IMG/VR virus record: IMGVR_UViG_3300033075_001021
Reading direction: 5' to 3' (one strand)
Source of the DNA: a virus
Taxonomy: Duplodnaviria; Caudoviricetes
Length of the DNA stretch: 64,000 nucleotides
Positions within the stretch are counted from its first letter, which is position 1, and each line of letters opens with the position of its first letter. Of this stretch, positions 1 through 64,000 are shown in pieces. Below the pieces are notes generated by a model, which was given only the letters and a program-made list of their open reading frames with translations, did no database searches and was not told the DNA's origin. Made by a program: the position numbers and the translations under genes.

Positions 1-376
1 CAGGATATCCAATATAATCACCATAACTAATCTCTGTATTAAGCTCAGTCAATTGTGATACATAAATACCAAACGTTAAATTACCATCTATGATATATCT
101 ACCAGTAGAATTTGGGTTATAAGTCTTGTTCTCTGGTTCAGCTAGAATTGGTACAACCTTTAATTCGACTGGTGGAAAGAATCTTATCCCATCTTTACTT
201 GCCTCCCCATATAATGCATCGGCGTCTGTCATCTCTCTATCAACCCTGTACAAAATCAGGGTAAAATTCCCGTCACCCTCAATAGCCTCACGACCCATTC
301 CAATCTCAAGCATAAAGTCCTCTTCCGAAAAGAACTTATTATTACGTGTTATTGGTGTAATTTTTGAATTTGCCAT
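1..376 (-). CDS. Neck/head-closure protein, T4 gp14-like (3'-truncated by window edge)
   Basis: Not in the ORF track. Manual translation from ATG 376 gives MANSKITPITRNNKFFSEEDFMLEIGMGREAIEGDGNFTLILYRVDREMTDADALYGEASKDGIRFFPPVELK...GDYIGYP, open to the edge. The LYGE segment is gp14-like, an ATATTTAT motif lies upstream and a gp13-like gene is nearby. Confidence 0.65.
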   Translation of the reverse strand, partial: MANSKITPITRNNKFFSEEDFMLEIGMGREAIEGDGNFTLILYRVDREMTDADALYGEASKDGIRFFPPVELKVVPILAEPENKTYNPNSTGRYIIDGNLTFGIYVSQLTELNTEISYGDYIGYP

Positions 377-386
377 GTCTTTTTTC

Positions 387-394
387 ATAAATAT
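387..394 (-). promoter_or_regulatory. Putative late promoter ATATTTAT
   Basis: Motif 10 nt upstream of ATG 376; recurs before many structural genes. Confidence 0.55.
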
Positions 395-422
395 TTACAA
401 TAGCCTAAATATTCATAAAGAC

Positions 423-451
423 TTGATTTTATTTAAAATTTTTTGTATATT
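423..451 (+). promoter_or_regulatory. Putative early/host-RNAP promoter
   Basis: TTGATT-N17-TATATT upstream of the helicase. Confidence 0.5.
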
Positions 452-485
452 GGTAGTTATAATATGATAAAAAAAACCAGGTAAT

Positions 486-2339
486 TTGATTAATTTAGAC
501 GACATAAAAGGCTATTCAGCGCTTGGATTATTGAAGAACTATTCTGGGATAAACCCCTACATAAGAAAACTTAGAAATGAGTATCTTAAAAACAAGAAGA
601 TTAAGTTAACCGAAACACAAGCCAAATACGTTATTGAAAATCACCAGAGGGAACCACAACTAATTAACAGGGTAATCGGTATTAGTCGTTTTCTAGGAGA
701 AGAACTACAAAGAAAAGAAGGTACGACTTTCGTACCAGAAAAAATTCTTATTGAATATGTATTAGCCGAAAACGAAAAATCCTACCATGTTTATGGAAAA
801 TTAAAACGTAATCAAGTCGATTCAAAAATGTATTGGTTACCAAAAACACAAGTTTTAGAAGACCCATATTTTGAAGCAATAAACATTGAGGTTGATTTCG
901 ACAAATATAATAAAGTTTTGGCCAAAGATGATAAAACACTCTACGCTCACCAAAAAGAAGGTATTAAGTTCTTATTATCCAGAAATAGCAGTATTTTAGC
1001 TGATGATATGGGTTTAGGGAAGTCAATTCAATCAATTATTGCGGCATTAGAAAGCGGTGCGGAAAGGATTTTAATTGTGTGTCCATCATCTGTTAAAATA
1101 AACTGGAAAAGAGAAATTAACACATTTTGTGACGATGTTACAATTGTTAGTGGTAGAGTATGGCCTAAGAAAATTGGTCGTTTTACCATCATAAACTACG
1201 ATATTCTTAAAAACTTTCATACATTGGGTGACGGAAAAAAGAAAAACCTAGAAGACCCAGTATTAGAACTCAATCGTCAGCTTGTAAATTCAAGATTTAA
1301 CCTTGTTATCATTGATGAAGCCCATGCACTTAAGAACAATAAGAGTATTCGTGGTGAAATCATGACAGATTTAATCGTAAAATACAATATTGAAAGGGCT
1401 TGGCTATTGACAGGTACCCCAATTGCTAATAGACCCATGGATTTCTTTAATCTATTAAAGATTATAAGGGCCCCAATAGCTGAAAATTGGCATTATTTTG
1501 CCCAAAGATACTGTGATGGTAGGAAAATGTTTAGAACACTTAAAAACGGCCAAAAAAAACAAATATGGCTGACTGATGGGGCATCTAACTTAGATGAATT
1601 AGCTGCAAAAACGAAGAATCTTATACTAAGGAGGCTTAAAGAAGAGGTTTTAGATATGCCAGATAAGGTTATTACCCCAGTTTACCATGAATTAACCGAT
1701 AAACAACGGGGTGAATATGAAAAACTCTGGGATGATTACCTTGAAAAACGCAGAGCTGAGAAGAAAAGGGGTTCAATTCAACGTGATTTGGTTGAACTTA
1801 TCCTTTTACGTAAGTTTATTGCCATGGAAGCCATACCAGAAACCATAGAAATGGCTGAAAATGCATTAGAAATGGGTAAAAAGGTGATTATTTTCACCAA
1901 TTTCACTGATGAACTACTTGAATTAGCTGAACATTTTGGTAAAAAGTGTGTTATTCATCACGGACCAATGTCAGAAAAGGAAAAACAACGCTCCGTTGAT
2001 AATTTCCAAAATAATCCAGCAATACGGGTATTTATTGGTAACATAAAGTCTGCTGGTGTTGGTATTACATTAACACAATCCGATGTCGTTATCTTTAATT
2101 CATTTGATTGGGTGCCAGGCTCTAACGAACAAGCTGAAGACAGAGCATATAGGATTGGTCAAAAAAATAATGTTAGTGTTTACTATCAGTTGTTTGAAGA
2201 CACAATCTCAACAAGAATGTGGTCCGTTTTAAGAACTAAAAAAGACGTGATTTCCACTATAATAGGTGATAAAAAGCTTACTGAAGAGGAAATTATTGAA
2301 ATAATGACAGAAAAATTAATCGAAGAAAACGATGGTTAG
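486..2339 (+). CDS. SNF2/SWI2-family helicase (HARP/SMARCAL1-like)
   Basis: LADDMGLGKS Walker A, IIDEAH, LLTGTP, GVGITLT, QAEDRAYRIGQ; TTG start. Confidence 0.9.
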   Translation: MINLDDIKGYSALGLLKNYSGINPYIRKLRNEYLKNKKIKLTETQAKYVIENHQREPQLINRVIGISRFLGEELQRKEGTTFVPEKILIEYVLAENEKSYHVYGKLKRNQVDSKMYWLPKTQVLEDPYFEAINIEVDFDKYNKVLAKDDKTLYAHQKEGIKFLLSRNSSILADDMGLGKSIQSIIAALESGAERILIVCPSSVKINWKREINTFCDDVTIVSGRVWPKKIGRFTIINYDILKNFHTLGDGKKKNLEDPVLELNRQLVNSRFNLVIIDEAHALKNNKSIRGEIMTDLIVKYNIERAWLLTGTPIANRPMDFFNLLKIIRAPIAENWHYFAQRYCDGRKMFRTLKNGQKKQIWLTDGASNLDELAAKTKNLILRRLKEEVLDMPDKVITPVYHELTDKQRGEYEKLWDDYLEKRRAEKKRGSIQRDLVELILLRKFIAMEAIPETIEMAENALEMGKKVIIFTNFTDELLELAEHFGKKCVIHHGPMSEKEKQRSVDNFQNNPAIRVFIGNIKSAGVGITLTQSDVVIFNSFDWVPGSNEQAEDRAYRIGQKNNVSVYYQLFEDTISTRMWSVLRTKKDVISTIIGDKKLTEEEIIEIMTEKLIEENDG

Positions 2340-2586
2340 AATATATACAGTCGAAAATTGTCCATACTGCAATGAATTAAAAGGTATTCTTAAAAATGAA
2401 GGTGTTGAATTTGTTGAAGTTGACGTAAACAAACCAGAAAACGAAGCCGAATTTAATAAACTTTTTGAAATAACCAAGTGCGACGATGTCCCAATGGTTA
2501 AAGTTGGAAATCAACTCTTGATTCCACACACATCCTTTAGAAGCATTCGAGAAGCCGCTGATTTAACTAAGAAGTTTTTAGTTTAA
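2332..2586 (+). CDS. Glutaredoxin / NrdH-like redoxin
   Basis: CPYC motif, VP motif, 84 aa. Confidence 0.85.
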   Translation: MVRIYTVENCPYCNELKGILKNEGVEFVEVDVNKPENEAEFNKLFEITKCDDVPMVKVGNQLLIPHTSFRSIREAADLTKKFLV

Positions 2587-2599
2587 TTCACTATTCTTA

Positions 2600-2607
2600 A
2601 TATTTAT
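2600..2607 (+). promoter_or_regulatory. Putative late promoter ATATTTAT
   Basis: 15 nt upstream of the neck gene ATG 2623. Confidence 0.55.
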
Positions 2608-2622
2608 AAAGAAAGAATTAAC

Positions 2623-3771
2623 ATGTCAGTAAGTACAGACGAAAGAGAAAAACTATTTAGACAGTTTAAGCATTCCCTAGGTGCGCCTATCCGTCAAATC
2701 GAATTAACGGATGACCAACTATGCACCCTTTTGGAGATTTCAATCGAAGACTATGCACAATATGTTCAAGAATGGCTAATCGAACACCAATGGATGTCTG
2801 TGTTTGGACAAAACATAGATACCGTTGACATGGCCTTTGCACTAAGTGTTAGGTCTTTAGATTTTGTTAGCCAATACACCTATGCATACTCAAAACAAGT
2901 CGGTCTTCAAACCAATGGTCCATGGGAACTAAAAAAGGATTTTGTTACGCTTGAATCTGGAAGACAAGTATATGAAATCCCAGCGGGTAGAGAAATAAAC
3001 GAGGTTTTATGGTTTACACCAACAGCTGTTAGTCAAGCATTGTTAGCAAATTACGGTGGTATTGACTATGGATTTGGTGGCGGCTTCGCACAAATGGGTG
3101 GTGGTTATGGTACTGCTGGTACTGGTACTGGTGGTGGTCGAAGTGGTTATTATGTTGCCCCAGCTTACGATATTCTCTTAACCGCATCAGATATGAATCT
3201 TAAAAATAAAATCATTAGAAGTGAATTGGTCTATAAGATTACCGCAGGTCCAAACGGAACAAAACTTTTACACCTTCTTTCTACACCAGGTTCTAGATTA
3301 ACCTTTGGCAACGCAATTGGTGGATTAAACTCTTCAATTTCTGTTGCTGGTTGTCAAGTTTGGTATCACTATTACGATACTAGCGGAAGCACTGTCGACC
3401 AATGTAGAAGAGATAATCCAGATATCATAAAACTTCCAAATGAAGTGCCGTTATCAAAGTTAGATTTTTCAACCTTTAATGAGCCAACAAAAACACTTAT
3501 AAGACAATTATTCATAGCAGAAGCTAAAAGAGCTTTAGGTAGAGTAAGAGGTAAATTTGGTGGTATTATTGGCCCTCCAGAAGCTGAAAGGACAATGGAT
3601 TACGAAACACTTATAAGTGAAGGTAATGAAGAAAGAAAAGCGGTTCTTGAAAGATTAGACACAAGGCTTTTAAGGTTATCAAGTACATCACAACTTGAAA
3701 GAGGTGCAAATGAAGCTGAATACTTAAACCGAGCAATGAAATTTAGACCACTTGGTTTTTGGTTATATTAA
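2623..3771 (+). CDS. Neck protein, T4 gp13-like
   Basis: N-terminal LGAPIRQIELTDDQL and C-terminal LGRVRGKF resemble gp13. Confidence 0.75.
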   Translation: MSVSTDEREKLFRQFKHSLGAPIRQIELTDDQLCTLLEISIEDYAQYVQEWLIEHQWMSVFGQNIDTVDMAFALSVRSLDFVSQYTYAYSKQVGLQTNGPWELKKDFVTLESGRQVYEIPAGREINEVLWFTPTAVSQALLANYGGIDYGFGGGFAQMGGGYGTAGTGTGGGRSGYYVAPAYDILLTASDMNLKNKIIRSELVYKITAGPNGTKLLHLLSTPGSRLTFGNAIGGLNSSISVAGCQVWYHYYDTSGSTVDQCRRDNPDIIKLPNEVPLSKLDFSTFNEPTKTLIRQLFIAEAKRALGRVRGKFGGIIGPPEAERTMDYETLISEGNEERKAVLERLDTRLLRLSSTSQLERGANEAEYLNRAMKFRPLGFWLY

Positions 3772-3796
3772 AAAAAGGGCCAAGTGGCCCTTTTTT
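3771..3796. terminator. Bidirectional intrinsic terminator
   Basis: AAAAAA-GGGCCA-AG-TGGCCC-TTTTTT between convergent genes. Confidence 0.85.
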
Positions 3797-3797
3797 A

Positions 3798-6700
3798 TTA
3801 GAAATTCCATTCATTAGTGTCTTCTTTTGGTAAACTATTTATAGTCTCCAACAATGACTTGTAATCAATATTAGGATTTGATGTTGTACCAAAACTAGGA
3901 TTTAGTGTTTCAATTTCATCATCCCATGGTGATTTTTTCTTTGTTAGTGTTGGTGGATTTAATGCCAACCTACTAATCTCAATCTCAAAATCAGCTTTTT
4001 GAATTTCAGGTATGTACCCGTCAATCTCAGGTTCTGGTGCTTCTGGGTCATATTCATCGTCATCATCATCATCATTAGATTTTTTCTCTTTCTCTTTAAT
4101 TCTAACCAATACGCCTAATTCAAATTCTTCAACATTTTTCTTAAGTAGGTCGATATTATTCATATCCTTGAGTTCACGTTTCATTTCGTTTCTAACGCTT
4201 TCCTCGACACTCATAATTTTCTGTTCTGATTTGTAATCCAACCATAACTCATATCTGTTTGTATCAGATACACTGTTCATCTGATACCATTTATCCCTCT
4301 CAATTGCATCTTCTTCGTATTTAAAAATATCGTTAATACTTCCAAGTACAACATCCCATTTTCTTGAAATAAATGAAGTGTAATCATCAGATAAAGTTGC
4401 AAACATAAGAATCTCTTGTGGCGGTGTTAACGAAGATTCAAATATTTGAATTTCTTTTAGTTCAAGTTTTTGAAGTATACGGTCAAACTCTTCAAGCTCA
4501 AACTTAATACCATTCTCACGTTCAATACGTTTTCTTTCATGGTAATCTGCTCTTATCATTTCCCACTCATCAACCTCCATATTATTTGGGACTTTATCAA
4601 CACTATCCCAAAACCTAATTTCTTTATCTTCCATTTTCATTAGGTCTTCGTAATAATCGTCTTGGTCCTCTGGCTTATTTGGTACCCCAGCGACCAACTG
4701 ACATTGTAATTCAGTAAAAATATTTTTATCCGTGAGTTTTTCTAGTTTTGTTTTCTTGTCCTTTTTAATTTCGCGAAGAATTTTATCACGTATATCTAAG
4801 TTAAAACAAACAAGCAATGGACGCACCTTTTTATTAAACGCTTCTAAATATTTGGCAACATTATACTCATCTGTTAATAATTCAGATTCCATACTAGCAA
4901 TCCTTGCATTCAACTCATTAATCTTTTCGGTATCCGATGGGTCACAAGCAGCAATCATTTTTTGTAAACTCTCAATATCTTTTAACGTTTCAAGATTAGT
5001 CTCTACGGTAACGGTATCAAGTAATTTACAATTTAATATTGTTTGTGACTCAAACTTTGGTGCATGACCATTATTGATTTCATATTGCAGTAATTGTTTT
5101 TTTGTCATTTTAGACCTTACAATAGTTTGACAATCACCATCGGTTTTCGACTTACCCGTATTAACGTAATATATGGTGTCACCTAGATTAACATCCAACT
5201 CATTAGCAATTGCCAACTCCATGTGCGCTTGTTTTGGCATTGGATTACCAGCTTTATTCTTTTTCAACGACTTCTTTTTGTAGTCTTGAATGGTTGATTT
5301 AACTTTTGATTTAGACGCAATTTTTACAAGTGGAATATTGTAGTTGTATATTTTATCAACATATTCATGGTAGTAGCTAATAAACTCTTTTCCTTTACCA
5401 TCAAGCAATAAAGCAATTGCTTTATTGATAAAATCCTCAATATATACTGGCATCTTTTTAGACTTGATTGAGTTACCAACCAATTTAAGTTTACCATTTA
5501 GTAGATTAGCGTAGTTTTTCCTTGAGAAGTTAATCGTAGACTCATAGATATCATCTATATCCAATCCCATTCTACCAATCATAAAGTTTTCATTGAATTC
5601 AGCAAGAACGGCATCTAAACCAAAAAGTTCTTTACCAGCATCCTCTTTAGTTTTCCAATGAGAACCTTTAGCAACATATTTTACCGAATTGATACTTTCA
5701 GGGAATTCAAAGTTAAAACCATCGGTATCACCCACAAGCGGATTGAAACCATATTTTTCTTTAAAGTGTCTTACCATTAAACGAAGATACTGACGACCAC
5801 GACAAGTTGTTTCTTCAGCACAATTGGTATCACCCCAATTAAAAATATACGGTGCACCATAAGCACCAAACCAAGAGTTTGCAAGAATCTTAAGAGGTAA
5901 TTGTTTTTTATCATAAAGGCTTGCTAACGCCTTATGTTCTCTAAGTTGTTCTTTTAATTTCTTAAGTTCTTCTTTTGATAATGTGTCCTTAAGGTCGTCT
6001 ATTTTTCTTTGTATTTCCTTAGCCTTTGCTTTTTCTTCACCTGTTAGGAATTTATATTTGTCACGGGTATCAACAATATAAGTTAACAACCCAGCCATCA
6101 CACCGCTAATATCAAGGTCTGGAAATATTTCATGCGTTAATTGATTCTTAGGATAAAGAGCGGCGTAGTCAAACTTAACAACGTTTCTAGAATAACCAAC
6201 GCTAAGCAATCTTGAAAGACCACCAGTAAAATCACGTTTTGTTTCTGTTTCAGGTATAGCCAAATCATTTTCATACGACCATGCAGACATAATTAATTTC
6301 CACTGGCTAGCTGTACCCATGGTAGAACTTCTACTGTAAGAAGTTGGAAGCAGTTTAGATATCAAAAATGCTGCTTGATTGTATATTGTATCAACTTGTT
6401 CTGTTTCCCATAAATCATCCAAAAGATATCTTTGAACAATAAAGTTACCCTTAACCTTTTTATAACCATCATTTAATGGCATCCTATCAGTTATCTTATA
6501 GAAGTCACCATTTTTATCATTGAAAGCGTAATCGGTCTTTTCATCAGCCCAAGTTGAATAAATTTTATCACCTTGAACATATACACGATTTTCTTTAGCA
6601 ACACCAGAGTATTTCGTGATGTATTTTAAGTTCCATTTTTTAATATCGGAATTAATTGCTTGGGCTCTACGTACAGCGTGTGCAATATCGATTACATTAT

Positions 6701-7583
6701 AACCCCATAAATAAGTCTGTTCAAACGCTTCTTGTTCGTTACCAAGCTTTAACATTGCTGGTTTACGTTTGATGGTTGTTTTACCATCTAAACAAATAGC
6801 TATTTGGTCAACAGGTATTGATAGACGTTCACAACGTTCATAAATAAAGGCCCAGTCGAATGATTCTGAGTTAAAACCAGATATAATGTCTGGTTTAAGA
6901 TGATTTATAAGTCTGAAGAAATTAATTAGATTCTCTCTTTCTGAATCTCTACGCTGTTGTGGTGTTTTACCCTTTGTTTCTAATACCAATTCAAACCCTT
7001 TATTATCACGCATACCAATTTGGAAAATTGCATGACGTTTAGGGTCTAGACCTTCAGTTTCTAAGTCAAATTGAAAACGATGAACATCATTATAATCATC
7101 CATACCCTTGAATAACCTGATACCACTTTGTATCATAAATTGTTCGACGGGTGTGAACATGAAGAAAAGTTTGGAGTACTTTTTATCAAATATATCGATT
7201 CCACCTTCCCTAAAAAATTGAACCAAACGATTATATGATTCGGTACAAGTTGCCATGTATCGGTAACCATTAGCTAATCGTTTTGGTACTTCACCATCTT
7301 CATCTGAAATTCGTAAACGTTTTGTTCTGACACCATATTTTTGGGCCATCTCTCTAGCCTTCATCTTCTTTCCACCAAAAAGTATATCTGAAACCTCATC
7401 TTTAAACCACAAGAATGGTTTATATGGATGTTTTTCAATTCTTTTACCCGTATCTGGGTCGTTGATTATAAGATGTACATAAGGCTCTCCGTAACTCGCC
7501 TCTACACCAACAACATATTTTTTTGGATTCGAACCATGTAAGAAGTTTTCTATGATTTCAGGAGCAATTTTGGTTTTTGACAT
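3798..7583 (-). CDS. DNA polymerase, family B, with long C-terminal extension
   Basis: Exo motifs FDLETE, GFNSESFD, YLLDD; pol motifs DYAALYP, KILANSWFG, GDTDG. Start moved to ATG 7583 (MSKTK) because the longer ORF overlaps a promoter/hairpin. Confidence 0.92.
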   Translation of the reverse strand: MSKTKIAPEIIENFLHGSNPKKYVVGVEASYGEPYVHLIINDPDTGKRIEKHPYKPFLWFKDEVSDILFGGKKMKAREMAQKYGVRTKRLRISDEDGEVPKRLANGYRYMATCTESYNRLVQFFREGGIDIFDKKYSKLFFMFTPVEQFMIQSGIRLFKGMDDYNDVHRFQFDLETEGLDPKRHAIFQIGMRDNKGFELVLETKGKTPQQRRDSERENLINFFRLINHLKPDIISGFNSESFDWAFIYERCERLSIPVDQIAICLDGKTTIKRKPAMLKLGNEQEAFEQTYLWGYNVIDIAHAVRRAQAINSDIKKWNLKYITKYSGVAKENRVYVQGDKIYSTWADEKTDYAFNDKNGDFYKITDRMPLNDGYKKVKGNFIVQRYLLDDLWETEQVDTIYNQAAFLISKLLPTSYSRSSTMGTASQWKLIMSAWSYENDLAIPETETKRDFTGGLSRLLSVGYSRNVVKFDYAALYPKNQLTHEIFPDLDISGVMAGLLTYIVDTRDKYKFLTGEEKAKAKEIQRKIDDLKDTLSKEELKKLKEQLREHKALASLYDKKQLPLKILANSWFGAYGAPYIFNWGDTNCAEETTCRGRQYLRLMVRHFKEKYGFNPLVGDTDGFNFEFPESINSVKYVAKGSHWKTKEDAGKELFGLDAVLAEFNENFMIGRMGLDIDDIYESTINFSRKNYANLLNGKLKLVGNSIKSKKMPVYIEDFINKAIALLLDGKGKEFISYYHEYVDKIYNYNIPLVKIASKSKVKSTIQDYKKKSLKKNKAGNPMPKQAHMELAIANELDVNLGDTIYYVNTGKSKTDGDCQTIVRSKMTKKQLLQYEINNGHAPKFESQTILNCKLLDTVTVETNLETLKDIESLQKMIAACDPSDTEKINELNARIASMESELLTDEYNVAKYLEAFNKKVRPLLVCFNLDIRDKILREIKKDKKTKLEKLTDKNIFTELQCQLVAGVPNKPEDQDDYYEDLMKMEDKEIRFWDSVDKVPNNMEVDEWEMIRADYHERKRIERENGIKFELEEFDRILQKLELKEIQIFESSLTPPQEILMFATLSDDYTSFISRKWDVVLGSINDIFKYEEDAIERDKWYQMNSVSDTNRYELWLDYKSEQKIMSVEESVRNEMKRELKDMNNIDLLKKNVEEFELGVLVRIKEKEKKSNDDDDDDEYDPEAPEPEIDGYIPEIQKADFEIEISRLALNPPTLTKKKSPWDDEIETLNPSFGTTSNPNIDYKSLLETINSLPKEDTNEWNF

Positions 7584-7597
7584 ATAATAGATTTCCA

Positions 7598-7628
7598 CAA
7601 ATATACTAAAAAAAACTTGCGGTGACAA
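7598..7628 (-). promoter_or_regulatory. Proximal promoter of DNA polymerase
   Basis: Minus strand TTGTCA-N17-TATATTTG (Bacteroidota TAnnTTTG -7 element). Confidence 0.55.
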
Positions 7629-7640
7629 GTGTCACCGCAA
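7606..7640 (-). terminator. Intrinsic terminator / attenuator upstream of polymerase
   Basis: TTGCGGTGAC-AAGT-GTCACCGCAA hairpin (7617-7640) followed on the minus strand by a U-tract. Confidence 0.7.
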
Positions 7641-7675
7641 AAAAAAGTTTTTGAACATTTTAATAAAATGTTCAA

Positions 7676-7706
7676 CAAATTTACGAAATTATCTTGATAA
7701 ATGCAA
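7676..7706 (-). promoter_or_regulatory. Distal promoter upstream of the polymerase leader hairpins
   Basis: Minus strand TTGCAT-N17-TAAATTTG. Confidence 0.5.
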
Positions 7707-7716
7707 ATACCAGCAA

Positions 7717-8088
7717 TTATTTTTTAATTTCACCCTCTAATACGTTAATATATAATTCTTCACGAATTGGAACCAAAAGAGTTCCACTACCATCTAAAAA
7801 TTCAATAATGAATTGACCAACATATCTACCAGCCCTGTTGGTATCTTTTTCTGAGAATTGATAAGTAATGTAATATTCTTCACCGACACAGCTTATTGGT
7901 TCAACCAAAGCAACCCCAGTCCTTTTCTTACCAATTTTTCTTATACCAGTTACGACATCAGTCATACTGAAGAAAATATCAGCGTTTTGAATCATTTCAA
8001 AAAATTTTCGAAAATCATTTCTACCATCTTGAATTAATTCAAGTTTTAATATTGGTAAACTAGCGTTTTTGTTAATAAAAAATTCCAT
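7717..8088 (-). CDS. BppU-like / baseplate adaptor small protein
   Basis: Pattern LPILKLEL...ITYQF...DT..AGRY.GQF.IEF; last gene of the fibre operon. Confidence 0.45.
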   Translation of the reverse strand: MEFFINKNASLPILKLELIQDGRNDFRKFFEMIQNADIFFSMTDVVTGIRKIGKKRTGVALVEPISCVGEEYYITYQFSEKDTNRAGRYVGQFIIEFLDGSGTLLVPIREELYINVLEGEIKK

Positions 8089-8099
8089 ATAAAATAAGT

Positions 8100-9887
8100 T
8101 TATGTATTATAAATACCAATCAATGGTGGATTAGTTACACCACTACCAGCAAAATCTGTAGAGATACCAACAGATGTTCCTGATACCTTGGTTATTGTAT
8201 GGAAATCCCATGTTTGTGGGTCCACACCAGTTTCATTTAAAAATATTGGACCTGTTTGTGTTTGCTCCCCAATATCCAATGTATATCCAACACTTGAACC
8301 ACTAATCATTTTATAAATATTATAAGAATGGGTTGTTTTAGTAACAGTATCGGCTCTTACAACTTTCATTGAATAATTTGTTTTACCAGTATATGGTGCT
8401 GATTGAGACTGAAATAACACTGGTGGGTTTGTACACACAAAAATATTATTCTTTAAATCATAAACAGTTGACGCCGTATAAGTACCCCCAGCACCAAACA
8501 TATTATCAGCTGGTGTTGGTGTACAAGGTGGTGCTGAGTTACATGAACCAGTAAACGTTGGGAAGTTTTCAAAACCAACACCAAAATTTGGTCCACTATA
8601 CCTAGATTCTGAATTTTCAATAACAACATTATTGTAAAACCTATTATTTCTAGCATCAATCTTAAACGCACCAGAACCACTAGTATAAGCCAACGAACCA
8701 CAATTAATAATTAAATTATACGCACAAACATTTTCGTAGGCGGTTGAACCACTACTTGTCGCCCCAAATTCAAGAATACCAGCACAATCAACAAATGTAT
8801 TATACATGATACTATTATAATTATTTGTATTAAACGGTTCAACCGCACCACCATTTGTACCAAAAGACTCGGCCCACGCCCATGCACCTGATACATAGTT
8901 ATGGTGTATGTTACAATAATTACCAGTTGTTGTTATAGCATTTGCCCCATATGAACCAGTGGTATATGCATATACTTGACCAAAGTTTACCATCGTGTTA
9001 TATGAAACGTCATTATAATCACCAGCATATTCAACCCCGTTACCAATATTGTTTATAAAACAATTCTTAACGGTACAATTATTACATTTAAGTGTTGGGT
9101 CATCCTCACCTAACATAATTGCAGTAATAGAATATGATGGGTCAACTTTTGGTACGGTTGGATATCTTGGGTCATTAAATTGCAAACCATCAATTATGAT
9201 GTAATTAGTGTTTTCAAATGTTAATATTTTCTTTGTTAAATAATTTGTTACAGATGGATATGGGAATAAAAAATTAGGTAAAGGACCATAACCATAATTA
9301 CCAAATATAATTGGATTAGTTTGAGTACCAGTAGGACAATTAAGCCCACCATAACCTCTCCACCATCTGAATCCATAAGACCTATCTTGGCAATAAAATG
9401 TATCACCGCATTTAAACAAGATTGCATCACCAGCTTGTATTGTACCATTATTACCAGCAGTATTTACTTGCGATAAACTTGTCCAAGGAGTATTAATACC
9501 ACCATTTTGAGTTGTGCCTGTATAGCTAGACGAAACATACCAATATCTTAACGGTATTGGTGTTCTTTGTAAAACTGTAACAGTAACATTACTAGCTCCT
9601 GTTAAACCAAAATTATTTGTGGCTGTTAATTTATATACATATGTTCCAACGGTTAAGCCAGAAATATCTGTTACTGCTGAATTTGGTGTAATAATATTAC
9701 CACCAGTAGGTCCAGATGTTTTACTCCATAAATACGCTGTAATGGTCCCAAGTTGAGTTACTGCTGAACCACTCAATACCCAACTGGTTGTTGGAAGTGT
9801 GACTGAAGTTCCGCTACCAGCATTAACGACTGGATTAACATTAGTTTTCTTAGAAGACGATATGACACCAATATTAAATGAATACAT
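8100..9887 (-). CDS. PKD/Ig domain plus parallel beta-helix (pectate-lyase-like) adhesin or depolymerase
   Basis: YLWSKTSGP...GTYVYKLTAT Ig/PKD signature; YVS...NG....PW.SL and GDAILFKCG beta-helix cap; Asn-rich strands. Confidence 0.65.
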   Translation of the reverse strand: MYSFNIGVISSSKKTNVNPVVNAGSGTSVTLPTTSWVLSGSAVTQLGTITAYLWSKTSGPTGGNIITPNSAVTDISGLTVGTYVYKLTATNNFGLTGASNVTVTVLQRTPIPLRYWYVSSSYTGTTQNGGINTPWTSLSQVNTAGNNGTIQAGDAILFKCGDTFYCQDRSYGFRWWRGYGGLNCPTGTQTNPIIFGNYGYGPLPNFLFPYPSVTNYLTKKILTFENTNYIIIDGLQFNDPRYPTVPKVDPSYSITAIMLGEDDPTLKCNNCTVKNCFINNIGNGVEYAGDYNDVSYNTMVNFGQVYAYTTGSYGANAITTTGNYCNIHHNYVSGAWAWAESFGTNGGAVEPFNTNNYNSIMYNTFVDCAGILEFGATSSGSTAYENVCAYNLIINCGSLAYTSGSGAFKIDARNNRFYNNVVIENSESRYSGPNFGVGFENFPTFTGSCNSAPPCTPTPADNMFGAGGTYTASTVYDLKNNIFVCTNPPVLFQSQSAPYTGKTNYSMKVVRADTVTKTTHSYNIYKMISGSSVGYTLDIGEQTQTGPIFLNETGVDPQTWDFHTITKVSGTSVGISTDFAGSGVTNPPLIGIYNT

Positions 9888-9896
9888 ATTTTATTT

Positions 9897-12140
9897 TTAA
9901 ACAGTTATATCACCAGTTAAATACCAAGTATTAGTTGAACGTTTTATTAAAGTAGCAAAGCTATATGTTGATGTTAATTTTAATGCATTATTAGCACTTA
10001 AAATGGTTACACCAGTTCCACCACTAATTGTTGTTTGACCAGCCCCAGTTTGACAAATTGTTATTTGTGCGCCAGTACTAAATGTCACAGCACTATTAGG
10101 TGGTACAATAACTGTATTGGCATTTGCGTTCCCCATTTCAACAATAACATTGTTACTTCCGTTTGAGACATCAGATAACACTAATGTATAGGTGTTACCC
10201 GTTCTTGTATTAAAACTAACATTTGTGTTTGTTGCAGCTGTTATACCAGTTAAGTTCGAGCCGTTACCAAAATATGTTGTTGCTGACATTGTGGTTGCCG
10301 ATATTGTTGCTGATGTCATTAAACCCGTAACAGTCAAACCAGTAAAGGATTGTATTGTTGTTGATACTGTACCACCAGTACTATTTGTAAGTACTAATCT
10401 ATTATTTGTAAATGTACCACCAGTTATACTTGTTCCAGCTGGACCCTGTGGACCAGTTGGACCTGTTGCACCTTGAATACCTTGAATACCTTGAATACCT
10501 TGTGGGCCAGTTGCACCCTGCGGACCCGTTGCACCTTGTGGACCTGCTGGACCTGTTGCACCCTGTGGACCCACAGGGCCTTGCGGACCAGTTGCACCTT
10601 GTGCTGCTAATAATGCCCAGCTTGTTGTTGCTGTTAATGGTATACTATTAGTATTTGCACTTAATGCAAAATAAGTTGAACCACTATATGCTACCGCATC
10701 ATTCTGCGTATATGCTGATACTGAACTCCAATTACCTTTAAAGTTTAAACCAGCTGGACCTACTGGACCAGCAACACCTTGTGGACCCTGTGGACCAACT
10801 GGACCTGTTGCACCACTTAAACCTTGCGGGCCCTGCGGACCTGTTGCACCACTAACACCTTGTGGGCCTTGCGGTCCCGCTGGACCTTGTGGACCTTGTG
10901 GTCCAGTTGGACCAGCAACACCTTGTGGACCCTGTGGACCAACTGGACCTGTTGCACCGCTTAAACCTTGTGGACCCTGTGGACCCTGTGGGCCTGTTGG
11001 ACCAGCTGGACCTGTTGCACCAGCTGGACCTTGAGCACCCGTTGCACCACTAACACCTTGTGGACCCGTTGCACCTTGTGGGCCTGTAAGACCTTGTGGG
11101 CCTGTAAGACCTTGTGGACCCTGCGGACCCACAGGGCCTTGCGGACCAGTTGCACCTTGTGCTGCTAATAACGCCCATGTGCTTGCTGTTGTTGGTATAT
11201 TGTTGGTATTTGCTGTTAATGCAAAATATGTCGAGCCACTATATGCCACCGCATCATTCTGCGTATATGCCGAAGCCGAATTCCAGCTGCCTTTAAAGTT
11301 TAAACCCGTTGCACCAGCTGGACCCGTTGCACCCTGCGAACCTGTTGGGCCTGTTGCACCTTGTGGACCCGTCGCACCTTGTGCTGCTAACAAGGACCAT
11401 CTTGTTGTTGCTGTTAATGGTATATTATTAGTGTTCGCACTTAATGCGATATATGATGAACCACTATATGCCACCGCATCATTCTGTGTATAAGCTGATG
11501 CCGAATTCCAAGCCCCTCTCCAAACCATACCGACTGGACCTGCTGGACCCGTTGCACCCTGTGGACCTGTTGCACCAGCTGGACCCATTGGCCCAGTTGC
11601 ACCACTTAAACCTTGTGGACCTTGCGGTCCTTGAAGACCCTGAAGACCTTGCGGGCCAATTGTACCTTGTGGGCCTTGTGCACCCTGTGGACCTTGAGCA
11701 CCAGTCGCACCGCTTACGCCTTGCGGACCTTGTGGGCCCACTGGGCCTTGTGGGCCTTGTGGGCCTATTGGACCTTGAGCACCAGTTGCACCTTGTGCTG
11801 CTAACACAACCCAAAATGGAGAAATGTTAGGTTGATTGTTTGTATTATCAACAACGCAAAAGTATGTTGAACCACTATAACTAACAACATCATTAGTAAT
11901 ATACGCTGTTGTAGCACTCCACACACCTTGCCATACCAATCCAGCTGGACCAATATCACCTTGCGGACCTTGCGGACCTTGCGCACCCTCTGGACCTTGC
12001 GGACCAACTGGACCCTGAATACCTTGCGGACCTTGTGGGCCAGCTGGACCCTGCGGACCAACCACACCTTGAATACCTTGTGGACCTTGTGAACCTTGTA
12101 AGCCTGTTGCCACACGGTTTTGTTGAATTATTATTCCCAT
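9897..12140 (-). CDS. Collagen-like fibre protein with four Trp/Tyr carbohydrate-binding-like modules
   Basis: Long (GPQ/GAT)n triplets interrupted by four G.W....AY..ND.V.YSGS.Y modules; C-terminal beta-sandwich. Confidence 0.85.
10435..12100 (-). repeat. Gly-X-Y collagen triplet repeats (9-nt units)
   Basis: Repeated ggaccttgt / gttgcacc units on the plus strand. Confidence 0.9.
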
Positions 12141-12153
12141 TATTTTTAATTTA

Positions 12154-13338
12154 TTATGTAGTTATTGCACCCCATAGTAACCACTCATCTGTATTTATTT
12201 TTTTTAAGTATTGTACACTATATTGTGAGTCACTAAATACACCAATAAGTGATGCGTTACCCACAACTGAATTTACAGTAACACCTGTATTAACCCCAGC
12301 AAAAATTATTTGAACCGCTGTTGATTGTACAAATGTGTACATGCTATTAATTGGTATCGTTGATGCGCTATTTGCTGGTACAACAATAGTTATTGAAGCA
12401 GAACTATCCTCACCAACCCAAATCATTTTACCTGCCGTATCACCACTTAATGCATATTGCGAAACCGCATCAACAGTTATTGTTTCTTGTGGTAATGGTG
12501 CTGATGATGTTTTTAATTTACCGTTACTATCAGCTAATACATAACCGTCACCAGAACTAGCTAAATTACCAAATACTATATCACCAGATGTATTTTCCCA
12601 AGCAATATGTTTGGATGTATTTAAAGATATTAATGTTGGGTTATAGTAAACACCCCTTAAATCACCAGAACCAAATGTAGATTGCGTATATGTTGGGTTA
12701 ATCAATAACTGATTATAGTTCATTGTATTCGCTGTAATATTTGAGTTTACATTGGATGCAATTCTAATAGAAGTCTGTGTACCAGACGCACCAATACCAT
12801 TTGTAAACCCACCATCAAATGTGTAGTAACTTAACCCAGCTATGCTACCAACAAGAGCGTATCTTGCAATGTTACCATTACCAGCCCAAAAGTTTAATTG
12901 ATTCGCACCACCATAGATACCAGTTTGAGCACCGTTAGTTGAAATACGTACAGCGTTGTTGGTATTGATTATACCACTAACATCTACCTTATATGCTGGC
13001 GATGCGGTACCAATACCAATATTAGTTCCATTATCAAATATTTCACTATTGGTAAGTGTTGTTGCGTTTGACCATTTTGGAACATAGTTAGTAGTACCAC
13101 TACCAGCCGTACCCCCACTAGTTGTTCCTGTGCCGATAATTTGACTTAAATCTGCGGTAATTGAATTACCGTTTATTTGTGATAAGACTAAATTATTACC
13201 GACTGTGGTTGCTGTGGATATTGATATACCCTTTAAAAAGATAAAATTATTATCAACATCATCATGACTCAATACACTACCCTTTGTTACATCACCGTAT
13301 GGACTTTGTAGTGTTCTTAATATTAAATTATTATTCAT
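12154..13338 (-). CDS. Tail fibre-like virion protein
   Basis: [15 protein letters not shown]-terminal anchor, NIGIGT.SP.YKVDV.G fibre repeat, C-terminal domain homologous to that of the collagen protein. Confidence 0.65.
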
Positions 13339-13359
13339 TGTTTGTTTTATTTATAATTA

Positions 13360-16300
13360 TTAAACTCGATATGATGAAATTAACACCCAATTAGTACCAT
13401 CGGAAACCCATTGAAACCTCTCAACAGGTTTCAATGCAACAATAGCACCAATACTACCATCAACGTCTTCGATGGTACCAGCCACTGATATAACATATAA
13501 ACTACCACCACCAGTATCCTTTGTTCTTGAAATATAATACATTCTATTTGTACATGTTGCTGGGTCGGGTAATATTATATTAAAATCACTCCCACCTAGA
13601 TAATCAAATCTGTAAACTGTTGTAAAATCATCGATTGTATAATCAGCAGCAAGCGTTGTCATATCAACATAAGTATATTTCGCACCAAAAGAACCATTTA
13701 CATCAAATGTTGATTTTGGTTCAACAACTCTAACACCTATTTTACCGTTAGGTGTTTCAGTTGCAATAGGAGTACTAATTAAATCGTCATTTAATCCAGA
13801 ACCAAATAATACGCCACCAATATTCATTGTTGAACCTGTACTAAATGGTAGTGTAATATTATTACCAATAATAATTGAATTAGGTGGGGCTCCATTATCT
13901 TTACCTGCTTTATTACCAATAAAGATTGAATTATTGGCGACGTTTGCACCATAACCAGCTTGATAACCTATAAAGTTTGAATAATTTGCGTTGTTTGCCC
14001 GATAACCAGCATAATAACCTATAAAGTTCGAGGCATTGGCATTATTAGCACTTTCACCAGCATATGAACCAAAGAAATTTGAATTATTTGCATCCTCAGC
14101 AATAAACCCAGCATACTGTCCAAAGAAATTAGAATTATTAGCTCTTGGTGATTGAAATCCAGCATATGAGCCAAAGAAATTTGAATATTGAGCGTTCGGT
14201 GATTCATTACCAGCATAATAACCAATAAAGTTTGAACCAGCAGCACTTGTTGCACCATAACCAGCTTGATAACCAATAAAGTTTGATGTAGCCGCATTCA
14301 CAGCACCCTGACCAGCATTCTGACCAATAAAGTTAGCGGCAAATGCATTAGAGGCGTTATACCCAGCTGAATCACCAATAAAGTTTGAACCAGCAGCATA
14401 TATTGCTCCCTCCCCAGCACTCGTACCAATAAAGTTTGAATTATTTGCATCCTCAGCAATAAACCCAGCATACTGTCCAAAGAAATTAGAATTATTAGCT
14501 CTTGGTGATTGAAATCCAGCATATGAGCCAAAGAAATTTGAATATTGAGCGTTCGGTGATTCATTACCAGCATAATAACCAATAAAGTTTGAACCAGCAG
14601 CACTTGTTGCACCATAACCAGCTTGATAACCAATAAAGTTTGATGTAGCCGCATTCACAGCACCCTGACCAGCATTCTGACCAATAAAGTTAGCGGCAAA
14701 TGCATTAGAGGCGTTATACCCAGCTGAATCACCAATAAAGTTTGAACCAGCAGCATATATTGCTCCCTCCCCAGCACTTCTACCTATAAAATTTGAAACC
14801 GTCGCATATGTTGCATCATAACCAGCACTCGTACCAATAAAGTTTGAATTGGGTGCACTCTCGGCATAATAACCACTTTGAAAACCAATAAAGTTTGAAT
14901 AACTAGCACCAATTGCTTGATAACCAGCTGAATCGCCAAAGAAATTTGAAGTATTAGCACTTGTCGCATTACGACCAGCATCTCGACCAATAAAGTTTGA
15001 ATAACTAGCATTTTCAGCAAACGCACCAGCGGATAACCCAAAGAAGTTTGAACGAGTGGCGTTAATAGCCGCATAACCTGCCTCAAGGCCAAAGAAGTTT
15101 GAACGACTAGCACCAGTTGCTTGATAACCAGCATCTTCAGCAAAGAAGTTTGAATTATCAGCACCTGTTGCACCATAACCAGCCTCTTGACCGATGAAAT
15201 TAGAATTATATGCGAATGTGGCAAATTTACCAGCTTGAAACCCAATAAAGTTTGAGCTATCGGCTTTTGTTAATTGACCAGCATCTCGACCAATAAAGTT
15301 TGAATTATTTGCGTCTTCAGCACCTTGACCAGCACCATAACCAAGGAAATTTGCAAAACTAGAATTCAATGCACTTTTACCAGCTTCAAACCCAATAAAA
15401 TTCGATACCTCACAATCAAATGCATCATCACCAGCAGATGTACCAATAAAGTTTGAGTTGGTTGAACCACTAGCAGTATGTCCAGCATAGTAACCAATAA
15501 AATTGGCACTTATTGAATCAAATGCACTATCACCAGCGTTTACACCAATAAAGTTTGAATAAGGCATGTTATATGAATACACACCAGCATTTTTACCAAT
15601 AAAATTAGATGAATGAACATTTATTGCGCTATCACCAGCGGCATTACCAATGAAATTACAATTTGTTGCCCCACTAGTATCTGTACCAGCTGTTTGACCA
15701 ATAAAATTTGAACCATTAGCATTTTTCGCATTATTACCAGCGTAAGAACCAATAAAATTAGAGTAATCTACGTCATCAGAATTATTACCAGCAAAATAAC
15801 CAATTAAATTTGTTGCTGTCTGCCCAGTTACATCATAACCAGCTTCGTGACCAATAAAATTACAATACTGATTATCTTTTGCGACATAACCAGCTCGATA
15901 ACCAATATAATTAGATTCTGTGACACCACTAGCATAATAACCAGCTTCAAAACCAATATAGTTAACATAAGAATCTGTTAATCCAGACCTAACATCAAAT
16001 CCAGAATCTAAACCTAAAAATATAGATTTGGTATTACCAAATCCGCTATTATTGATATCAGATAACCTAGCCAATGTATCACCACTAATTACAGATAATG
16101 GAAAATATATTTTATCTGGATTTTTAATATAAAAACCATTAACATCATTAAAAATACCACCTCCAGTGTATGATATACCAAAACCATCTGATAAAATAAG
16201 GCTTGTTGTATTTCCATATAGCTCACTCTCAATTGTTAAACCGTTCTCATTTAATATAATGGAATCAGTTGCACCAGATGTTTCGGTACTTATATTAATT

Positions 16301-16668
16301 TCTGTTTGACCAGTTGATACGGATACAATGTTTACGTTAGCGGTTGTGTCATCAATATCAATAAACGATAAACTTTCAGGGGCACCAGTTAACTGAACTG
16401 TTAACAGGTCTTGTTTTGAGGTTTGTAAGTTTTCAAATGCTGATAGTATTGTATCACCAGATGAAAGAGGTTGGTTTAAACCAGTCGTAAAACCACTCAA
16501 TCTTGTTCCTAAAACGTCAGCATCAGGAAAAACTATATTATTCACAACTGTACCAGACACAGTATCAAAACCAACGGTATAGTTATCACCACTAACAACA
16601 ACGGCGAATTCAACATCTGGTGTTATGTTGTTCAGTATCGGAAATTGGCTTATTTTTCTATTAGGCAT
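13360..16668 (-). CDS. Fibre protein with 17-aa SNFIG..AG repeats (YadA/Hep-Hag-like beta-roll)
   Basis: About 40 consecutive 17-aa repeats; MPNRKISQ N-terminus. Confidence 0.75.
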   Translation of the reverse strand: MPNRKISQFPILNNITPDVEFAVVVSGDNYTVGFDTVSGTVVNNIVFPDADVLGTRLSGFTTGLNQPLSSGDTILSAFENLQTSKQDLLTVQLTGAPESLSFIDIDDTTANVNIVSVSTGQTEINISTETSGATDSIILNENGLTIESELYGNTTSLILSDGFGISYTGGGIFNDVNGFYIKNPDKIYFPLSVISGDTLARLSDINNSGFGNTKSIFLGLDSGFDVRSGLTDSYVNYIGFEAGYYASGVTESNYIGYRAGYVAKDNQYCNFIGHEAGYDVTGQTATNLIGYFAGNNSDDVDYSNFIGSYAGNNAKNANGSNFIGQTAGTDTSGATNCNFIGNAAGDSAINVHSSNFIGKNAGVYSYNMPYSNFIGVNAGDSAFDSISANFIGYYAGHTASGSTNSNFIGTSAGDDAFDCEVSNFIGFEAGKSALNSSFANFLGYGAGQGAEDANNSNFIGRDAGQLTKADSSNFIGFQAGKFATFAYNSNFIGQEAGYGATGADNSNFFAEDAGYQATGASRSNFFGLEAGYAAINATRSNFFGLSAGAFAENASYSNFIGRDAGRNATSANTSNFFGDSAGYQAIGASYSNFIGFQSGYYAESAPNSNFIGTSAGYDATYATVSNFIGRSAGEGAIYAAGSNFIGDSAGYNASNAFAANFIGQNAGQGAVNAATSNFIGYQAGYGATSAAGSNFIGYYAGNESPNAQYSNFFGSYAGFQSPRANNSNFFGQYAGFIAEDANNSNFIGTSAGEGAIYAAGSNFIGDSAGYNASNAFAANFIGQNAGQGAVNAATSNFIGYQAGYGATSAAGSNFIGYYAGNESPNAQYSNFFGSYAGFQSPRANNSNFFGQYAGFIAEDANNSNFFGSYAGESANNANASNFIGYYAGYRANNANYSNFIGYQAGYGANVANNSIFIGNKAGKDNGAPPNSIIIGNNITLPFSTGSTMNIGGVLFGSGLNDDLISTPIATETPNGKIGVRVVEPKSTFDVNGSFGAKYTYVDMTTLAADYTIDDFTTVYRFDYLGGSDFNIILPDPATCTNRMYYISRTKDTGGGSLYVISVAGTIEDVDGSIGAIVALKPVERFQWVSDGTNWVLISSYRV
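14078..14778. repeat. Tandem duplication, period 357 bp (7 x 17-aa units)
   Basis: 14078-14421 and 14435-14778 appear identical by eye. Confidence 0.85.
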
Positions 16669-18448
16669 TTTCTATCAGTATTTTAAAATTGTTTTCTTGT
16701 AAAATGTAAAACCCGTTTTCTTGTATCAAGAAATCACCCACCACATAATATCTAGTTACCTCTTGATTATAAATATTTTGAATGTCAGTAAAATATAAGT
16801 CACAAGCATTAAATTTAAAAGTGGAAATACCACCATAAAAGGTTCCAGCGAAGTTTTTCTCAATTGCCAAGCCCAAATCGGCGGTATCAATACCATCAAA
16901 CGTTTGAGTTTCAATTAATCCTTGTGACCCACCACCAAGACTAATATTAAACGGAACCCCAACTTGCTTCTCCATATGCTCCTCAAGTCGTTTACCGATA
17001 AACTCACTAAAATTATTGACTACGAATTTTAATTTACCATTAATGTAAAACATCAACTTACCCTTTCTTTTTGGTTTAGTTTTAAGTTCACAGTCAGTCA
17101 GCGCATCAACACTAAATCTTATAATTACACTTGTCCATGCATCATATCTAACCATACCACTTGCTGAATATTGTTCTTCAGTTGTTAATCCGCTAATATA
17201 GGTTGTTCCAGAACATGTACCTGTAACGGTTAACAATCTATAACCAATTCTACCATCATCTGTTATCCTAAAACCTAGCGCATTATCAATAACATCAATT
17301 TTAGGGTCTAAGTTATCAAATTGAATTGATGTTGAAAACCCTGTTGTTGTACATACCGTTTGATTACCATAACCACTTGGTATTTGAGCACCACAACCAG
17401 AACAAGTACGACCACTTAAACCAGCTCTACCATAAAACAAAAATGGATTTGTTGTATTGGTCACTACAGTTTTTGGCTTTGTTATAGTTATTGTTTGCCC
17501 ATCATCATTACAAACGGTTTTTTGTTTAAAACCTAAAGGATTACCACAGCTTGAACATGTTGTTCCTGAACCAGTTGCCCTCCCATACAATAAAAATGGG
17601 TTGGTTATAGTTTCTGTGGTTGTTTGATTAGGGTATAGTGTAATTATTTCACCATTGGTGCCACTAATTGTAATATCTGTTTCTTTTGGAATAGTACACC
17701 ATTGACTTACAACATCCGTACAACCAACTGGTAAAGTACAAGCACTTGTACATCCAGTATCAGCACCTTCAAAACGATTCCAAAATTTATTTTCAGCCCT
17801 TGTACCCCAATAAAAGAAAAATCCCTTATTATTTGGGTATTGGTCGTTTAATTTTTCAGCCGTAAAACCAGTTAAAAAGTCTTCATTTCTTTTTAACCAA
17901 AACTCAGCAACCCATCCATTTTTAAATCTATCTGGCCAAACTTGGTATGTAGACCCATCAATCTTATAATAACCTTGGTAGAATCCACCATTAAATTGAG
18001 CATACATTCCACTAACATCAATTTCTGTTTTAATATCATAAACAAAGTTTTTAGTTGTACCCGTAACTTTGTTTAGATGTAATCTAGTGTCGCCAGATGG
18101 TATAACCAATGTAGTACCTGTTAAAGCAGATAAAAGAACCAAATTTGAGAAATCACTGTTATCTTTATCAAACGTCACTAACCCATTATCAATCCCTGTT
18201 AATCCAATTGTTGGGAAAGTATACCCACTATTTGTACCGCCAGTCCAAACCGCTAAACTAGAAATTGTCGTGGCTGAAGTATTACCACTAAGATATATGT
18301 TAGTGTCATTAAAATCAAAATGGGTTATAAGACAAGTATCACCACTAAAAATGCTTGAATCATCATTAGCCAAATAAAAGTCCCAAAACTCACTATTGGA
18401 TAGTATGATATCCAATTTATTAAAATTAAAGTTTTTAATGTTACCCAT
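16661..18448 (-). CDS. Virion structural protein (possible LamG/ConA-like fold, Cys-rich inserts)
   Basis: EFWLK, W..V.IR, LMFYING, F.GGIS.F pattern; located in the fibre operon. Confidence 0.5.
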   Translation of the reverse strand: MGNIKNFNFNKLDIILSNSEFWDFYLANDDSSIFSGDTCLITHFDFNDTNIYLSGNTSATTISSLAVWTGGTNSGYTFPTIGLTGIDNGLVTFDKDNSDFSNLVLLSALTGTTLVIPSGDTRLHLNKVTGTTKNFVYDIKTEIDVSGMYAQFNGGFYQGYYKIDGSTYQVWPDRFKNGWVAEFWLKRNEDFLTGFTAEKLNDQYPNNKGFFFYWGTRAENKFWNRFEGADTGCTSACTLPVGCTDVVSQWCTIPKETDITISGTNGEIITLYPNQTTTETITNPFLLYGRATGSGTTCSSCGNPLGFKQKTVCNDDGQTITITKPKTVVTNTTNPFLFYGRAGLSGRTCSGCGAQIPSGYGNQTVCTTTGFSTSIQFDNLDPKIDVIDNALGFRITDDGRIGYRLLTVTGTCSGTTYISGLTTEEQYSASGMVRYDAWTSVIIRFSVDALTDCELKTKPKRKGKLMFYINGKLKFVVNNFSEFIGKRLEEHMEKQVGVPFNISLGGGSQGLIETQTFDGIDTADLGLAIEKNFAGTFYGGISTFKFNACDLYFTDIQNIYNQEVTRYYVVGDFLIQENGFYILQENNFKILIENA

Positions 18449-18461
18449 TTCTTTATCCTAT

Positions 18462-19661
18462 TTAAAATTTTTCAAGTAGTACTCTTTTCCAACCAAACGA
18501 ATTAGTTTTTATATATAGATAATTGTCATCTCTTGTGATATCACCAACACTTCCATTTATATCATACGATGATAACGGTGTATATTTCGGAATACACAAA
18601 GATTTCGGAATCAAACCTGTATTTGTTGTCCAATTACCACCATTATCAACAATAAATTTAGAATCTAATTCATTGTTAATAGCCTTTTTCACGATGATTC
18701 CACCACCAACAGAAGTTTGTTGTGTACCATTGAAGTTCAACTCAATGACATTATCTTCAGCAAAAATTGTTTGCGTATTTAATATGCTGTTAGTCCTAAT
18801 TTCACCTCCATACATTTCCTTTATAGCCTCAATTAACAACGCTGGAATATCTTTATAACTAACCGTCAAGTACCCATCAGGGGTTTCCCCGACCAATTCT
18901 GGGACAATATTTTTAACATCTTGCGCTATTAAACCAATTTTTCTTTCTTCTCCACCTCGAACCCTATCAACCCAATTAAAAGACACACCAGTTAAGCTTA
19001 AAACCTTACTTAATGCGTCATTAATTGGTAAAATATTCTCCTTTAATCGTTTATCAGATGCTTGATTTACAACAAGTCCAGTTGCGTCAACACCAATATC
19101 TACGGTACCAGGTCCAGCGCCAACATTAGTTATAATTAATTTTTCTGTTCTAGTAATTCCACTAACATCAACCCATATTGTTCTACCAGTAAAATCAGAT
19201 GTTCCAGCCGAATAATAATTTAATGAACTGGTATAAACAGTACCACTATAATTTCCACCACCTAAATCTATCATAACGGTAGGTGTTATATCAAAACTAA
19301 CACCAGTATAAGCAGTCGCAACTGTATTCCCATCAATTACCGTCGTTGAACTTGCACTAAATGCTGGTTGGGCATATTGTGTTGTTCCACTATTTGTTGG
19401 TGTTAATGCTGATAATGAACCAGTCGCAATCGACATATTAGCACTGTACCAAGTATAATTTGTTGTTCCTGAATTACCAGAAAAAGCGCTTGTTACACCA
19501 GTTATTGTCAAAGTTATTGCACTTGTTGTTAAATCTGGTCCACTAGTTAATGCACTAAAAGGAACACCAAAACTTGTTCCACCAGACAACACTGTTATTG
19601 TCTCAGGATATTGTTTTATTTGCCGATTTGATGAGTAATCCAATTTGGTTCTAAATTCCAT
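18462..19661 (-). CDS. Tail fibre protein with S74-type intramolecular chaperone domain
   Basis: SDKRLKENI...L.GV.FNW...IGLIAQDV...PELV. Confidence 0.8.
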   Translation of the reverse strand: MEFRTKLDYSSNRQIKQYPETITVLSGGTSFGVPFSALTSGPDLTTSAITLTITGVTSAFSGNSGTTNYTWYSANMSIATGSLSALTPTNSGTTQYAQPAFSASSTTVIDGNTVATAYTGVSFDITPTVMIDLGGGNYSGTVYTSSLNYYSAGTSDFTGRTIWVDVSGITRTEKLIITNVGAGPGTVDIGVDATGLVVNQASDKRLKENILPINDALSKVLSLTGVSFNWVDRVRGGEERKIGLIAQDVKNIVPELVGETPDGYLTVSYKDIPALLIEAIKEMYGGEIRTNSILNTQTIFAEDNVIELNFNGTQQTSVGGGIIVKKAINNELDSKFIVDNGGNWTTNTGLIPKSLCIPKYTPLSSYDINGSVGDITRDDNYLYIKTNSFGWKRVLLEKF

Positions 19662-19677
19662 TATTGTGGGTTTTATA

Positions 19678-19707
19678 ATAAATATTCCACGTTTCCAATA
19701 TATTTAT
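19678..19707. promoter_or_regulatory. Back-to-back divergent late promoters
   Basis: ATATTTAT on minus (19678-19685) and plus (19700-19707), each 16-17 nt before an ATG. Confidence 0.6.
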
Positions 19708-19724
19708 ATAGAAACGAATTATTT

Positions 19725-20264
19725 ATGTCAATCGAGAAAAACGAAAAAATTGAAGAATTTGTTGATTCTGATGGCGGTATGATTAGCGGTGGAGATAGAA
19801 ATCCAACCAGCGATAGTGAAATTGAAACAGGCCCAACACCTAAAACTTGGGATGATGATTCTGATTATGAGAAAGGTATATCAACAACAACAGATAGGGC
19901 AACTAGATACAGACAAAACATTCCTTGGTTTGCAATTTATAGCTATCGTAGCTCAAGTGGACGTGGTTTACCATTAGACACTAGCGTACCACCAATGGAT
20001 GCTGGTTCAGAATCAGATGGTACGGTTAAAACTGAAGACGAACCAATAAATGAAAGGAATAAAATCCTTAAGAAAAGAGAAATTGAAGAAGATATTAAAG
20101 AAGATTTGGTTAAAAAGTCAAAAGACCATGAAGTTTGGAGCAAAGATTATGATTTAAAAACCGAAAAAATAATTGATACGATTGAAGATGGTGACTTAAA
20201 TGATAATCAACTAGAAAGAATAAAAAAAGCTGTTTTAGATAGAATTAAAAATAAAAATGCCTAA
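19725..20264 (+). CDS. Hypothetical protein (acidic, late operon)
   Basis: ORF after late motif, overlaps next gene. Confidence 0.7.
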   Translation: MSIEKNEKIEEFVDSDGGMISGGDRNPTSDSEIETGPTPKTWDDDSDYEKGISTTTDRATRYRQNIPWFAIYSYRSSSGRGLPLDTSVPPMDAGSESDGTVKTEDEPINERNKILKKREIEEDIKEDLVKKSKDHEVWSKDYDLKTEKIIDTIEDGDLNDNQLERIKKAVLDRIKNKNA

Positions 20265-20715
20265 TTCAAAACTTGCAGGTAAATCATATGCTGTTCCAGC
20301 TGAATTTCGTCAATATCTTGGCGATACGATTTCGTATGAAAATATGAAAATGACCAAGACAAGACTAATTAAGGCAAAAGATACAAACCCACAAGAATAT
20401 TCACAAAAAGGTGGTGATTTAGTTTTAAATTGGATTAACAGCGAATTAAAACGTGATACAACAGCCATAAAAAGCACCAAAAAGATTGGAATGGAAACTG
20501 GTCGTGAAAATCAATTCCTTAAAACACACGAAAAGGATAAGGATAACGCAAATCCAACAGGTGCAAATAGCGGTATGGTTAAAATTGGTAATGGTACCAC
20601 ATATCGAAAAGTTATGACTGGTAAAGAAGTCTATAACGAAGCAATTGAAAAAGAAATTACTCAAATTAAATATTTAATAGAGTATATGAATAATAACAAA
20701 AAAAGAAAACTATAA
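20257..20715 (+). CDS. Hypothetical protein
   Basis: Tightly packed operon ORF. Confidence 0.7.
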   Translation: MPNSKLAGKSYAVPAEFRQYLGDTISYENMKMTKTRLIKAKDTNPQEYSQKGGDLVLNWINSELKRDTTAIKSTKKIGMETGRENQFLKTHEKDKDNANPTGANSGMVKIGNGTTYRKVMTGKEVYNEAIEKEITQIKYLIEYMNNNKKRKL

Positions 20716-20718
20716 ACT

Positions 20719-21087
20719 ATGCCTATTCCACACTTACCTGTCGGAGGACAATCAGCTCTGGAACAATACGCTATTCAGCAAAGAAACGTATTGATTCCAA
20801 TGAATATCTACAACAGTACAGCACCTGCAAATCAGTACAACCCAACCCATACAAGAGCGGTAGCTGACCAAACAACACCACACTATGGTAAAGGTACTGG
20901 TAACTTCCTAGATATCGAAAACTACGCAGCTGGTGCTGATTGGGATATCTTTGGTAACCCATCAGTCGCTATTGGCGGTGGTAGAAATCCAATGTTTGCA
21001 AATAATTTTGCAACTTGGGGTTATGACCCAACCCACACATACCAACACCCTAACACATCAGGAAATATCGGACAAGTGATAATCTAA
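20719..21087 (+). CDS. Hypothetical protein, possibly virion component
   Basis: Tightly packed ORF, G/N/P-rich. Confidence 0.7.
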   Translation: MPIPHLPVGGQSALEQYAIQQRNVLIPMNIYNSTAPANQYNPTHTRAVADQTTPHYGKGTGNFLDIENYAAGADWDIFGNPSVAIGGGRNPMFANNFATWGYDPTHTYQHPNTSGNIGQVII

Positions 21088-21088
21088 T

Positions 21089-21802
21089 ATGAAGCTTTAC
21101 AATTTATTTGAAGATATTATATTAGAAAGTGAAAATCTTTTAATGGAATCCGTTGATTTTAACACGGTTAAGGATTCTATTGATAAGAAATATAACGTTA
21201 ACATTGTGTATATTGATGGCGATGGAGTTCGCACCAGTAGATATATTCAACCATATGTTTTGGGTGATACATTGGCTGGTAACAAAGCGATAAGGGCTTA
21301 TCAAATATTTGGTGGGTCTAGAACAATGACAACAAAGAATGAAAAGGGTGGGTGGAGAATATTTAGACTGGATAGAATCGTAGATTGGAAACCAACAAAT
21401 ATGAAATTTAAAGTTCCCGTTTCCGATTTACCTAGTTTTATGATTAATCGAGGCCGATTCAATCCAAACGGCGATGAAATGTTCTCAAGGGTTGATGCAA
21501 TTGCTAAATTTGGTCAGCAAATACAAGAACCAACGCAAGAACCAATACAAGTTCCTATTCAAAAAGCGGAACCAACGCAGGCTCAGCCAGTCAAACCAGC
21601 TCAACCAACAATCAAGGGCTTGTCACCAAAACCATCAAAACCTGAAATAAAAACGGGTACGGAAAAGACCAATAGATATTCTACTGGTAAAGACCCGAAA
21701 CCAAAAATTGAGCCGAATAAACCTGCCGATACCAGCAAAACAACTGGAATTGATACAAGCAAGACAACAGCTCAACCAATAACTAAAAAAGAAAAGATAT
21801 GA
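21089..21802 (+). CDS. WYL-domain protein with P/K/T-rich tail
   Basis: I.Y.DG.G..T.R.IQPY.L...GWRIFRLDRI WYL signature; no HTH. Confidence 0.75.
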   Translation: MKLYNLFEDIILESENLLMESVDFNTVKDSIDKKYNVNIVYIDGDGVRTSRYIQPYVLGDTLAGNKAIRAYQIFGGSRTMTTKNEKGGWRIFRLDRIVDWKPTNMKFKVPVSDLPSFMINRGRFNPNGDEMFSRVDAIAKFGQQIQEPTQEPIQVPIQKAEPTQAQPVKPAQPTIKGLSPKPSKPEIKTGTEKTNRYSTGKDPKPKIEPNKPADTSKTTGIDTSKTTAQPITKKEKI

Positions 21803-22392
21803 CAACACCACCACCAGTAGATTTAAACAGATTAAAAGGTATTCTAGGTGCATCTAAAGCAATAATGAAAAAAGTTGAAACGGGTGACTTTGAAACAGGT
21901 CACGTTGATGCTAGAGCATTAACCGAAGAAGGTGTTCAAGAGTTACACGCAGCTGGTGTTAGCAGACCAATGCGTCAAGAACAACAGCAACTTCAGGGTC
22001 ATCAATATCAAGAAGCCGTAATGAATTCTGGAATGCCAGAAGCGGTGAAAAAAATTATGTTGGAAAGACCAATCCCACAGGTAACACCTAATTATACATT
22101 TTCTTTAGACGATGTCACTGATTTATCAGATGAAAAACCAATGGGTCGCCCATTAGCACCTAAAACAAAACCAAGACAACAAGTGATTCAAGAAAATTAT
22201 GTACAGTCTTCTGATATGATTACTGTAAGTAAAGCTGACTTGAAAGAAATGGTTAATGCAATTGTTAACGAAAGACTTTTGGAATTTATGACAAAAACCA
22301 ACAATAAAGCAATTGCTGAAGATGCTGTTAAAAGAACAATCAATCTTCTTATTAAAGAAGGTAAATTAGCAACAAAGAAAAAAACCCTCTAA
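21799..22392 (+). CDS. Hypothetical protein
   Basis: ATGA overlap with upstream gene, followed by a terminator. Confidence 0.7.
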   Translation: MTTPPPVDLNRLKGILGASKAIMKKVETGDFETGHVDARALTEEGVQELHAAGVSRPMRQEQQQLQGHQYQEAVMNSGMPEAVKKIMLERPIPQVTPNYTFSLDDVTDLSDEKPMGRPLAPKTKPRQQVIQENYVQSSDMITVSKADLKEMVNAIVNERLLEFMTKTNNKAIAEDAVKRTINLLIKEGKLATKKKTL

Positions 22393-22409
22393 TCTATACT
22401 TTTTTTAAT

Positions 22410-22436
22410 AAAAGGAGCCATTATTGGCTCTTTTTT
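22410..22436 (+). terminator. Intrinsic terminator
   Basis: GAGCCA-TTAT-TGGCTC then TTTTTT. Confidence 0.8.
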
Positions 22437-22437
22437 A

Positions 22438-22466
22438 TTGACTTAATTAATCTAGATTACTATATT
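22438..22466 (+). promoter_or_regulatory. Promoter for the glycosylation region
   Basis: TTGACT-N17-TATATT. Confidence 0.6.
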
Positions 22467-22497
22467 GTATTCAAATAAAACGTTTTAAACAAAAAAT

Positions 22498-23763
22498 ATG
22501 AAAAAAATTAAAGTTTTAGTTGTCCCATCAGACAGAACTGGTGTAGGTTACTTTAGAAGTACAAAACCACATCTTGCATTAGAAGAAAATTATCCAGATG
22601 AATTCCACGTTGATATAGATTACGAACCACAGTTAGACAATGACGAGTTTTTAAAACAATATGACATTATTCACTATCACAGAACACTTGGACCATTCGA
22701 TAAAATGCAAGGTGTGCTTGAAAGATTGGATAAACTAGGTATTGTTAGTATTATGGATTTAGATGACTATTGGTCGCCAGGTACCCATCACCCAGCACAC
22801 TTGTTGATTAAACAAAGTGGAATGGATAAGATGATTATCAATAATCTAAAATTGGCTAAGAATATTACAACAACAACCGAAATATTTGCTGATGAGATTC
22901 GCAAATTTAATAAAAATGTTTTTGTTCTTCCAAATGCAATCGACCCAACAGAAAAGCAATTCATACCAAATCCAGAAGTAAGTAATAGGATTAGAATTGG
23001 TTGGTTAGGTGGCTCATCTCACTTACATGATTTAAGGCTAGTGTCTTCTATTGCTGGACATTTTGACAATGTTCAATTGGTTTTATGTGGATTTGACCTT
23101 AGAGGTGTAATGACAATGATTGATGAGAAAACAGGACAACAAACTCAAAGACCGATTAAACCACAAGAAAGCGTTTGGTATGAGTATGAAAAGATATTCA
23201 CAGACAATTATAGGACGGTAAGTCCAGAATATAAGGAATTTCTTCTTCAATTTAAAAACGAAGAATATCCAAACGTAGCAAATGAACCGTACAGAAGAGT
23301 ATGGACAAAACCAATTAGTAGCTATGCATCAAATTATAACTTATTTGATATCCTAATAGCCCCACTTGAAGAAAATATCTTTAATAAGGTAAAAAGTCAA
23401 TTAAAAGTTATTGAAGCTGGCTTTCATAAAAAAGCTATTATCGCACAAGACTTTGGCCCATATCAAATTGACCTTAAAAACGCACATCAATTTGGCGGCG
23501 GTTGGGACCCAACAGGAAATGCATTATTGGTTAACTCAAATAGAAATCATAAGGATTGGGTTAAGAATCTTACCAAACTTATCACCAATCCAGAATTAAT
23601 CAAACAATTGAGTGAAAACCTTTATAACACTGTAAAAGATAAATACTCAATTAATAAAGTGTCTGAAGATAGAAGGGCACTATATCTAAATTTATTAAAC
23701 AATGAAACTAACAATCAAACTAGACCCAACAGTAGGCCAGTTAGTGAGGTCGTTGAAGCGTAA
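22498..23763 (+). CDS. Glycosyltransferase (GT-B, GT4-like)
   Basis: G.GYFR..KPH, DLDDYW, RIGWLGGSSH, IAPL..N.FN.VKS.LK..EAG. Confidence 0.8.
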   Translation: MKKIKVLVVPSDRTGVGYFRSTKPHLALEENYPDEFHVDIDYEPQLDNDEFLKQYDIIHYHRTLGPFDKMQGVLERLDKLGIVSIMDLDDYWSPGTHHPAHLLIKQSGMDKMIINNLKLAKNITTTTEIFADEIRKFNKNVFVLPNAIDPTEKQFIPNPEVSNRIRIGWLGGSSHLHDLRLVSSIAGHFDNVQLVLCGFDLRGVMTMIDEKTGQQTQRPIKPQESVWYEYEKIFTDNYRTVSPEYKEFLLQFKNEEYPNVANEPYRRVWTKPISSYASNYNLFDILIAPLEENIFNKVKSQLKVIEAGFHKKAIIAQDFGPYQIDLKNAHQFGGGWDPTGNALLVNSNRNHKDWVKNLTKLITNPELIKQLSENLYNTVKDKYSINKVSEDRRALYLNLLNNETNNQTRPNSRPVSEVVEA

Positions 23764-24346
23764 GATAAATAATCTTATTTTTAATTGGTTTAAAAAACCG
23801 TACAAAAATTACTTACTGAAACGTGTTGAAAAACGCAAAGTGGCGAGTATACGCCAAGAATTTAAAAAAAATTTCAATGTATCTCCAAGTTATATTGTTG
23901 AATTAATGCATAAAAGTGATGTTGAATACTTTACCAGAAATCCAACAGTTAAAATCACCGATGAAGAACACAAAACTTTATTATTGGAACAACTTAAAAA
24001 AAGCGCTTATTTATTTAACAAAATAAAACCGTACAATAAAGCGTCATTTTTTTATGAACCAGAAATTATTGATATACATAACGAATCGCTTGATGATAAC
24101 ACTGGGCCACATATTAAAGAATTGATAGCCAAAGAAACGACTAAAGCTGGACGTGAGCTACGTAGTCAAGAAAAAAGTTGTGGGGGTACCTTAGATTATG
24201 CCCCAAAAACCAACAATACTAATGCTATGACTAGACAATCAAGTTCATTAATGCAAGACCATTTAAAGATTTGGGGCCTTGATAAAGAAAAGGGTGAAGA
24301 AGAACTATTACGCACCTTAAAGACTAGGTTTCAAGAAAAATTTTAG
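23702..24346 (+). CDS. Hypothetical protein
   Basis: 214-aa ORF filling the gap between annotated genes. Confidence 0.6.
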   Translation: MKLTIKLDPTVGQLVRSLKRKINNLIFNWFKKPYKNYLLKRVEKRKVASIRQEFKKNFNVSPSYIVELMHKSDVEYFTRNPTVKITDEEHKTLLLEQLKKSAYLFNKIKPYNKASFFYEPEIIDIHNESLDDNTGPHIKELIAKETTKAGRELRSQEKSCGGTLDYAPKTNNTNAMTRQSSSLMQDHLKIWGLDKEKGEEELLRTLKTRFQEKF

Positions 24347-24354
24347 GTTAGTTG

Positions 24355-24385
24355 TTGCTTTTTTGGGGAATTTTGAGTATATTTG
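24355..24385 (+). promoter_or_regulatory. Promoter (Bacteroidota-type -7 element)
   Basis: TTGCTT-N17-TATATTTG. Confidence 0.55.
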
Positions 24386-24402
24386 TTCAAAATTCATTAT
24401 CT

Positions 24403-24969
24403 ATGTTAAAATCAGAACAAATTGTAAAAAACACCAAAAAATTCTTCCAAACAGCGCTAGAACACGGTATTATGAACGATGAACTTATGACCTTTTTAGG
24501 CGAAGAATTCATCAAAGCCCCTGCCACCGCAATGAAAGACCAATATAACGCATTTGAAGGTGGTTTAATAGACCACCTTTTAAATGTAACTAAGTATGCG
24601 GTTATATTTAACAACGCCCTTCCAGAGACAGAAAAAGTAGACCAAAAGTCACTCATCCGTGTATGTCTCCTACATCAAATAGGAAAGGCCCATCTCTACA
24701 CTCCATGCCAATCAGAGTGGCATCGTAACAATCAAGGTAAAATGTACGAATACAAGAATGACCAAGTAGCCATGCGTGTGGCTGAGCGTTCATTGTATTA
24801 CGCTCTAAATCACGGTATTAAGCTTACCGATGAAGAGTATGCTGCCATCCTTATGTCCGACAAAACTGACGACAAGATGGCCGAATACCACAATACAATG
24901 CTTGGTGATTTATTAAAAACCGCAGCACTTTTTGCGATTAAAAACGAAAAAAAGAGAGCCAATGACTAA
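24403..24969 (+). CDS. HD-superfamily hydrolase-like protein (HD altered to HQ)
   Basis: APA...AFEGGLIDH...LLHQIGK, YhaM-like; start set at ATG 24403. Confidence 0.65.
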   Translation: MLKSEQIVKNTKKFFQTALEHGIMNDELMTFLGEEFIKAPATAMKDQYNAFEGGLIDHLLNVTKYAVIFNNALPETEKVDQKSLIRVCLLHQIGKAHLYTPCQSEWHRNNQGKMYEYKNDQVAMRVAERSLYYALNHGIKLTDEEYAAILMSDKTDDKMAEYHNTMLGDLLKTAALFAIKNEKKRAND

Positions 24970-25543
24970 TAACGAATTATATGATAAAATGCAAGAAAGA
25001 ATCTTGGATATAGCCAATCCAAATGTTGACTATACACAAGAAGATTTTGATAAAGAATTTGGTTTGTTTACGGTTACAAACTTTGATTTTGCAAAGATTC
25101 ATATCAATTTTGTTAACAAATCTAAGAACCAAAATCCAGAATATGCAACGGATGGTTCAAGTGGATTTGATTTAAGAGCTAATCTTGAAACACCATTTAC
25201 ACTTGAAAGTGGAAAATTTGCGGTTATTCCGACTGGTTTATTTTTTGAAATACCACAAAACTTTGAAATACAAGTAAGGCCAAGGAGTGGATTGGCAGCA
25301 AAATGGGGGGTTACGGTATTAAACACACCAGGCACCGTTGACGCTGATTATCGAGGTGAAGTAAAGGTGATACTTATCAATCACGGTCAAGAACCATTTG
25401 TAATTAACAGTGGTGATAGAATCGCACAAGGTGTTATCGCTAGCGTTTACGGAAAAAATATTATCTCACTCAACCAAGTTTCAAAAATCACAGATAGAAC
25501 AGAACGCTCATCTGGTGGTTTTGGTCATACAGGTATTAAATAA
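24962..25543 (+). CDS. dut: dUTPase (trimeric)
   Basis: GFDL, RPRSGLA, GTVDADYRGE, DRIAQ, R..GGFGHTG; start ATG 24962. Confidence 0.95.
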   Translation: MTNNELYDKMQERILDIANPNVDYTQEDFDKEFGLFTVTNFDFAKIHINFVNKSKNQNPEYATDGSSGFDLRANLETPFTLESGKFAVIPTGLFFEIPQNFEIQVRPRSGLAAKWGVTVLNTPGTVDADYRGEVKVILINHGQEPFVINSGDRIAQGVIASVYGKNIISLNQVSKITDRTERSSGGFGHTGIK

Positions 25544-25549
25544 ATAAAC

Positions 25550-26536
25550 ATGAAATTAGACTTCAACGATTTGCTAATTGTTCCAAAAGAAATTAGTAGT
25601 ATTACCACTAGGTCAATTATCAATCCATATGTTAATGGTAAACTACCATTAATTACAGCTCCGATGGATACCGTTTTATCTGAAACAAATGCTAAATTTT
25701 TCAGTGAAAATAAAATTGAAATTTGCCAACCAAGATATCACCAAATAGAGGATGGTTTTAGGTCTTATTCAATTCAACAAATGCGAAATCTGTATAATTC
25801 AAAGCAATTGAAAAATGGAAAATATTTGATTGATATTGCAAATGGGCATATGGATAGCGTATTGCATTTAACCAAAGCAATAAAAAAAAGAGAACCAGCG
25901 ATAACATTAATGGTTGGAAACATTGCCAATCCAGAAACTTATCGTATATTATCAGAAGCTGGTGCTGATTATATTAGGGTCGGCATAGGCAATGGTGGTG
26001 GCTGTTTAACAACCCAAAACACTGGTGTTGGGTATCCGATGGCCTCTTTGATAAGAGAGTGTTATGAAATATCAACAACACTTAAAAATCCAGCATATAT
26101 TGTCGCCGATGGTGGCATGAAAGATTATAGTGATATTATTAAGGCATTAGCATTAGGTGCCGACTACGTAATGTTAGGTAGTATATTGAACAAGTCGCTT
26201 GAATCGGCTGGTGATAACTTCCTGTGGAAGAAAATTAAGGTACCACAAAAAGTCGCTGAATTTGCCTACAGACATGGTGTTCCAGTTTATAAGCTATTCA
26301 GGGGTATGAGTACAAAAGAAGTTCAGAAAAAATGGGGTGCCGAGAAAATAAAAACCTCAGAGGGTGTTGTTAGATATCGTAAAGTTGAATACACACTCTC
26401 ACAATGGACCGAAAATTTTGAACACTATTTACGTTCAGCTATGAGTTATGCTGGCGCTTTAAACCTTAATGAATTTATCGGAAAAGCCAATCTTGTTCAA
26501 ATAACAGATAATGCATATAAACGTTTTAACAAATAA
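25550..26536 (+). CDS. IMP dehydrogenase / GMP reductase family, no CBS domain
   Basis: TAPMDTV, DIANGH, VGIGNGGGCLT, ADGG, GADYVMLGS, FRGMST, SEG, LRSAMSY. Confidence 0.9.
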   Translation: MKLDFNDLLIVPKEISSITTRSIINPYVNGKLPLITAPMDTVLSETNAKFFSENKIEICQPRYHQIEDGFRSYSIQQMRNLYNSKQLKNGKYLIDIANGHMDSVLHLTKAIKKREPAITLMVGNIANPETYRILSEAGADYIRVGIGNGGGCLTTQNTGVGYPMASLIRECYEISTTLKNPAYIVADGGMKDYSDIIKALALGADYVMLGSILNKSLESAGDNFLWKKIKVPQKVAEFAYRHGVPVYKLFRGMSTKEVQKKWGAEKIKTSEGVVRYRKVEYTLSQWTENFEHYLRSAMSYAGALNLNEFIGKANLVQITDNAYKRFNK

Positions 26537-28185
26537 TGATTAGTGTAATATATTGTACAAGAGAAACAAATCCAAACCATGTTGAGCATTTAAAGAAAAC
26601 ATCTGGACTACATAAAAATCTTGAAGTTATTGAAATAATCAATAATGGTGAGGATTTAACCAAATCATATAATCGTGGTTTAAACCTAGCCACGAATGAT
26701 ATCGTCGTGTTTTGTCACGACGATATTACTATTGAAACCAATAACTGGGGAAATAAGCTTATCAAACTTTTCAAAAACAATCCAGACTACGGAATCATTG
26801 GCGTTGCTGGAACAAAATATCTGGCCGATACTGGTAAGTGGTGGGAAGATAGAAAGAAGATGTATGGCCGTGTGGCACACACACATGAAGGTAATACTTG
26901 GTTATCGTCATACAGTGACGATTTAGGTCAAGAATTAGAAGAAGTTGTTGTAGTTGATGGTGTATTCTTTGCCATTGATAAACAAATTGCTATCATTCCA
27001 TTTGACGAATCAGTCAAAGGTTTTCACTTTTACGATGTTACATTTTGTTTTCAAAACTACCTAAATAACACTAAAATTGGCGTTACCACCATGGTAAGAG
27101 TTAATCATAGGTCTATTGGTATGACCAATGAACAATGGGATGAAAACAGAAAAGAATTCGCTGAAAGATATAGTGACAAACTACCAGTTAAAATCAAAAA
27201 AGTTCTTCGTAAAAATGAAAAGCTTAAAGTTTTAATTGGATGTCTCAACTTTAATAGTTTTACTGGCTCTGAACTCTACGTCTTTGAATTAGCTAAAGCG
27301 TTGGTTAAACAAAATTGCGACGTTACCGTGTGTTCAAATATTGGTAATCCATTAGCTATGGTTGCTAAACAACACGGAATCAAATTAGCCACCCTTCAAG
27401 AACCACCTGGTTTTAAATTAGGTGATGGTGAATGGTCATTAAAGAGTGTACAGGGTGAAGTCAAGTCACAACCAAACACACTATATAAGCTTAGCGATGT
27501 TAATTTTGATGTATTACACTTAAACCATACACCAGTAACAGAACACCTTCTTAGATTGTATCCAGATACACCAACAATTTGTAGTATACATTCTGAAGTA
27601 ATTGCACTTGAGAACCCTGTTGTTAACCCACAAATCAAGAAATATATTGCAATACGGCCAGAAATCAAAGACCATATTGTCAGGAACTTTAAAATACCTG
27701 AAGAAATTGTTGATGTGGTGTATAATCCGATTGACGCAGTTAGATTTAAACCTTTAAATCAAACCAAAAAAAACGACAAAAAAAGAATTCTATTTGTTGG
27801 TACTATTGATTATCTTAGGCGAGAAACAATAATGGACCTTATTGAAACAACACGTATCAATAATGAAGAATTGTGGATTGTGGGTAAGAAAAATGAAAAC
27901 TATCTTGATGAAGCGCTTCAGAACGCACCACACGTAAAATACTTCGAACCAACGAACAAGGTAGAAAAGTTTATTCAGGATTGTGATGAAACTGCTGGTA
28001 TTCTTTTAGGTAGAACAACAATTGAGGGTTGGTTATGTGGAAAAGGCGGTTGGATATATGATGTTGACTCAGCGGGTAGCATTAAATCCAAGTCTTTTCA
28101 TCCAGTACCATCCGATGTCGAGAAATTTAAGAGTGAAAATGTTGCAAAAGAAATAATTCAAGAATACAAACAAATACTTGATTAA
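26536..28185 (+). CDS. Two-domain glycosyltransferase (GT2-like plus GT-B)
   Basis: YN.G...VFCHDD, GFHFYD in the N-terminal part; TGSELY, GRTTIEG in the C-terminal part. Confidence 0.8.
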   Translation: MISVIYCTRETNPNHVEHLKKTSGLHKNLEVIEIINNGEDLTKSYNRGLNLATNDIVVFCHDDITIETNNWGNKLIKLFKNNPDYGIIGVAGTKYLADTGKWWEDRKKMYGRVAHTHEGNTWLSSYSDDLGQELEEVVVVDGVFFAIDKQIAIIPFDESVKGFHFYDVTFCFQNYLNNTKIGVTTMVRVNHRSIGMTNEQWDENRKEFAERYSDKLPVKIKKVLRKNEKLKVLIGCLNFNSFTGSELYVFELAKALVKQNCDVTVCSNIGNPLAMVAKQHGIKLATLQEPPGFKLGDGEWSLKSVQGEVKSQPNTLYKLSDVNFDVLHLNHTPVTEHLLRLYPDTPTICSIHSEVIALENPVVNPQIKKYIAIRPEIKDHIVRNFKIPEEIVDVVYNPIDAVRFKPLNQTKKNDKKRILFVGTIDYLRRETIMDLIETTRINNEELWIVGKKNENYLDEALQNAPHVKYFEPTNKVEKFIQDCDETAGILLGRTTIEGWLCGKGGWIYDVDSAGSIKSKSFHPVPSDVEKFKSENVAKEIIQEYKQILD

Positions 28186-29249
28186 TGAAAAAAACCGTAA
28201 TTACGATAACGGGTATTCGACCAGATTTCATTAGAATGTCTGAAATATTTAAAAAGCTTGATGAGAATTTTAATCATATTCTTATACATAGTGGTCAACA
28301 TTATGATAAGCTTTTATCTGACGTATTTTTTGAAGAATTAGAAATTCGTAAACCAGACTATAATCTTGCAATTGGTGGGCCAAATAAAGAGCATTTTCAT
28401 CAAGCCGCTGACCTTTCAATAAAGGTTATTGAGCTTATTAGGGAAAAAAATCTAAACCCAGATTTAATTATTTTTTTAGGCGATTCAAATTCGGTTGTAT
28501 GTTCGGTCCCACTTAAAAAAGAAGGTTATAAAATTGCACATATAGAAGCTGGAATGCGTTCTGGTGATAACAGAATGTTAGAAGAAATTAATAGAAAAGT
28601 TTGTGATACATGTAGCGACTTATTATTTGTTTATCACGATAATTACAGAATGAAATTAGCTAATGAAAACATTACTAAAGGTGTATATGTTGTTGGAAAC
28701 ACAATTGTCGAGGTCGCTAGTAAATTTATTCCTTTGGAACAAAAACGTAACGATAGGATATTGTTAGATATTCATAGGCCTGAGAACTTTAAATATAAAG
28801 AAAGGCTTGAGAATATTGTAGAATATTCAAAAATGATGGCAAATAAATTTCATGTCCCAATTTTTATGCTTGAGTTTCCTAGGACAATGAAAGCAATTGA
28901 TGAGTTTAGAATTGATTTAGGTGAAATTGATGCTGTCCCTCTTCAACCGTTTAAGAAGTATTTACATCAAGTTTATCATTCAAAATTTATTATTTCAGAT
29001 TCTGGGACAGCGCAAGAAGAACCAGCTTTGTTAAAAACACCTGTAATTGTTCCAAGAGATTATACTGAAAGACCAGAATCACTAATATATAGCTGTTCAT
29101 ATATGATTGATGTTAATACAAAACATAATTTAACGTGGGATATATCGTCTGATTTCATTCAAAATGGTTATACATCCATGGATAACAGTTGGCTTGGGGA
29201 TGGGACCACATCCGATAAAATAATTGAAACATTAAAGAATGTGTTATGA
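28185..29249 (+). CDS. wecB: UDP-N-acetylglucosamine 2-epimerase
   Basis: GIRPDF, HSGQHYD, GDSNS, HIEAGMRS, EEINR, HRPEN, SDSGTAQEE, TERPE. Confidence 0.92.
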   Translation: MKKTVITITGIRPDFIRMSEIFKKLDENFNHILIHSGQHYDKLLSDVFFEELEIRKPDYNLAIGGPNKEHFHQAADLSIKVIELIREKNLNPDLIIFLGDSNSVVCSVPLKKEGYKIAHIEAGMRSGDNRMLEEINRKVCDTCSDLLFVYHDNYRMKLANENITKGVYVVGNTIVEVASKFIPLEQKRNDRILLDIHRPENFKYKERLENIVEYSKMMANKFHVPIFMLEFPRTMKAIDEFRIDLGEIDAVPLQPFKKYLHQVYHSKFIISDSGTAQEEPALLKTPVIVPRDYTERPESLIYSCSYMIDVNTKHNLTWDISSDFIQNGYTSMDNSWLGDGTTSDKIIETLKNVL

Positions 29250-30052
29250 TTTCTATTGCCACACCATATTATAATCGTAAACCTCAGTTTATCAATACAC
29301 TTAAAACGATTCAAAAGTCTAAACAAATTGATAATCTTGAATTAATTGTTGTTGATGATTGCTCATCCGATGAACATAAGTTAGACGATATTCCAGACCA
29401 ATTTCCATTTGTTAAGGTGATTACACTTAAGAAAGAAGATAGGTTTTATATCAATCCGTGTATTCCCTTTAATAAAGCCATAAAAGCAGCAACAGGGGAT
29501 ATTATTGTGTTACAAAATCCAGAATGTTTACATGTTGGTGATATTTTAACCGACATCGTAAATCGAATTACGGATGACAATTATCTCACCTATGGTGTTT
29601 ATTCAGCGAGTCAAGAAATTAGTTCTTATATTAATGAACTACCGTTTGAAAATGAACATATTTTTAATATGATTAAATCACAGTTAATGCCAATGAACAA
29701 TATCAACTATGTTAGTGAGGGGCAATCATGTTGGTATAATCATTCAATTTATCGACCAGCGGCGTATCACTTTGTTGCTGCAATATCAAAGAAAAATATG
29801 GACAAATTAGGCGGCTTTGATGAAAGATATTATAATGGTATTGGTTTTGATGACGATGAATTCTTATATAGGATAAAGGTTTTGGGTTTAAATATTGAAA
29901 TACACGATAATCCGTTTGCGGTTCATCAATGGCATTATAGTGAAAACAATTTTTTTGCTAATGCTGATAATGTTAGTTTAGCTATACAGCGTAACCAAGA
30001 TTTATTTAATAATGTAACAAAAAAGTTTAAAAAACCAAATGTTAATTCCTAG
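29246..30052 (+). CDS. Glycosyltransferase family 2
   Basis: ISIATPYYNR, VVDDCS, GGFDERY..G.GFDDDEF. Confidence 0.88.
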   Translation: MISIATPYYNRKPQFINTLKTIQKSKQIDNLELIVVDDCSSDEHKLDDIPDQFPFVKVITLKKEDRFYINPCIPFNKAIKAATGDIIVLQNPECLHVGDILTDIVNRITDDNYLTYGVYSASQEISSYINELPFENEHIFNMIKSQLMPMNNINYVSEGQSCWYNHSIYRPAAYHFVAAISKKNMDKLGGFDERYYNGIGFDDDEFLYRIKVLGLNIEIHDNPFAVHQWHYSENNFFANADNVSLAIQRNQDLFNNVTKKFKKPNVNS

Positions 30053-30836
30053 GATAATGAATTTTTATTGGGGTGGTCAAAATCTATCATACCTACAATA
30101 TTTAACAATATTGAGTTTTCATAAATTTAATCCTTTATGGAGAATTGTTTTACATACCCCAATAGAACCGTCAAACGAAATTACTTGGATAACAGATGAA
30201 CATAGCGTTAACTATATAGGACCAAATTATTTGGATGATTTAAAATCACTTCAATATGTGAATTTTAATGTTGTTGATTTTAATGAAATTGGTTTTTTTA
30301 ATAATTCCCCAGAAGTCTTTAAATCTGATTATCTTAGATGGTATTTACTATCAACACAAGGTGGTGGATGGTCTGATATGGATATTCTTTACATTAAGCC
30401 GCTAAATGAATTGATAGACGCGAAGATACAAAATTTAGTTTGCTTAGGTAAATATGGTAATATAATTGGGTTTTTGCTTTCAATACCAAATAACCCTTTA
30501 TTTAAGAGACTTTTGGATAATTCTATTCATTATTTTAATCCTAGCGATTATCAATCAATTGGTTCAAAGTTAATGAATATATTTTATCCAAACGAAACTA
30601 GTTTATTTTATGAGTTCCCAATGACAAAAAACATTGATATGGATTCATTTTACAAAATAAATCATGAAAATTTGATTGATTTATTCTATAATAATAGAAT
30701 AGATGTTATTACTGATGACGTAATCGGTGTTCATTGGTATAATGGTTCAAACATAGCTAAACAATATAATAACGAATATTCACAGGGAAAACGAAGTGAC
30801 TGTACAATAAATGAAATAATAAAAAAAATAATATGA
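30039..30836 (+). CDS. Glycosyltransferase, DxD / GT32-like
   Basis: IPRIMNFYW, KSDYLRW.LL...GGGWSDMD. Confidence 0.85.
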   Translation: MLIPRIMNFYWGGQNLSYLQYLTILSFHKFNPLWRIVLHTPIEPSNEITWITDEHSVNYIGPNYLDDLKSLQYVNFNVVDFNEIGFFNNSPEVFKSDYLRWYLLSTQGGGWSDMDILYIKPLNELIDAKIQNLVCLGKYGNIIGFLLSIPNNPLFKRLLDNSIHYFNPSDYQSIGSKLMNIFYPNETSLFYEFPMTKNIDMDSFYKINHENLIDLFYNNRIDVITDDVIGVHWYNGSNIAKQYNNEYSQGKRSDCTINEIIKKII

Positions 30837-32353
30837 AAATAATTGGTTTTACACAACTACGAAATGAGTTATCAAAGGGTAATTTAGAAAATTGGTTTAA
30901 ACAAATGTCAGTATGTGACTACATATACATATTTGACCAAAATTCAGATGACGGCAGTCTCGAATACTATAAAAAATTTGATAACGTTGTCGTTATTGAG
31001 TCACCAACAAATCGTTTTAATGAAGAGTTGATTTGTAAAAAAGAACTACTAGATAAATTATTATTTGACCATCCAGATACAGACTGGATTTTATGGTTAG
31101 ATGGCGATTTATTATTAGACGGTAGATTACTTGCTAATGATGGTAAAGAACTAAAAGAATTATGTAGATTAGGAAGCGTACACAAGATAGATGGTTATCT
31201 CTTTAATCACTATAATCTATGGAGAAGTGATATCTATTATCGTGTCGATGACCAATATCATTCATTAGATGGCAACTGGTGTCCGTTATGGAGAAATAAC
31301 GGGAACCTTAAATTTGATGCCACCGCTGGGCTACACCTACTTCAATACCCAAAAGGTATGCAAAACCTAAAACACACACCATATGCCGTTGTACACAGAG
31401 GATTTGCTACTGATTATCAAATCATAACGAAATACGAAGTATATAAGGCAAATGGGCAAAATGGTTGGAAACTTGAGAGATTACTGGATGAATATACACT
31501 AACAGTACACGAACTTGAGCGTGAATTACTTCCAGAGTGGTTTGAAGTCACCGATGATGTGAATCCAATAAACAAACGTAGGTTAAGAGAGATTTATGAA
31601 GAACAAAAAGGTATTACAAAACCAATAAATAAAAACCTTGAAATTATTACACTTATTTTCAAGTCAATAGATTATCTTGACCTAATCTATAATGAATTAA
31701 AAAGTGATAAGTGTAAAGTTGATGGTTGGGAAATAACACACAGAATTGTAGCAAATGATGCAACACCTGAGGTAATTGAAAAGCTAAAGACGCTAGATAT
31801 TCCATATACAATTTATAATGACCCAAAACCAGACGATTATTATCTGAACCGTGTATATCGTTGTTGGAACTTTGCTGGTAAAACAAGTAAGGCTGACAAT
31901 ATTTGTTTTGTTAATTCAGATATGGTTTTCAGTAAAGATTGGTTGGGTAATTTATTAAAGCACCATAACGGGATTAATATTCCGTGTTCAAGATTGGTAG
32001 AAAGCGGAAAGCTTAGTAGTGGAACACATGGGGTTAGTTTTGATTGTGGAAGGTCGCCAAAGGATATTGACTATAATCTTTGGGAAACAACTGTTTCACA
32101 GTTAAAAATTGATAAGATTTTTCCACGTGGACTATACATGCCATGTGTTTTTGAAACAAAAACGTTTATTGATTCTGGTATGTACCCAGAAGGAAATATA
32201 TATAGAGGTGGTGTTGGAACACTTGACGGCTTTATTAAAAGTGGTGATGCTTATTATTTCGATGATATTCTTGAAAAGAAATACGGAATGCGGCACATTA
32301 CTGTATTTGATTCCTTAGTGTACCATATTCAAGAAGGAGAAAAAGATTCATAA
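30833..32353 (+). CDS. Two-domain GT2-like glycosyltransferase
   Basis: DQNSDDGS, LWLDGD, second domain FVNSDM. Confidence 0.8.
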   Translation: MKIIGFTQLRNELSKGNLENWFKQMSVCDYIYIFDQNSDDGSLEYYKKFDNVVVIESPTNRFNEELICKKELLDKLLFDHPDTDWILWLDGDLLLDGRLLANDGKELKELCRLGSVHKIDGYLFNHYNLWRSDIYYRVDDQYHSLDGNWCPLWRNNGNLKFDATAGLHLLQYPKGMQNLKHTPYAVVHRGFATDYQIITKYEVYKANGQNGWKLERLLDEYTLTVHELERELLPEWFEVTDDVNPINKRRLREIYEEQKGITKPINKNLEIITLIFKSIDYLDLIYNELKSDKCKVDGWEITHRIVANDATPEVIEKLKTLDIPYTIYNDPKPDDYYLNRVYRCWNFAGKTSKADNICFVNSDMVFSKDWLGNLLKHHNGINIPCSRLVESGKLSSGTHGVSFDCGRSPKDIDYNLWETTVSQLKIDKIFPRGLYMPCVFETKTFIDSGMYPEGNIYRGGVGTLDGFIKSGDAYYFDDILEKKYGMRHITVFDSLVYHIQEGEKDS

Positions 32354-33153
32354 TGATTTCAATTATATTACCATATTATAATAGAAAGCCGCTTTTATTA
32401 AAAACACTACAAAGTTTTGAACATTTTTATCGTAATAAAGATATTGAAGTTATTATTGTAGATGATGGGTCCAGTGAAGAGCATAGACTTGATGAACATC
32501 AATTTAATATAAAGACTAAAATTATTCGAATAGAAAATAAGAATGGTATAAACCCATGCTATCCTTATAATGTTGGTGTAAGACATTCAAGCGGTAACAT
32601 ATTGATTTTGAGTTCGCCAGAAACTTTCCATACTAAGGATATGTTTAAGATAACAAATAATTTCAACGGGTTAAATAACAATACTTATTTATTATTTTCT
32701 GTTTTCTGTATTACACAAAATGATATGATAAATGAAGTTTTAACAGAGCCAGATTTTAATCTAGTAGCAAATAAGATGCGTAATAACATACCAAAATTTT
32801 ATTCATATCTTGGTGAAAACGGATATCCGTTTAATAATAATTTTGGTTCTTGGTATCTACATGGTCAAATAAGACCTAGTGGTTTAAATTTCTTTACAGC
32901 AATTACAAGAGAAAAGTACTACGATATGTCTGGCTTTGATGAAAGATTTAGATTTGGAACTGGATTTGATGATGACGAATTTAAAAATCGTTTAATTGAA
33001 ACTGGAACAAAATTCATTTATTATGATGATGCTGTGGCAATTCATGTTAACCATGAGGTTGTTAACAACTCACAACCAACAACGAATCAAATTGTATATC
33101 AAAATTCAATGATAAACAAATATCAAAAAAATGACCAATGGGGAAGACTTTAA
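32353..33153 (+). CDS. Glycosyltransferase family 2 (paralogue of 29246-30052)
   Basis: ISIILPYYNR, VDDGS, GFDERF..G.GFDDDEF. Confidence 0.88.
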   Translation: MISIILPYYNRKPLLLKTLQSFEHFYRNKDIEVIIVDDGSSEEHRLDEHQFNIKTKIIRIENKNGINPCYPYNVGVRHSSGNILILSSPETFHTKDMFKITNNFNGLNNNTYLLFSVFCITQNDMINEVLTEPDFNLVANKMRNNIPKFYSYLGENGYPFNNNFGSWYLHGQIRPSGLNFFTAITREKYYDMSGFDERFRFGTGFDDDEFKNRLIETGTKFIYYDDAVAIHVNHEVVNNSQPTTNQIVYQNSMINKYQKNDQWGRL

Positions 33154-34190
33154 AAATAGGACAAATAGTATCCTTTGGTGTTGGGGGTGCCGATAAGTGT
33201 GCATTAAATTTAGTTAAGGGGTTATTAGCACTAAATGAAGATATTGAAATAACTGTATTTTATAACATATATTCTCACCCAAGACAGGATGAGCTATTTA
33301 CAAACCCATCTAGGTTTCAAGACTATACGCAGCTACCAATTAAATTAATTGAGTTTAGTGATGTCTCTGAGTTAAACCAGTATGATATTGACATTTTAAA
33401 CACACATAGGTCGGGTGATGATAATTGGTTTTTACCAAATTTCGAATCAACAGACTTTAAATTTAAAGTTGTTGAAACAAACTTTCATGGGTATAATCAA
33501 ACCAAATCTGATTTTAGGATTTATCCATCAGAAGCAATTTTAAACCATTTAAAGCCTTGTTCTATCCCATATACAATAATTCCAAACCCTATATATAAAA
33601 AAATGACGGATGAGAATTTTAAACGTGAATACGGAATCGAAAATAAATTTGTTTATGGGAGAATAGCTAGACCAGATGGTAATATTTATCTCAATACAAA
33701 TTTAGCCGCATATAAACAAATTGAATCAGAAGACACAGTTTTTGTATACGTGGCTCCAAATGCAATGGCTAGGACAGATGCTAAAAATCTTGAAATTAAA
33801 AATATAATTTTTGTGGACCCAACTTCAGATGAATTTACTGTTTCTAAACTTTATAATACATTTGATGTGTTATGTCATAGCAACCTTCTTGGGGAGACAT
33901 TTGGTAATACAATAGCCGAAGCTATGATACACGGTAAACCAGTCATAACACATGTTGGCCGTGTAAGTTGGCCACAAGCACATAGGGAACTTGTTGGTGA
34001 TAAAACAGAGTTATTTATTACTGAGGATATTACAAATAAATATGCGAATTTAATGAGGCAATTAAAAGATGATAAGGCTTATTATAATGAAATCTCAAAC
34101 TATTTAAAAACTAGGGCAGATAATCTCTATAATTATGTAAGTGTATCTAGGAAATATCTTGAACTATATAAAAGATTATTAAATGAGTGA
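33138..34190 (+). CDS. Glycosyltransferase family 4
   Basis: GGAD, GETFGNTIAEAM..GKPVI. Confidence 0.88.
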   Translation: MGKTLKIGQIVSFGVGGADKCALNLVKGLLALNEDIEITVFYNIYSHPRQDELFTNPSRFQDYTQLPIKLIEFSDVSELNQYDIDILNTHRSGDDNWFLPNFESTDFKFKVVETNFHGYNQTKSDFRIYPSEAILNHLKPCSIPYTIIPNPIYKKMTDENFKREYGIENKFVYGRIARPDGNIYLNTNLAAYKQIESEDTVFVYVAPNAMARTDAKNLEIKNIIFVDPTSDEFTVSKLYNTFDVLCHSNLLGETFGNTIAEAMIHGKPVITHVGRVSWPQAHRELVGDKTELFITEDITNKYANLMRQLKDDKAYYNEISNYLKTRADNLYNYVSVSRKYLELYKRLLNE

Positions 34191-34830
34191 ACAATTAGAA
34201 ATATCACAAGCTGAATTTTTACACATTATTGCCAATTTTTTTCCAGATAATGAAATTAAAAATATAATGGAAATCGGGTCATTAAACGGCAATGATTCAC
34301 GTCTGTATAAATCCAGATATCCGAATGCGAATGTATATTGTATCGAAGGCTTAAAAGAAAATTTTGACCTATACATCAAGGATTCTACTGAGCTGATTCC
34401 AATCAATGTTATTGTTACAGATTTTGATGGTACGATTTCATTCCATAAAAAAAATGTTAACGGTATTCATAGCATATATAATCGTGGAAACGCATACGGT
34501 ACGGAAGTACTATCAAATCAAACATGTAAAACATTTAATACTATTTGCAACGAATACAACATACCAAATATTGATGTTATTAAAATAGATGTTGAAGGCG
34601 CAACATTTGAAGTTCTATCTGGTATGAAAGAAAAAATTAAAGACATAAAAATAATGCATATTGAAACCGAGTCAATACCATTTTTTGAAGGGCAAAAGTT
34701 ACACGATGAAGTTGTTAATTATTTAACTGCAAATGGTTTTGAATTAGTTAAAATGACAAGCGTAAACATAAGCGGTGGGTTTCAACATGACTCTATTTGG
34801 ATTAATAAAAATGCACATGGAAAAAATTAA
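34183..34830 (+). CDS. FkbM-family SAM-dependent methyltransferase
   Basis: EIGS..G, IKIDVEGA..EVL.G. Confidence 0.85.
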   Translation: MSEQLEISQAEFLHIIANFFPDNEIKNIMEIGSLNGNDSRLYKSRYPNANVYCIEGLKENFDLYIKDSTELIPINVIVTDFDGTISFHKKNVNGIHSIYNRGNAYGTEVLSNQTCKTFNTICNEYNIPNIDVIKIDVEGATFEVLSGMKEKIKDIKIMHIETESIPFFEGQKLHDEVVNYLTANGFELVKMTSVNISGGFQHDSIWINKNAHGKN

Positions 34831-35740
34831 AAGGGGATGGTTAGTAAACGATACTTTAACCTGTATACCTGGCACAAAAACTTTTTGGCACGACTTATTA
34901 GACTGGATACCAAATCTAGAAGACAAATGCAATGGTCACACATCATTCCCAATTTTAGCATCTAAAATTGAGAGTGAAGGCCAAATCACACCACCAGACT
35001 ATATCATTAGGAATGCGACATACTTTAGAAGAATTAATCTTCCAGTAAAAACAATCAGTTTATTACAAGATTTATCCCCAGATAATCCAATGCAAATTGA
35101 TGTATGCAATAATTCAGACATTGTTGTTTATAACTCACCATATACTAAAGCACATTACGAAGGAAAAATCACATCAAAATCTGTCATGATTCCACTTGGC
35201 GTCGATTTTAATAAATTTACACCACATAATAAAAGCTATGCCGAAGAGCTTGGGGTGTTACCAAATTCAATTCTATTCATCGGCGCCGCAAATAATCACC
35301 CCAAAGGGTTTGATATTATGTTAGATATCATCAACAATACCGACTATAATTTCTGTTTAGTGATGAAGGATGGGTATCAAATAAACAATCCTAGGGTAAA
35401 GGTTTTTAATAGGATTGACCATGATTTATTGGTTAAGGTAATAAACTCATGCGAACAACTTGTTTGTACGTCTAGAGTTGAAACACTTCACCTAGCTGGT
35501 GTGGAAGCAGCTGCTTGTAATTTACCGTTGGTCACCTCCAACGTTGGAATTTATTATAATTCAGAAAATGGAATTTGGGGTCGAAACGTAAAAACGTTTA
35601 ATCCTCAGGATTTTATACAAGAAATCAAATTCGTTAAAGAAAATCTTCACACATTCTCACCAAGACAACACTTCTTAAATCTTGGGTTAGATATTGATAG
35701 CTGCAAAAAAAATTGGTTGAATCTTATTGACAATTTGTAG
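34817..35740 (+). CDS. Glycosyltransferase family 4
   Basis: IPLGVD, KGFD, SRVE......EAAACNLP; start uncertain (34811 or 34817). Confidence 0.85.
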   Translation: MEKIKRGWLVNDTLTCIPGTKTFWHDLLDWIPNLEDKCNGHTSFPILASKIESEGQITPPDYIIRNATYFRRINLPVKTISLLQDLSPDNPMQIDVCNNSDIVVYNSPYTKAHYEGKITSKSVMIPLGVDFNKFTPHNKSYAEELGVLPNSILFIGAANNHPKGFDIMLDIINNTDYNFCLVMKDGYQINNPRVKVFNRIDHDLLVKVINSCEQLVCTSRVETLHLAGVEAAACNLPLVTSNVGIYYNSENGIWGRNVKTFNPQDFIQEIKFVKENLHTFSPRQHFLNLGLDIDSCKKNWLNLIDNL

Positions 35741-35754
35741 GAAATCAATATATT
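35727..35754 (+). promoter_or_regulatory. Internal promoter, possibly yielding leaderless mRNA
   Basis: TTGACA-N16-TATATT with ATG starting 7 nt after the -10 box. Confidence 0.45.
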
Positions 35755-35760
35755 GGACTC

Positions 35761-36333
35761 ATGCAAATTAAAAGAGTCAATCTCCACAGTTGGATACAAC
35801 ACAACACCAATGGTTCAAATACTGTTGTTGAACTTGGTGCAATGTTTTTTGAAAAATTAAAACACGTACATCCAAGCGTTAAAACAAAAGTTGGTATAGA
35901 AATCTGGGAACCATATATTAAGTCTGAAGTAGACCACTTTGGTGTACCTGTAATTAAAGATTGTATTAAAATCCATGGAAGTGTTTTAGATTATAAAGAA
36001 CTTCTATCTGGATATGAACTTGATACAGCAATGATTATTGATGTTTTAGAACACTTTGATAAGGAAATAGCCTTTAAATGGATTGAAGACCTTAAAACAG
36101 ATTTCAATAAAATCATGCTAATGGTTCCAGCGGGTTATTTTCCACAAGAAGTTGACCATTCTGGCTTTAATGCTGATGAATATCAAAAACACAGAAGCTC
36201 ATGGTATCAAGAAGATATTGAAAAACTTGGATTTCAAGAAGTAGTTTTAGACCCAAATTTTCACTCTAATCCAGAACTGGTGGCTAATAAAATGGACACA
36301 GGATGTTGGTTTTGTGTCTGGACTAAAAACTAA
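35761..36333 (+). CDS. Class I SAM-dependent methyltransferase-like protein
   Basis: VVELGA, GIEIW, IDVLEHF, H.S.W. Confidence 0.7.
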   Translation: MQIKRVNLHSWIQHNTNGSNTVVELGAMFFEKLKHVHPSVKTKVGIEIWEPYIKSEVDHFGVPVIKDCIKIHGSVLDYKELLSGYELDTAMIIDVLEHFDKEIAFKWIEDLKTDFNKIMLMVPAGYFPQEVDHSGFNADEYQKHRSSWYQEDIEKLGFQEVVLDPNFHSNPELVANKMDTGCWFCVWTKN

Positions 36334-36336
36334 ATT

Positions 36337-37296
36337 ATGAAGGAAAAAATCTTACTTGTTGGCGGCGCTGGCTATATTGGTGGTTTGACCTGCGACCATT
36401 TAATCAATGCTGGTTTTGATGTAACAGTATATGATAATCTTCTATATGAAAATAGATATTTAAAAGAAATACCATTTGTATATGGTGATATTAGAGATAC
36501 ACAAAAACTATACGAAGTATCAAAGGATTATGACATTATTGTATTAATGGCTGCGCTTGTTGGTGACCCAGCATGTAGTGTTGACCCAATCCTAACAGAA
36601 GAAATCAATTACAAGGCGATTAAAGATTTTTGTGATGTTGTATTGCCAAACAAACACTTGGTGTTTATGTCAACATGTTCCGTATATGGCGCACAAGATG
36701 GCTTATTAAACGAGGATAGCCCAACAAACCCACTTTCATCATATGCCTCAACTAAACTAAAAGCTGAAGAACACGTATTAAAACTAGGTGGAACGATATT
36801 TAGATTGGGTACTGTCTTTGGACTTGGTGATACATATTCAAGATTAAGAATGGACCTTGTAGTCAATGTTTTGACAATGAAAGCGGTTAAAACTGGTACA
36901 ATAACAATCAACGGTGGTGAACAATGGAGGCCAATAATTGCAGTAAAAGATATTGCTGGATATGTAACTGAAGCATGTCAAGAAAAATACGCTGGTGTAT
37001 ATATTTTATCAAAAGAAAATGTTGTAATCAGAGAGCTTGGTGAAAAAATTGCCAAGTTAGTACCTAACACAGAAGTTAAATACACTGAAATTTCTTTTCA
37101 AGATGCAAGAAACTATAAAGTTGACAATACAAAATCATTAAATACATTTAAGTATAAACCAATGGTTAGTGTTGAAGACGAAGTAACAAGAATGGTCAAA
37201 CTATTCCAAGAACATAGAGTAGAGGACCCTGAAGATAAAGTTTATCATAACGGTGCCTTTCTAAAAAATAAAAAAGAACAAAATCAATTAATATGA
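36337..37296 (+). CDS. NAD-dependent nucleotide-sugar epimerase/dehydratase
   Basis: GGAGYIG, STCSVYG, YASTK, GGEQWRP. Confidence 0.9.
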   Translation: MKEKILLVGGAGYIGGLTCDHLINAGFDVTVYDNLLYENRYLKEIPFVYGDIRDTQKLYEVSKDYDIIVLMAALVGDPACSVDPILTEEINYKAIKDFCDVVLPNKHLVFMSTCSVYGAQDGLLNEDSPTNPLSSYASTKLKAEEHVLKLGGTIFRLGTVFGLGDTYSRLRMDLVVNVLTMKAVKTGTITINGGEQWRPIIAVKDIAGYVTEACQEKYAGVYILSKENVVIRELGEKIAKLVPNTEVKYTEISFQDARNYKVDNTKSLNTFKYKPMVSVEDEVTRMVKLFQEHRVEDPEDKVYHNGAFLKNKKEQNQLI

Positions 37297-37715
37297 GTGA
37301 ATTAATTACAACATATATTGGCGGGATTTCAGTTGATGATAGAGGTCAATTACGTTTTGTGAATGATTTTAATTTTGAAAACGTAAAAAGATTTTATCAA
37401 GTAGAAAACCATAGACAAGGCTTTATAAGAGCATGGCATGGCCACAAAAAAGAGGGTAAATACGTTTATGTTGCCGCTGGTACTGCACTTGTAGGTGTCG
37501 TAAATATGGATACTGAACAAGTTAGCAAATTTATTTTAAGTGCAAAGCAACCAAAGGTATTATACATCCCACCAAATCACTATAACGGATTTAAAAACCT
37601 CGAAGAAAATACGTCGGTTATTTTCTTTTCAACATCAACCCTAGAAGAAAGCATGGGTGACGACATAAGAATGCCACACGATAAATGGAATATCTGGGCA
37701 GAAGATTTTAGATAA
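37293..37715 (+). CDS. dTDP-4-dehydrorhamnose 3,5-epimerase-like cupin (RmlC/FdtA family)
   Basis: DDRG, RAWHGH, LYIPP..YNGF. Confidence 0.82.
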   Translation: MSELITTYIGGISVDDRGQLRFVNDFNFENVKRFYQVENHRQGFIRAWHGHKKEGKYVYVAAGTALVGVVNMDTEQVSKFILSAKQPKVLYIPPNHYNGFKNLEENTSVIFFSTSTLEESMGDDIRMPHDKWNIWAEDFR

Positions 37716-37720
37716 ACATT

Positions 37721-38539
37721 ATGAAAATTTACATTTTAGGTGCTAGCGGAATGCTAGGAAAATACGTTTCAAAATACTTAGGGCAAAAATATGCCGTAAT
37801 TGAAGTTAACAGAGACGCCATTGATGCTAGCACAGTAACGAAAGAATCGTTAACAGCAAAATTATTTCACCTTGGCGCTAGAAAGGGTGATGTTATAATA
37901 AATTGTATCGGAACAATTAAACCAAGAGTTGACGAACTTGGTGATACGAATGCCATTATTGTTAATTCAGTATTTCCTAGAATACTATCAAAAGCCTCTA
38001 GAGAACTTGGTTTGAATATGATTCACCCAACAACAGATTGCGTATATTCTGGGTTAAAAGGCCAATATGTCGAGACAGACCAATACGATGTTAGCGATGT
38101 ATACGGAATGTCAAAAGCCATGGGCGAACCATCTGATTGCACAGTAATTAGAACATCCATTATTGGTGAAGAGGTTGGACAAAAACGTTCACTAGTTGAG
38201 TGGGTTAAATCAAACGCAAACGGGGAAGTTTTTGGGTTTACCAACCATTATTGGAATGGTGTAACGTGTTTGCAATTTGCAAAAATTTGCGAAGAAATCA
38301 TCAATAAATTTCTTTACTGGCACGGTACTAGACATTTTCATTCAAATATCGTAAATAAAAAACAACTAGTAGAAATAATTAGTAATGTTTATGGTTTGAA
38401 TATAAAAGTAAATCCAAAAGAAACAACTACAATGTGTGATAGAACACTTGGAACACTTTACAGCATGGGTATATCAATACCAACCCTTGAACAACAAATA
38501 ATCGAAATGAAAGAATTTTCAAGTATTTTATATAGCTAA
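37721..38539 (+). CDS. rmlD: dTDP-4-dehydrorhamnose reductase-like
   Basis: GASGMLG, TDCVYSG, YGMSK..GE, RTSIIG. Confidence 0.85.
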   Translation: MKIYILGASGMLGKYVSKYLGQKYAVIEVNRDAIDASTVTKESLTAKLFHLGARKGDVIINCIGTIKPRVDELGDTNAIIVNSVFPRILSKASRELGLNMIHPTTDCVYSGLKGQYVETDQYDVSDVYGMSKAMGEPSDCTVIRTSIIGEEVGQKRSLVEWVKSNANGEVFGFTNHYWNGVTCLQFAKICEEIINKFLYWHGTRHFHSNIVNKKQLVEIISNVYGLNIKVNPKETTTMCDRTLGTLYSMGISIPTLEQQIIEMKEFSSILYS

Positions 38540-39492
38540 TGGGATTAACTGAATGGTTACGAAATAAGGTGGCGGCATTATCAATTGCATTGTCAAACGT
38601 TGAGAAAAACACATTCTCTCAAGGTAAAGACACTTTTGCTCAAGATACACATCATGTTCAAAGACATCAACAAGGAACACTTGCTGATGCACTTGTACAT
38701 GGTGAAGTCACACAAGAAGTTAAGAATTTACGTTGGAGAACTTATAAAATTCTTAAAGCGTCAAAGGGTCTATCATTGAGTTTTGATAAAACAGATGATG
38801 ATGGTGATGAATGGTATAATGTAAAAAAAGTAGAGCAGACAAGACTTTTAAACAAAGTTGTCATGGATTTATATGACAAATATCCATTAGAATTGGTTGT
38901 TTTAAATGAAGAAACAAAACTGGGGGATATTAATTCAATTACCGAACATTTTAAGGATTATTCAGAACCAATAAAAAATAAAAACGACAAGGGTGAAGTT
39001 GTAAGTGCAACGCATGGTGAAATCTCGGCAAATGAATTTTTTATTTCTAATAAAGGTGAGAAACCAATTCAAATTGGGCGTACAATATTTCCTAAATTTT
39101 ATTTAGAAAGATACACCAAAAAAATGAATGTTAGAAAAATAAACGATACGGAGAAACTATTAGAGTTTTACATTAGCAAATATCCAAACGAATACGATAG
39201 AACAAACAATTTATTTATCAAGCAAGTTGAAAAAGTTATGAATGACAACCCACAAAAAGCTAACTTTTTAGAAATTAATAATGTTGAATTTATTAGCGAA
39301 CAAACATTGGGGTGTGATGATTTTCTTTATTTTAACTATGAAATAAAGAAATTCGATAAAATAATTGAATTTGATGGGCACTACGTAATTAAATTTATTG
39401 CAACCGTTATTAATGACGGTGAAGATGTACTTTTAAAATATGTTGAACCAGAACTTGAAGAAAAATATATTAATAAAGAACGGAAAACTTAA
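38539..39492 (+). CDS. Hypothetical protein
   Basis: 317-aa ORF translationally coupled to rmlD. Confidence 0.7.
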   Translation: MGLTEWLRNKVAALSIALSNVEKNTFSQGKDTFAQDTHHVQRHQQGTLADALVHGEVTQEVKNLRWRTYKILKASKGLSLSFDKTDDDGDEWYNVKKVEQTRLLNKVVMDLYDKYPLELVVLNEETKLGDINSITEHFKDYSEPIKNKNDKGEVVSATHGEISANEFFISNKGEKPIQIGRTIFPKFYLERYTKKMNVRKINDTEKLLEFYISKYPNEYDRTNNLFIKQVEKVMNDNPQKANFLEINNVEFISEQTLGCDDFLYFNYEIKKFDKIIEFDGHYVIKFIATVINDGEDVLLKYVEPELEEKYINKERKT

Positions 39493-39502
39493 CAAGTTTC
39501 CG

Positions 39503-39510
39503 ATATTTAT
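39503..39510 (+). promoter_or_regulatory. Putative late promoter ATATTTAT
   Basis: Upstream of phoH. Confidence 0.5.
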
Positions 39511-39523
39511 ATAAAAAACCTGC

Positions 39524-40390
39524 ATGAATAAAAAATCATCAGAGAAGAAAACGAGAGGAAAAAGAGTAAACACGTTATCAGCTTCATCAGAAAATACTCA
39601 CCAAGTAAATTACGGTATTGATGTATCAACCCTAATTCATTTTTACGACAATTTTAAGTGTAAAAATAAGACTCAAAAAGAATTCTTAAGTCTAATTAAT
39701 AAGAAAGAATTTGTGATTGCTTCTGGGCCAGCTGGTGTAGGTAAATCCTATGTCGCCATTGCAAGAGCCCTAGAATTAATTAAGGACCCATTAACACCAT
39801 ATAAAAAGCTTATTATTTCAAAACCAGCAGTGGAAGCGGATGAACATCATGGTTTCACACCAGGCGACCTTCGTGAAAAAATGGAACCATACGTCTCATC
39901 AACATTAGATATTATTGATGAATTAATTGGTAAAATCAATAGATTAGCTTTAGAAGAGAACGGGTTTTTAATTGTATTACCATTGGCGTTTATCAGGGGT
40001 AAATCTATCAATAATACTGTTTTGGTAATGGAAGAAGCCCAGAATATGACACCAAGGCAAATGAAAACCCTAATGACCCGTATTGGTCATGATAGTAAGT
40101 TTATCATATCTGGTGACTTAGACCAGTCAGATAAATTTAAAAACGTGACAGACAGTGGTTTATATGACGCTATTAAAAGACATAAAAATATTGAAGAAAT
40201 TGGGTTTATTGAGTTTAACGAAGATGAAATTGTAAGAAATCCAATTATTACAAAAATACTCTTGAATTACAAACCGAAACCCGTCGAAGTGCCAACCTCA
40301 ACACAAAAAACCCTTCTAGTTGAGGGTAAAAATCATAAAAAAACCAAAAAAGAAAGTATTTTTCAAAAAATACTAAACTTATTCAGATAA
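39524..40390 (+). CDS. phoH: PhoH-family ATPase
   Basis: GPAGVGKS, GFTPGDL.EK, LAFIRG, EEAQN, GD..QSD, IVRNP. Confidence 0.92.
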   Translation: MNKKSSEKKTRGKRVNTLSASSENTHQVNYGIDVSTLIHFYDNFKCKNKTQKEFLSLINKKEFVIASGPAGVGKSYVAIARALELIKDPLTPYKKLIISKPAVEADEHHGFTPGDLREKMEPYVSSTLDIIDELIGKINRLALEENGFLIVLPLAFIRGKSINNTVLVMEEAQNMTPRQMKTLMTRIGHDSKFIISGDLDQSDKFKNVTDSGLYDAIKRHKNIEEIGFIEFNEDEIVRNPIITKILLNYKPKPVEVPTSTQKTLLVEGKNHKKTKKESIFQKILNLFR

Positions 40391-40394
40391 TTAC

Positions 40395-40422
40395 TTGACT
40401 TATAGTCATTTTTAATTAAAAT
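40395..40422 (+). promoter_or_regulatory. Promoter, possibly yielding leaderless mRNA
   Basis: TTGACT-N16-TAAAAT with ATG starting 7 nt after the -10 box. Confidence 0.45.
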
Positions 40423-40428
40423 TGTTTC

Positions 40429-41031
40429 ATGAGAATAGGAGTTTCAATCAATGAGGTCCTAAGGGACTTTCTTAGCCAATTAACGTACACCTATGACAAG
40501 TACATGGGTGCTTCAAACATCAAGGAAGGTGACATCAAATCTTTTAACCTATTGGAATATTTTCAATTTAAAGATATTGATGAGCTTAATAAATTCATTT
40601 ATTTAGAAGCACCGTTAGAAATATTTGGTCATGCTGACCAAATGTCAGATGGAATCATGATTCACTTTAATAATTTCTTAAGTGATATTAAGGACGATGG
40701 CGAACATCAAATTGAGCTTGTTAGCAAAGAAGCTGATAAAAGCATTCCATCAACTTTTTTCTTTTTGTCTAAAACTGGCTGTAAAGCCGACAAAATTAGA
40801 TTTGTCAATAACGCAATTAAAGAATGGGATGGTGTCGACATTCTAATTACAGCTAATCCAGATGCACTAAAAAATAAACCAAGCGGAAAGATTAGTGTTA
40901 AAATTAAAGCTTCATACAACGAAGATGTAAAAGCTGATTTTGAGCTTGATTCAATTTTGGATTTTATTAAAGACGAATCTTTAAGAAATAAAATCCTAAA
41001 CACCGAAATAACAACATACGAAGAAATTTAA
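40429..41031 (+). CDS. HAD / 5'(3')-deoxyribonucleotidase-like protein, degenerate active site
   Basis: MRIGVSINEVLRD occupies the IGIDxDGVLxD position; C-terminal SYN motif. Confidence 0.5.
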   Translation: MRIGVSINEVLRDFLSQLTYTYDKYMGASNIKEGDIKSFNLLEYFQFKDIDELNKFIYLEAPLEIFGHADQMSDGIMIHFNNFLSDIKDDGEHQIELVSKEADKSIPSTFFFLSKTGCKADKIRFVNNAIKEWDGVDILITANPDALKNKPSGKISVKIKASYNEDVKADFELDSILDFIKDESLRNKILNTEITTYEEI

Positions 41032-41034
41032 ACT

Positions 41035-41388
41035 ATGCTAGAATTTGGAGATGCAATCTTTTACATCGATTTAAAAGCTTTTGATAAAGCAATCACCGTA
41101 GTCAACGGAAAGACAGAATCTGTAACAGACACTGAAGAAAAAACAACCATGGATGAGAATGGTAAATTAAAACTCCTCGAAAAATATTCAAGGACAACAC
41201 CAAGGTCTAAAGAAATTGATGCGACGAAATATGATTTACTTAAAACTCTTTTAGAGTATATTATTGATTACGACGAACTTTCTGACGATACACTAGGGGC
41301 CGATAGAGCATTAGCTCAGACTCCGTTTCCCTTTAAATTAGCATTTAACACTCTATATAACGAAGGTATAATAAAAGAAAAAAAATAA
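41035..41388 (+). CDS. Hypothetical protein
   Basis: Operon ORF. Confidence 0.7.
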   Translation: MLEFGDAIFYIDLKAFDKAITVVNGKTESVTDTEEKTTMDENGKLKLLEKYSRTTPRSKEIDATKYDLLKTLLEYIIDYDELSDDTLGADRALAQTPFPFKLAFNTLYNEGIIKEKK

Positions 41389-41391
41389 GAT

Positions 41392-42510
41392 ATGGAAGAA
41401 CAAAAAAAACAAGTTGAACAAATCAACGGCCTAATCGAAAAATTGGAAAAAAAAGATTTTGGGCTGTACTTCTTCACACTAGATACCAAGGGTAACCCAA
41501 CCGCTGGTATTGCAAACATTTACGAACACGTTAAATTACTTAATGAATTGGGTTATAAGGCATACATTCTTCATGAAAAGAATGATTATAAACTAAAAGG
41601 TGATGAAACTGGAATGGGAATTTCAGATTGGCTTGGAGAAGAATATGCGGAACTTCCGCACATTTCTATTGAAAGTCAAAATCTTAATATTACCCCAACC
41701 GATTTTATTATAATCCCTGAGGTATTCTCAACCATTATGGACCAAGTTAAAGGGTTTCCGTGTAGAAAGGTCGTTCTTAGCCAAAGCTATGATTATCTAT
41801 TGGAGCTTTTACCCATAGGTAAAAGATGGGATTTAGATTATGGTTTTAACCATGTTATTACCACTAGTAACAGACAAGCTTCCTACATTAGAAGTCTTTT
41901 CCCGATGACAAGAGTTCACACTATTCCAGTATCAATCCCTGAATACTTTAAACCTAATGACAAACCAAAAATTCCTGTAATTACCCTTCATACAAGACAT
42001 CAAGGTGACGCTGCTAAAATTGCTAAAGCATTTTATTTACAGTTCCCTATGTATAAGTGGATTACATTTAAAGAACTTCGTGGTCTTCCAAGAAGAACAT
42101 TTGCTGAAGAACTTCGTAAATCATGTTTGTCTGTTTGGATTGATGACCCAGCTGGATTTGGAACATTCCCATTGGAGGCAATGGAATGTGGTACACCAGT
42201 AATCGGTAAGGTTCCTAATATGGTTCCAGAATGGCTAGAAACAACAGACGAGCAAGGAAATTTGGTTGTTAAGAACAATGGTATTTGGACCAATACAACT
42301 TTAAATATTCCTGAACTTATTGCAACATACATTAAAGTTTGGTTGGAAGATTCAATTCCTTCTGACTTAACAGAAGCAATTAAAGAATCAACAGGACAAT
42401 ATACATCAGAAAAACAAAAAGAAATTCTAGCACAGGTATATGGCGAGTTGATTGAGGAAAGAAAACAAGAATTTAATAACATGCTACCAAAAGTAGAAGA
42501 AAAAGCTTAA
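41392..42510 (+). CDS. Glycosyltransferase (GT-B, GT4-like)
   Basis: IIPE, GFGTFPLEAMECGTPVIG. Confidence 0.82.
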   Translation: MEEQKKQVEQINGLIEKLEKKDFGLYFFTLDTKGNPTAGIANIYEHVKLLNELGYKAYILHEKNDYKLKGDETGMGISDWLGEEYAELPHISIESQNLNITPTDFIIIPEVFSTIMDQVKGFPCRKVVLSQSYDYLLELLPIGKRWDLDYGFNHVITTSNRQASYIRSLFPMTRVHTIPVSIPEYFKPNDKPKIPVITLHTRHQGDAAKIAKAFYLQFPMYKWITFKELRGLPRRTFAEELRKSCLSVWIDDPAGFGTFPLEAMECGTPVIGKVPNMVPEWLETTDEQGNLVVKNNGIWTNTTLNIPELIATYIKVWLEDSIPSDLTEAIKESTGQYTSEKQKEILAQVYGELIEERKQEFNNMLPKVEEKA

Positions 42511-42514
42511 TATC

Positions 42515-42554
42515 ATGGGAGAAAAAAACAAATATATCGGTAATACTACCAGTT
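42515..42554 (+). pseudogene. Displaced, frameshifted original 5' end of the GT2 gene at 43289
   Basis: ATG at 42515; one base out of frame, 42528-42554 reads TNISVILPV, matching TEISVILPV at the start of the 43289 gene. Confidence 0.75.
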
Positions 42555-43336
42555 TTTTGTTAAAATGATATATTTATATATAAACAATCGATTATGATTA
42601 TATATAAAACAACAAATCTTGTTAATGGTAAATTTTATATTGGTAAGGATGAAAAAAATAACCCGAATTATTTAGGTTCGGGTAAAATTTTAAAAATAGC
42701 GATTAAAAAGTATGGTACTGAAAATTTTAAGAAAGAAATTCTTGAAGAATGCAATAACAAAAAAGAACTAAATGAAAAAGAAAAATATTGGATAACCACT
42801 TTATCAGCAACAACTCTTGGATATAATATTGCAGAAGGTGGGACTGGTGGTAAAACAAAATTTAATACAACACATGTTTATCAATTTAATAAAAACGGTG
42901 ATTTTATAAAAGAATGGAATTCGGCAGCTGAGGTTGAAAGAACATTGGGTATTGACCAATCAGCGGTAATAAAAGCATGTAAAAGAAAATTGTTGAGTGT
43001 TAAGGGGTTTATGTGGTCATATGAAAATAATATAAAATCATTTTCTGATACAAGAAAAATTAAAATTTTACAATACGATAAAAATGGTTGTTTTATTAAA
43101 GAATGGGATTCAATTGTTGATGTTAAAAAAGCATATGTAATATGTGATAGACATATCCAATTAGTTCTTGATAAACCAAATAAAACAGCAAAAGGGTTTA
43201 TTTGGCTAAGAAAAAAAGAAAAGATAATAGATAAAATTGAGGTACCAAAATCTGGATATTTCAATAATAAAAATGCTAAAAAATAATTATGGAAAAAGAA
43301 ATAAAAAAAACTGAAATTTCTGTGATACTACCCGTA
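42555..43336 (+). mobile_element. Free-standing homing endonuclease cassette carrying a replacement 5' end for the GT2 gene
   Basis: Late promoter (42570-42577), GIY-YIG ORF and recoded MEKEIKKTEISVILPV; boundaries approximate. Confidence 0.65.
42594..43286 (+). CDS. GIY-YIG homing endonuclease with two NUMOD1-like repeats (Seg-like)
   Basis: MIIYKTTNLVNGKFYIGK, YLGSG, GYNI..GG.GG, 2x VYQF.K.G.FIKEW.S...KGF.W. Confidence 0.9.
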   Translation: MIIYKTTNLVNGKFYIGKDEKNNPNYLGSGKILKIAIKKYGTENFKKEILEECNNKKELNEKEKYWITTLSATTLGYNIAEGGTGGKTKFNTTHVYQFNKNGDFIKEWNSAAEVERTLGIDQSAVIKACKRKLLSVKGFMWSYENNIKSFSDTRKIKILQYDKNGCFIKEWDSIVDVKKAYVICDRHIQLVLDKPNKTAKGFIWLRKKEKIIDKIEVPKSGYFNNKNAKK

Positions 43337-44098
43337 CACGACCTAAACGAAGAAACAAAACCAATGTTTCAAATTGCTGTAAAAAGCGTTGAACTACAAA
43401 AAGTTCAACCAGATGAATTGGTAATTGTTGTTCCGAAAGACAGCGAAGTTAGTAAATACGTGAAATCAATTGACTATGCTACCTTATCAGATAAAATAAC
43501 CATTGTTGAAAATGATGGTGCAACCGACTTCTGTTCACAAATGAATTTGGGTGTTAGTAAAGCTAAATCTGACTGGGTTTCATTATTGGAGTACGATGAC
43601 GAATATGCAAATATTTGGTTTAAGAATGTTGTCGAATATCGTGAAGCATACCCCAATTATGAAATTTTTATGCCAATCATTATTGACACTGATGCCGATG
43701 GTGGTTTTATTGGGCTTACCAATGAAGCAGTATGGGCACAGAGTTTTTCTGATGAGTTAGGTGTACTAGATTTAAATGCACTCCTTACATACCAAAACTT
43801 TAACATTGATGGTATGGTTATCAAAAAATCGTTATTCGAAGACTTTGGTGGATTTAAATCAAACATTAAATTAACATTCATTTATGAGTTTTTGTTAAGA
43901 ATGGCATTTAAGGATGTTAAGATTACAACAATCCCAAGATTTGGATATAAGCACGTTAACCAGAGGCCAAATTCATTATTTTCAAATTACAGAAATGAAA
44001 TGGACGCTGTCGAAGCAAAGTGGTGGCTAGCACAAGCTAAGAAAGAATACTATTTTGATAAAGATAGAAAAATAACATACATGAAACCAACGGTATAA
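43289..44098 (+). CDS. Glycosyltransferase family 2
   Basis: ISVILPV, N.GV..A...W..LLEYDDEY, GGF. Confidence 0.82.
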   Translation: MEKEIKKTEISVILPVHDLNEETKPMFQIAVKSVELQKVQPDELVIVVPKDSEVSKYVKSIDYATLSDKITIVENDGATDFCSQMNLGVSKAKSDWVSLLEYDDEYANIWFKNVVEYREAYPNYEIFMPIIIDTDADGGFIGLTNEAVWAQSFSDELGVLDLNALLTYQNFNIDGMVIKKSLFEDFGGFKSNIKLTFIYEFLLRMAFKDVKITTIPRFGYKHVNQRPNSLFSNYRNEMDAVEAKWWLAQAKKEYYFDKDRKITYMKPTV

Positions 44099-44826
44099 TG
44101 ATTAACAAAAGAGGACGCAAAAGAAAGAATGAAATGTATTTTGGTCCCGATGAAGAAAAAGCCGTTAATGATTACCTAGCTTCGACAGATGACAAAGAAA
44201 GAAACATGATTTACAATCAGTGGTTAAAAGAACCACTTGATAAAATGATTGAGTCAATCATTAGAAGATATAAGTTATACAGAAAGGGTGAAAGCTTCGA
44301 GGATTTACATAGCGACACCCTTTCTTTTCTTATGACAAAAGCTCATAAATTTGAAAACGCAAGAGGTAAAAAGGCTTATTCTTATTATGGAACAATCTGT
44401 AAACACTATATTTTAGGACTTTTAATTAAGGACGAAAAATATACTAAACAAACTGCTTCATATGAAGATATATCGTCCGACCTAGAAGAACGTAAAGAAC
44501 TGAGTTACGTAATTGATAAAGATGAGATTGTGATGGATGAGTTTTTAAAAAAACTCGTCGACGGTATAAAGGAAGAACTTAACGATGAAAATCAACCAAC
44601 CAAAAAGAAACTCAACGAAAATGAAAGGAAGGTTGGGGAATCACTTATCGAAATTCTTCAAAATTGGGAAACAGCATTTAACACCATGGACGGTGGACCA
44701 AAATACAACAAAAACTCAGTTTTAGAAACCATGAGAAACTACACCAATTTGTCAACAAAAGACATCAGATTGGCAATGAGAAGGTTTAAAGACCTATATG
44801 AGTTCCTAAAACATCAAGATTTTTGA
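44098..44826 (+). CDS. Phage late-transcription sigma factor (gp55-like)
   Basis: Region-2-like KF...GKKAYSYYGTICKHY and N-terminal MYF...E.AV..Y. Confidence 0.6.
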   Translation: MINKRGRKRKNEMYFGPDEEKAVNDYLASTDDKERNMIYNQWLKEPLDKMIESIIRRYKLYRKGESFEDLHSDTLSFLMTKAHKFENARGKKAYSYYGTICKHYILGLLIKDEKYTKQTASYEDISSDLEERKELSYVIDKDEIVMDEFLKKLVDGIKEELNDENQPTKKKLNENERKVGESLIEILQNWETAFNTMDGGPKYNKNSVLETMRNYTNLSTKDIRLAMRRFKDLYEFLKHQDF

Positions 44827-44845
44827 TAAAAAAATGCATTTAAAG

Positions 44846-44853
44846 GTATTTAT
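44846..44853 (+). promoter_or_regulatory. Putative late promoter GTATTTAT
   Basis: 15 nt upstream of ATG 44869. Confidence 0.5.
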
Positions 44854-44868
44854 AGTAAACTAATACTT

Positions 44869-45255
44869 ATGCCTAGAAAGAAAAAACAGGATGTTAAAGT
44901 CAATGACGTTGAAAGCCTTGAAGGGTTAATGCAAGAAACCTACAACGACGCATGTCTACAAATTAACGATGCTCAACGTACAATTAACGAATTGTCAACT
45001 AGCGCAACACCACAAGATGTTGAAGACGTTACAAAAATTGCAAAAGAAAAGGGTGGTCTTCTAAAGGTTAAAGATTCTGCTATCAGAATCAAACTTGAGC
45101 TAGCTAAATTGCAAAGCGACATCATTAAAAACAGAGGTGATGCAGAATCCGCTATTCAAGAAAGAACCGATGGTAAGGCATCATTAAGTGACTTTAAGTC
45201 AATCAGAGAAATGCTAATGAATGATAAAGACCTAAACGGTGCTGTTGAAGAATAA
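44869..45255 (+). CDS. Helical protein, possible terminase small subunit
   Basis: 128 aa, coiled-coil; function inferred only from size, shape and late promoter. Confidence 0.35.
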   Translation: MPRKKKQDVKVNDVESLEGLMQETYNDACLQINDAQRTINELSTSATPQDVEDVTKIAKEKGGLLKVKDSAIRIKLELAKLQSDIIKNRGDAESAIQERTDGKASLSDFKSIREMLMNDKDLNGAVEE

Positions 45256-46685
45256 TGGATATATTAAATCAAAAAAGGGAAATTTTTGGCAACATTGCCG
45301 CAGATAAAACTTTAACACAAGGACTTCCACAGTTAAAGACCACCTCTTCCATGCCATCAATCAATAACGATGGTGATTCAATTACATTACTATGCGATTT
45401 ACTTAAATCGCTTGTTGGTTCAGAAAAGATGGAAGAAATTGTTACGAACACACTAATATATAGTATCAATGACATTGAAAACGAAATCAAGAAAGAATTA
45501 AAACTTGAATTAAAATCAATTGTTAGTTGTGGCGTTAACCCATCATTACCAGATTATATAAAAACAACTGGTATCAAATTTCCAGTAAATAAGGTAGACT
45601 ATTTTGGTCTCATGTTTACAAACCCAAGGTCAATTGTTGGTCAACTCGTATATAACGATGTTACACCAACATTAATTGATAGCTCGGACTTCAATACATT
45701 TCTATACCAAACAATTCAATTAGATGGTCAAGCCGAAACATGGCCACAATATGCTGGCTCCACAACACCAATTTTAAATGTAAGATTTAGGTCCTTAGCC
45801 AGCGGCGGTGACCCAAACAATACTATCACCGTTAAATCAGCATCATCTTTTAACGGGACATTAACCGATTTTAATAATCAATTTATTGATAGTATTAAAA
45901 TATTTAACACCGAAAAAATAGTTTCACGGGTTATTGATTTAATATTTGGCACGGTATCAAAGAATTCAAATAAATCAATTAAACAATTAGAATTAGAAGA
46001 ACGAATTAATACTGTTATTAAAAAAATTATCTACACTGATTCTAATACAATCATTGATGATACAACATTCTCTTTCACCAACGACGAAAATAGGGCAAAT
46101 GAGTTTGCCGCAAATATGAGGAAAAAGGGTGAAAAACAATTTGAAACCTCAACCAAAGTTACTAGTAGTATTCCATTGAATTCGCTAACCACAATGAATA
46201 CAAATGTTGGTAGTGCCACAAATGAGATAATCAAAAAAGAAGAACTTACAAAATCATTAAAGTCAATGAGTGATAGTGTTGCATCAAGTGCAACCGAAAG
46301 CTCAGACCAGAAAAGTTTAAAACTCGGATTCATTCAAGAACTCATCAATTATCTAACACAGACAATTGTTATGGGTATCTTGGCACCAAAAATCATTACA
46401 ATTTTTTTAATCAATTTTAAGATTGTATACGGTCCGAATGCAACATTCAATGACCCGATTGATTTTTTAAGAAAGAATAAAAACCTAATAAGGGCTATAA
46501 CCAAAAGAGTAGCTGGGATAATAATAAGCGCATTACTAAGAGCCGTTTTAAAAGAAATAACAATTTTAGTTGCTGATGCAATTAAAAAAAGACTTGAAGA
46601 CAAAGCAAAGTTAAATTTAAAACAGCTTTTGAGTTTAGTTGGTGTGCCACAAGATGTGATACAAAAAATAAGGAACCTAGAATGA
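45255..46685 (+). CDS. Hypothetical protein (possible baseplate/tail component)
   Basis: 476-aa ORF in the late operon upstream of the spike gene. Confidence 0.6.
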   Translation: MDILNQKREIFGNIAADKTLTQGLPQLKTTSSMPSINNDGDSITLLCDLLKSLVGSEKMEEIVTNTLIYSINDIENEIKKELKLELKSIVSCGVNPSLPDYIKTTGIKFPVNKVDYFGLMFTNPRSIVGQLVYNDVTPTLIDSSDFNTFLYQTIQLDGQAETWPQYAGSTTPILNVRFRSLASGGDPNNTITVKSASSFNGTLTDFNNQFIDSIKIFNTEKIVSRVIDLIFGTVSKNSNKSIKQLELEERINTVIKKIIYTDSNTIIDDTTFSFTNDENRANEFAANMRKKGEKQFETSTKVTSSIPLNSLTTMNTNVGSATNEIIKKEELTKSLKSMSDSVASSATESSDQKSLKLGFIQELINYLTQTIVMGILAPKIITIFLINFKIVYGPNATFNDPIDFLRKNKNLIRAITKRVAGIIISALLRAVLKEITILVADAIKKRLEDKAKLNLKQLLSLVGVPQDVIQKIRNLE

Positions 46686-47122
46686 GCGATATAAACAAAA
46701 AGACAGAGGCACCGATTGACGGTGGTGTTAGTTCAATACAAAATGTTATTGATGTTATATCAGCCGCATTTAAAGCGCCAAAACAACCAGTTACACCATT
46801 ACCGCCACCGTTACTTTTAATTGGTGGTAAACAAAGGTCTGGTGTAACCCCTAGTGAAATTGCTTCTAGAATAATCGCTAGACAATCTGAGGCTGGATTA
46901 ATTGTGGGGAATGTATATGAAGATGGCCCAAATACAGCTGAAGCAATGGAATTAATCAGAGTTGAAGAAATTATAAACTCATTGTTAACCGAAGGTAAAA
47001 TTGAAATTGTAATTCCACCAGGTGTAAGGGTTATGACCGTTGGTACTGGTAACCTAGGTGCCCCAGTTGTTTCACAAGGTGCTACAACAGATATTGCCGT
47101 TGGTTACGGTGTAATACGTTAA
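46682..47122 (+). CDS. Hypothetical protein
   Basis: Coupled ORF. Confidence 0.65.
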   Translation: MSDINKKTEAPIDGGVSSIQNVIDVISAAFKAPKQPVTPLPPPLLLIGGKQRSGVTPSEIASRIIARQSEAGLIVGNVYEDGPNTAEAMELIRVEEIINSLLTEGKIEIVIPPGVRVMTVGTGNLGAPVVSQGATTDIAVGYGVIR

Positions 47123-47132
47123 TATTTTTATT

Positions 47133-47330
47133 ATGACAAATGAAGTTATTAATCATAATGATTTAGAAGATATGTCAAACAATGAGATATTGTTTGAAAT
47201 AAAAAAAATGGAAGCCGACCACGAAGCATTAAAATTAAAAATGCTTAAGGATTATGATAAGCTGGTTGATATCGAGAAAAGATTTGACCGTGCTAATCAA
47301 ATATTGGTTAAAAGATTAAAGGGAGAATAA
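47133..47330 (+). CDS. Small coiled-coil hypothetical protein
   Basis: 65-aa operon ORF. Confidence 0.6.
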   Translation: MTNEVINHNDLEDMSNNEILFEIKKMEADHEALKLKMLKDYDKLVDIEKRFDRANQILVKRLKGE

Positions 47331-47331
47331 T

Positions 47332-48294
47332 ATGCCAGTTGAAAACGCTTTTGGTACAAATTTACCACCAGTTACCGCTAATGTAACAATCAAGACAATA
47401 CAAATTGGACGTGTTGTTAGTATTGATGATAATGATGCGTTGGGTAGAATTAAAGTCAGAATTCCTGGTCCTACAAGCGTTGGTGGTGATGCTGATTTAC
47501 CACTTGAGCAAATTCCTTGGTCATACCCAATGGTACCAAAATTTTTTGGTGTAACACCAAAAGTAGATGAAGCGGTTTTCGTAATGGTTTTCAGCCAAGA
47601 TAAACTTCACAGTGATAGACTCTACTTTGGCCCAATTATTTCACAATACCCAAATTTAGATTTTGAGTCTATTGACGATAGGGCATTAACCCCATTCACA
47701 TTCGCCCAAATCCCACCAAAAGTAAATTACCAAAGAATTGGTCAGTTAAACGGTGTGTTTCCAAAAACAGATGATGTGGCGATACAAGGTAGATATAATA
47801 CCGACATCATTCTTAGAAGAAATGAAATCCTAATTAGAGCTGGTAAATTTGTGACCAGTAAACCAAATGATAATAACCCATATCCATTTGAATTCAATAC
47901 TTCAACACAAGGTTTTATTCAAATAAGGAATGACATTCCGCTAGAGCCACCAAAAAAGCAGGGTGAGCAAATGAGAGGAAGCGTAGCAAATATCATGGCA
48001 AATAAAATCAATCTTCTAGGATACATTGATAGTGACCCAAGATTTAATATAAATCAAATCGACCAACTTAGTAACGATGAGATTTTAAACATCCTTAAAA
48101 ACGCACACCCATTACCATTTGGTGACGTTTTGGTGGAATACCTAAGACTCTTTAAAACAGCCTTCATAAATCACGTACATAACAATAATGGGCTCAAACC
48201 AACTGGTACTGGAGATAAATCCGTGGCCAATTTTGTTAAACAAGCTGAAGCGCTAGAGAATGCAATGTTATCGAAAAACATCCGTATTAATTGA
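47332..48294 (+). CDS. Baseplate central spike, gp5/gpV-like OB-fold
   Basis: GRVVSIDD...GRIKVRIPG..PW..P...PKVDEAVFV; C-terminal HVH metal-binding tip motif. Confidence 0.8.
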   Translation: MPVENAFGTNLPPVTANVTIKTIQIGRVVSIDDNDALGRIKVRIPGPTSVGGDADLPLEQIPWSYPMVPKFFGVTPKVDEAVFVMVFSQDKLHSDRLYFGPIISQYPNLDFESIDDRALTPFTFAQIPPKVNYQRIGQLNGVFPKTDDVAIQGRYNTDIILRRNEILIRAGKFVTSKPNDNNPYPFEFNTSTQGFIQIRNDIPLEPPKKQGEQMRGSVANIMANKINLLGYIDSDPRFNINQIDQLSNDEILNILKNAHPLPFGDVLVEYLRLFKTAFINHVHNNNGLKPTGTGDKSVANFVKQAEALENAMLSKNIRIN

Positions 48295-48303
48295 TATTCT
48301 AGG

Positions 48304-48311
48304 ATATTTAT
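48304..48311 (+). promoter_or_regulatory. Putative late promoter ATATTTAT
   Basis: Upstream of ATG 48324. Confidence 0.55.
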
Positions 48312-48323
48312 TAGTAAAAAGAA

Positions 48324-49727
48324 ATGGTAATTAGGACATTTTTCGATAAAAACAATACCCTTATAAAGAACAGCTATTTGAACACTGGTAGAAACCCAGT
48401 TGCCGAGTTATTTTATGGCGGTACTGACGGTGAAAACAAATACAGCCGCTTTATTTTTCATTTTGATACTGATAGATTGGTTAGTCTCTATACTGGGGGA
48501 ACGTTTACCGATTTGTCCAAATTAAAGCACACGCTTAAGCTTACAAATACAGCATCTTTTAACTACGACCTTTTAAATGGAACCATGGGGAACAAGTGTA
48601 GGGCTTGTTCATTTGACCTTATTGTGTTCCCAGTAACTCAAAATTGGGATGAGGGGGTTGGATATGATTATGAACAGTGCGACCTGCTTATTGGAAATTA
48701 TGCTATTTCAACAGGCCCCTCAAATTGGGGATATTCAAGAACTGGTGAATATTGGGATAATGGGCCAGGTACGTATTCAGGTAACCCAACCGTAATTGCG
48801 ACCCAACATTTTGATTTAGGAAATGAGAACATGGAAGTTGATATTACAGACTATGTTAATGGTATTTTGACAGGAAATACAAACTATGGTTTAGGTGTAG
48901 CCTATTCTAGACCATTTGAGTTAACCAGCACCGTTTCACTTCAATATGTGGGTTTCTTTACTAGACACACACAAACGTTCTATGAGCCCTATATTGATAC
49001 CGTATACAGTAATCATATCGTTGACGATAGAAACAATTTCTTTTTAGACAAACCAAATAAGCTTTACCTATATGTAAACTTAGCTGGTAACCCAACAAAT
49101 TTGGATAATTTACCATCTGTTACAATTAATGATGAAAATGGAGACGTTGTTCAAGTTTTTGAATCTAGCGCCGTCACACATGTAACCAAAGGGGTATATT
49201 CTATCGATATTACGATTCCAACCACCAGTTCAAGCCAAAAAGGACACTTGTACAGTGACGTTTGGTCCGATATTGTCGTTAATGGTGTTTCTAGGCCTGA
49301 TATAAGCCTCGAATTCCAATTAATGGATAGTTTTGAGTATTTCAATATTGGGGCCGCAGATTCGCTTCCAAAAAGCGTAGCGGTGAATGTAGCTGGTATT
49401 AAGAATCAAGAAAGGATAAAACGTGGGGATATTAGGAAGGTTTTGGTTTCAACAAGAATACCATATACCGTAGAACAGACACAGAATATTACGGGATTAA
49501 AATATAGACTTTATGTCAAAGAAGGAATGAATGAAGTAACCGTGGTCAATTTTCAACCAATTGAAATGGCAAGTAATTACAATTACTTTTTAATCGATAC
49601 ACAAAGCTTAATTCCAAATACTTATTATTTAGACGTGTTATGCGAATCTAATTTAGAGGTGACAACCCTAAAAGATGTCCTTAATTTTACAGTAATAAGT
49701 GATTCTAATTTAAGAATGTCACAATAA
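48324..49727 (+). CDS. Virion structural protein (DNRLRE-like plus Ig-like)
   Basis: NTG....EL, SRF..F, WDEG.G, DIT..V, NYG, F.TRHT.T.YEP pattern. Confidence 0.5.
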   Translation: MVIRTFFDKNNTLIKNSYLNTGRNPVAELFYGGTDGENKYSRFIFHFDTDRLVSLYTGGTFTDLSKLKHTLKLTNTASFNYDLLNGTMGNKCRACSFDLIVFPVTQNWDEGVGYDYEQCDLLIGNYAISTGPSNWGYSRTGEYWDNGPGTYSGNPTVIATQHFDLGNENMEVDITDYVNGILTGNTNYGLGVAYSRPFELTSTVSLQYVGFFTRHTQTFYEPYIDTVYSNHIVDDRNNFFLDKPNKLYLYVNLAGNPTNLDNLPSVTINDENGDVVQVFESSAVTHVTKGVYSIDITIPTTSSSQKGHLYSDVWSDIVVNGVSRPDISLEFQLMDSFEYFNIGAADSLPKSVAVNVAGIKNQERIKRGDIRKVLVSTRIPYTVEQTQNITGLKYRLYVKEGMNEVTVVNFQPIEMASNYNYFLIDTQSLIPNTYYLDVLCESNLEVTTLKDVLNFTVISDSNLRMSQ

Positions 49728-50071
49728 TGAAAGGTTTTATCAAAAATAGGGTTAGACAATTGTTACATGAGCAAATGATTGATGGTCAAGAAATGAATCC
49801 ACACCTACAATCACTATGTAATACAATGACAGTTAGTAACTACAACGAAGTGTTGGGGCGAATAATTGCCGCGATTGGACCTCAGGATAAAAACCCTGAA
49901 TTATGGGCTAAGATTGAACAACCCCTCAAAATGCTAAAAATGGCAAACTTTGAGCTAAATAAAGAAAAACAAACTAGCAATATGACAGGTGATTCCGTTG
50001 CTGATGAAGCTGACACATATTGGGCGACAATTCAATCAACCCTATGCGAACAAGGAAGCGATTTTCAATAA
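49727..50071 (+). CDS. Hypothetical protein, possible head-internal protein
   Basis: N-terminal RQLLHE resembles an (I/L)xE prohead-protease cleavage leader. Confidence 0.55.
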   Translation: MKGFIKNRVRQLLHEQMIDGQEMNPHLQSLCNTMTVSNYNEVLGRIIAAIGPQDKNPELWAKIEQPLKMLKMANFELNKEKQTSNMTGDSVADEADTYWATIQSTLCEQGSDFQ

Positions 50072-50079
50072 TCAGTTTT

Positions 50080-50484
50080 ATGAAAAAGTTTTTTAATATA
50101 TTATTATCGGACAGTAACAAAATCTCCACAAAGCGATTTATTGGACTGTTATGTCTTGCTATGTTTATAGCTTATGGTATTGTTGGTTTAATCAAACCAT
50201 TCAACGAATATTTCTGGATATTTTATGTTAGTTTATGCACTATCACTATTTGGATAGCATTTAAATTCATGTCAGCTGAGAAGATTCTTAAATACGATGT
50301 TATTGGTAAACTATCAAAATTTTCACCAATCAAAGATGCTGTATATGATGCTATCGTAACTGAAGATGAAATTGATGATGCTATTCAACCAGATGTTTTA
50401 AAGGGTAAAAATACTGGAGAATTAACCAAAAGAGAAAAGAAATTACTAGGGTTAGGTGACGAACCAGAAAATAAGGGTGAATAA
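50080..50484 (+). CDS. Two-TM membrane protein
   Basis: ISTKRFIGLLCLAMFIAYGIVGLI and FWIFYVSLCTITIWIAF hydrophobic helices; start ATG 50080. Confidence 0.65.
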   Translation: MKKFFNILLSDSNKISTKRFIGLLCLAMFIAYGIVGLIKPFNEYFWIFYVSLCTITIWIAFKFMSAEKILKYDVIGKLSKFSPIKDAVYDAIVTEDEIDDAIQPDVLKGKNTGELTKREKKLLGLGDEPENKGE

Positions 50485-50488
50485 ACAC

Positions 50489-50517
50489 TTGACAAATTAA
50501 AAATGTTTTAGTATAAT
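50489..50517 (+). promoter_or_regulatory. Perfect sigma70-consensus promoter
   Basis: TTGACA(50489-94)-N17-TATAAT(50512-17). Confidence 0.85.
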
Positions 50518-50519
50518 TA

Positions 50520-50533
50520 TATTACGTTAACTC
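50520..50533 (+). repeat. Left arm of a 14-bp perfect inverted repeat (partner 52477-52490)
   Basis: TATTACGTTAACTC versus GAGTTAACGTAATA. Confidence 0.8.
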
Positions 50534-50534
50534 C

Positions 50535-50592
50535 GTATTGGCTTCGACCATGAAATGGTTTAGAGTTGTCACGGCAACAAAGAAGTTAGTAC
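50535..50592 (+). ncRNA. Putative structured 5' leader (three-way junction)
   Basis: P1 GUAUUGGCUUC/GAAGUUAGUAC, P2 GACCAU-GAA-AUGGUU, P3 GUUGU-CACG-GCAAC. Confidence 0.5.
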
Positions 50593-50622
50593 ATAATAAC
50601 AAACAATTAAAAGTTAATTAAA

Positions 50623-51510
50623 ATGAGACAAACAATCACTGGGCCAAGTGCGCCCATGGCTGCGATTTGTATTAACAAATCCAGACTAAAAACTTATCAC
50701 AAAGACAAAACCCCTACTTTCTACTTAGAGAAGGGTCAAGAATTTCAGATTGAATTATTCAATCCTACTTCAGACACAATTCTTGCTAAAATCCAATTAA
50801 ACGGTAATCAAATTTCACAAGGCGGTCTTGTACTTAGACCAGGTGAACGTGTATTCCTTGAACGTTATCTTGACGTGGCCAAAAAATTCAAATTCGACAC
50901 CTACGAAGTAGCTAACACAGCTGAAGTAAGGGAAGCGATTGAAGATAATGGTGACTTTAAGGTAGAATTTTACAGAGAATCAAGACCAGTATATTCATAT
51001 GGTTCTACAATTACTTTAAAAAACGATGTGCCATTTACCTACACTGACAACAATTCTACAGGATATAGAGGAATTAATCACACGTCACTTGGTACAACTG
51101 GAGGAAATCCACTTAATTTAACTGGGCTAAATGCGTCATTAAACGCAACACCAATTAGTTCATACTACAACACTGGTGGCGCAACATGCTATTCTTCAGA
51201 TGTTACGATGGATAGCTTTAATAGCGCATCACTAAGCGAACAAGCCGCACCAACCAAATCTTTAAGGTCTAGAAGTAAAACCATTGAAACTGGACGTGTA
51301 GAAGCTGGTAGCGGTTCAAATCAAAAATTGGAATATGTAAGCAAATCATTTGAATACTGGCCATTCCATACAGTTGAATATAAACTTTTACCTATTTCAC
51401 AAAAGGTAAATACTGTTGCTGACATCAACGTTAAAAGATACTGCACAAATTGTGGTAAAAAATCCGACAAAACAGATAAATTTTGTTCACAGTGTGGTAA
51501 TAAATTATAA
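50623..51510 (+). CDS. Phage protein with C-terminal zinc ribbon
   Basis: CTNCG...KFCSQCG; strong promoter upstream. Confidence 0.8.
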   Translation: MRQTITGPSAPMAAICINKSRLKTYHKDKTPTFYLEKGQEFQIELFNPTSDTILAKIQLNGNQISQGGLVLRPGERVFLERYLDVAKKFKFDTYEVANTAEVREAIEDNGDFKVEFYRESRPVYSYGSTITLKNDVPFTYTDNNSTGYRGINHTSLGTTGGNPLNLTGLNASLNATPISSYYNTGGATCYSSDVTMDSFNSASLSEQAAPTKSLRSRSKTIETGRVEAGSGSNQKLEYVSKSFEYWPFHTVEYKLLPISQKVNTVADINVKRYCTNCGKKSDKTDKFCSQCGNKL

Positions 51511-52402
51511 AGATAAAAAATCTTTCCAACCTAACCAAACCCCTCTTCTTCTAAAATATGTTGAGGGGTTTTTTGGTATTCCAGTTGGTTTATTAAGTTT
51601 AATGTATTCTTTAAATGTTGTTGAATTTAAATTATACTTTGATAATATTTTTTTACATTCGTCATATGAGTAAAATATTTCGTTTTTAACCCTAGTATAT
51701 GTGTTACCTAAAAAATTATCCCATGAAACCCATCCATTATTTTTATATGTTAGTTGAGGATTAACGGGTAGATTATTAACCCTAGCATAAACGTACCAAT
51801 CTCTAATATTGTTAAATTTGTTTTTATGTGCTATCTTTTTTAAGACATTATATGAAATTGTATGTTTATTATTTTTAATGTTTTTTGTATTAAAAAAATC
51901 ACCCCATGAAACCCATCCATTATTTTTAAAAACACTGTCAGGTCTTTTTGGTATATTTAAATGACTATTTAATTTAAAATATTCCCGCCACTTTTTTTCA
52001 CTATCTATTTCTGGTATGTTATTCACTCTCCATTGTCTAACATCATCAAGTGTTAATTTGTACCTTTTACCAGAATGCCCATCCCCACCTTCAGATATAT
52101 TTGTCAGGTTATCAAATTGCCTAATCCAATATTTTTCTCTTTCGGCCCAACTATTTTCATCTGATTCTTCTAAAATTTGTATATTAATGGTACCACCACT
52201 ATTTAAAACTTTTCGAATCCAATTATTTTTATGTGTTATCACACCACGTTTAGCTGCTGATAAATGGTCATTTTTTCTAATTTTTGGTCTATAAGATTTT
52301 CCAACATATCTTATAACACCATCTTCTGCACATAACCCATAAATAAATATTTTATTTGTTTTCATAAAATTCTTTATAATAAATATGTGGTAATTAACAA
52401 AA
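51448..52402. mobile_element. Free-standing homing endonuclease cassette carrying a replacement 3' end for the zinc-ribbon gene
   Basis: New NCG...CG.K stop, then an antisense GIY-YIG ORF with its own late promoter (52379-52386), then the original 3' end; boundaries approximate. Confidence 0.7.
51505..52365 (-). CDS. GIY-YIG endonuclease with three P..Y....W..W..FL repeats
   Basis: IFIYGL......RYVGKS, REKYWI, LTNISEGGDG; repeats PDSVFKNNGWVSWGDFF, PQLTYKNNGWVSWDNFL, PSTYFRRRGVWLGWKDFL; start ATG 52365. Confidence 0.85.
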   Translation of the reverse strand: MKTNKIFIYGLCAEDGVIRYVGKSYRPKIRKNDHLSAAKRGVITHKNNWIRKVLNSGGTINIQILEESDENSWAEREKYWIRQFDNLTNISEGGDGHSGKRYKLTLDDVRQWRVNNIPEIDSEKKWREYFKLNSHLNIPKRPDSVFKNNGWVSWGDFFNTKNIKNNKHTISYNVLKKIAHKNKFNNIRDWYVYARVNNLPVNPQLTYKNNGWVSWDNFLGNTYTRVKNEIFYSYDECKKILSKYNLNSTTFKEYIKLNKPTGIPKNPSTYFRRRGVWLGWKDFLSL

Positions 52403-52465
52403 AACTGTGGTGCCAAGCAAAAGCCAGAATTTAAATTCTGTCCTAGTTGCGGCGCTAAAGCATAA
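52403..52465 (+). pseudogene. Displaced original 3' end of the zinc-ribbon gene
   Basis: Reads NCGAKQKPEFKFCPSCGAKA*, same 20-aa length and Cys spacing as NCGKKSDKTDKFCSQCGNKL*. Confidence 0.85.
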
Positions 52466-52476
52466 ATAATAAACTA

Positions 52477-52490
52477 GAGTTAACGTAATA
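52477..52490 (+). repeat. Right arm of the 14-bp inverted repeat
   Basis: Reverse complement of 50520-50533, immediately before the terminator. Confidence 0.8.
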
Positions 52491-52518
52491 AAAAAAGGTG
52501 GAATCTTCCACCTTTTTT
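52491..52518. terminator. Bidirectional intrinsic terminator
   Basis: AAAAAA-GGTGGAA-TC-TTCCACC-TTTTTT. Confidence 0.85.
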
Positions 52519-52909
52519 ATTTTGGGTATCTTATCATACTATCCATAAATTTAAAATCTTTATTTCGGCCCTTATTTGGCACAAAACCAAACTTTTTATA
52601 AAATGTTAATAACACACTCATTGGTGTTTCTGTGTTTGCTGGTGTCAATGTACATAATAATTTGTACTTATCACATAGTTGAGTAATCTCTGACATTAAA
52701 GCGCCACCTAAACCCCTTCTTCTTTCTGTTTTGTTTGGTATTTTGATTGATGCAATATGAATTGATTTCACATCCCCTCTTAAATAAATCCAACAAATCA
52801 TTCCTTGACTTTCATATTTTCGAATTATAGCGTCAAGCTCATCTTGAATTTGAAACTTCAATCTGTCTTCCTCTTGACCCATTAATTCGAATATATGTCC
52901 AATTTTCAT
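52517..52909 (-). CDS. GNAT-family acetyltransferase
   Basis: RRRGLGGALM acetyl-CoA loop and FYKKFGF. Confidence 0.8.
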   Translation of the reverse strand: MKIGHIFELMGQEEDRLKFQIQDELDAIIRKYESQGMICWIYLRGDVKSIHIASIKIPNKTERRRGLGGALMSEITQLCDKYKLLCTLTPANTETPMSVLLTFYKKFGFVPNKGRNKDFKFMDSMIRYPK

Positions 52910-53139
52910 AAGTTATTATCTATTTCTTTTAATATGGTTTCCCAAAGGATTCTATCATCATACTCACATACTATACCCTTTCCATTTTTTAAATAGAATT
53001 CGATATTATATCTATAAAGATTATTATCATCAATCCATGACTGTATGCCTAGGTATTCATCTATTTTTATACTTAGGTGTAATACTAGATTAATGTAAAT
53101 CTTAAAGTATTTACATGTCTTTTTTGTTGTAATATTCAT
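52906..53139 (-). CDS. Hypothetical protein
   Basis: 77-aa ORF coupled to the GNAT gene. Confidence 0.6.
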   Translation of the reverse strand: MNITTKKTCKYFKIYINLVLHLSIKIDEYLGIQSWIDDNNLYRYNIEFYLKNGKGIVCEYDDRILWETILKEIDNNL

Positions 53140-53144
53140 TTATA

Positions 53145-53246
53145 TTAAAGACCTTTAATCTTTTCGATTAACTTCTTAATATCAACAAACTTACCTACCA
53201 AAAAACCAGCGATAAATGCAATTATTGTCATACTAATAAATATCAT
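53145..53246 (-). CDS. Small membrane peptide
   Basis: Below the ORF-track cutoff: MIFISMTIIAFIAGFLVGKFVDIKKLIEKIKGL; may start at the second Met (53231). Confidence 0.45.
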   Translation of the reverse strand: MIFISMTIIAFIAGFLVGKFVDIKKLIEKIKGL

Positions 53247-53443
53247 ATAATAAAACAAAAAACTAAAGAGTCGAACCACCTAATTTCCACATCATATTAA
53301 TAACCAATTAATTAATTAATTAATTATGTCAAGTAAAGTATAAATATTAACGCTGATAAGAGCGATACGGATATTTATTTAATAGACATACAGTTTGTCT
53401 AAAGGGGTTATTAACCCATAACATTAAAATAAATTTATTTTAA

Positions 53444-53629
53444 ATGAACAAAATCATTAAAGAAAATGATGAAAAATATTTCATCACTTGTGGTGACTGT
53501 AACACTCATTTTGAATATACTATAACAGATGTTAAACCATTTACTGGATGGGTATTAGGTAAAATATCTGATTATGTTATATGTCCAAAGTGCAATAAAC
53601 AAGTAGACCACATTAAGGGCAAAATTTAG
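53444..53629 (+). CDS. Small zinc-ribbon protein
   Basis: CGDC...CPKC. Confidence 0.65.
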   Translation: MNKIIKENDEKYFITCGDCNTHFEYTITDVKPFTGWVLGKISDYVICPKCNKQVDHIKGKI

Positions 53630-54299
53630 ACCCTTTAGAAAGATTATCTGGCCACCATAGTGGTTGCAGATTATTCAACGCCCAACAAGCTTTAAACTCT
53701 GGGTCATCAGGACTTTCGAATTTAAAGCTTGACATTGGGCGAATATGGTCTACATGCCATTGACCATAATTATCCCATGTCATCCCATCAACAAATTGTT
53801 TTTCCAAGTGCTGCATTAATTCCTCTATTGTATAACCAAGTAATTCAAATGTAGAACGATATTTAGCAACATTAGCTTCTTTAAGACATGTATAAACGGC
53901 TGTTCTTGTTCTAGCTGCTAATCTATATTTTGGGTCCTCAGCACGACGCTTACGTTCGTATTCACGTTTGTATATATTTACATGTTCTTTATTCTTTTTA
54001 CGCCATTCAGTATGTTTTTCACGTAAATACCCCCTATTTTCATTAGCCCATTCTTTATATGATTTACTAATTTCTTTTTTATTTTTACTATAATAACGTT
54101 TATTGGCCTCACTTTTACCACCAATATTACGTCTTCCTGATGTATTAAATATAACGCCATTTTCTCTAAGTGTTCTAATTATAATAGTTTTATGAATACC
54201 CATATGTTTACTTATTGTTGTACAACCCAATAAGTTTTCATTATACATTCTTAAGCATTCATCTATTTGTTCTTTTGTTAATTCGATTTTCTTACTCAT
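53613..54299 (-). CDS. HNH-type homing endonuclease (N-terminal HTH, basic linker)
   Basis: GMTWDNYGQWHVDHIRP...CW.LNNLQPLW..DN.SKG; late motif at 54304-54311. Confidence 0.8.
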   Translation of the reverse strand: MSKKIELTKEQIDECLRMYNENLLGCTTISKHMGIHKTIIIRTLRENGVIFNTSGRRNIGGKSEANKRYYSKNKKEISKSYKEWANENRGYLREKHTEWRKKNKEHVNIYKREYERKRRAEDPKYRLAARTRTAVYTCLKEANVAKYRSTFELLGYTIEELMQHLEKQFVDGMTWDNYGQWHVDHIRPMSSFKFESPDDPEFKACWALNNLQPLWWPDNLSKGSKFCP

Positions 54300-54346
54300 A
54301 ACTATAAATATACTAATAAAAGATTAAAAGGTCAAGTAATACAAAT

Positions 54347-54376
54347 AAAAAAGGTGAGAAAAATCTCACCCTTTTT
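54347..54376 (-). terminator. Terminator after major capsid gene
   Basis: GGTGAGA-AAAA-TCTCACC flanked by A/T tracts. Confidence 0.8.
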
Positions 54377-54394
54377 ATTATATAGATAGTTTTA

Positions 54395-56287
54395 TTATCT
54401 AAGTTCAGCAACATTGAATGTTGGAACACCATCGACACGTACATGGCCGTAAAAGCGGTTATTCACAACTTTTTTAGCGTAACGAGTCATGATACCTTTA
54501 ACTGGAGCAAAGTTGAAAGGATTGTACATAGTTGGGGTCAACTGAAGAGGTACATACGGAGCGTAAATGTAACCAGTGTCCAACAATGACTTACCTTTGT
54601 GACCAACAATTACTGAGTAAGCTGGTGCATATGGGTCACGATATACTTGATATCTACCGCTTAATGTACCGATTCTTTCAATACCCATGTTGTATTGGTC
54701 TTGCTCTGGGTTAGCATCACTTACGTGGAAATACTCAAGGTCATCGAATACAGCTGAAATTTCAGAAGATACAACGATGAAGTTTGCACCACCACGAAGA
54801 GTTGATTTGTGGATTTGAGCTGAAAGTTGGTTAACTCTAGTAATAAGAGTTTGGTTCCAGTCTTTCTGAGTGTATGGGCTAGCAGCAGAAGAAGCTTTTC
54901 TCCAACCGTTGTAGTCCCAACGTAATTGCCATGCAGCAGCTTTACGTAAGTCTCTCAAGATTTCTCTATCGATTTCAGCAGCAACCTGCTCAGACAACAT
55001 AGCTGTTAATTCAGCTTCTGCGTCGATATTGTGGAATGCGCTTACGTCTTGAGCCAATTCAGGAGACCAAGTAGCTCTTAATTTTCTTTCTTCAACAGCT
55101 ACAACAACTTCATCAAGTTTGAATGAAACTTCACCAAGTTCAGTTTCAAGTTCCAATGAAGCGTATTCAGCCCATGCGAATACATATGCTGGGTTAGTTG
55201 TTAAACCAGATACAGTACCTAAGATACCACCAGTTGTACCAGTAGCACCAACGTAACCGTCATAAGTAGCTGTACCAGCAGCAGCTGTACCAGAAGCAGT
55301 AGTACCTACTGGGTGACGAAGGTCAAGCTCAATGTACATAAGACCATTAGGGGTAGTTAAAGTACCACCTGGGCCGTTTTGTACGATACCTTTACCGTAT
55401 TGTTGAGTAACGATACGAAGAGGAACCTCGCCACCAGCAGCGATGATTACGTTACCATCTGGGTCTTTAATTGCGTTTGTAGTAGTACAAATCAATGAAG
55501 CCAAGAATGATTCAGTATCCATGTTGTTACCATCAGGACCAGTCAATACTTCACGGCCATTTGCTGAACCAGCACCGCCAGTGAAACCTGAAAGACCGAT
55601 GATTACGCTTCTTACAGTACCATCAGTAGCCAAAGGCAATACTGAGCTAGCAGAAGCAACAGACAATGAACCGTCATTACCGAATGTATAAGCATTCAAA
55701 GAAGACATGTTTATTGTCTTGATAGTAAGAGTACCTTTTGAGTTATCGAACATACCGTCATTGTAGAAAATGTCGTATAAGTTCTTAGCCATCCACTGAG
55801 TCAATGGAGTAGATGCTTTTGTTACAGCAACTGGCAAAGCAGCAGCAGTAGCAACACCATCGTGTTCACCGTTAAGACCAGTGTGAGCAGAGAAAGTTGT
55901 ACCATATGGAGTGGTAGCGTAGTCGTTACCAGCAACACCAGCAGAGTTAACACGGCTAGAAGTTTGAGGTACGAAATAGAACAATTTACCGATTGGCATG
56001 TTCATAGCTTGAACAGACACGATGTCGTTAGCAAGCAATTTAGAGAATACACGTCTTACGATTGGGAACACTACAGTTTCGAAAGAACCTGAAGAGTTAG
56101 CAGTAGTAGACTCATTCAAAAGTTGAGAAGCTTGGTTCTCATACAATTGAGCAATGTTCTCTTTTACGTGGCCTTTAAGACCATCAAGGAAACCAAGGCT
56201 ATCCCATTTTGCTTGGGTCTCTTTACGGATTGCCTTCATGTGGTTCAATCCAATGTTTCCAACTTGTCCAGAAGTTAATAAATTCAT
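54395..56287 (-). CDS. Major capsid protein, T4 gp23-like
   Basis: FPIVRRVF, VSVQAM..P.G..F, RKL.A.WSPELAQD..A.H.IDAEAEL, EIDREI, YAPYVPL, GIMTRYA; start ATG 56287. Confidence 0.95.
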   Translation of the reverse strand: MNLLTSGQVGNIGLNHMKAIRKETQAKWDSLGFLDGLKGHVKENIAQLYENQASQLLNESTTANSSGSFETVVFPIVRRVFSKLLANDIVSVQAMNMPIGKLFYFVPQTSSRVNSAGVAGNDYATTPYGTTFSAHTGLNGEHDGVATAAALPVAVTKASTPLTQWMAKNLYDIFYNDGMFDNSKGTLTIKTINMSSLNAYTFGNDGSLSVASASSVLPLATDGTVRSVIIGLSGFTGGAGSANGREVLTGPDGNNMDTESFLASLICTTTNAIKDPDGNVIIAAGGEVPLRIVTQQYGKGIVQNGPGGTLTTPNGLMYIELDLRHPVGTTASGTAAAGTATYDGYVGATGTTGGILGTVSGLTTNPAYVFAWAEYASLELETELGEVSFKLDEVVVAVEERKLRATWSPELAQDVSAFHNIDAEAELTAMLSEQVAAEIDREILRDLRKAAAWQLRWDYNGWRKASSAASPYTQKDWNQTLITRVNQLSAQIHKSTLRGGANFIVVSSEISAVFDDLEYFHVSDANPEQDQYNMGIERIGTLSGRYQVYRDPYAPAYSVIVGHKGKSLLDTGYIYAPYVPLQLTPTMYNPFNFAPVKGIMTRYAKKVVNNRFYGHVRVDGVPTFNVAELR

Positions 56288-56312
56288 GGTTAGATTATTT
56301 TTTTGTTTTTTG

Positions 56313-57701
56313 TTATCTGTTTTCAACTCGCTTAATCAAATCTTTGATTCTTTGAGTAGAAGGGTCAACATACGCAGTAGCTTCATTAAGTTGTTTTGAG
56401 CTACTTGTAGTTACCTCTTTAATTATTTTGTTTTCTACCGATTCATTAATTGGCTTTCTAGTTGCCAATTCATTAGCGATAGTTTTGTATAACCTTTTTG
56501 ATTCTTTAAGGTTTGTAACCTCATCGTCGAATCTTTTGATGATTTCTTTTTTCTCATCTTTGGTAGTTGAGTGTTCCATAAACAACTTAGTTACATAACT
56601 AAGATTTGAATTGAATACAACTGTTTCCACCAACATATTTCTGAACTTCTTAAGCGCTTTTCTGAATTCTTCATTTTCAGCCTTAAGTTGTGCAGCTTCA
56701 GTTAATAACGTTTTGTACTTAGCTTCCGCTTCAGAAATGACCTTTTTAGATGATACAGATTCTTTTACAGATTTTGGATTTTCAGCTGCGCCGATTGAAC
56801 CGCCAGTTGTTTTGTTACGGTGGTTACCCACGCTCATACCAACACCAACAGCAATTTTTTCTTCAACAACATCTTCATCTTCTTCTTCGTCTTCCTCTTT
56901 TACCATCTCTTCGTCTTCTTCAGACTCTTCTTTAACCATTTCTTCGTCTTCTTCGGATTCTTCGTTAACAACTTCTTCGTCGTCCATAGCGATTTCATAC
57001 ATCATTTCGTCTTCGAATTCTTCAGAACCGTCATTGCTAATAGCAACTTCGTCTTCAAAGCCTTCTGAACCTTCTGAACCTTCTTCACCACCAATAGCAA
57101 CTTCGTCGCCACCAGCCATGTCATCAAGTCCTTCAAGTCCTTCTTCAGATTCATCCCCGATGCCTAAATCATTCTTTTTAATGATATATTCACCTGGTTC
57201 TGAAATGTTTACATGTACTTCGTCACCTACAACTTCGATTTCGTCTTCACCGCTAAGCTTTTTGTAGATTGCGATAACATCATCATCTGATGCACTTGTC
57301 ATATCTATTTCGTCTCCACCAAACGCATCATCTGCGTCCATTCCCATTTCTTGGTCATCTTCTGGACCAACTTCAGGAGCGTCAATAGCGTCATCAGAAT
57401 CATCAGAATCGGTTTCTGGTTCGGTTTCTTCTCCACCTTCTTCATCCCCTTCTGGTTCAGCGTCTGATTCGTCATCAGAACTAGCCTCATCTTCTTGGTC
57501 GTCAGATTCAGGAGCAGATTCGTCATCCTTTACCTCTTCTTCTTCGTATAACCCCTCTTCTTCGAGTGACTCTTTCACCATACCATCAATTTCTTCTCTC
57601 GCAACGGAGCGAAGTATTTCTTTGGTGTTGGCATTTAAAGCTTCTTGGATTTTTTGAACGTCCAACAAAGCTTCTTCATAGATAGATTTTTTGTCTGCCA
57701 T
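56313..57701 (-). CDS. Prohead core / scaffolding protein
   Basis: Very acidic middle, coiled-coil ends; lies between protease and capsid genes. Confidence 0.8.
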   Translation of the reverse strand: MADKKSIYEEALLDVQKIQEALNANTKEILRSVAREEIDGMVKESLEEEGLYEEEEVKDDESAPESDDQEDEASSDDESDAEPEGDEEGGEETEPETDSDDSDDAIDAPEVGPEDDQEMGMDADDAFGGDEIDMTSASDDDVIAIYKKLSGEDEIEVVGDEVHVNISEPGEYIIKKNDLGIGDESEEGLEGLDDMAGGDEVAIGGEEGSEGSEGFEDEVAISNDGSEEFEDEMMYEIAMDDEEVVNEESEEDEEMVKEESEEDEEMVKEEDEEEDEDVVEEKIAVGVGMSVGNHRNKTTGGSIGAAENPKSVKESVSSKKVISEAEAKYKTLLTEAAQLKAENEEFRKALKKFRNMLVETVVFNSNLSYVTKLFMEHSTTKDEKKEIIKRFDDEVTNLKESKRLYKTIANELATRKPINESVENKIIKEVTTSSSKQLNEATAYVDPSTQRIKDLIKRVENR

Positions 57702-57767
57702 TTTTGTTATCTGTTTTGTTTTTATTACTTATAGTAAATAATAAAGTGAGGTTCACCCACTTACATA

Positions 57768-57775
57768 ATAAATAT
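57768..57775 (-). promoter_or_regulatory. Putative late promoter ATATTTAT
   Basis: Upstream of the scaffold-capsid operon. Confidence 0.55.
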
Positions 57776-57830
57776 ATCTTTTTTTAAGAAAAACCATTTT
57801 TATAGGTAAAAAAATAAAAATTTCTTGTAT

Positions 57831-58532
57831 TTACCCCAATAAAAACTTATCTAAAGATTCGTTCAGATTAGTTTTCTTTGCAGAAACACTTTCAACGTAT
57901 GGCCTAGCTTCAGCTTTATCCTTAAACATCCATGAACCTGGCGTACTTGGAGCTGTTACAATATCCCAACAAATTAATTCAAAATCATCTTGTACAATAA
58001 AATCCCCTTTGACTTCCTTCAAGGAACCAACGCCCCTTGATGATACGCCAATCATATAGTTTTGCTGTAAGAAATGTGCTACTAAATCACCCTTTGTTGA
58101 AACAATACCAAAATTTATAAAACCTTTGGTCATTGGAATTTCCATCTTACCCATCAAGGTGTGACCTTCCCACCATGTTTCAATTATATTGTGTGAAACT
58201 CTGTCACCAGAGATTACGCTGGACTCTGGGTGGTCCAGCTCACCAAGCGCTCTTCTATGGCGAATTGCTTCTTGGTATATTTCATTTTGACGTACAAGTA
58301 TTTCTTTTGGATAGATTCTACCGTTACGATTCTTAACGCCGAACTTTTGTAATACGACATAAACAATTAAACTATCAGTATCATGATGTCCTAATTCTAT
58401 TTTTTTAAACTCTCTAATTAGAGCTTTATTTCTTGGTTCTTCTGGTGAAATATATCCAGCATCATGCTCAATTAAAAAGCCTGTTCCTGTTTCCCCAGCT
58501 TTCAAAATTTTTAATTCATCGTATGTCGCCAT
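57831..58532 (-). CDS. Prohead protease, T4 gp21-like
   Basis: NRNGRIYP, ALGELDHP, VSH, GVSSRGVGS, WDIV..PS; start ATG 58532; late motif 58549-58556. Confidence 0.93.
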   Translation of the reverse strand: MATYDELKILKAGETGTGFLIEHDAGYISPEEPRNKALIREFKKIELGHHDTDSLIVYVVLQKFGVKNRNGRIYPKEILVRQNEIYQEAIRHRRALGELDHPESSVISGDRVSHNIIETWWEGHTLMGKMEIPMTKGFINFGIVSTKGDLVAHFLQQNYMIGVSSRGVGSLKEVKGDFIVQDDFELICWDIVTAPSTPGSWMFKDKAEARPYVESVSAKKTNLNESLDKFLLG

Positions 58533-58567
58533 ATCAATAGTTATTACAATAAATATGTGATATAACG

Positions 58568-58595
58568 AAAAAAGCCCCAATATTAGTTGAGGCTT
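58568..58595 (-). terminator. Probable intrinsic terminator
   Basis: Imperfect AAGCCCCAA/TTGAGGCTT stem followed by a minus-strand U-tract. Confidence 0.55.
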
Positions 58596-58615
58596 AATTG
58601 TTTAATTAACTTGTC

Positions 58616-59059
58616 TTACTTTTTCTTCTTATAAAACTTAAAATGCCTTTCCCTATCAAAGACATCTTTAATCACTTTTTGAATAACTTCTTCAATAAAC
58701 GGCCATAATGATTCAGAATTAACTGGAGTTTCATACTTTTGAAATAATGTAATCTCTAGGTTTGTAAAACTACGCTTTCCATATTTTACGCCAGACTCCC
58801 TTATATCAAAATCTACAATAACTCTATCTTTTATAAATGGGGTGGTAATATTGCTATCTAAAACATTATAAACTGTCTGTCGAACCCTTTTATCTATATC
58901 CTTAATAATTCGATTATAGTTAAAATCCTCATCAGACTTAGGTTGAGCCCAAGTGGAAACGTTAATATATAACGCTTTTGGACATTTGTTGTTTACACTA
59001 CCAAAAACTACATTATAGTTCTTGAATTGATTGATTTTTAATTCTTTACCTTTTTTCAT
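58616..59059 (-). CDS. Hypothetical protein
   Basis: 147-aa ORF preceded by a TTGACA...TATACTTG promoter-like element. Confidence 0.7.
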   Translation of the reverse strand: MKKGKELKINQFKNYNVVFGSVNNKCPKALYINVSTWAQPKSDEDFNYNRIIKDIDKRVRQTVYNVLDSNITTPFIKDRVIVDFDIRESGVKYGKRSFTNLEITLFQKYETPVNSESLWPFIEEVIQKVIKDVFDRERHFKFYKKKK

Positions 59060-59105
59060 ACCTGGTTTTTTACAAGTATATGAAAAAAAAATGAAAGTGT
59101 CAAAT

Positions 59106-59696
59106 TTATTGTAAAACCCCTCTTTTAAGGAGTAAAATTCTTTGACATTTTGCTTTAATATCTAAAATGTCATCATCTGATAATTGAATATTATCAGCCG
59201 TGGAAATCAAAGACACACAACCATCTACCAATGAACTACCAAGTCTAAAATTCCATGCTTCTTTAATACCATACATTCTGTGAGTTATTTTAATCCCATC
59301 ATCGTGATAGTCGTCATCAATTACAACATACCCCTTCGGTGTTTTTTCTAACTCCACCAGCATACTGGCAACTAAACTACATGGAATGTTTTGAAATTCT
59401 AATATGATTGGCTTAGTTATTTCATCGGTTGATTCATTTCTCATCGTTGCGTTTTTAAAACCAAATCCAGCCAACGATGTTGTACCATTATGATATTCAA
59501 TCAAAGAAACCCTATTGAAACCATATGTACTTCTTAGCTCAAAAAGAACTTTGTTAATTTCATCATCAACTTCTAACCTTTTACCAAAACGATTTTTTAT
59601 TTTTCTATTCTTAATTTGTTTAATAATAGGTGAGCTTAATAAAAAAATAACCATTGTTCCGATAATAGTTCCTAATGCTTCATAGATTTTTTCCAT
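59106..59696 (-). CDS. Single-TM protein with GAF-like domain, possible T4-T-type holin
   Basis: N-terminal TM then NRV...EYHNG. Confidence 0.45.
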   Translation of the reverse strand: MEKIYEALGTIIGTMVIFLLSSPIIKQIKNRKIKNRFGKRLEVDDEINKVLFELRSTYGFNRVSLIEYHNGTTSLAGFGFKNATMRNESTDEITKPIILEFQNIPCSLVASMLVELEKTPKGYVVIDDDYHDDGIKITHRMYGIKEAWNFRLGSSLVDGCVSLISTADNIQLSDDDILDIKAKCQRILLLKRGVLQ

Positions 59697-60469
59697 TACT
59701 GTTTTAAATTTTCTTTTAATTCCATTATTTTACTCATCTTTTCAAGAAAATTTTCTTGCGTTATCTCAACATTTTCTAATAGTTTTGATTTAACTGATGA
59801 CAATTTTTCCTTTGGAGTACTAGAATCGGACAACAATGTATCAATTAAAACAACACACTCATTAACAAGTGTTGAGTAAGTTTCTTTTTTCTCGTCAAGC
59901 GATGAACTAATTAGTTTCTTTAAAACAGTTTTATCACTTTCGTTTAGGTTAGAATATTTTTCATTGTATTTTTCAACCATTAATTTTGCCAAAACACTAA
60001 CAGGTAAATCAATTGATTCAACAATAGCTTTTGATTTTTCTTTTTGAATGTAAGTACTAAGCTTTTTCAATTCTTCAGTAATTACATTTATAGTTTTTGG
60101 TTGTCTTTTTGTAAAAATTAACTTTGAGATTGACTCATGAATTTGTGACATATTGGTTTCTTCGTCTAACCTTGACTGAAAACTACCTAACATATCAACA
60201 AGCTTTTTGTTCTCAGTTAATATGTCTTTTGGGTTGTATTTTTCTAAGAGTTTAATGTTTTCAGAAACAAAAATGCTGGCCAATATTGCATCGTTCTCAT
60301 ATTTGGTTTCAATATTATTATAAACCAAAAACTGAGTTTTTAATATTTCACTTTCTTTAATCGCCTTAATATAACGCTTAAATAATACTTTAGCGGAATC
60401 ATTTTTTGTGACAATTCCTTCCACTAAAACACTATTAAAAACATTTTTTATTTTGCCAAAATTTTGCAT
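59696..60469 (-). CDS. Hypothetical head-module protein
   Basis: Helical; late motif 60485-60492; directly downstream of portal. Confidence 0.65.
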   Translation of the reverse strand: MQNFGKIKNVFNSVLVEGIVTKNDSAKVLFKRYIKAIKESEILKTQFLVYNNIETKYENDAILASIFVSENIKLLEKYNPKDILTENKKLVDMLGSFQSRLDEETNMSQIHESISKLIFTKRQPKTINVITEELKKLSTYIQKEKSKAIVESIDLPVSVLAKLMVEKYNEKYSNLNESDKTVLKKLISSSLDEKKETYSTLVNECVVLIDTLLSDSSTPKEKLSSVKSKLLENVEITQENFLEKMSKIMELKENLKQ

Positions 60470-60513
60470 AATTTCAGTTTATAAATAAATATCAAAATTT
60501 TGGTAAAAAACAA

Positions 60514-62568
60514 TTAACTTCCAAGCATTTCGTCAATATCACGAATCATATTATTTACGCTCTCATTAATTTTTACGTTTTTATCGTAAATTTTGACATT
60601 TTCATTGGTTTTCTGCTCATGGTCAACGCCAGAAATTAATTTATTAATAAACCTATTTTGGTACCTTTCGGTTCTAGATTTAAGCTTTTCATTCAATTTC
60701 TTTTTCTCTTCCAATAAGAGCTTTTCCATTTTTTTGATTGTTTCAGCTGTTTGTTCTGGTGTTTCAGCTGTTTTTTCTTCAGCGGCACCCAATTCCTCAG
60801 CCGCACCAGTTTCACCACCAGCTTCAGTTGCAGCCTCACCACCAGCCACTTCTTCAGCTTCAGCACCTTCAGGACCACCAAAGTCCAAATCTTCTGGTGT
60901 TACGCCACCGCCACCAAAACCACCGCCGCCACCAACAGCGCCACCTGTTGCACCTTCCTCACCCTCTTGTGGTGGTGCACCGCCACCTTTAAGGGCCAAT
61001 TGGTAATCACCATAGATTCTATCAACGGTATCGAAAATACCAGTGTGTTTAATAACATTAGCCGTATTCTGCAATTCAGCAGCCGCAGCTTTTTCCATTC
61101 TTTGTTCGATGAAGTCTTGCTTAATTTCATTATCAGACCAACCTAAGATTTCTCTCTTAGCACGTGTCATTGACATAGGGGCAAAACCATTACCAATATC
61201 ACTAGTTGCATCTTTAAATAATGTAATTTTAAGCTGCAAGTGCTCAACTTTAAGCATTTCAGCTTGTGTTGACGGATTATTAAGGGTTAATGTAAAATTA
61301 TCAAGGTCATCTTCAAAACCCAACAAATACAAGTGTATAATAACAATTTTATTAAGTTCTTGTAACATAGCTTGTTGAATACGGTTAACCGTTCTTGAAA
61401 AACGAATATCTTGCAATGCAAGGTTTTTACCCTCACCAGTTGTTTCGTCAAAACCTAAAAATGGTTTTGGTACCCTCAATGCTGTAAACAATTTCTTTTG
61501 AAGATATTCAATATCAGCAATTTGGTCAAGGTTTGCAGCACCTGGCAAAGTATCAATTGGGCTAGGTGCATCTTCACTTCTAACAGGAATGAAGTAATCT
61601 TGGTCGTTAGATAATTGATTATATCTTAAATCAATCTGACCAGTTTGTGGGTCAATAACAGGAGTACGTTTAAATCTATTCGCAATTTCATTTACATATG
61701 CTTCAACGTCCTTGTCATCAATATTACCAACATAAATCTTATAAATTCTTCTTTCTGGGGCCCTTGTTACACGATAAACAAGCATAGCGTCTTCAGATAA
61801 AATAAGCTGCTTCCAAATTCTTCTAGCCTTTTCAAGCATTGAAGTACCATATGGTAATCTTCTATCATCACCTAATAATCTAAAGTGGGCCATTTGCCAT
61901 GAATTAAATTCAACATCACGCCCCCTCCAATAAAACTTAACCTTATCAGTTTGATAATCCTCATCAGTTCTTTGTGTCAACATATCAAATAACCCACCAT
62001 CACGTCGTTCCATTTCATAGTTAGGCATTTGTTTAGCACCAATAACACCATTTTTATCATCAATATTTAGATATACAAAATTATCACCATATTTACAAGT
62101 ATTTCTAGTCCACATTGGAAGAGATGTATGTATATCCAATCTATTAAATAAAAGGTCTTCAATAATGGTTTTTACTCTTTTTGAATCAGAATAAACATTA
62201 ATCATTCTACCGTTTGAATTTAATGTAGTAGATTCTTCCATCATAATATCTAACGCAGCCGCAATTTCTGGATAAAATTCCATAGCCTCAAAGTCGGAAT
62301 ATGAACCAATTCTAGTTGTTTCATAGTTAACCGCTTGTTGGAAAAGTCCGTTTTCAACCTTCCTCCACATGGAACCAAGATATTTGTTTTGCTGAGCTTG
62401 AAGCTTAGCCATTTCATATTCTTTCTTATCTTGGGTTTTTAAAAGAACTTCCTTACCAGCCTTATATCTAGGGACCTGTTGTTGAGGTTGTTCAACCTTT
62501 GTTTTAACACCATCTGGGCCTAAAATCATACCCAGTTTTTGGAAAATTGTTAAATTCTGTTTTGCCAT
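60514..62568 (-). CDS. Portal protein, T4 gp20-like
   Basis: YPEIAAALDI, CKYGD, EDAMLVYRVTRAPERRIYKIYVGN, DYFIP.R, I.TLPGA.NL, LF.ALRVP. Confidence 0.95.
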   Translation of the reverse strand: MAKQNLTIFQKLGMILGPDGVKTKVEQPQQQVPRYKAGKEVLLKTQDKKEYEMAKLQAQQNKYLGSMWRKVENGLFQQAVNYETTRIGSYSDFEAMEFYPEIAAALDIMMEESTTLNSNGRMINVYSDSKRVKTIIEDLLFNRLDIHTSLPMWTRNTCKYGDNFVYLNIDDKNGVIGAKQMPNYEMERRDGGLFDMLTQRTDEDYQTDKVKFYWRGRDVEFNSWQMAHFRLLGDDRRLPYGTSMLEKARRIWKQLILSEDAMLVYRVTRAPERRIYKIYVGNIDDKDVEAYVNEIANRFKRTPVIDPQTGQIDLRYNQLSNDQDYFIPVRSEDAPSPIDTLPGAANLDQIADIEYLQKKLFTALRVPKPFLGFDETTGEGKNLALQDIRFSRTVNRIQQAMLQELNKIVIIHLYLLGFEDDLDNFTLTLNNPSTQAEMLKVEHLQLKITLFKDATSDIGNGFAPMSMTRAKREILGWSDNEIKQDFIEQRMEKAAAAELQNTANVIKHTGIFDTVDRIYGDYQLALKGGGAPPQEGEEGATGGAVGGGGGFGGGGVTPEDLDFGGPEGAEAEEVAGGEAATEAGGETGAAEELGAAEEKTAETPEQTAETIKKMEKLLLEEKKKLNEKLKSRTERYQNRFINKLISGVDHEQKTNENVKIYDKNVKINESVNNMIRDIDEMLGS

Positions 62569-62612
62569 AATTTGTTTTTAAAAAGATACTAGTTTTATTG
62601 ATAAAATAAAGA

Positions 62613-62861
62613 CTATTTTACATAGTCACATGCCACATATGCCAACCTTTTTGGCTCGGCTATATCAACAACTAGATTATACACATAAGTACAGTTCCAA
62701 TCTTCACCATTTGAATTTGCAGTAGCATTACAGAATCTTTGTGATTTCTTATTTCCAATACTACCACCAACGTTTTTAGTTACATTTTTCTCTGGACACC
62801 AAGTGTATAGATAATTATCATAGGTTTTTCGTGTGAAACAACCTCTCTTTTGGGCTCTCAT
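62613..62861 (-). CDS. Small Cys-containing hypothetical protein
   Basis: 82-aa ORF between terminase and portal. Confidence 0.55.
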   Translation of the reverse strand: MRAQKRGCFTRKTYDNYLYTWCPEKNVTKNVGGSIGNKKSQRFCNATANSNGEDWNCTYVYNLVVDIAEPKRLAYVACDYVK

Positions 62862-62872
62862 AATTGTACGTT

Positions 62873-64000
62873 TTATCTTGTTCCACTAAACAACCACATA
62901 TATTGCCCTGTTGGGTCTTGCATATTTTTAGATACAATTGGGTTAAATTTAGGAGTTGCTGTTGCGGTTTTATGTCTATTTTGTTGTGAAACAAATCCGT
63001 TTCCACGTGGAACCTCTGGCTGAGCTGAAGGTGTAGCTGCTATCCAACTACCCAACATTGCTTTTGTTTGACGCTCTAATTTCTCAAGCTTTTTGAATGA
63101 ATGCTCAAGCACCCATAAACACATAGCTAATGCAAAAATTAAATCATCATGATAACCATCCATATGGTCAGGCCTACCATTTTTATAAACAAATGTTTTC
63201 ATTTCCGATGTCATTCTTACAGACCTAATTTTAACTTGATTCATTCTGATTTTTTCTTCAAAGTTTGCAATCATCGCAAGACGTATACTACTTACTTGAA
63301 GGCCTGGTATTTTATTGTCTTTTTTATATTGTTCGATTTGTTTTTGTTTACTTGAAAGAATCTTACTATTTGGCGTTTCATAATGTAAACGCTTATAATC
63401 AAATTCAAGAAGCTTTAATACTGTAGAAACACCCATACCACCAGTAATATCAACTACTGTATAGGCTTTATATAATTCACCATACTCTTCAACTAACTGG
63501 GCTAAAAGGTCTGGTTGTATCTTACCCTTATATTCCATAACTTCTTCCATGGTAGTGAAATCCAATATTACAATTGTCGATGAGTCCTCACCATCACCTC
63601 TTGATACGTCGACACCCATGATGTATTGATGACCCTCTTGAGGTTCTTCCCAAATCCATATTTTACCGTTTTCACCAGCAGTATATTTTGGGTCACAAAC
63701 ATTTTCTTTTTCATGCATTGCAATGTCAGCCTCACTAATCACATTACCACCAGAACCAATAAAGGATACATCCAACTCTTGAGCAATCATTCTAGCATCG
63801 TTGTTCATACCTAAACACATTTGCTCATACCATGTAGACGTTGGTTTATAATTAGCATCAATCATTCTTTTATATGAATCGAATGTAAATTCAATCTCTT
63901 CAATTACTTCATCACCTTTAATCCATCTCAGGTCTTTGTTGTAACGAAGGTCTTCATACCATTTCATCTCAACAATGTTAAAGTTATTATCACGTTCCTT
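62873..64000 (-). CDS. Terminase large subunit, C-terminal nuclease part (5'-truncated by window edge)
   Basis: Frame open to 64000; AQELD..F.GSG, MGVDVSRGDGEDSS, GYHDDL. Confidence 0.9.
   Translation of the reverse strand, partial: KERDNNFNIVEMKWYEDLRYNKDLRWIKGDEVIEEIEFTFDSYKRMIDANYKPTSTWYEQMCLGMNNDARMIAQELDVSFIGSGGNVISEADIAMHEKENVCDPKYTAGENGKIWIWEEPQEGHQYIMGVDVSRGDGEDSSTIVILDFTTMEEVMEYKGKIQPDLLAQLVEEYGELYKAYTVVDITGGMGVSTVLKLLEFDYKRLHYETPNSKILSSKQKQIEQYKKDNKIPGLQVSSIRLAMIANFEEKIRMNQVKIRSVRMTSEMKTFVYKNGRPDHMDGYHDDLIFALAMCLWVLEHSFKKLEKLERQTKAMLGSWIAATPSAQPEVPRGNGFVSQQNRHKTATATPKFNPIVSKNMQDPTGQYMWLFSGTR

Follow-up and report, generated by a model that had tools for sequence, protein, structure and literature searches.

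The outward-facing virion proteins of this phage and its relatives carry the four-residue motif Ser/Thr-Gly/Ala-x-Thr ([ST][GA]xT) at four to nine times the frequency expected by chance. The excess is confined to exposed parts of the virion, namely the fibres, an insertion domain of the capsid protein and the outer domains of the sheath, and does not extend to the capsid or sheath core. We judge the chances to be about even that the motif is a recognition or acceptor site for a soluble glycosyltransferase (GT) of the phage, which would O-glycosylate these exposed proteins; that the modification is a sugar is what we infer. The window, the whole 64,000-nucleotide stretch analysed here (IMG/VR record IMGVR_UViG_3300033075_001021), belongs to an uncultured T4-like (Gp23/Gp20) jumbo myovirus (PF07068, 1e-72; PF07230, 4e-77; PF03420, 7e-23). 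A Gp20-type portal and an S77 prohead protease are encoded alongside the Gp23-type capsid protein, and homologues of gp18, the contractile sheath protein, are found in the relatives.

The motif was counted in the six proteins of the fibre block:

8100–9887, minus strand: protein of 595 aa whose N-terminal domain is a K319L-like PKD domain (PF22352, 6e-19); 9 sites
9897–12140, minus strand: 747-aa collagen-like fibre protein (Collagen, 5e-54; CBM_5_12, 1e-18) with four CBM5/12 units
12154–13338, minus strand: 394-aa fibre-block protein; 8 sites
13360–16668, minus strand: 1102-aa fibre protein with ~30 SNFIGxxAG repeats; 13 sites
16661–18448, minus strand: outer virion protein of 595 aa; lectin jelly-roll core of ConA-like type, long insertions modelled at low confidence; 16 sites
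18462–19661, minus strand: tail fibre of 399 aa whose C-terminus is an intramolecular chaperone of the Peptidase_S74 type (PF13884, 1e-16; tail-fibre PHROGs)

With collagen masked, these proteins hold 81 sites against 16.9 ± 3.8 expected (pooled z 16.7; z of 4–12 for individual proteins). The pooled null consisted of 2000 local shuffles in 20-residue windows with collagen stretches taken out, and the highest count in any shuffle was 30, which bears out the initial annotation's observation that the virion proteins are rich in the motif. Its manual count of about 15 sites in the protein at 16661–18448 came close to the 16 counted here (1.9 expected from composition). The richness it noted in three further proteins was likewise recovered: in 18462–19661 (11 sites against 1.7, all within residues 26–170), in 13360–16668 (13 against 3.0, a signal separate from that of the SNFIGxxAG repeats) and in 8100–9887 (9 against 2.6, p about 1.5e-3). 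In this last protein the PKD domain holds four of the nine sites; its consensus presumably contains motif-like strings and may be their source. The protein at 12154–13338 has 8 sites against 1.9 (p 8e-4). The 32 sites of the collagen-like protein (5.8 expected) include 8 inside Gly-x-y runs, and 24 against 3.7 remain once these runs are masked.

The motif is sharply defined and directional. At position 1, serine is enriched 5–6.5-fold and threonine 3.6–4-fold, with no other residue admitted; position 2 likewise admits only glycine (4.7–5.4-fold) and alanine (3.8–4.8-fold); and at position 4 threonine is enriched 4.4–5.1-fold, versus 1.1-fold for serine. Remaining residues are at about 1-fold or below, save cysteine (2.9-fold) and histidine (2.0-fold) at position 4 in one of two sets. 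The residue at −1 is hydrophobic in about half of the sites, with no further context, and Gly/Ala-x-Thr lacking Ser/Thr at −3 is not enriched. The reversed motif, used as a direction control, showed no enrichment. As the initial annotation had proposed, the motif is distinct from the sequon of general O-glycosylation in Bacteroidota, the presumed hosts, where transfer is periplasmic: D-[ST]-[AILVMT] is unenriched in the fibre block (14 observed, 11.7 expected), and no sign of export was noticed.

It is extremely improbable that composition, internal repeats or a signal in the DNA itself account for the excess. The count for 9897–12140 is indeed inflated by Gly-x-Thr runs of the collagen and by the CBM5/12 repeats, several of whose sites are copies of one another; such sites made up part of the numbers first reported, and GPT collagen repeats gave a spurious top match in the unrelated megaphage LR756501. 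The excess nonetheless persists when residues are shuffled locally in windows of 20 or 30, when collagen is masked, and against controls in which the motif is reversed or permuted. The motif codons are diverse, with every Ser, Gly, Ala and Thr codon family in use, so selection acts at the protein level.

Beyond the fibre block, two further proteins had been named as motif-rich:

48324–49727, plus strand: 467-aa clade-conserved protein adjoining a gp5-like baseplate hub gene; 3 sites
54395–56326, minus strand: major capsid protein (Gp23 type; PF07068, 1e-72) with an expanded insertion domain at residues ~137–398

In both cases the window alone is unconvincing, but the families are not. The four sites of the window capsid protein all fall inside the insertion domain, whose bounds were set against the capsid proteins of T4, immuto and Mel-JY01, yet the protein by itself gives 4 sites against 1.6–2.4 expected (p 0.08–0.18). 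Pooled capsid homologues hold 300 sites against 92 expected (157 reversed). Among 78 homologues the insertion accounts for 264 sites (79 expected, 127 reversed) and the core for 40 (30 expected, 33 reversed). Similarly, the protein at 48324–49727 has 3 sites against 0.7 in the window (p about 0.03), and its 45 homologues have 196 forward and 35 reversed against 35 expected. The fibre families behave alike, with 356 forward and 31 reversed sites against 38 expected in 29 homologues of the 16661–18448 protein, 393 against 108 for 18462–19661 and 527 against 127 for 13360–16668. In the sheath proteins of relatives, the core conserved with gp18 contains none of the 30 sites (p 2e-4 under uniform placement). 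Portal, protease, terminase and replication proteins have counts at or below expectation. The helicase (486–2339) and polymerase (3798–7628) are free of the motif, as first noted, which says little because only 0.3 and 0.6 sites, respectively, are expected.

The excess is clade-wide. It was found across 29 + 80 related loci and in four complete genomes of 294–363 kb with 4–10 enriched large ORFs each; the capsid protein of the closest isolate is 38–41% identical. It is absent from T4, Flavobacterium phage immuto, Microcystis phage Mel-JY01, phi92 and the uncultured LR756508. LR756501 shows an excess of [ST]-G-x-T in which alanine at position 2 is not accepted.

Site density is retained across the homologue families while the sites themselves turn over. 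In the family of the 16661–18448 protein, 4 of 46 motif columns are retained in at least 80% of sequences, and in the capsid family none of 56; within retained columns, Ser and Thr swap, as do Gly and Ala. Retention of density without retention of positions fits recognition by a trans-acting factor better than a folding requirement. We regard as unlikely, though worth weighing, the explanation that no enzyme reads the motif and that it serves a structural role particular to this lineage in fast-evolving, beta-rich outer domains, for instance as a tight turn capped by Ser/Thr with a threonine in the beta-strand that follows. A strand-turn-strand would accommodate the hydrophobic residue at −1 and the beta-branched threonine at +3, some sites belong to repeat or domain consensus sequences (SNFIG repeats, CBM5/12 and possibly PKD), a few columns are near-invariant (129 TGTT in 30/30 and 231 TGCT in 29/30 sequences of the 16661–18448 family), and the remaining proteome of the clade genomes checked shows no avoidance of the motif. 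However, one four-residue rule recurs in unrelated folds (the lectin jelly roll, the insertion of the capsid protein, the outer domains of the sheath, the S74 fibre and collagen flanks), most sites lack positional conservation, and the interchange of Gly and Ala at position 2 points to a demand for small residues and not to a backbone conformation that only Gly can adopt. In addition, T4, phi92 and immuto are rich in fibres or tailspikes and show neither the excess nor a forward/reverse asymmetry. Mapping onto a predicted structure, suggested in the initial annotation, was done for the 16661–18448 protein. Its fold matches CBM40-type and phage tailspike domains (Z 17), the AlphaFold2 model is poor (pLDDT 54), and the sites show no concentration in low-confidence segments, which make up 53% of the length and hold 8 of the 16.

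By Pfam, the window encodes ten GT genes, which together hold 12 GT domains, in line with the roughly ten first counted. The main features are as follows:

22498–23763, plus strand: soluble GT4-type GT-B glycosyltransferase, clade-conserved; candidate priming enzyme
26536–28185, plus strand: fusion of a GT-A (Glyco_tranf_2_5) and a GT-B domain, kept in 3 of 4 complete relatives
28185–38539, plus strand: variable glycan island (by Pfam), unique to the window phage among the genomes compared
41392–42510, plus strand: soluble GT4 related to AmGGT/Agt, clade-conserved
43289–44098, plus strand: GT2 (GT-A; PF00535), clade-conserved, with a late-type ATATTTAT box upstream

The window GTs are all predicted to be soluble: no protein encoded in 22498–44098 has a transmembrane segment, and no flippase, polymerase, oligosaccharyltransferase or membrane transferase was found in the window by Pfam. 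The island comprises three GT2 genes (one with two GT2 domains), a GT32-like gene and two GT4 genes, together with a UDP-GlcNAc 2-epimerase, an FkbM methyltransferase (34183–34830), a 4,6-dehydratase/epimerase-like enzyme, a cupin (RmlC/FdtA-like) and an RmlD-like enzyme. The epimerase and three Rml-like enzymes agree with the sugar-nucleotide enzymes initially annotated, while only one of two claimed methyltransferases, FkbM, was confirmed. BLASTP of the island genes against the relatives returned at most weak matches (24–29% identity) for three genes, in one relative each. Since the island is specific to this phage and the motif is clade-wide, the roughly ten GTs as a block, which had been proposed to co-occur with the motif, cannot be what it tracks.

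Three GTs do follow it. Every enriched genome carries the genes at 22498, 41392 and 43289, and all four T4-like outgroups lack them. The family profile of 41392–42510 matches 8xsg over its full length (E 4e-16; runner-up 0.077), and the gene is present in all five clade genomes (G001–G005) and not in the outgroups. The matched structure is Actinobacillus AmGGT/Agt, the alpha-1,6-glucosyltransferase of NGT/Agt adhesin glycosylation, which extends sugars on adhesins glycosylated in the cytoplasm (PMC12159676). The GT2 at 43289–44098, whose profile matches the TagF N-domain and GalT1, lies directly beside the 41392–42510 partner in three genomes (G003, G004 and G005). For 22498–23763, the model is confident (pLDDT 94.6), and the best Foldseek matches (GlgM, MshA, PglA and BshA) are generic GT4 enzymes only. 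Homologues are found in 4 of 4 complete relatives and, at 35%, in LR756501; none was found in T4, immuto, Mel-JY01 or LR756508.

A comparison of gene profiles singled out 2 of 431 G005 genes, this GT4 and a ClpB-like chaperone, as common to all motif-positives and nearly absent from negatives, and this weakly suggests the GT4 at 22498–23763 as the best candidate for priming. The family is large (>8000 homologues, inteins in some copies), and members at 26–37% identity also occur in motif-free phi92 and three small-phage contigs; a quick tree fails to separate motif-positives from negatives. A 42%-identical syntenic relative (L275) showed no clear motif excess in its two scorable proteins. Co-occurrence of the motif with the three core GTs in relatives is confounded by shared descent: motif and conserved GTs are found together in all five clade genomes and neither in the four outgroups, which counts as one evolutionary event.

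We consider it rather improbable that the reader is something other than a GT, whether another Ser/Thr modification (phosphorylation, acylation or methylation-linked), a host enzyme or direct binding by exposed Ser/Thr arrays, with the GT island serving remodelling of host surface polysaccharide during infection or DNA modification. Turnover, sharp definition and exposure imply a trans-acting reader and are silent on chemistry, and the motif is clade-wide where the large island is strain-specific. Known protein-priming families were not found in the clade records searched: BAHT (TIGR04414) gave no match at E ≤ 0.01 in the four complete genomes (G002–G005), GT41 (PF13844) gave none in G001–G005, and for Maf (PF01973) the only trace in G001–G005 was a fragment in G003 that scored below threshold and contained stop codons. 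A thymidylate-synthase-family gene in all relatives makes base modification formally conceivable, for example DNA glucosylation of the T4 type, which pairs a base hydroxymethylase with a DNA glucosyltransferase, but the same gene is present in motif-negative immuto, LR756508 and T4. The gene profile that brought out the GT4 and the chaperone yielded no kinase or other modifying enzyme, and of the three clade-core GTs one is specifically Agt-like. A general Bacteroidota host factor, if the host is Bacteroidota, is disfavoured because immuto lacks the excess.

The proposed glycosylation resembles several known systems in part. Mass spectrometry has reportedly shown virion glycosylation in the mycobacteriophages Che8, Corndog and Myrna, and in actinobacteriophages the glycans are said to sit at the C-termini of capsid and tail-tube subunits. 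In both cases soluble GTs encoded by the phage, with no export machinery, are the proposed agents of cytoplasmic O-glycosylation of its own capsid and tail proteins; the present phages differ in a dispersed four-residue motif on the fibres, capsid insertion and sheath of a T4-like jumbo phage. BAHT O-heptosyltransferases (TibC and Aah) are also soluble and O-glycosylate many Ser/Thr in the beta-rich repeats of the adhesins TibA and AIDA-I. The four complete clade genomes yielded none, unlike LR756501, which encodes a true BAHT (307 bits) as well as the GT4, and the clade motif also takes alanine at position 2. Collagen-like glycoproteins of the BclA type, on Bacillus and Clostridioides spores, are O-glycosylated at Gly-x-Thr. 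They resemble the phage in a collagen-like surface fibre, threonines in Gly-x-Thr triplets (the phage motif ends in [G/A]-x-T), and nearby rhamnose-pathway and GT genes; they differ in that enrichment here requires Ser/Thr at −3 and most sites lie outside collagen regions. The NGT/Agt system of Actinobacillus, to which 41392–42510 provides a specific link, is likewise a soluble, cytoplasmic, sequon-directed adhesin glycosylation, but it primes Asn in N-x-S/T through a GT41 enzyme (PMC12159676), whereas no GT41 was found in G001–G005 and the phage motif has no Asn. Among large aquatic T4-like phages, which share the multi-GT 'LPS/cell-wall' islands, the 'moraphages' are freshwater jumbo phages of 200–307 kb with T4-like structural genes, predicted Bacteroidota hosts and four putative GT orthogroups among the core orthogroups present in at least 80% of them; these reports name neither an acceptor nor a motif (PMC12619734).

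The initial annotation read the motif as an acceptor sequon. Its account of the motif has held, as a real, sharp and directional signal on exposed parts; the glycan link stands as inference. Under this reading, Phi-[S/T]-[G/A]-x-T would be a short linear acceptor or recognition motif, read in the host cytoplasm by a soluble phage GT that O-glycosylates Ser/Thr, the acceptor being probably either the threonine in the fourth position or the Ser/Thr in the first. Targets would be the exposed parts of the virion, namely the fibres, the insertion domain of the capsid protein, the outer domains of the sheath and a baseplate-distal protein. After priming, the Agt-like GT4 and the GT2 at 43289–44098 could extend the sugar, and the island, with its GTs, epimerase, Rml-like enzymes and FkbM methyltransferase, may elaborate and cap it, giving a variable glycan coat over a conserved set of attachment sites. 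More tentatively, and on balance with some doubt, large aquatic phages may share a widespread, previously undescribed cytoplasmic O-glycosylation code in which a phage enzyme of the GT4 type reads the motif wherever it is exposed on the virion and hypervariable GT islands build strain-specific glycans on the conserved sites.

To our knowledge, sugar coats on phage particles have been demonstrated in only a few mycobacteriophages, and we know of no phage with a known acceptor motif and of no study that identified the target of the big GT islands of large aquatic phages. If exposed virion proteins do bear such a defined four-residue tag, the target question would become testable, and glycosylated phages could be predicted from sequence alone. 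The tag together with its enzyme, if the reading is true, would form a compact cytoplasmic O-glycosylation pair for glyco-engineering. For the phages themselves, the tag would have a bearing on host recognition, particle stability, and escape from grazing or from binding to host debris, and a widely shared code would mean an O-antigen-like, variable sugar coat on the particles and a purpose for the 'LPS-like' GT islands of aquatic phages.

The window derives from an uncultured T4-like jumbo myovirus and encodes, together with a PhoH gene, the following structural and replication proteins.

Structural and replication genes of the window
54395-56326, Gp23-type major capsid protein
60514-62568, Gp20-type portal
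57831-58580, S77 prohead protease
3798-7628, family-B DNA polymerase
486-2339, SNF2 helicase

Megablast found no close relatives among GenBank phages, and tblastn with the 16661-18448 protein gave no match among them. Judged by the capsid protein, Flavobacterium phage immuto and Microcystis phage Mel-JY01 come nearest among isolates, each sharing about 40% identity across the conserved half; the nearest isolate and PMC12619734 make a Bacteroidota host plausible. Within IMG/VR, 29 loci carry a homologue of the 16661-18448 protein and at least 597 stretches carry a capsid relative, and four complete relative genomes (294-363 kb) were analysed whole.

The initial annotation described the virion proteins as studded with the motif [ST][GA].T. 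To quantify this, 66 genes were called and motif sites per gene were compared with two controls, global shuffles that preserve composition and local shuffles over 30 residues. All six genes of the fibre block exceeded the shuffled controls, as had been proposed for five of them.

Motif sites in the fibre block (minus strand, 8100-19661), observed/expected
8100-9887, minus strand, PKD-domain protein, 9/2.6
9897-12140, minus strand, collagen protein, 32/5.8
12154-13338, minus strand, fibre-block protein, 8/1.9
13360-16668, minus strand, fibre protein, 13/3.0
16661-18448, minus strand, lectin-core protein, 16/1.9
18462-19661, minus strand, tail fibre, 11/1.7

Pooled after removal of Gly-x-y collagen runs, the block contained 81 sites against 16.9 +/- 3.8 (maximum 30, z 16.7) in 2000 shuffles with 20-residue local windows. 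The collagen-protein count comes partly from GxS-GxT triplets and four repeated CBM5/12 units, and 4 of the 9 sites in 8100-9887 lie within a PKD domain, whose consensus may hold strings resembling the motif. The excess persists under both composition-preserving and local shuffles, and we consider it highly improbable that it is an artefact. Nearly all remaining window proteins have 0-2 sites, matching expectation; the capsid protein (4 sites against 1.6-2.4) and the 48324-49727 protein (3 against 0.7), also annotated as motif-rich, fail to reach significance when the window is taken by itself. The Bacteroidota sequon D-[ST]-[AILVMT] was not enriched in the fibre block (14 against 11.7 expected), in agreement with the motif being distinct from it.

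In an unbiased a-b-x-d scan of five non-collagen fibre proteins, SGxT (27 against 3.2) ranked just behind unrelated SNFIG-repeat patterns, and SAxT and TGxT were likewise enriched. Single-position substitution profiles, made on a motif-selected and a homology-selected set, revealed in both that only serine and threonine are enriched at position 1 and only glycine and alanine at position 2; position 3 is free, and at position 4 threonine alone is enriched (serine 1.1x). Around the motif, only position -1 carries a signal, with a hydrophobic residue in 53% of cases (background 32%). Neither the reversed motif nor five permuted controls were enriched, and forward sites outnumber reversed ones by 356 to 31 in the 16661 family and 196 to 35 in the 48324 family. 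Every codon family for Ser, Thr, Gly and Ala is in use, so the constraint acts on the protein and not on the DNA. A hint that non-target proteins avoid the motif in pooled homologues (36 forward, 144 reversed) was absent in the window (9 / 13 / 11.4 forward, reversed and expected) and in whole genomes, and was set aside as a few-family effect.

The same protein families keep the excess across related loci, including the capsid and 48324 families, for which the annotation thus stands family-wide.

Motif sites in protein families across related loci
16661 family, observed 356, expected 38
18462 family, observed 393, expected 108
13360 family, observed 527, expected 127
48324 family, observed 196, expected 35
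capsid protein family, observed 300, expected 92

Portal, protease, scaffold-region and replication protein families have the motif at or below expectation. All four complete relatives contain 4-10 large ORFs each at Poisson p < 1e-3, several of which match virion, tailspike or Hoc-like PHROGs. Individual sites turn over: the capsid family has them in 56 alignment columns, none present in 80% of sequences, and the 16661 family in 46 columns, 4 of them conserved. Within kept columns, S and T interchange, as do G and A.

Alignment with the T4 gp23, immuto and Mel-JY01 capsid proteins marked out an insertion domain that is expanded to 209-306 residues. Across 78 homologues this insertion holds 264 sites (79 expected, 127 reversed), whereas the HK97-like core holds 40 (30 expected, 33 reversed). 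The four sheath homologues carry 30 sites between them, every one N-terminal to the stretch that aligns with the conserved core of gp18 (p about 2e-4 under a uniform distribution of sites). These distributions place the motif in particle parts expected to be exposed. The model of the 16661-18448 protein is confident only in its ConA-like lectin jelly-roll core, which matches CBM40-type and phage tailspike domains at Z 17, and sites in this protein were not concentrated in low-confidence model segments. Two long insertions break this jelly roll, each with a conserved FL(I/L)YGRA...CxxCG element, perhaps a loop that has been duplicated and is stabilised by zinc or disulfides. The 13360-16668 protein (1102 aa) repeats a 14-15-residue SNFIGxxAG unit about 30 times, a pattern reminiscent of left-handed beta-rolls of the YadA-head type.

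Outside the clade, no ORF reached p < 1e-3 in immuto, Mel-JY01, T4, phi92 or the first 400 kb of LR756508, a 484-kb uncultured phage, and forward and reversed counts were similar in all five; the T4 fibre, baseplate and decoration proteins gave 20 forward and 22 reversed sites against 17 expected. Tail fibres and tailspikes at large therefore do not share the excess. Such lineage specificity, together with the statistics, sharp definition, directionality, turnover and exposure, fits a short linear motif with a trans-acting reader. A structural turn peculiar to this lineage is an alternative reading, which we regard as rather unlikely.

In the window lie ten glycosyltransferase (GT) genes with 12 GT domains, and genes for a UDP-GlcNAc 2-epimerase, an NAD-dependent dehydratase/epimerase, an RmlC/FdtA-type cupin and an RmlD-like reductase. 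The annotated GT and sugar-nucleotide genes were thus recovered, but only one methyltransferase (FkbM) was found in place of two. Proteins encoded between 22498 and 44098 have no predicted membrane segments. Three GTs, the GT4 genes 22498-23763 and 41392-42510 and the GT2 gene 43289-44098, occur in 4/4 complete relatives and 0/4 T4-like outgroups, and the GT-A+GT-B fusion 26536-28185 in 3/4 relatives. The variable island 28185-38539 has weak counterparts at most (three genes with a 24-29% identical match, in one relative each) and may serve DNA glycosylation; a thymidylate-synthase-family gene of the relatives also occurs in motif-negative phages. The 41392 and 43289 genes are adjacent in G003, G004 and G005, and in the window a GIY-YIG/NUMOD1 homing endonuclease (42594-43286) splits the pair. 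Against the PDB, the 41392 family profile matched AmGGT (8xsg) over its full length (E 4e-16; next match 0.077), a homologue of Agt, which as a GT4 enzyme extends the glucose linked to cytoplasmically glycosylated adhesins (PMC12159676). PDB sequence searches with 22498 and 26536 gave no match; the 22498 model (pLDDT 94.6) is a GT4-type GT-B enzyme whose structural neighbours are generic GT4 alone, with no pointer to the acceptor.

The 22498 family is very large, with inteins in some copies. Homologues of 700-800 aa match the query in two stretches (L017:2154-4526, L016:1496-3646, L019:154-2565, L006:4016-6241), and database members as long carry a LAGLIDADG domain (PF14528). These copies look like they hold inteins inside the glycosyltransferase, which is unusual and suggests that the gene is essential.

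Ten of the 431 genes of the complete relative G005 are common to G002, G003, G004 and LR756501, a 735-kb megaphage structurally unrelated to the clade. The top motif ORF of LR756501 is a GPT collagen artefact; once collagen is masked, 15 ORFs keep a genuine excess, with 236 forward and 74 reversed sites where 44 are expected, though in the narrower form [ST]-G-x-T. At least ten large non-collagen ORFs of this phage show the [ST]-G-x-T excess. Among the ten shared genes, just two, the 22498-type GT4 and a ClpB-like chaperone, are almost entirely missing from the five motif-negative genomes. The latter, a ClpB/ClpA-type double-AAA chaperone (G005 155997-158486; L138:15997-18486), is 39% identical to the LR756501 copy. 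This gene-content profile is the best, though weak, pointer to the 22498-type GT4 as candidate reader. It is weak because LR756501 does not accept Ala in its motif, because 26-37% identical homologues occur in phi92 and three motif-free small-phage contigs, because in a 42% identical syntenic relative the two proteins that could be scored show no clear excess, and because motif-positive and motif-negative phages do not fall into separate groups in a quick tree. As LR756501 codes in addition for a true TibC/Aah-family adhesin O-heptosyltransferase homologue (BAHT; LR756501.1 580165-581187, L263-L264; TIGR04414, 307 bits, in a 743-aa ORF), it is not an independent positive that would point to the GT4 in particular. 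The clade's complete genomes contain no BAHT, Maf or GT41 homologues. Motif and the three core genes occur together in the clade and are both missing from the four T4-like outgroups, which counts as a single evolutionary event, and the GT4 family extends to motif-free phages. The contexts of distant GT4 homologues, on short contigs, contained the motif in none. In phi92 (NC_023693.1), four adjacent GT genes (gp163-gp166; 102200-105376, L225) include two distantly related to the window GT4, and its proteins have no motif excess. A different reader of the motif or a different chemistry seems unlikely.

A scan for the late promoter TATAAATA was not above chance. By eye, a recurrent ATATTTAT box, probably a late promoter, was seen 15-30 nt upstream of gene starts, preceding structural genes and the GT2 unit.

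Genes preceded by the ATATTTAT box
2623-3771
18462-19661, minus strand
19725-20264
39524-40390
42594-43286
44869-45255
48324-49727
53613-54299, minus strand
59696-60469, minus strand

TTGAC-N17-TAtAtT boxes lie upstream of the genes at 22498, 40429, 53613 and 58616.

No phage acceptor motif was found in the published literature searched, in which virion glycosylation appears for mycobacteriophages only, as cited in PMC12619734. Freshwater jumbo 'moraphages' have four GT orthogroups in their core (present in 80% or more of the genomes), with no acceptor named (PMC12619734). Since both defined polar positions of the motif are hydroxyl residues, and since three soluble GTs, one of them Agt-like, belong to the clade core, cytoplasmic O-glycosylation of the particle would be the most likely chemistry, a reading to which we give about an even chance.

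Follow-up and report, generated by a model that had tools for sequence, protein, structure and literature searches.

A free-standing GIY-YIG endonuclease cassette that probably replaced the start of a glycosyltransferase gene in a phage

The locus described here lies in a 64,000-nucleotide stretch of tailed phage DNA (IMG/VR record IMGVR_UViG_3300033075_001021), referred to below as the window, and all of the features at this locus are on the positive strand. The first gene encodes a GT1-like glycosyltransferase (41392 to 42510; 372 amino acids) whose Pfam Glycos_transf_1 match (E = 3.8e-5) is below the curated cut-off, and its stop codon occupies positions 42508 to 42510. Beyond it lie a short remnant of a gene start, here called the stub (42515 to 42554; an ATG and 12 codons, the last being CCA GTT), a junction spacer (42555 to 42570), a promoter-like motif, TATTTATATATAAA (42571 to 42584), and, 9 nt downstream of the motif, the ATG of a free-standing gene for a GIY-YIG/NUMOD1 endonuclease (42594 to 43286; 230 amino acids). 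The functional gene for a GT2 family glycosyltransferase (43289 to 44098; 269 amino acids) comes next, opening with a substitute 5′ end made up of the start codon and 15 further codons, the last being CCC GTA (43289 to 43336). Spacer, promoter-like motif, endonuclease gene and substitute start together form a cassette of 782 bp (42555 to 43336). The first nucleotide of a sigma-like gene (44098 to 44826; Pfam Sigma70_r2 match under the cut-off, E = 1.3e-4) is also the last of the GT2 stop; this gene belongs to the same transcription unit as GT2, outside the cassette. These neighbors are conserved: in about 70 loci the GT1-like gene immediately precedes GT2, with proteins 61% to 85% identical to that of the window, and the sigma-like gene is found 3′ of GT2 in nearly all relatives. 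The window phage is uncultured and encodes a major capsid protein of the Gp23 (T4) type.

The GT2 protein contains a Pfam Glycos_transf_2 domain (PF00535; residues 11 to 143, E = 1e-7, 32.5 bits against a cut-off of 23.3), has 1780 homologues of similar length, and is encoded by a single open reading frame (269 codons), with end-to-end alignment to relatives of 260 to 271 amino acids. Residues 10 to 15 form strand β1 of the GT-A fold in the AlphaFold model (pLDDT about 93; mean pLDDT of 93 for residues 11 to 20). The functional gene begins with MEKEIKKTEISVILPV, which contains the codons ATT TCT GTG ATA CTA CCC GTA, and is a hybrid of a cassette-borne start and a resident body from codon 17 onward, the insertion point lying between a Val and a His codon (Val|His) where strand β1 ends. 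A substitute is needed because the replaced piece holds strand β1 of the GT2 catalytic fold, and a full-length GT2 is still encoded because the substitute end joins the resident body in frame.

The ATG of the stub, at 42515, is 4 nt past the GT1 stop, which is the native position of a GT2 start. The first-pass annotation of this DNA had read the peptide ISVILPV here, after the upstream stop, from ATG 42515 with a 1-nt frameshift, and the sequence agrees: the 3′ end of the stub is ATA TCG GTA ATA CTA CCA GTT, brought into frame only when one A is removed from a run of seven where relatives have six. The five of seven shared codons that it had counted as different between stub and GT2 start are all synonymous changes. 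As it stands, the stub is a 17-codon open reading frame ending at 42568; the extra A is a possible assembly error. A degenerate pattern made from the native starts of relatives, AAYATHTCNGTNATHYTNCCNGT, scanned across the window with up to one mismatch, has a single match at 42531 to 42553 against 0.01 expected from shuffled sequences, and the resemblance to a native start is thus beyond chance. In L001, the closest endonuclease-free relative, the native GT2 start occupies the same position just past the GT1 stop and shares 87% identity with the stub (all stub and start pieces compared here and below are short, 36 to 48 nt, making the identity values noisy). On this sequence evidence, the segment from 42515 to 42554 is a frameshifted stub of the original 5′ end of GT2, locally derived; it contributes to no protein product.

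The endonuclease gene product has Pfam matches to GIY-YIG (24.5 bits; cut-off 22.6), SegE_GIY-YIG (26.8; cut-off 25) and NUMOD1 (23.4; cut-off 22.8), and matches the homing endonuclease family PHROG 314 (E = 7e-29). A profile match to the catalytic domain of I-TevI (1LN0; E = 2e-8) aligns Y4, Y15, E63 and N78, which are invariant in three copies of the endonuclease, with I-TevI residues Y6, Y17, E75 and N90, while the segment carrying the catalytic R27 of I-TevI aligns to insert states, the window protein being shorter there, like the SegE-type domain. The N-terminal catalytic domain is followed by two NUMOD1-like DNA-binding repeats of about 55 amino acids each, of which the copy in L081 has three. 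With its full-length reading frame and the four catalytic residues aligned, the enzyme looks intact. Its open reading frame begins and ends separately from GT2, to which it is not fused. A group I or II intron around it was considered, and no Rfam intron family matched within 42300 to 43500 at E values up to 1. Homologues in metagenomes fall into about 28 full-length clusters (P0121 to P0149). DNA-level matches to T4-like phages cover only the first 70 to 200 nt of the endonuclease gene and are to Seg-like genes. No match to the GT2 protein was found among 50,697 phage records, and the comparative evidence therefore comes entirely from metagenomic contigs. Conservation of the endonuclease between distant lineages (0.49 to 0.54) exceeds that of the flanks (0.41 to 0.47), and was considered as proof of lateral transfer; this argument was dropped, as the excess is slight and seen in the catalytic domain alone.

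The window endonuclease has no counterpart in about 70 related metagenomic phage loci. In approximately 60 of these nothing is inserted between GT1 and GT2, a single GT2 start follows the end of GT1 by 2 to 25 nt, and no second copy of that start is present. The native starts are of the type M(x)EKTNISVILPVHELN, and a second, distant lineage likewise has empty sites, with starts of the type MKTNIDLTVVIPVH. Some native GT2 starts in these relatives overlap the GT1 stop. The first-pass annotation had suggested this comparison and had named two copies retained in relatives without the endonuclease as a finding that would speak against replacement; the relatives with nothing inserted keep one copy only. 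In L075 to L078, the space separating GT2 from the sigma-like gene was considered as another duplication; it is an in-frame insertion of 76 amino acids in the latter.

Four other genomes, L034, L081, L161 and L354 (the last equal to L334 and L353), also have a related endonuclease before their GT2 start, with amino acid identities to the window enzyme of 65%, 54%, 67% and 65%, respectively; the L161 copy contains in-frame stops. Five carriers thus face about 70 empty sites in a presence/absence polymorphism at one locus, and L034 differs from L031 by the insert while their flanks are 95% identical. In three of the four other carriers the endonuclease directly follows a native-start stub located behind GT1, while L354 has only an older, cassette-borne stub and a 68-amino-acid open reading frame between GT1 and the cassette. 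The stubs end in CCAGTT (window and L034), CCT (L161) and CCA (L081), so that all break points fall in the same Pro-Val codons and no two are more than 3 nt apart. The pattern TTTCAGTNNTNNTNCCAGTT, found solely at GT2 5′ ends among the 332 loci compared, occurs twice in L034 and in the second stub of L161, and the older stub of L354 is homologous without containing the exact pattern. L034 and L161 have two stacked stubs each, which implies at least two insertion events.

The five cassettes share a conserved part whose left end is the promoter-like motif. TATTTATATATAAA is kept in four of them (window, L034, L081 and L354), L161 retaining only TATTTATA, and the spacer to its left in the window (42555 to 42570) has no similarity in alignments to the corresponding spacers of L034, L081 and L161. 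With up to two mismatches, the motif also occurs 6 to 10 nt upstream of five other open reading frame starts in the window, at 2623 (+), 13338 (−), 19725 (+), 39524 (+) and 60469 (−). In the first-pass annotation the cassette was also taken to bring a late promoter; the motif may be such a promoter, in which case it might alter transcription of GT2 and of the sigma-like gene. A scan of 41000 to 45400 for sigma-70-type promoters and terminators gave matches no more frequent than in shuffled sequence. One locus, L069, has a cassette-type start (MKKEK..., with CCC GTA), a long A-rich spacer and the promoter-like motif, and no endonuclease. L069 and L031 may be ghosts left by loss of the endonuclease, a reading that stays a suggestion as the sequences are short and of low complexity.

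The distribution of the insert bears on whether it was gained or lost. If the arrangement with the cassette were ancestral, the compact GT1-GT2 junctions would have arisen by repeated precise deletion; endonuclease loss does occur, as seen from the in-frame stops in L161, and L069 preserves a cassette-type start behind the motif in an endonuclease-free locus. The five carriers, however, are scattered among about 85 loci and at least three lineages, every one of them has close relatives with empty sites, and it is the native starts of those relatives that the stubs resemble, as expected from insertion but not from deletion. About 70 independent precise deletions, each restoring a native start, would be required, making this history highly improbable. 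Less probable than any other alternative considered here is an assembly artefact, in which a chimeric metagenome contig fused two variants of the GT2 5′ end. All of the related loci are metagenome assemblies and the frameshift of the stub falls within a homopolymer run, but the same architecture recurs with diverged sequences in independent assemblies and samples (L034, L081, L161 and L354), and an endonuclease 99% identical to that of the window is present in two other contigs.

It is also conceivable that the stub is a functional short open reading frame or leader, acting in translational coupling or in regulation of the endonuclease, given that its ATG is kept right after the GT1 stop and followed by 17 open codons in the window, and that the L081 stub is in frame over 13 codons. 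This is very unlikely, although less so than the other alternatives: the window frame is broken relative to the native start, the end codons differ between loci, the older stubs of L034, L161 and L354 are decaying and have no start codon, and conservation is no greater than that inherited from the native start.

Comparison of the two copies with their relatives points to different origins for each. The stub of L034 is 97% identical to the native start of L019, and the stub of L081 is 72% identical to the native start of L323, a member of its own lineage and the best match of all. The substitute start of the window is only 62% identical to the native start of L001, against 77% over the next 300 nt of the GT2 body, and that of L034 is 67% identical to the start of L031 where the next 300 nt are 95% identical; overall, the substitute starts of these two loci are 58% to 67% identical to the local start while the bodies are 77% to 95% identical. 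In L081 the relation is reversed, the substitute start being 79% to 81% identical to the starts of L069 and L072, whose bodies are 56% to 57% identical to its own, and two of the substitute starts match this L069/L072 type. The stubs are thus judged to be local and the substitute starts to be foreign to the gene body. These differences weigh directly on the proposal that slippage or unequal crossing-over first duplicated the GT2 5′ end in tandem and that an endonuclease landed between the copies later. That order of events would accord with the normally intergenic position of free-standing T4 endonucleases (PMC2988022) and with L072, where a different GIY-YIG gene lies between GT1 and GT2 with no obvious stub, and the long spacer of L069 may hold a decayed copy. 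However, a local duplication would not yield a second copy unlike the local start, as in L034 and the window, or one matching the start type of a lineage with a body only 56% to 57% identical, as in L081; none of about 45 distinct endonuclease-free alleles has a clear duplication, and the break point is common to four loci. Tandem duplication is largely refuted by this evidence and has only a slim chance of being correct.

The arrangement is instead very probably that of a terminus-replacing cassette, which brought in a foreign GT2 start and stranded the resident one. The first-pass annotation had proposed that the cassette delivered a new N-terminus, and the empty sites, the foreign character of the new starts and the local character of the stubs bear it out. 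Confidence is high for the architecture of the cassette and for the history of its insertion as read from these alignments, and the steps of cutting at the junction and of immunity have an even to slightly better than even chance of being right. In the proposed mechanism, GT2 alleles free of the endonuclease would be cleaved by it at the Pro-Val codons or no more than a few bases away, a site deduced solely from where the stubs end. During co-infection, the right end of the break would invade a cassette-bearing genome and copy the substitute start, the endonuclease gene and the promoter, and the left end, with the recipient's own start, would be rejoined with little or no homology. Because the left end keeps that start, entry into a diverged lineage would each time leave behind a further stub, formed from the native start of the recipient. 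Carriers of the cassette would be shielded from further cutting by the recoded substitute start and the interrupted native sequence. The proline codon CCC was considered as the immunity change: it is present in three of four distinct cassette starts (the first three examined; L354 has CCT) and in 2 of 45 endonuclease-free alleles, where CCA or CCT is usual, and with the failure in L354 it is a weak hint at most. For the free-standing endonucleases of T4, the usual distance between the cut and the enzyme's own gene is hundreds of bases (PMC2988022), and a cut at the insertion point would be atypical for the class.

The closest parallels are the mORF gene hybrids of fungal mitochondria, described for atp6 of Allomyces macrogynus, atp6, atp9, cox2 and nad3 of Glomus, atp9 of Rhizopus and cox2 of Mortierella (PMC3630166). 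As in the window, an endonuclease gene with neither intron nor intein interrupts the coding sequence of a host gene near one end and brings a foreign, diverged version of that end, which becomes the functional one; the native terminus remains adjacent, still matching close relatives. All described mORF cases, however, concern 3′ ends in organelle genomes, and the wording "N-terminal" is absent from that account (PMC3630166), whereas the window element acts on the 5′ end of a phage gene and therefore has to provide expression signals as well as a start codon. The mORF endonuclease is often in frame, whereas that of the window lies upstream of the piece it brings, and the stacked stubs in two relatives of the window are a further difference.

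Among phages, the MobA/gene 60 element of T4 carries a homologous replacement (homR) for its target segment, nicking site included (bioRxiv 10.1101/2022.08.31.505936; PMC2988022). Both it and the window cassette are phage endonuclease elements within coding sequence, located at one conserved site in several clades or lineages, that carry a replacement target segment, have empty sites in close relatives and have later lost the endonuclease in some. MobA is an HNH enzyme, unlike the GIY-YIG enzyme of the window; its element divides the topoisomerase gene so that two polypeptides with new extensions are made, removes 55 to 75 nt of the target and needs a translational bypass element, whereas GT2 stays one piece in a single open reading frame and its old segment survives as a stub. 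The Seg endonucleases of T-even phages share with the window element the enzyme class (a GIY-YIG domain plus small DNA-binding modules; PMC2988022), a promoter-like motif of their own, a patchy distribution and residence in a phage whose major capsid protein is of the T4 type. Seg genes are intergenic and their products cut hundreds to thousands of bases away, and the review makes no mention of duplication with them (PMC2988022); the window insertion is intragenic and, unlike in Seg intronless homing, its break point coincides with the insertion point. MobE in nrdA of the T4-like Aeromonas phage Aeh1 is likewise a free-standing endonuclease in a functionally critical coding region without intron or intein, and nrdA is split there into two reassembling polypeptides with nothing duplicated or replaced (cited in PMC2988022). 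Terminus replacement is documented for gene ends in fungal mitochondria, and full-text searches of the literature returned no phage example in which a gene start is duplicated and its old copy left stranded next to an endonuclease.

The same GT2 gene provides a 3′ mirror of this arrangement in L041, with an empty site in the 99% identical L035. The general terminus-swapping strategy put forward in the first-pass annotation draws support from this pair, from a 3′ terminus case contained in the window itself, and from a PolB-like gene that is a weaker lead. Carriage of a substitute gene end, 5′ or 3′, has an even chance of being a general third homing route in phages beside introns and inteins. 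As far as is known, homing endonucleases gain entry to conserved coding sequence only when hidden by an intron or intein, or at the expense of splitting the gene. The GT2 locus would represent cheaper access, in which the element cuts after the first conserved strand and delivers a recoded start together with expression signals, and at this one gene, sites with and without the insert occur alongside decayed copies and stacked stubs. The stubs are mistakable for small genes during annotation. If this reading is true, the stacked stubs record the order of invasions, a foreign gene end and promoter would persist after the endonuclease has decayed, and such elements would continually supply phages with mosaic gene termini and new transcription starts; if it is general, it would explain why phage gene ends are frequently mosaic and why promoters occur within operons.

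The window encodes a Gp23-type major capsid protein and its phage is therefore considered T4-like. A GT1-like glycosyltransferase gene (GT1; 41392-42510) is followed by an ATG-initiated, 40-nt fragment of a GT2 start (the stub; 42515-42554), a 230-aa endonuclease ORF (42594-43286), a 269-aa family 2 glycosyltransferase gene (GT2; 43289-44098; Pfam Glycos_transf_2) and a sigma-like gene (44098-44826; its start overlaps the stop codon of GT2), all on the plus strand. The stub ends in ATA TCG GTA ATA CTA CCA GTT and codons 10-16 of GT2 read ATT TCT GTG ATA CTA CCC GTA; both encode ISVILPV, the stub only after one A is dropped from a 7-A run. Reading the two sequences bears out the second copy of the GT2 start reported in the first-pass annotation, including the frameshift and the five of seven codons that differ, every difference being synonymous. 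A degenerate pattern built on the native starts of relatives finds its sole match in the 64-kb window at the stub (0.01 expected).

Based on Pfam and PHROGs analysis, the 230-aa ORF exceeds the curated Pfam cut-offs for GIY-YIG, SegE_GIY-YIG and NUMOD1 and is annotated as a homing endonuclease (PHROGs, E 7e-29). Its N-terminal domain matches the catalytic domain of I-TevI (1LN0, E 2e-8), with four of the five classic catalytic positions conserved; the arginine position falls in a segment absent here. Approximately 28 clusters of homologues were found, and no intron was detected around the endonuclease. The first 70-200 nt of the gene (42594-42790) share 69-82% DNA identity with Seg-like genes of T4-like phages, including Acinetobacter, Klebsiella and Yersinia phages; apart from this 5′ part, positions 41000-45300 have no DNA match among 50,697 phage records.

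The GT2 protein has 1780 homologues in the protein database and, as a query against IMG/VR, retrieved 80 loci on contigs of up to 368 kb (63-84% aa identity). GT1 and GT2 are adjacent without an endonuclease in about 70 of these, and approximately 60 of the 70 have one GT2 start, of the form M(x)EKTNISVILPVHELN, located 2-25 nt past the GT1 stop or overlapping it; the remainder carry a different insert between the two genes. The copy pair seen in the window is thus not retained in endonuclease-free relatives, as expected if the endonuclease had replaced the GT2 5′ end. The start in locus L020, MGEKTNISVILPV with a 6-A run, equals the window stub minus its frameshift, and the stub shares 87% identity with the start of L001, its closest relative, as compared to 77% over the next 300 nt of the gene. 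The single starts of endonuclease-free relatives match the stub in both place and sequence, and the stub is therefore the original start of the resident GT2 gene, left behind in its native place.

A related endonuclease precedes the GT2 start in four further metagenomic loci: L034 (65% aa identity to that of the window), L161 (67%), L354 (the same as L334 and L353; 65%) and L081 (54%), the last belonging to a distant lineage with 41-47% identity to the window in the GT1, GT2 and sigma-like proteins. An assembly artefact is contradicted by these four independent, diverged assemblies with the same architecture, and by two other contigs that encode an endonuclease 99% identical to that of the window. 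The L161 gene (940-1611) contains two in-frame stop codons, representing a decaying copy or sequencing error. A native-start stub lies directly after GT1 in L034, L081, L161 and the window, ending at the same Pro-Val codons within 3 nt (CCAGTT in the window and L034, CCT in L161, CCA in L081). A functional leader ORF is contradicted by the frameshift, variable ends and decay of the stub. The L034 stub shares 97% identity with the native L019 start, and the L081 stub (MKNKVDLTVVIP) is nearest to the start of its own lineage, MKTNIDLTVVIPVH, a type present in nine endonuclease-free loci of that lineage. Such matches to local native starts, together with the scattered distribution of carriers, contradict an ancestral cassette lost repeatedly by precise deletion.

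The functional starts have a different affinity. That of L034 shares 67% identity with the L031 start, against 95% for the flanks to either side and for the 300 nt that follow; that of the window shares 62% with the L001 start, against 77% for the gene body; and that of L081 shares 79-81% with the L069 and L072 starts, against 56-57% for the gene bodies. Resident sequence returns at the His codon that follows the substitute start (window 43289-43336). Since these starts and their gene bodies differ in affinity, the substitute start is foreign and moves together with the endonuclease, in agreement with the earlier proposal that the cassette supplied a new N-terminus. A local duplication of the GT2 start preceding the arrival of the endonuclease is contradicted by this foreign origin and by the absence of a clear duplication from about 45 distinct empty alleles.

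Conservation shared among carriers starts at the motif TATTTATATA(T/A)AAA, located 6-9 nt upstream of the endonuclease ATG, and the spacers between stub and motif are unrelated; the inserted block in the window spans 42555-43336. With up to two mismatches, the motif also precedes five other ORF starts of the window by 6-10 nt, making it plausible as a phage promoter. In T4, endonuclease-specific middle or late promoters and endonuclease inserts that carry promoters of downstream genes have been described (PMC2988022).

In L034 (5167-5237) and L161 (850-912), a second, older stub lies between the first stub and the motif, and in L354 (reverse strand, about 1871-1900) the older stub stands alone. 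The pattern TTTCAGTNNTNNTNCCAGTT, restricted to GT2 5′ ends among 332 loci, occurs twice in L034 and in the second stub of L161 (0 expected by chance). The older stubs are mutually homologous and are followed by the same spacer and motif; the cassette of this sub-family thus contains the remains of a start from an earlier host, and a subsequent invasion placed another stub ahead of them. Stacked stubs require at least two successive insertions, the left junctions of which are not products of simple homologous exchange.

The junction between GT1 and GT2 is a hot spot for insertions. L039 (1977-2715) carries a complete, conserved ORF of ~51 aa (...KWYVRLY...TNP...), partial in L007, L008 (5827-5977), L009 and L079, along with a 190-aa ORF with no Pfam match. 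In L072 (4953-6001) and L354 (reverse strand, 1664-1870), a 65-68-aa ORF with a native-like MEKK/MKEK beginning, then divergent, separates GT1 from GT2 (68 aa in L354, ahead of the cassette); next comes a NUMOD3-type GIY-YIG gene in L072 and the NUMOD1-type cassette in L354, and thus two different endonucleases occupy one slot. In the endonuclease-free L069 (5957-6045), a 43-nt spacer containing a promoter-like motif precedes a cassette-type GT2 start (MKKEKLNGITVIIPV, CCC GTA); this locus may be the relic of a cassette that lost its endonuclease, or represent the type that donated the substitute start. Downstream, the sigma-like gene encodes 318 aa instead of 242 aa in L076 (6805-7761), L075, L077, L078 and L354, due to an in-frame insertion of ~76 aa after residue ~28.

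AlphaFold modelling of GT2 with an alignment of 23 sequences (mean pLDDT 73, and 93 for residues 11-20) places residues 10-15 (ISVILP) in the first strand of the GT-A fold, and the Pfam domain begins at residue 11. Were the cassette inserted at codon 16/17 with no substitute start, GT2 would lose both this strand and its start codon. Cassette architecture and insertion history emerge from sequence comparison, from which we also infer a possible mechanism. Across three lineages, the stub ends of four loci fall within 3 nt of one another, for which the simplest explanation would be that endonuclease-free alleles undergo a site-specific double-strand break at their Pro-Val|His codons. The right end of the break would invade a carrier genome at the His codon, where homology begins, which fits the immediate return of resident sequence in L034, and the substitute start, endonuclease gene and promoter motif would be copied next. 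The left end, with the recipient's own start, would be joined with little homology. Carriers may be immune through the interrupted native site and the differently spelled substitute start; however, Pro CCC is the sole substitution shared by substitute starts and fails in one of four cassettes. Also counting against this mechanism, T4 Seg enzymes usually cut far from their own genes (PMC2988022), and the catalytic-centre arginine was not located by comparison with I-TevI.

Two 3′ cases bear on the generality of this design. In L041 (6700-7620), a different GIY-YIG gene (278 aa, weak NUMOD3 match) lies within the last ~15 codons of GT2, which ends in a new tail (...YYFNSDRKIQYQNES); the endonuclease ORF continues in frame into the old GT2 tail (...YFDTDRKITYETQIS), which adjoins the sigma-like gene as in L035. 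The latter (1450-1570) is an empty site, 99.2-99.5% identical to L041 on both sides, and L041 is thus a 3′ mirror in the same GT2 gene. The second case is a third GIY-YIG gene (286 aa) at 51505-52365 on the minus strand of the window, opposite to the zinc-ribbon gene (50623-51510) whose 3′ end it interrupts, with a second zinc-ribbon tail (CxxC...CxxC) stranded beyond it (flanks 51440-51510 and 52400-52470). In another phage group, a PolB-like gene (MYQAIGYDKK...) has at its 5′ end an endonuclease with the same N-terminal GIY-YIG domain and promoter motif, but with a cysteine-rich C-terminus (L349, 790-1520; L335, reverse strand, 935-1700); a possible 12-nt stub (ATTGGATACGAT, IGYD) lies immediately ahead of the motif. 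Several of 29 loci inspected appear to have the endonuclease, and L360 has a 98% identical PolB-like gene without it; this possible 5′ replacement is a lead only.

The closest described design is that of the mORF gene hybrids of fungal mitochondria (Allomyces atp6; Glomus atp6, atp9, cox2 and nad3), in which the endonuclease ORF supplies a foreign copy of the carboxy terminus and the original terminus, nearly identical to that of relatives, stays adjacent (PMC3630166). As here, a foreign gene end is brought in and the native end kept beside it, but these hybrids are all at 3′ ends and in organelles, whereas the window case is at a 5′ end and in a phage. The nearest phage case, the T4 MobA/gene 60 element, likewise has a single insertion site, which lies in the topoisomerase gene and is used in several clades, and it brings a homologous replacement (homR) for the 55-75 nt it deletes; unlike the window cassette, it splits its gene and needs translational bypass (bioRxiv 10.1101/2022.08.31.505936). 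Duplicated gene ends beside endonucleases are not described in a review of T4 mobile DNA (PMC2988022) or a 2023 survey of phage nuclease genes, and a full-text literature search found no phage example of a duplicated gene start beside an endonuclease. Because the described cases are 3′ and organellar or gene-splitting, with no phage example found, the cassette is judged a new version of a known design: a 5′ form of terminus replacement, in a phage, with stacked stubs.

Follow-up and report, generated by a model that had tools for sequence, protein, structure and literature searches.

The closest described parallels to the locus reported here come from fungi. In fungal mitochondria, gene hybrids made by mobile endonuclease ORFs (mORFs) are known from atp6 of Allomyces macrogynus and from atp6, atp9, cox2 and nad3 of Glomus (PMC3630166, citing Paquin et al., 1994); when compared with endonuclease-free relatives, the native copy matches at 91–98% and the inserted copy at 64–81% (PMC3630166). 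In Torulaspora and Lachancea yeasts, WHO elements are found at the aldolase gene FBA1, where host alleles differ in their sensitivity and the target region has diversified (PMC7282813; bioRxiv 10.64898/2026.08.13.744650). In T4-type phages, free-standing endonucleases of the seg/mob type, such as SegF, SegG, SegB and MobE, carry out intron-less homing (PMC2988022; PMC2790892). A review of the T4-type elements lists intergenic insertions and three cases of gene splitting (nrdA, gene 60 and gene 43), and nrdA of phage Aeh1 is split by mobE, but duplication or replacement of a gene end goes unmentioned in that review, from which the word stem 'duplicat' is absent (PMC2988022). The trick of replacing a gene end is thus described for fungal mitochondria and for yeast, and in the literature covered, mainly non-subscription journals, we found no published phage example, which is not proof of absence. 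The mobA gene of T4 and the gene 60 bypass element have reportedly been viewed as a cassette, by Bonocora and colleagues in 2011.

Here we describe an apparent phage counterpart in a 64,000-nucleotide stretch of DNA (hereafter the window) from the genome of a T4-like jumbo phage. Among 50,697 known phage genome records we found a single weak match of 176 bases, and the phage is therefore without a cultured relative. The target gene (positions 50,623–51,510, forward strand) encodes a protein of 295 amino acids with a conserved N-terminal beta-sandwich, a variable linker and a conserved C-terminal part that ends in a zinc ribbon. Upstream lie a promoter-like site at 50,489–50,517 on the same strand (TTGACA, 17 nt, TATAAT; 12 of 12 consensus matches) and a 105-nt leader, of which bases 50,544–50,603 are 95–100% identical across four loci, above the identity of the coding sequence. 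The family is found in viruses only (Atlas clusters 94–100% viral, hypothetical proteins), and a homologue search returned 2411 homologues of the target gene. Neither the target protein nor the endonuclease described below matched anything in PHROGs, and a Foldseek comparison of the predicted target structure (mean pLDDT 56.6) with the PDB gave nothing at an E-value of 0.001 or better. The current end of the gene is a full CxxC...CxxC zinc ribbon (Pfam Zn_Ribbon_1, E 7e-6), whose four cysteines and two glycines are invariant among 31 diverse family members.

A 958-nt mobile cassette (51,445–52,402) lies within the first CxxC knuckle, between its two inner codons. It is made up of a substitute end for the target gene, a terminator, an endonuclease gene preceded by a gene-start motif of its own, and the stub of an older orphan end. 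The substitute end (51,445–51,510, forward strand) opens with both inner codons of that knuckle, to which 19 more codons and the stop are added. Beyond it, at 51,534–51,577 on the same strand, a hairpin with a U-run (-19.7 kcal/mol, z -3.3) that is conserved in L002, a second locus with this cassette, may act as the terminator of the target mRNA, and on the opposite strand its sequence forms part of the final codons of the endonuclease gene. The endonuclease gene (51,505–52,365, reverse strand; ATG at 52,365, stop at 51,507–51,505) is convergent with the target gene and encodes a GIY-YIG homing endonuclease of 286 amino acids. The two genes share the stop palindrome TTATAA, both ending in a leucine codon and a stop that are the reverse complement of those of the other gene. 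At 52,379–52,386 on the reverse strand, 14 nt upstream of the endonuclease ATG, is the gene-start motif ATATTTAT, which also precedes the starts of about nine other ORFs in the window by 5–20 nt (20 matches, 12.5 expected) and recurs at the same place in the endonuclease-start regions of L029, L055, L067, L167 and L170; L169 has it there with a single mismatch. Given this distribution, the motif is probably the cassette's own promoter. The stub (52,386–52,402, forward strand) repeats, in degenerate form, the opening codons of an orphan-type end. In L002, 18 of 22 bases match between stub and orphan, and in L170 the orphan stands directly after the motif, at the position where the window has the stub, which we read as a putative fossil of an earlier homing event.

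Directly beyond the cassette lies the orphan, the displaced native end of the target gene (52,403–52,465, forward strand; 20 codons and a stop, untranslated). It has no start codon, and an in-frame stop is located four codons upstream of it. The zinc-ribbon-end pattern, searched in six frames of the window, detected just the current end and the orphan (0 of 100 shuffles), and these two are alike at 11 of 20 residues and 35 of 63 bases. We refer to the orphan as A-type and to the current end as B-type, classes that, like the C-type below, were set post hoc after inspection of the sequences. The orphan continues into the native 3' UTR and its intrinsic terminator (52,466–52,518, forward strand), the hairpin of which was located at 52,491–52,518 by a terminator scan (-17.5 kcal/mol, z -4.2), and then into a GNAT-like acetyltransferase gene on the reverse strand (52,517–52,909; weak Pfam GNAT matches), which forms the right flank and directly adjoins the target gene in empty alleles. 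The same GNAT gene comes next after the target gene in L005, L043, L050 and L051.

The original prediction, made from the window by itself, was that a homing endonuclease had inserted at the 3' end of the gene and brought a replacement zinc ribbon, and all of these features lie where it had placed them. It was also right that the current end is the AT-richer one (G+C of 0.25, and 0.28 in the endonuclease gene, compared with 0.43 in the orphan and 0.37 in the gene body). Its description of the orphan as identical in length and cysteine spacing holds for the 20 codons and the spacing, but the orphan is an incomplete ribbon, in which the first cysteine of the first knuckle is missing. The suggestion of a recoded terminus had to be given up, as the new end belongs to another naturally occurring allele class of this ribbon and is not a recoded copy.

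We next consider the empty alleles. In L005–L007, which are endonuclease-free and 70% identical at the protein level, the orphan-type end is fused straight after the first cysteine, as the original prediction had expected of such homologues, and is followed by the same 3' UTR, terminator and GNAT gene as in the window. The window orphan is identical to the functional end of L005 at 55 of 60 bases, and the native 3' UTR region to the DNA after the L005 stop codon at 84 of 95 bases. A contig from sequencing run X8 is empty as well: it joins position 51,444 to 52,406, skipping 51,445–52,405 and carrying 6 other bases instead. Run X8, a riverine sample, contains the occupied and the empty form together. 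Among occupied alleles, the cassette is 97–100% identical between the window and L002, compared with 38–88% for the gene body and 75–85% for the downstream DNA. The window, L001 and L002 carry this same cassette (97–100%), with B-type ends that are identical or one residue apart, next to orphans that differ among all three; in L001 the downstream gene differs too. In run X10 the cassette was found at 96.6% identity within another gene body. From these alignments we could show that the cassette moves as a unit between diverged phage genomes, with the native end left behind as a lineage-specific orphan.

The stretch or part of it was detected in 20 runs from 11 studies, with at least half of the sampled words present in 11 runs. 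RNA runs were represented by assembled contigs; a single 220-nt contig, located inside the endonuclease gene, came from one of them and indicates neither expression nor absence of splicing. An assembly chimera was ruled out, as JGI, ENA, NCBI and Logan assemblies, which stem from several studies, all show this arrangement.

Taken together, we interpret the locus as an intron-less, end-replacing homing element, a reading to which we assign a probability of about 0.88. Among related genomes the endonuclease is present or absent at a fixed site, and the element is more conserved than its flanks. The protein matches PF01541 (27.1 bits, cutoff 22.6), and the catalytic-type residues Y9, G10, Y20, G22, R30, H34, E77 and N89 are invariant in our alignment (A3). 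C-terminal to the nuclease domain are three repeats of about 55 amino acids ending in a GW.SW.DF-like motif, and relatives of the endonuclease carry INT_rpt (PF14882) repeats; the C-terminal 187 residues of the window protein gave no significant Pfam match, with no curated DNA-binding family above threshold. A metagenome scan with the endonuclease alignment returned distant relatives only, most of which matched the N-terminal domain alone.

An improbable alternative is that the endonuclease is an inactive relic and that general homologous recombination between co-infecting phages has by itself spread the cassette. Recombination certainly operates here: the target gene and its surroundings are mosaic, visibly so for the gene body in the locus comparison, and L050 and its relative L043 are essentially alike outside a tail patch, swapped between them with the endonuclease absent. 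Since B-like ends exist without endonuclease or orphan, the tail can spread by ordinary recombination too. A relic would, however, hardly account for an ORF that is intact at 286 amino acids in all copies seen (L001 and L002 included) and retains its catalytic-type residues, or for a near-identical cassette in backgrounds whose target genes are as much as 60% apart. The whole endonuclease clade, moreover, keeps to a single site: relatives at 70% (L167/L168), 66% (L169) and 59% (L170) identity all adjoin the target gene, at the same spot and with the same design of B-like end and A-type orphan.

Other endonucleases have settled at this gene as well. Members of a second GIY-YIG clade (L029, L067) carry a different substitute end and C-type orphans, and unrelated LAGLIDADG cassettes (L053, L055, L090) are inserted about 11 codons further on, before the second knuckle, with orphans of 9 codons. 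At L171, a 46% identical endonuclease adjoins a diverged target gene, where a pattern search detected no orphan. In L009 and L116, endonuclease relatives lie beside ClpP-like genes, and we saw no orphan of that ClpP-like gene; the end-replacing habit is therefore not established for the family as a whole.

It is considerably less probable that the polarity is the reverse, with the B-type end native and the orphan brought by the endonuclease from a former host. Such a history would fit the endonuclease-free genomes in which a B-like end is the sole end, and empty alleles with the current-type end had been named in the original prediction as evidence against its own reading. They do exist, in L050 and L051, without endonuclease or orphan, but in other body lineages. 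Substitute-type ends without endonuclease are scattered across the gene tree, and on the tree of gene bodies a single origin (monophyly) of the B tail was rejected by an AU test (log-likelihood difference 358.7, p 1e-61); together with the placement of L050 and L051 this means that the tail moves, and is not evidence that the B-type end is native to the window lineage. It is the orphan that varies by host lineage, while the B-type end and the endonuclease gene are nearly invariant, and beyond the orphan the UTR, terminator and GNAT gene of its lineage follow at flank-level identity. The L002 orphan is identical to the tail of P0021, the sister of the L002 gene body, and the gene body of the window falls within the starred clade of 15 A-tail sequences, in a tree that is approximate because the gene body itself is mosaic.

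A reading of the insert as an intron, or as a segment lost from the RNA in some other way so that the orphan is restored as the real protein end, is scarcely credible. Joining 51,444 to 52,400 formally yields an in-frame CxxC knuckle, but no group I or II intron family was found in 50,300–52,700 even at E-values up to 5, and the endonuclease gene runs antisense. At its beginning the insert carries a whole gene end in frame, with a stop codon and a terminator after it, and the B-type end serves alone in endonuclease-free genomes. The LAGLIDADG cases leave only half a knuckle pair, and excision would not be clean, since 6 other bases stand where the cassette would be in the empty allele.

For an end-replacing homing element, we propose the following cycle. 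During co-infection, the enzyme would cut the A-type end of an empty allele, and the break would be repaired from the occupied genome, with the gene body serving as the left homology arm and the orphan and 3' UTR as the right arm, so that the cassette is copied across. The occupied allele would escape cutting, because its site is split and 28 of 63 bases are different in its new end. Without any splicing, the host gene would keep its function, because the insertion swaps the family-invariant ribbon for another instead of destroying it. Through the common stop palindrome and the terminator inside the endonuclease gene, the new end of the host gene would be tied to that endonuclease gene, and clean loss of the element may thereby be made harder.

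This design matches that of the mORFs, in line with the likeness to fungal mitochondrial end replacement drawn in the original prediction. In both, a foreign C-terminal segment and a GIY-YIG or LAGLIDADG gene have entered the host gene near its 3' end, the native C-terminus now lies further downstream, and the displaced end is nearer to endonuclease-free relatives than the inserted one (here 92% and 56%). A link between an endonuclease gene and a foreign terminal segment in frame with the host gene is common to mORFs, WHO elements and the present cassette. Unlike in the mORFs, a phage takes the place of the organelle as host, and the endonuclease gene converges with the host gene from the antisense strand, their stops overlapping, whereas mORFs are in phase or downstream on the same strand. 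The replaced segment is just about 20 codons, a single zinc ribbon, and one small module has received many independent cassette lineages at two insertion points. WHO elements likewise pair an endonuclease gene with a different version of the 3' part of an important host gene, and their homing swaps the 3' end while old fragments remain; their proteins, however, are intein-like LAGLIDADG proteins with a zinc finger in a eukaryotic nucleus, and they replace half a gene and form clusters of up to nine elements. Compared with the serial homing of WHO elements, just the stub of 17–20 nt hints at serial events here. With the seg/mob genes the locus shares a free-standing GIY-YIG gene in a T4-like phage, host regulatory signals inside the endonuclease coding region, which favour retention, and probably expression from phage promoters; in theirs, flanking markers are co-converted. 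As in mobA/gene 60 and mobE/nrdA, the endonuclease travels with extra sequence that keeps the invaded gene working, but those host genes yield two polypeptides or rely on ribosomal bypassing, and here one polypeptide receives a new end.

A more speculative extension, which we regard as rather unlikely, is that a WHO-like arms race is being fought over the 20-codon ribbon. Its parties would be three or more endonuclease lineages, two of them GIY-YIG clades and one a LAGLIDADG clade, each of which would cut one tail class and carry another. The tail classes would be resistance alleles that spread alone too, as in L050, and the shuffling of tails against gene bodies would be accounted for in this way. 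I-TevI autorepresses at its own promoter. The orphan and stub, directly upstream of the endonuclease gene-start motif, might similarly be kept as a binding site of the enzyme, acting as an autorepression operator.

The locus adds end replacement as a third mode for endonuclease genes inside phage genes, besides splicing (introns, inteins) and gene splitting. For annotation, short unannotated 'ghost' gene ends beside nuclease genes are possible markers of recent homing, and hybrid gene ends can be taken as horizontally acquired. The cassette resembles a natural and very compact 'cleave and rescue' design, with a common stop palindrome, the host terminator within the nuclease gene and a putative promoter of its own, and the natural alleles, putatively sensitive and resistant, may offer material for work on specificity. 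Nuclease genes reportedly tend to sit at boundaries of genetic exchange (PMC10448857). In the present case, the end of a conserved, virus-only gene of the structural region is a hotspot of nuclease-driven exchange, which is relevant to that tendency and to phage mosaicism.

The source of the window is a large T4-like phage; the window encodes a DNA polymerase, a portal protein, a major head protein and a baseplate-hub-like protein, Gp23-type capsid genes are present in its relatives, and the target protein is recorded on a contig of 303,928 bases. The target gene (50623-51510, plus strand) specifies 295 residues and closes with a 22-residue CxxC...CxxC zinc ribbon (Pfam Zn_Ribbon_1, E 7e-6), and we found 2411 homologues of the protein. 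Some structural relatives of the family have a SHOCT domain in place of the C-terminal ribbon, and therefore a small C-terminal module seems exchangeable across the family at large. The target genes of the window and of two relative loci (L001, L002) are mosaics of one another along their length. In mid-gene (window 51000-51270; matching parts of L001, L002 and a contig from the public sequencing run X10) lies a hypervariable Asn/Thr/Ser-rich linker that is exchanged wholesale among lineages, with 327 nt standing for 285 nt in X10. In the 5' leader, one part (50544-50603) shows 95-100% identity among the window, L001, L002 and L005, against 63-90% at the start of the coding sequence; it folds moderately well (z -2.3), had no match in Rfam, and could act as a regulatory RNA or bind a protein.

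The original prediction held that a homing endonuclease had inserted into the 3' end of this gene and supplied a replacement zinc ribbon. Indeed, two ribbon ends of the same length and spacing flank an antisense GIY-YIG ORF, which runs from an ATG at 52365 to a stop codon at 51507-51505 (PF01541, 27.1 bits against a cutoff of 22.6) and has three repeats of ~55 residues after the GIY-YIG domain. The target and endonuclease genes meet tail to tail at the palindrome TTATAA, and both therefore end Leu-stop, reading each other's codons in reverse complement. Beyond the endonuclease gene, the orphan (52403-52465, plus strand) encodes the second ribbon end and a stop codon; it has 11/20 residues and 35/63 bases in common with the current end, lacks the first Cys and a start codon, and is preceded by an in-frame stop four codons upstream. 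The zinc-ribbon-end pattern occurs at these two sites only in the six frames of the 64-kb window, and in none of 100 shuffles. The current end is also AT-richer than the orphan and the gene body, as had been claimed (G+C 0.25 vs 0.43 and 0.37), with the endonuclease gene at 0.28.

Having inspected the sequences, we defined four classes of homologue ends: A-type ends (core KQKPEFKFCPSCG), to which the orphan and most of the closest homologues belong; B-type ends (core KKSDKTDKFCSQCG), including the current end of the window; and the remainder, grouped as C-type (e.g. KLGKGHKFC..CG) and D-type. In the B-type homologues P0002 (L001) and P0023 (L002-L004) the same 286-codon antisense gene overlaps the stop codon, and an A-type orphan follows in L001-L003, the contigs that reach far enough. 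From the contigs of the A-type homologue P0009 (L005-L007; 70% identical) the endonuclease gene is absent; as predicted for such loci, the gene carries the orphan-type end directly, followed by the 3' UTR, terminator and GNAT-like gene found after the window orphan. The orphan agrees with the L005 end at 55/60 bases and the UTR plus terminator at 84/95, a match as good as or better than that of the flanks (100/116 for the last part of the body, 311/386 for the GNAT gene). The orphans of the window, L001 and L002 differ from one another, and the L002 orphan peptide is the functional end of P0021, which the body tree places as sister to the L002 protein P0023 (support 100, in a tree built on a mosaic gene). 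The orphan is the lineage-native end. Among 95 loci with a script-recognised target gene (88 from IMG/VR scans), five IMG/VR contigs are occupied.

The cassette (51445-52402) is present or absent at one site and has moved horizontally. Comparison of the window with L002 gives 38-88% identity for the gene body and 75-85% for the downstream DNA, against 97-100% for the stretch 51443-52366; beyond the terminator on the right-hand side, the gene in L001 is a different one. This stretch was found, whole or in part, in 20 public runs of 11 studies (at least half of the sampled words in 11 runs), from freshwater, river, lake and digester samples. In X10, the cassette sits at 96.6% identity in a gene with a replaced variable linker. 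Besides contigs of the occupied form, the riverine run X8 contains a contig in which six other bases link 51444 directly to 52406; this contig represents a related phage with an A-type empty allele, and its junction fixes the cassette boundaries between the first and second Cys codons of the first knuckle. A left flank of ~60-120 bases is common to L001 and L002 and not to the window, which looks like a co-conversion tract of variable length.

The cassette also carries signals of its own. The new stop codon is immediately followed by a hairpin that carries a U-run (51534-51577; -19.7 kcal/mol, z -3.3) and falls in the final codons of the endonuclease gene. The gene-start motif ATATTTAT sits 14 bases before the endonuclease ATG. 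About nine other ORF starts in the window have it 5-20 bases ahead of them (20 matches vs 12.5 expected), and it recurs at the corresponding position before the endonuclease genes of L029, L055, L067, L167 and L170; the L169 copy has one mismatch. A stub of 17-20 bases, located between the motif and the orphan, resembles the opening codons of an orphan of A-type; that of L002 agrees with its own orphan at 18/22 bases, and in L170 the orphan itself begins at the stub position. We read the stub as the putative trace of an earlier, imprecise homing event.

End replacement recurs in several endonuclease lineages. Homologues of the window endonuclease in L167/L168 (70%; contigs of up to 385 kb), L169 (66%) and L170 (59%) are all convergent with and abut the target gene end; in each of them the end is B-like (...CGQKL or ...CGNKL) and the orphan A-type, and this clade is dedicated to the site. 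A second GIY-YIG clade (L029, L067; 45-52% identical, 338-357 residues, four repeats) brings a D-type end (KLK..[FY]KYCP.CA) and has left C-type orphans behind. Unrelated LAGLIDADG genes (L053, L055, L090; PF14528 above cutoff) lie antisense after the target gene, in cassettes that swap the second knuckle only and leave orphans of 9 codons. A distinctive feature of the system is that a single ribbon of 20 codons is entered at two points by at least three lineages of endonuclease. In L053 (3820-4740) the LAGLIDADG cassette brings a whole B-type end together with a new hairpin and 21 nt of 3' UTR belonging to the same allele as that end, and therefore a UTR-like repeat flanks the endonuclease gene and orphan; if the repeats recombined, the gene and the orphan could be lost and the new tail alone retained, and B-type alleles without an endonuclease (L050, for example) may have arisen in this way. 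Elsewhere, endonuclease relatives (38-40% identity) directly adjoin ClpP-like protease genes, convergent in L009 (2995-3888) and overlapping the gene start in L116 (281-1162); no displaced gene end was visible beside either ClpP-like gene. In the window, a 228-aa ORF (53613-54299, minus strand), with the GNAT region on one side and the capsid gene on the other, has an HNH-like motif near its C-terminus (by eye), the ATATTTAT gene-start motif 5 nt upstream and a weak ANT match only in Pfam, and may be a second homing endonuclease.

We propose that during co-infection the endonuclease would cut the A-type ends of empty alleles, and that repair would copy the cassette from the occupied genome, with the gene body on one side and the orphan plus UTR on the other as homology arms. 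The occupied allele would escape cutting because the insertion splits its site and 28/63 bases of the new end are different, and the target gene would stay functional because its ribbon, with Cys and Gly residues invariant in 31 diverse members of the family, is replaced. Removal of the insert by splicing is unlikely, judging from the layout of the locus: the endonuclease gene is antisense, the insert opens with a complete end followed by a stop codon and terminator, the same class of end stands alone in loci without the cassette, and intron families gave no match at the locus.

The tail also moves without an endonuclease. L050 and L051 have B-like ends with neither endonuclease gene nor orphan; the original prediction had counted the current end on empty alleles as evidence against itself, but these belong to other body lineages, so they show the tail to be exchangeable and are not evidence that it is native to the window's lineage. 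Between L050 and the A-type L043, the conserved gene parts are ~84-100% identical, the downstream DNA ~78-96% and the variable linker 58-66%; linker aside, identity drops to 68% only in a tail patch of ~95 bases. On a tree of the target protein minus the ribbon, 14 B rows require 11 changes, and an AU test (36 rows) rejects a single clade of B rows (log-likelihood difference 358.7, p 1e-61), in both cases for a gene that is itself mosaic. The D-type ends of L103, L108 and L109, a class otherwise found on the cassettes of L029 and L067, have no endonuclease gene next to them, in parallel with the endonuclease-free B-type ends.

The same design is seen in fungal mitochondrial mobile endonuclease ORFs, where a foreign C-terminus is inserted and the native one displaced (PMC3630166, citing Paquin et al. 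1994). The yeast WHO elements at FBA1 are a second match for the design; at each homing they replace the 3' part of the gene, and they and the gene are locked in an arms race (PMC7282813; bioRxiv 10.64898/2026.08.13.744650). For T4-type phages, a 2010 review describes intergenic free-standing endonuclease genes and three split genes and does not mention end replacement (PMC2988022); the host signals embedded in T4-type endonuclease genes (PMC2988022) are paralleled by the terminator embedded in the window endonuclease gene. Our literature searches turned up no phage case of gene-end replacement. The window element is real and well supported, and its other distinctive features are the phage host, the convergent overlapping arrangement and the very small size of the replaced module.
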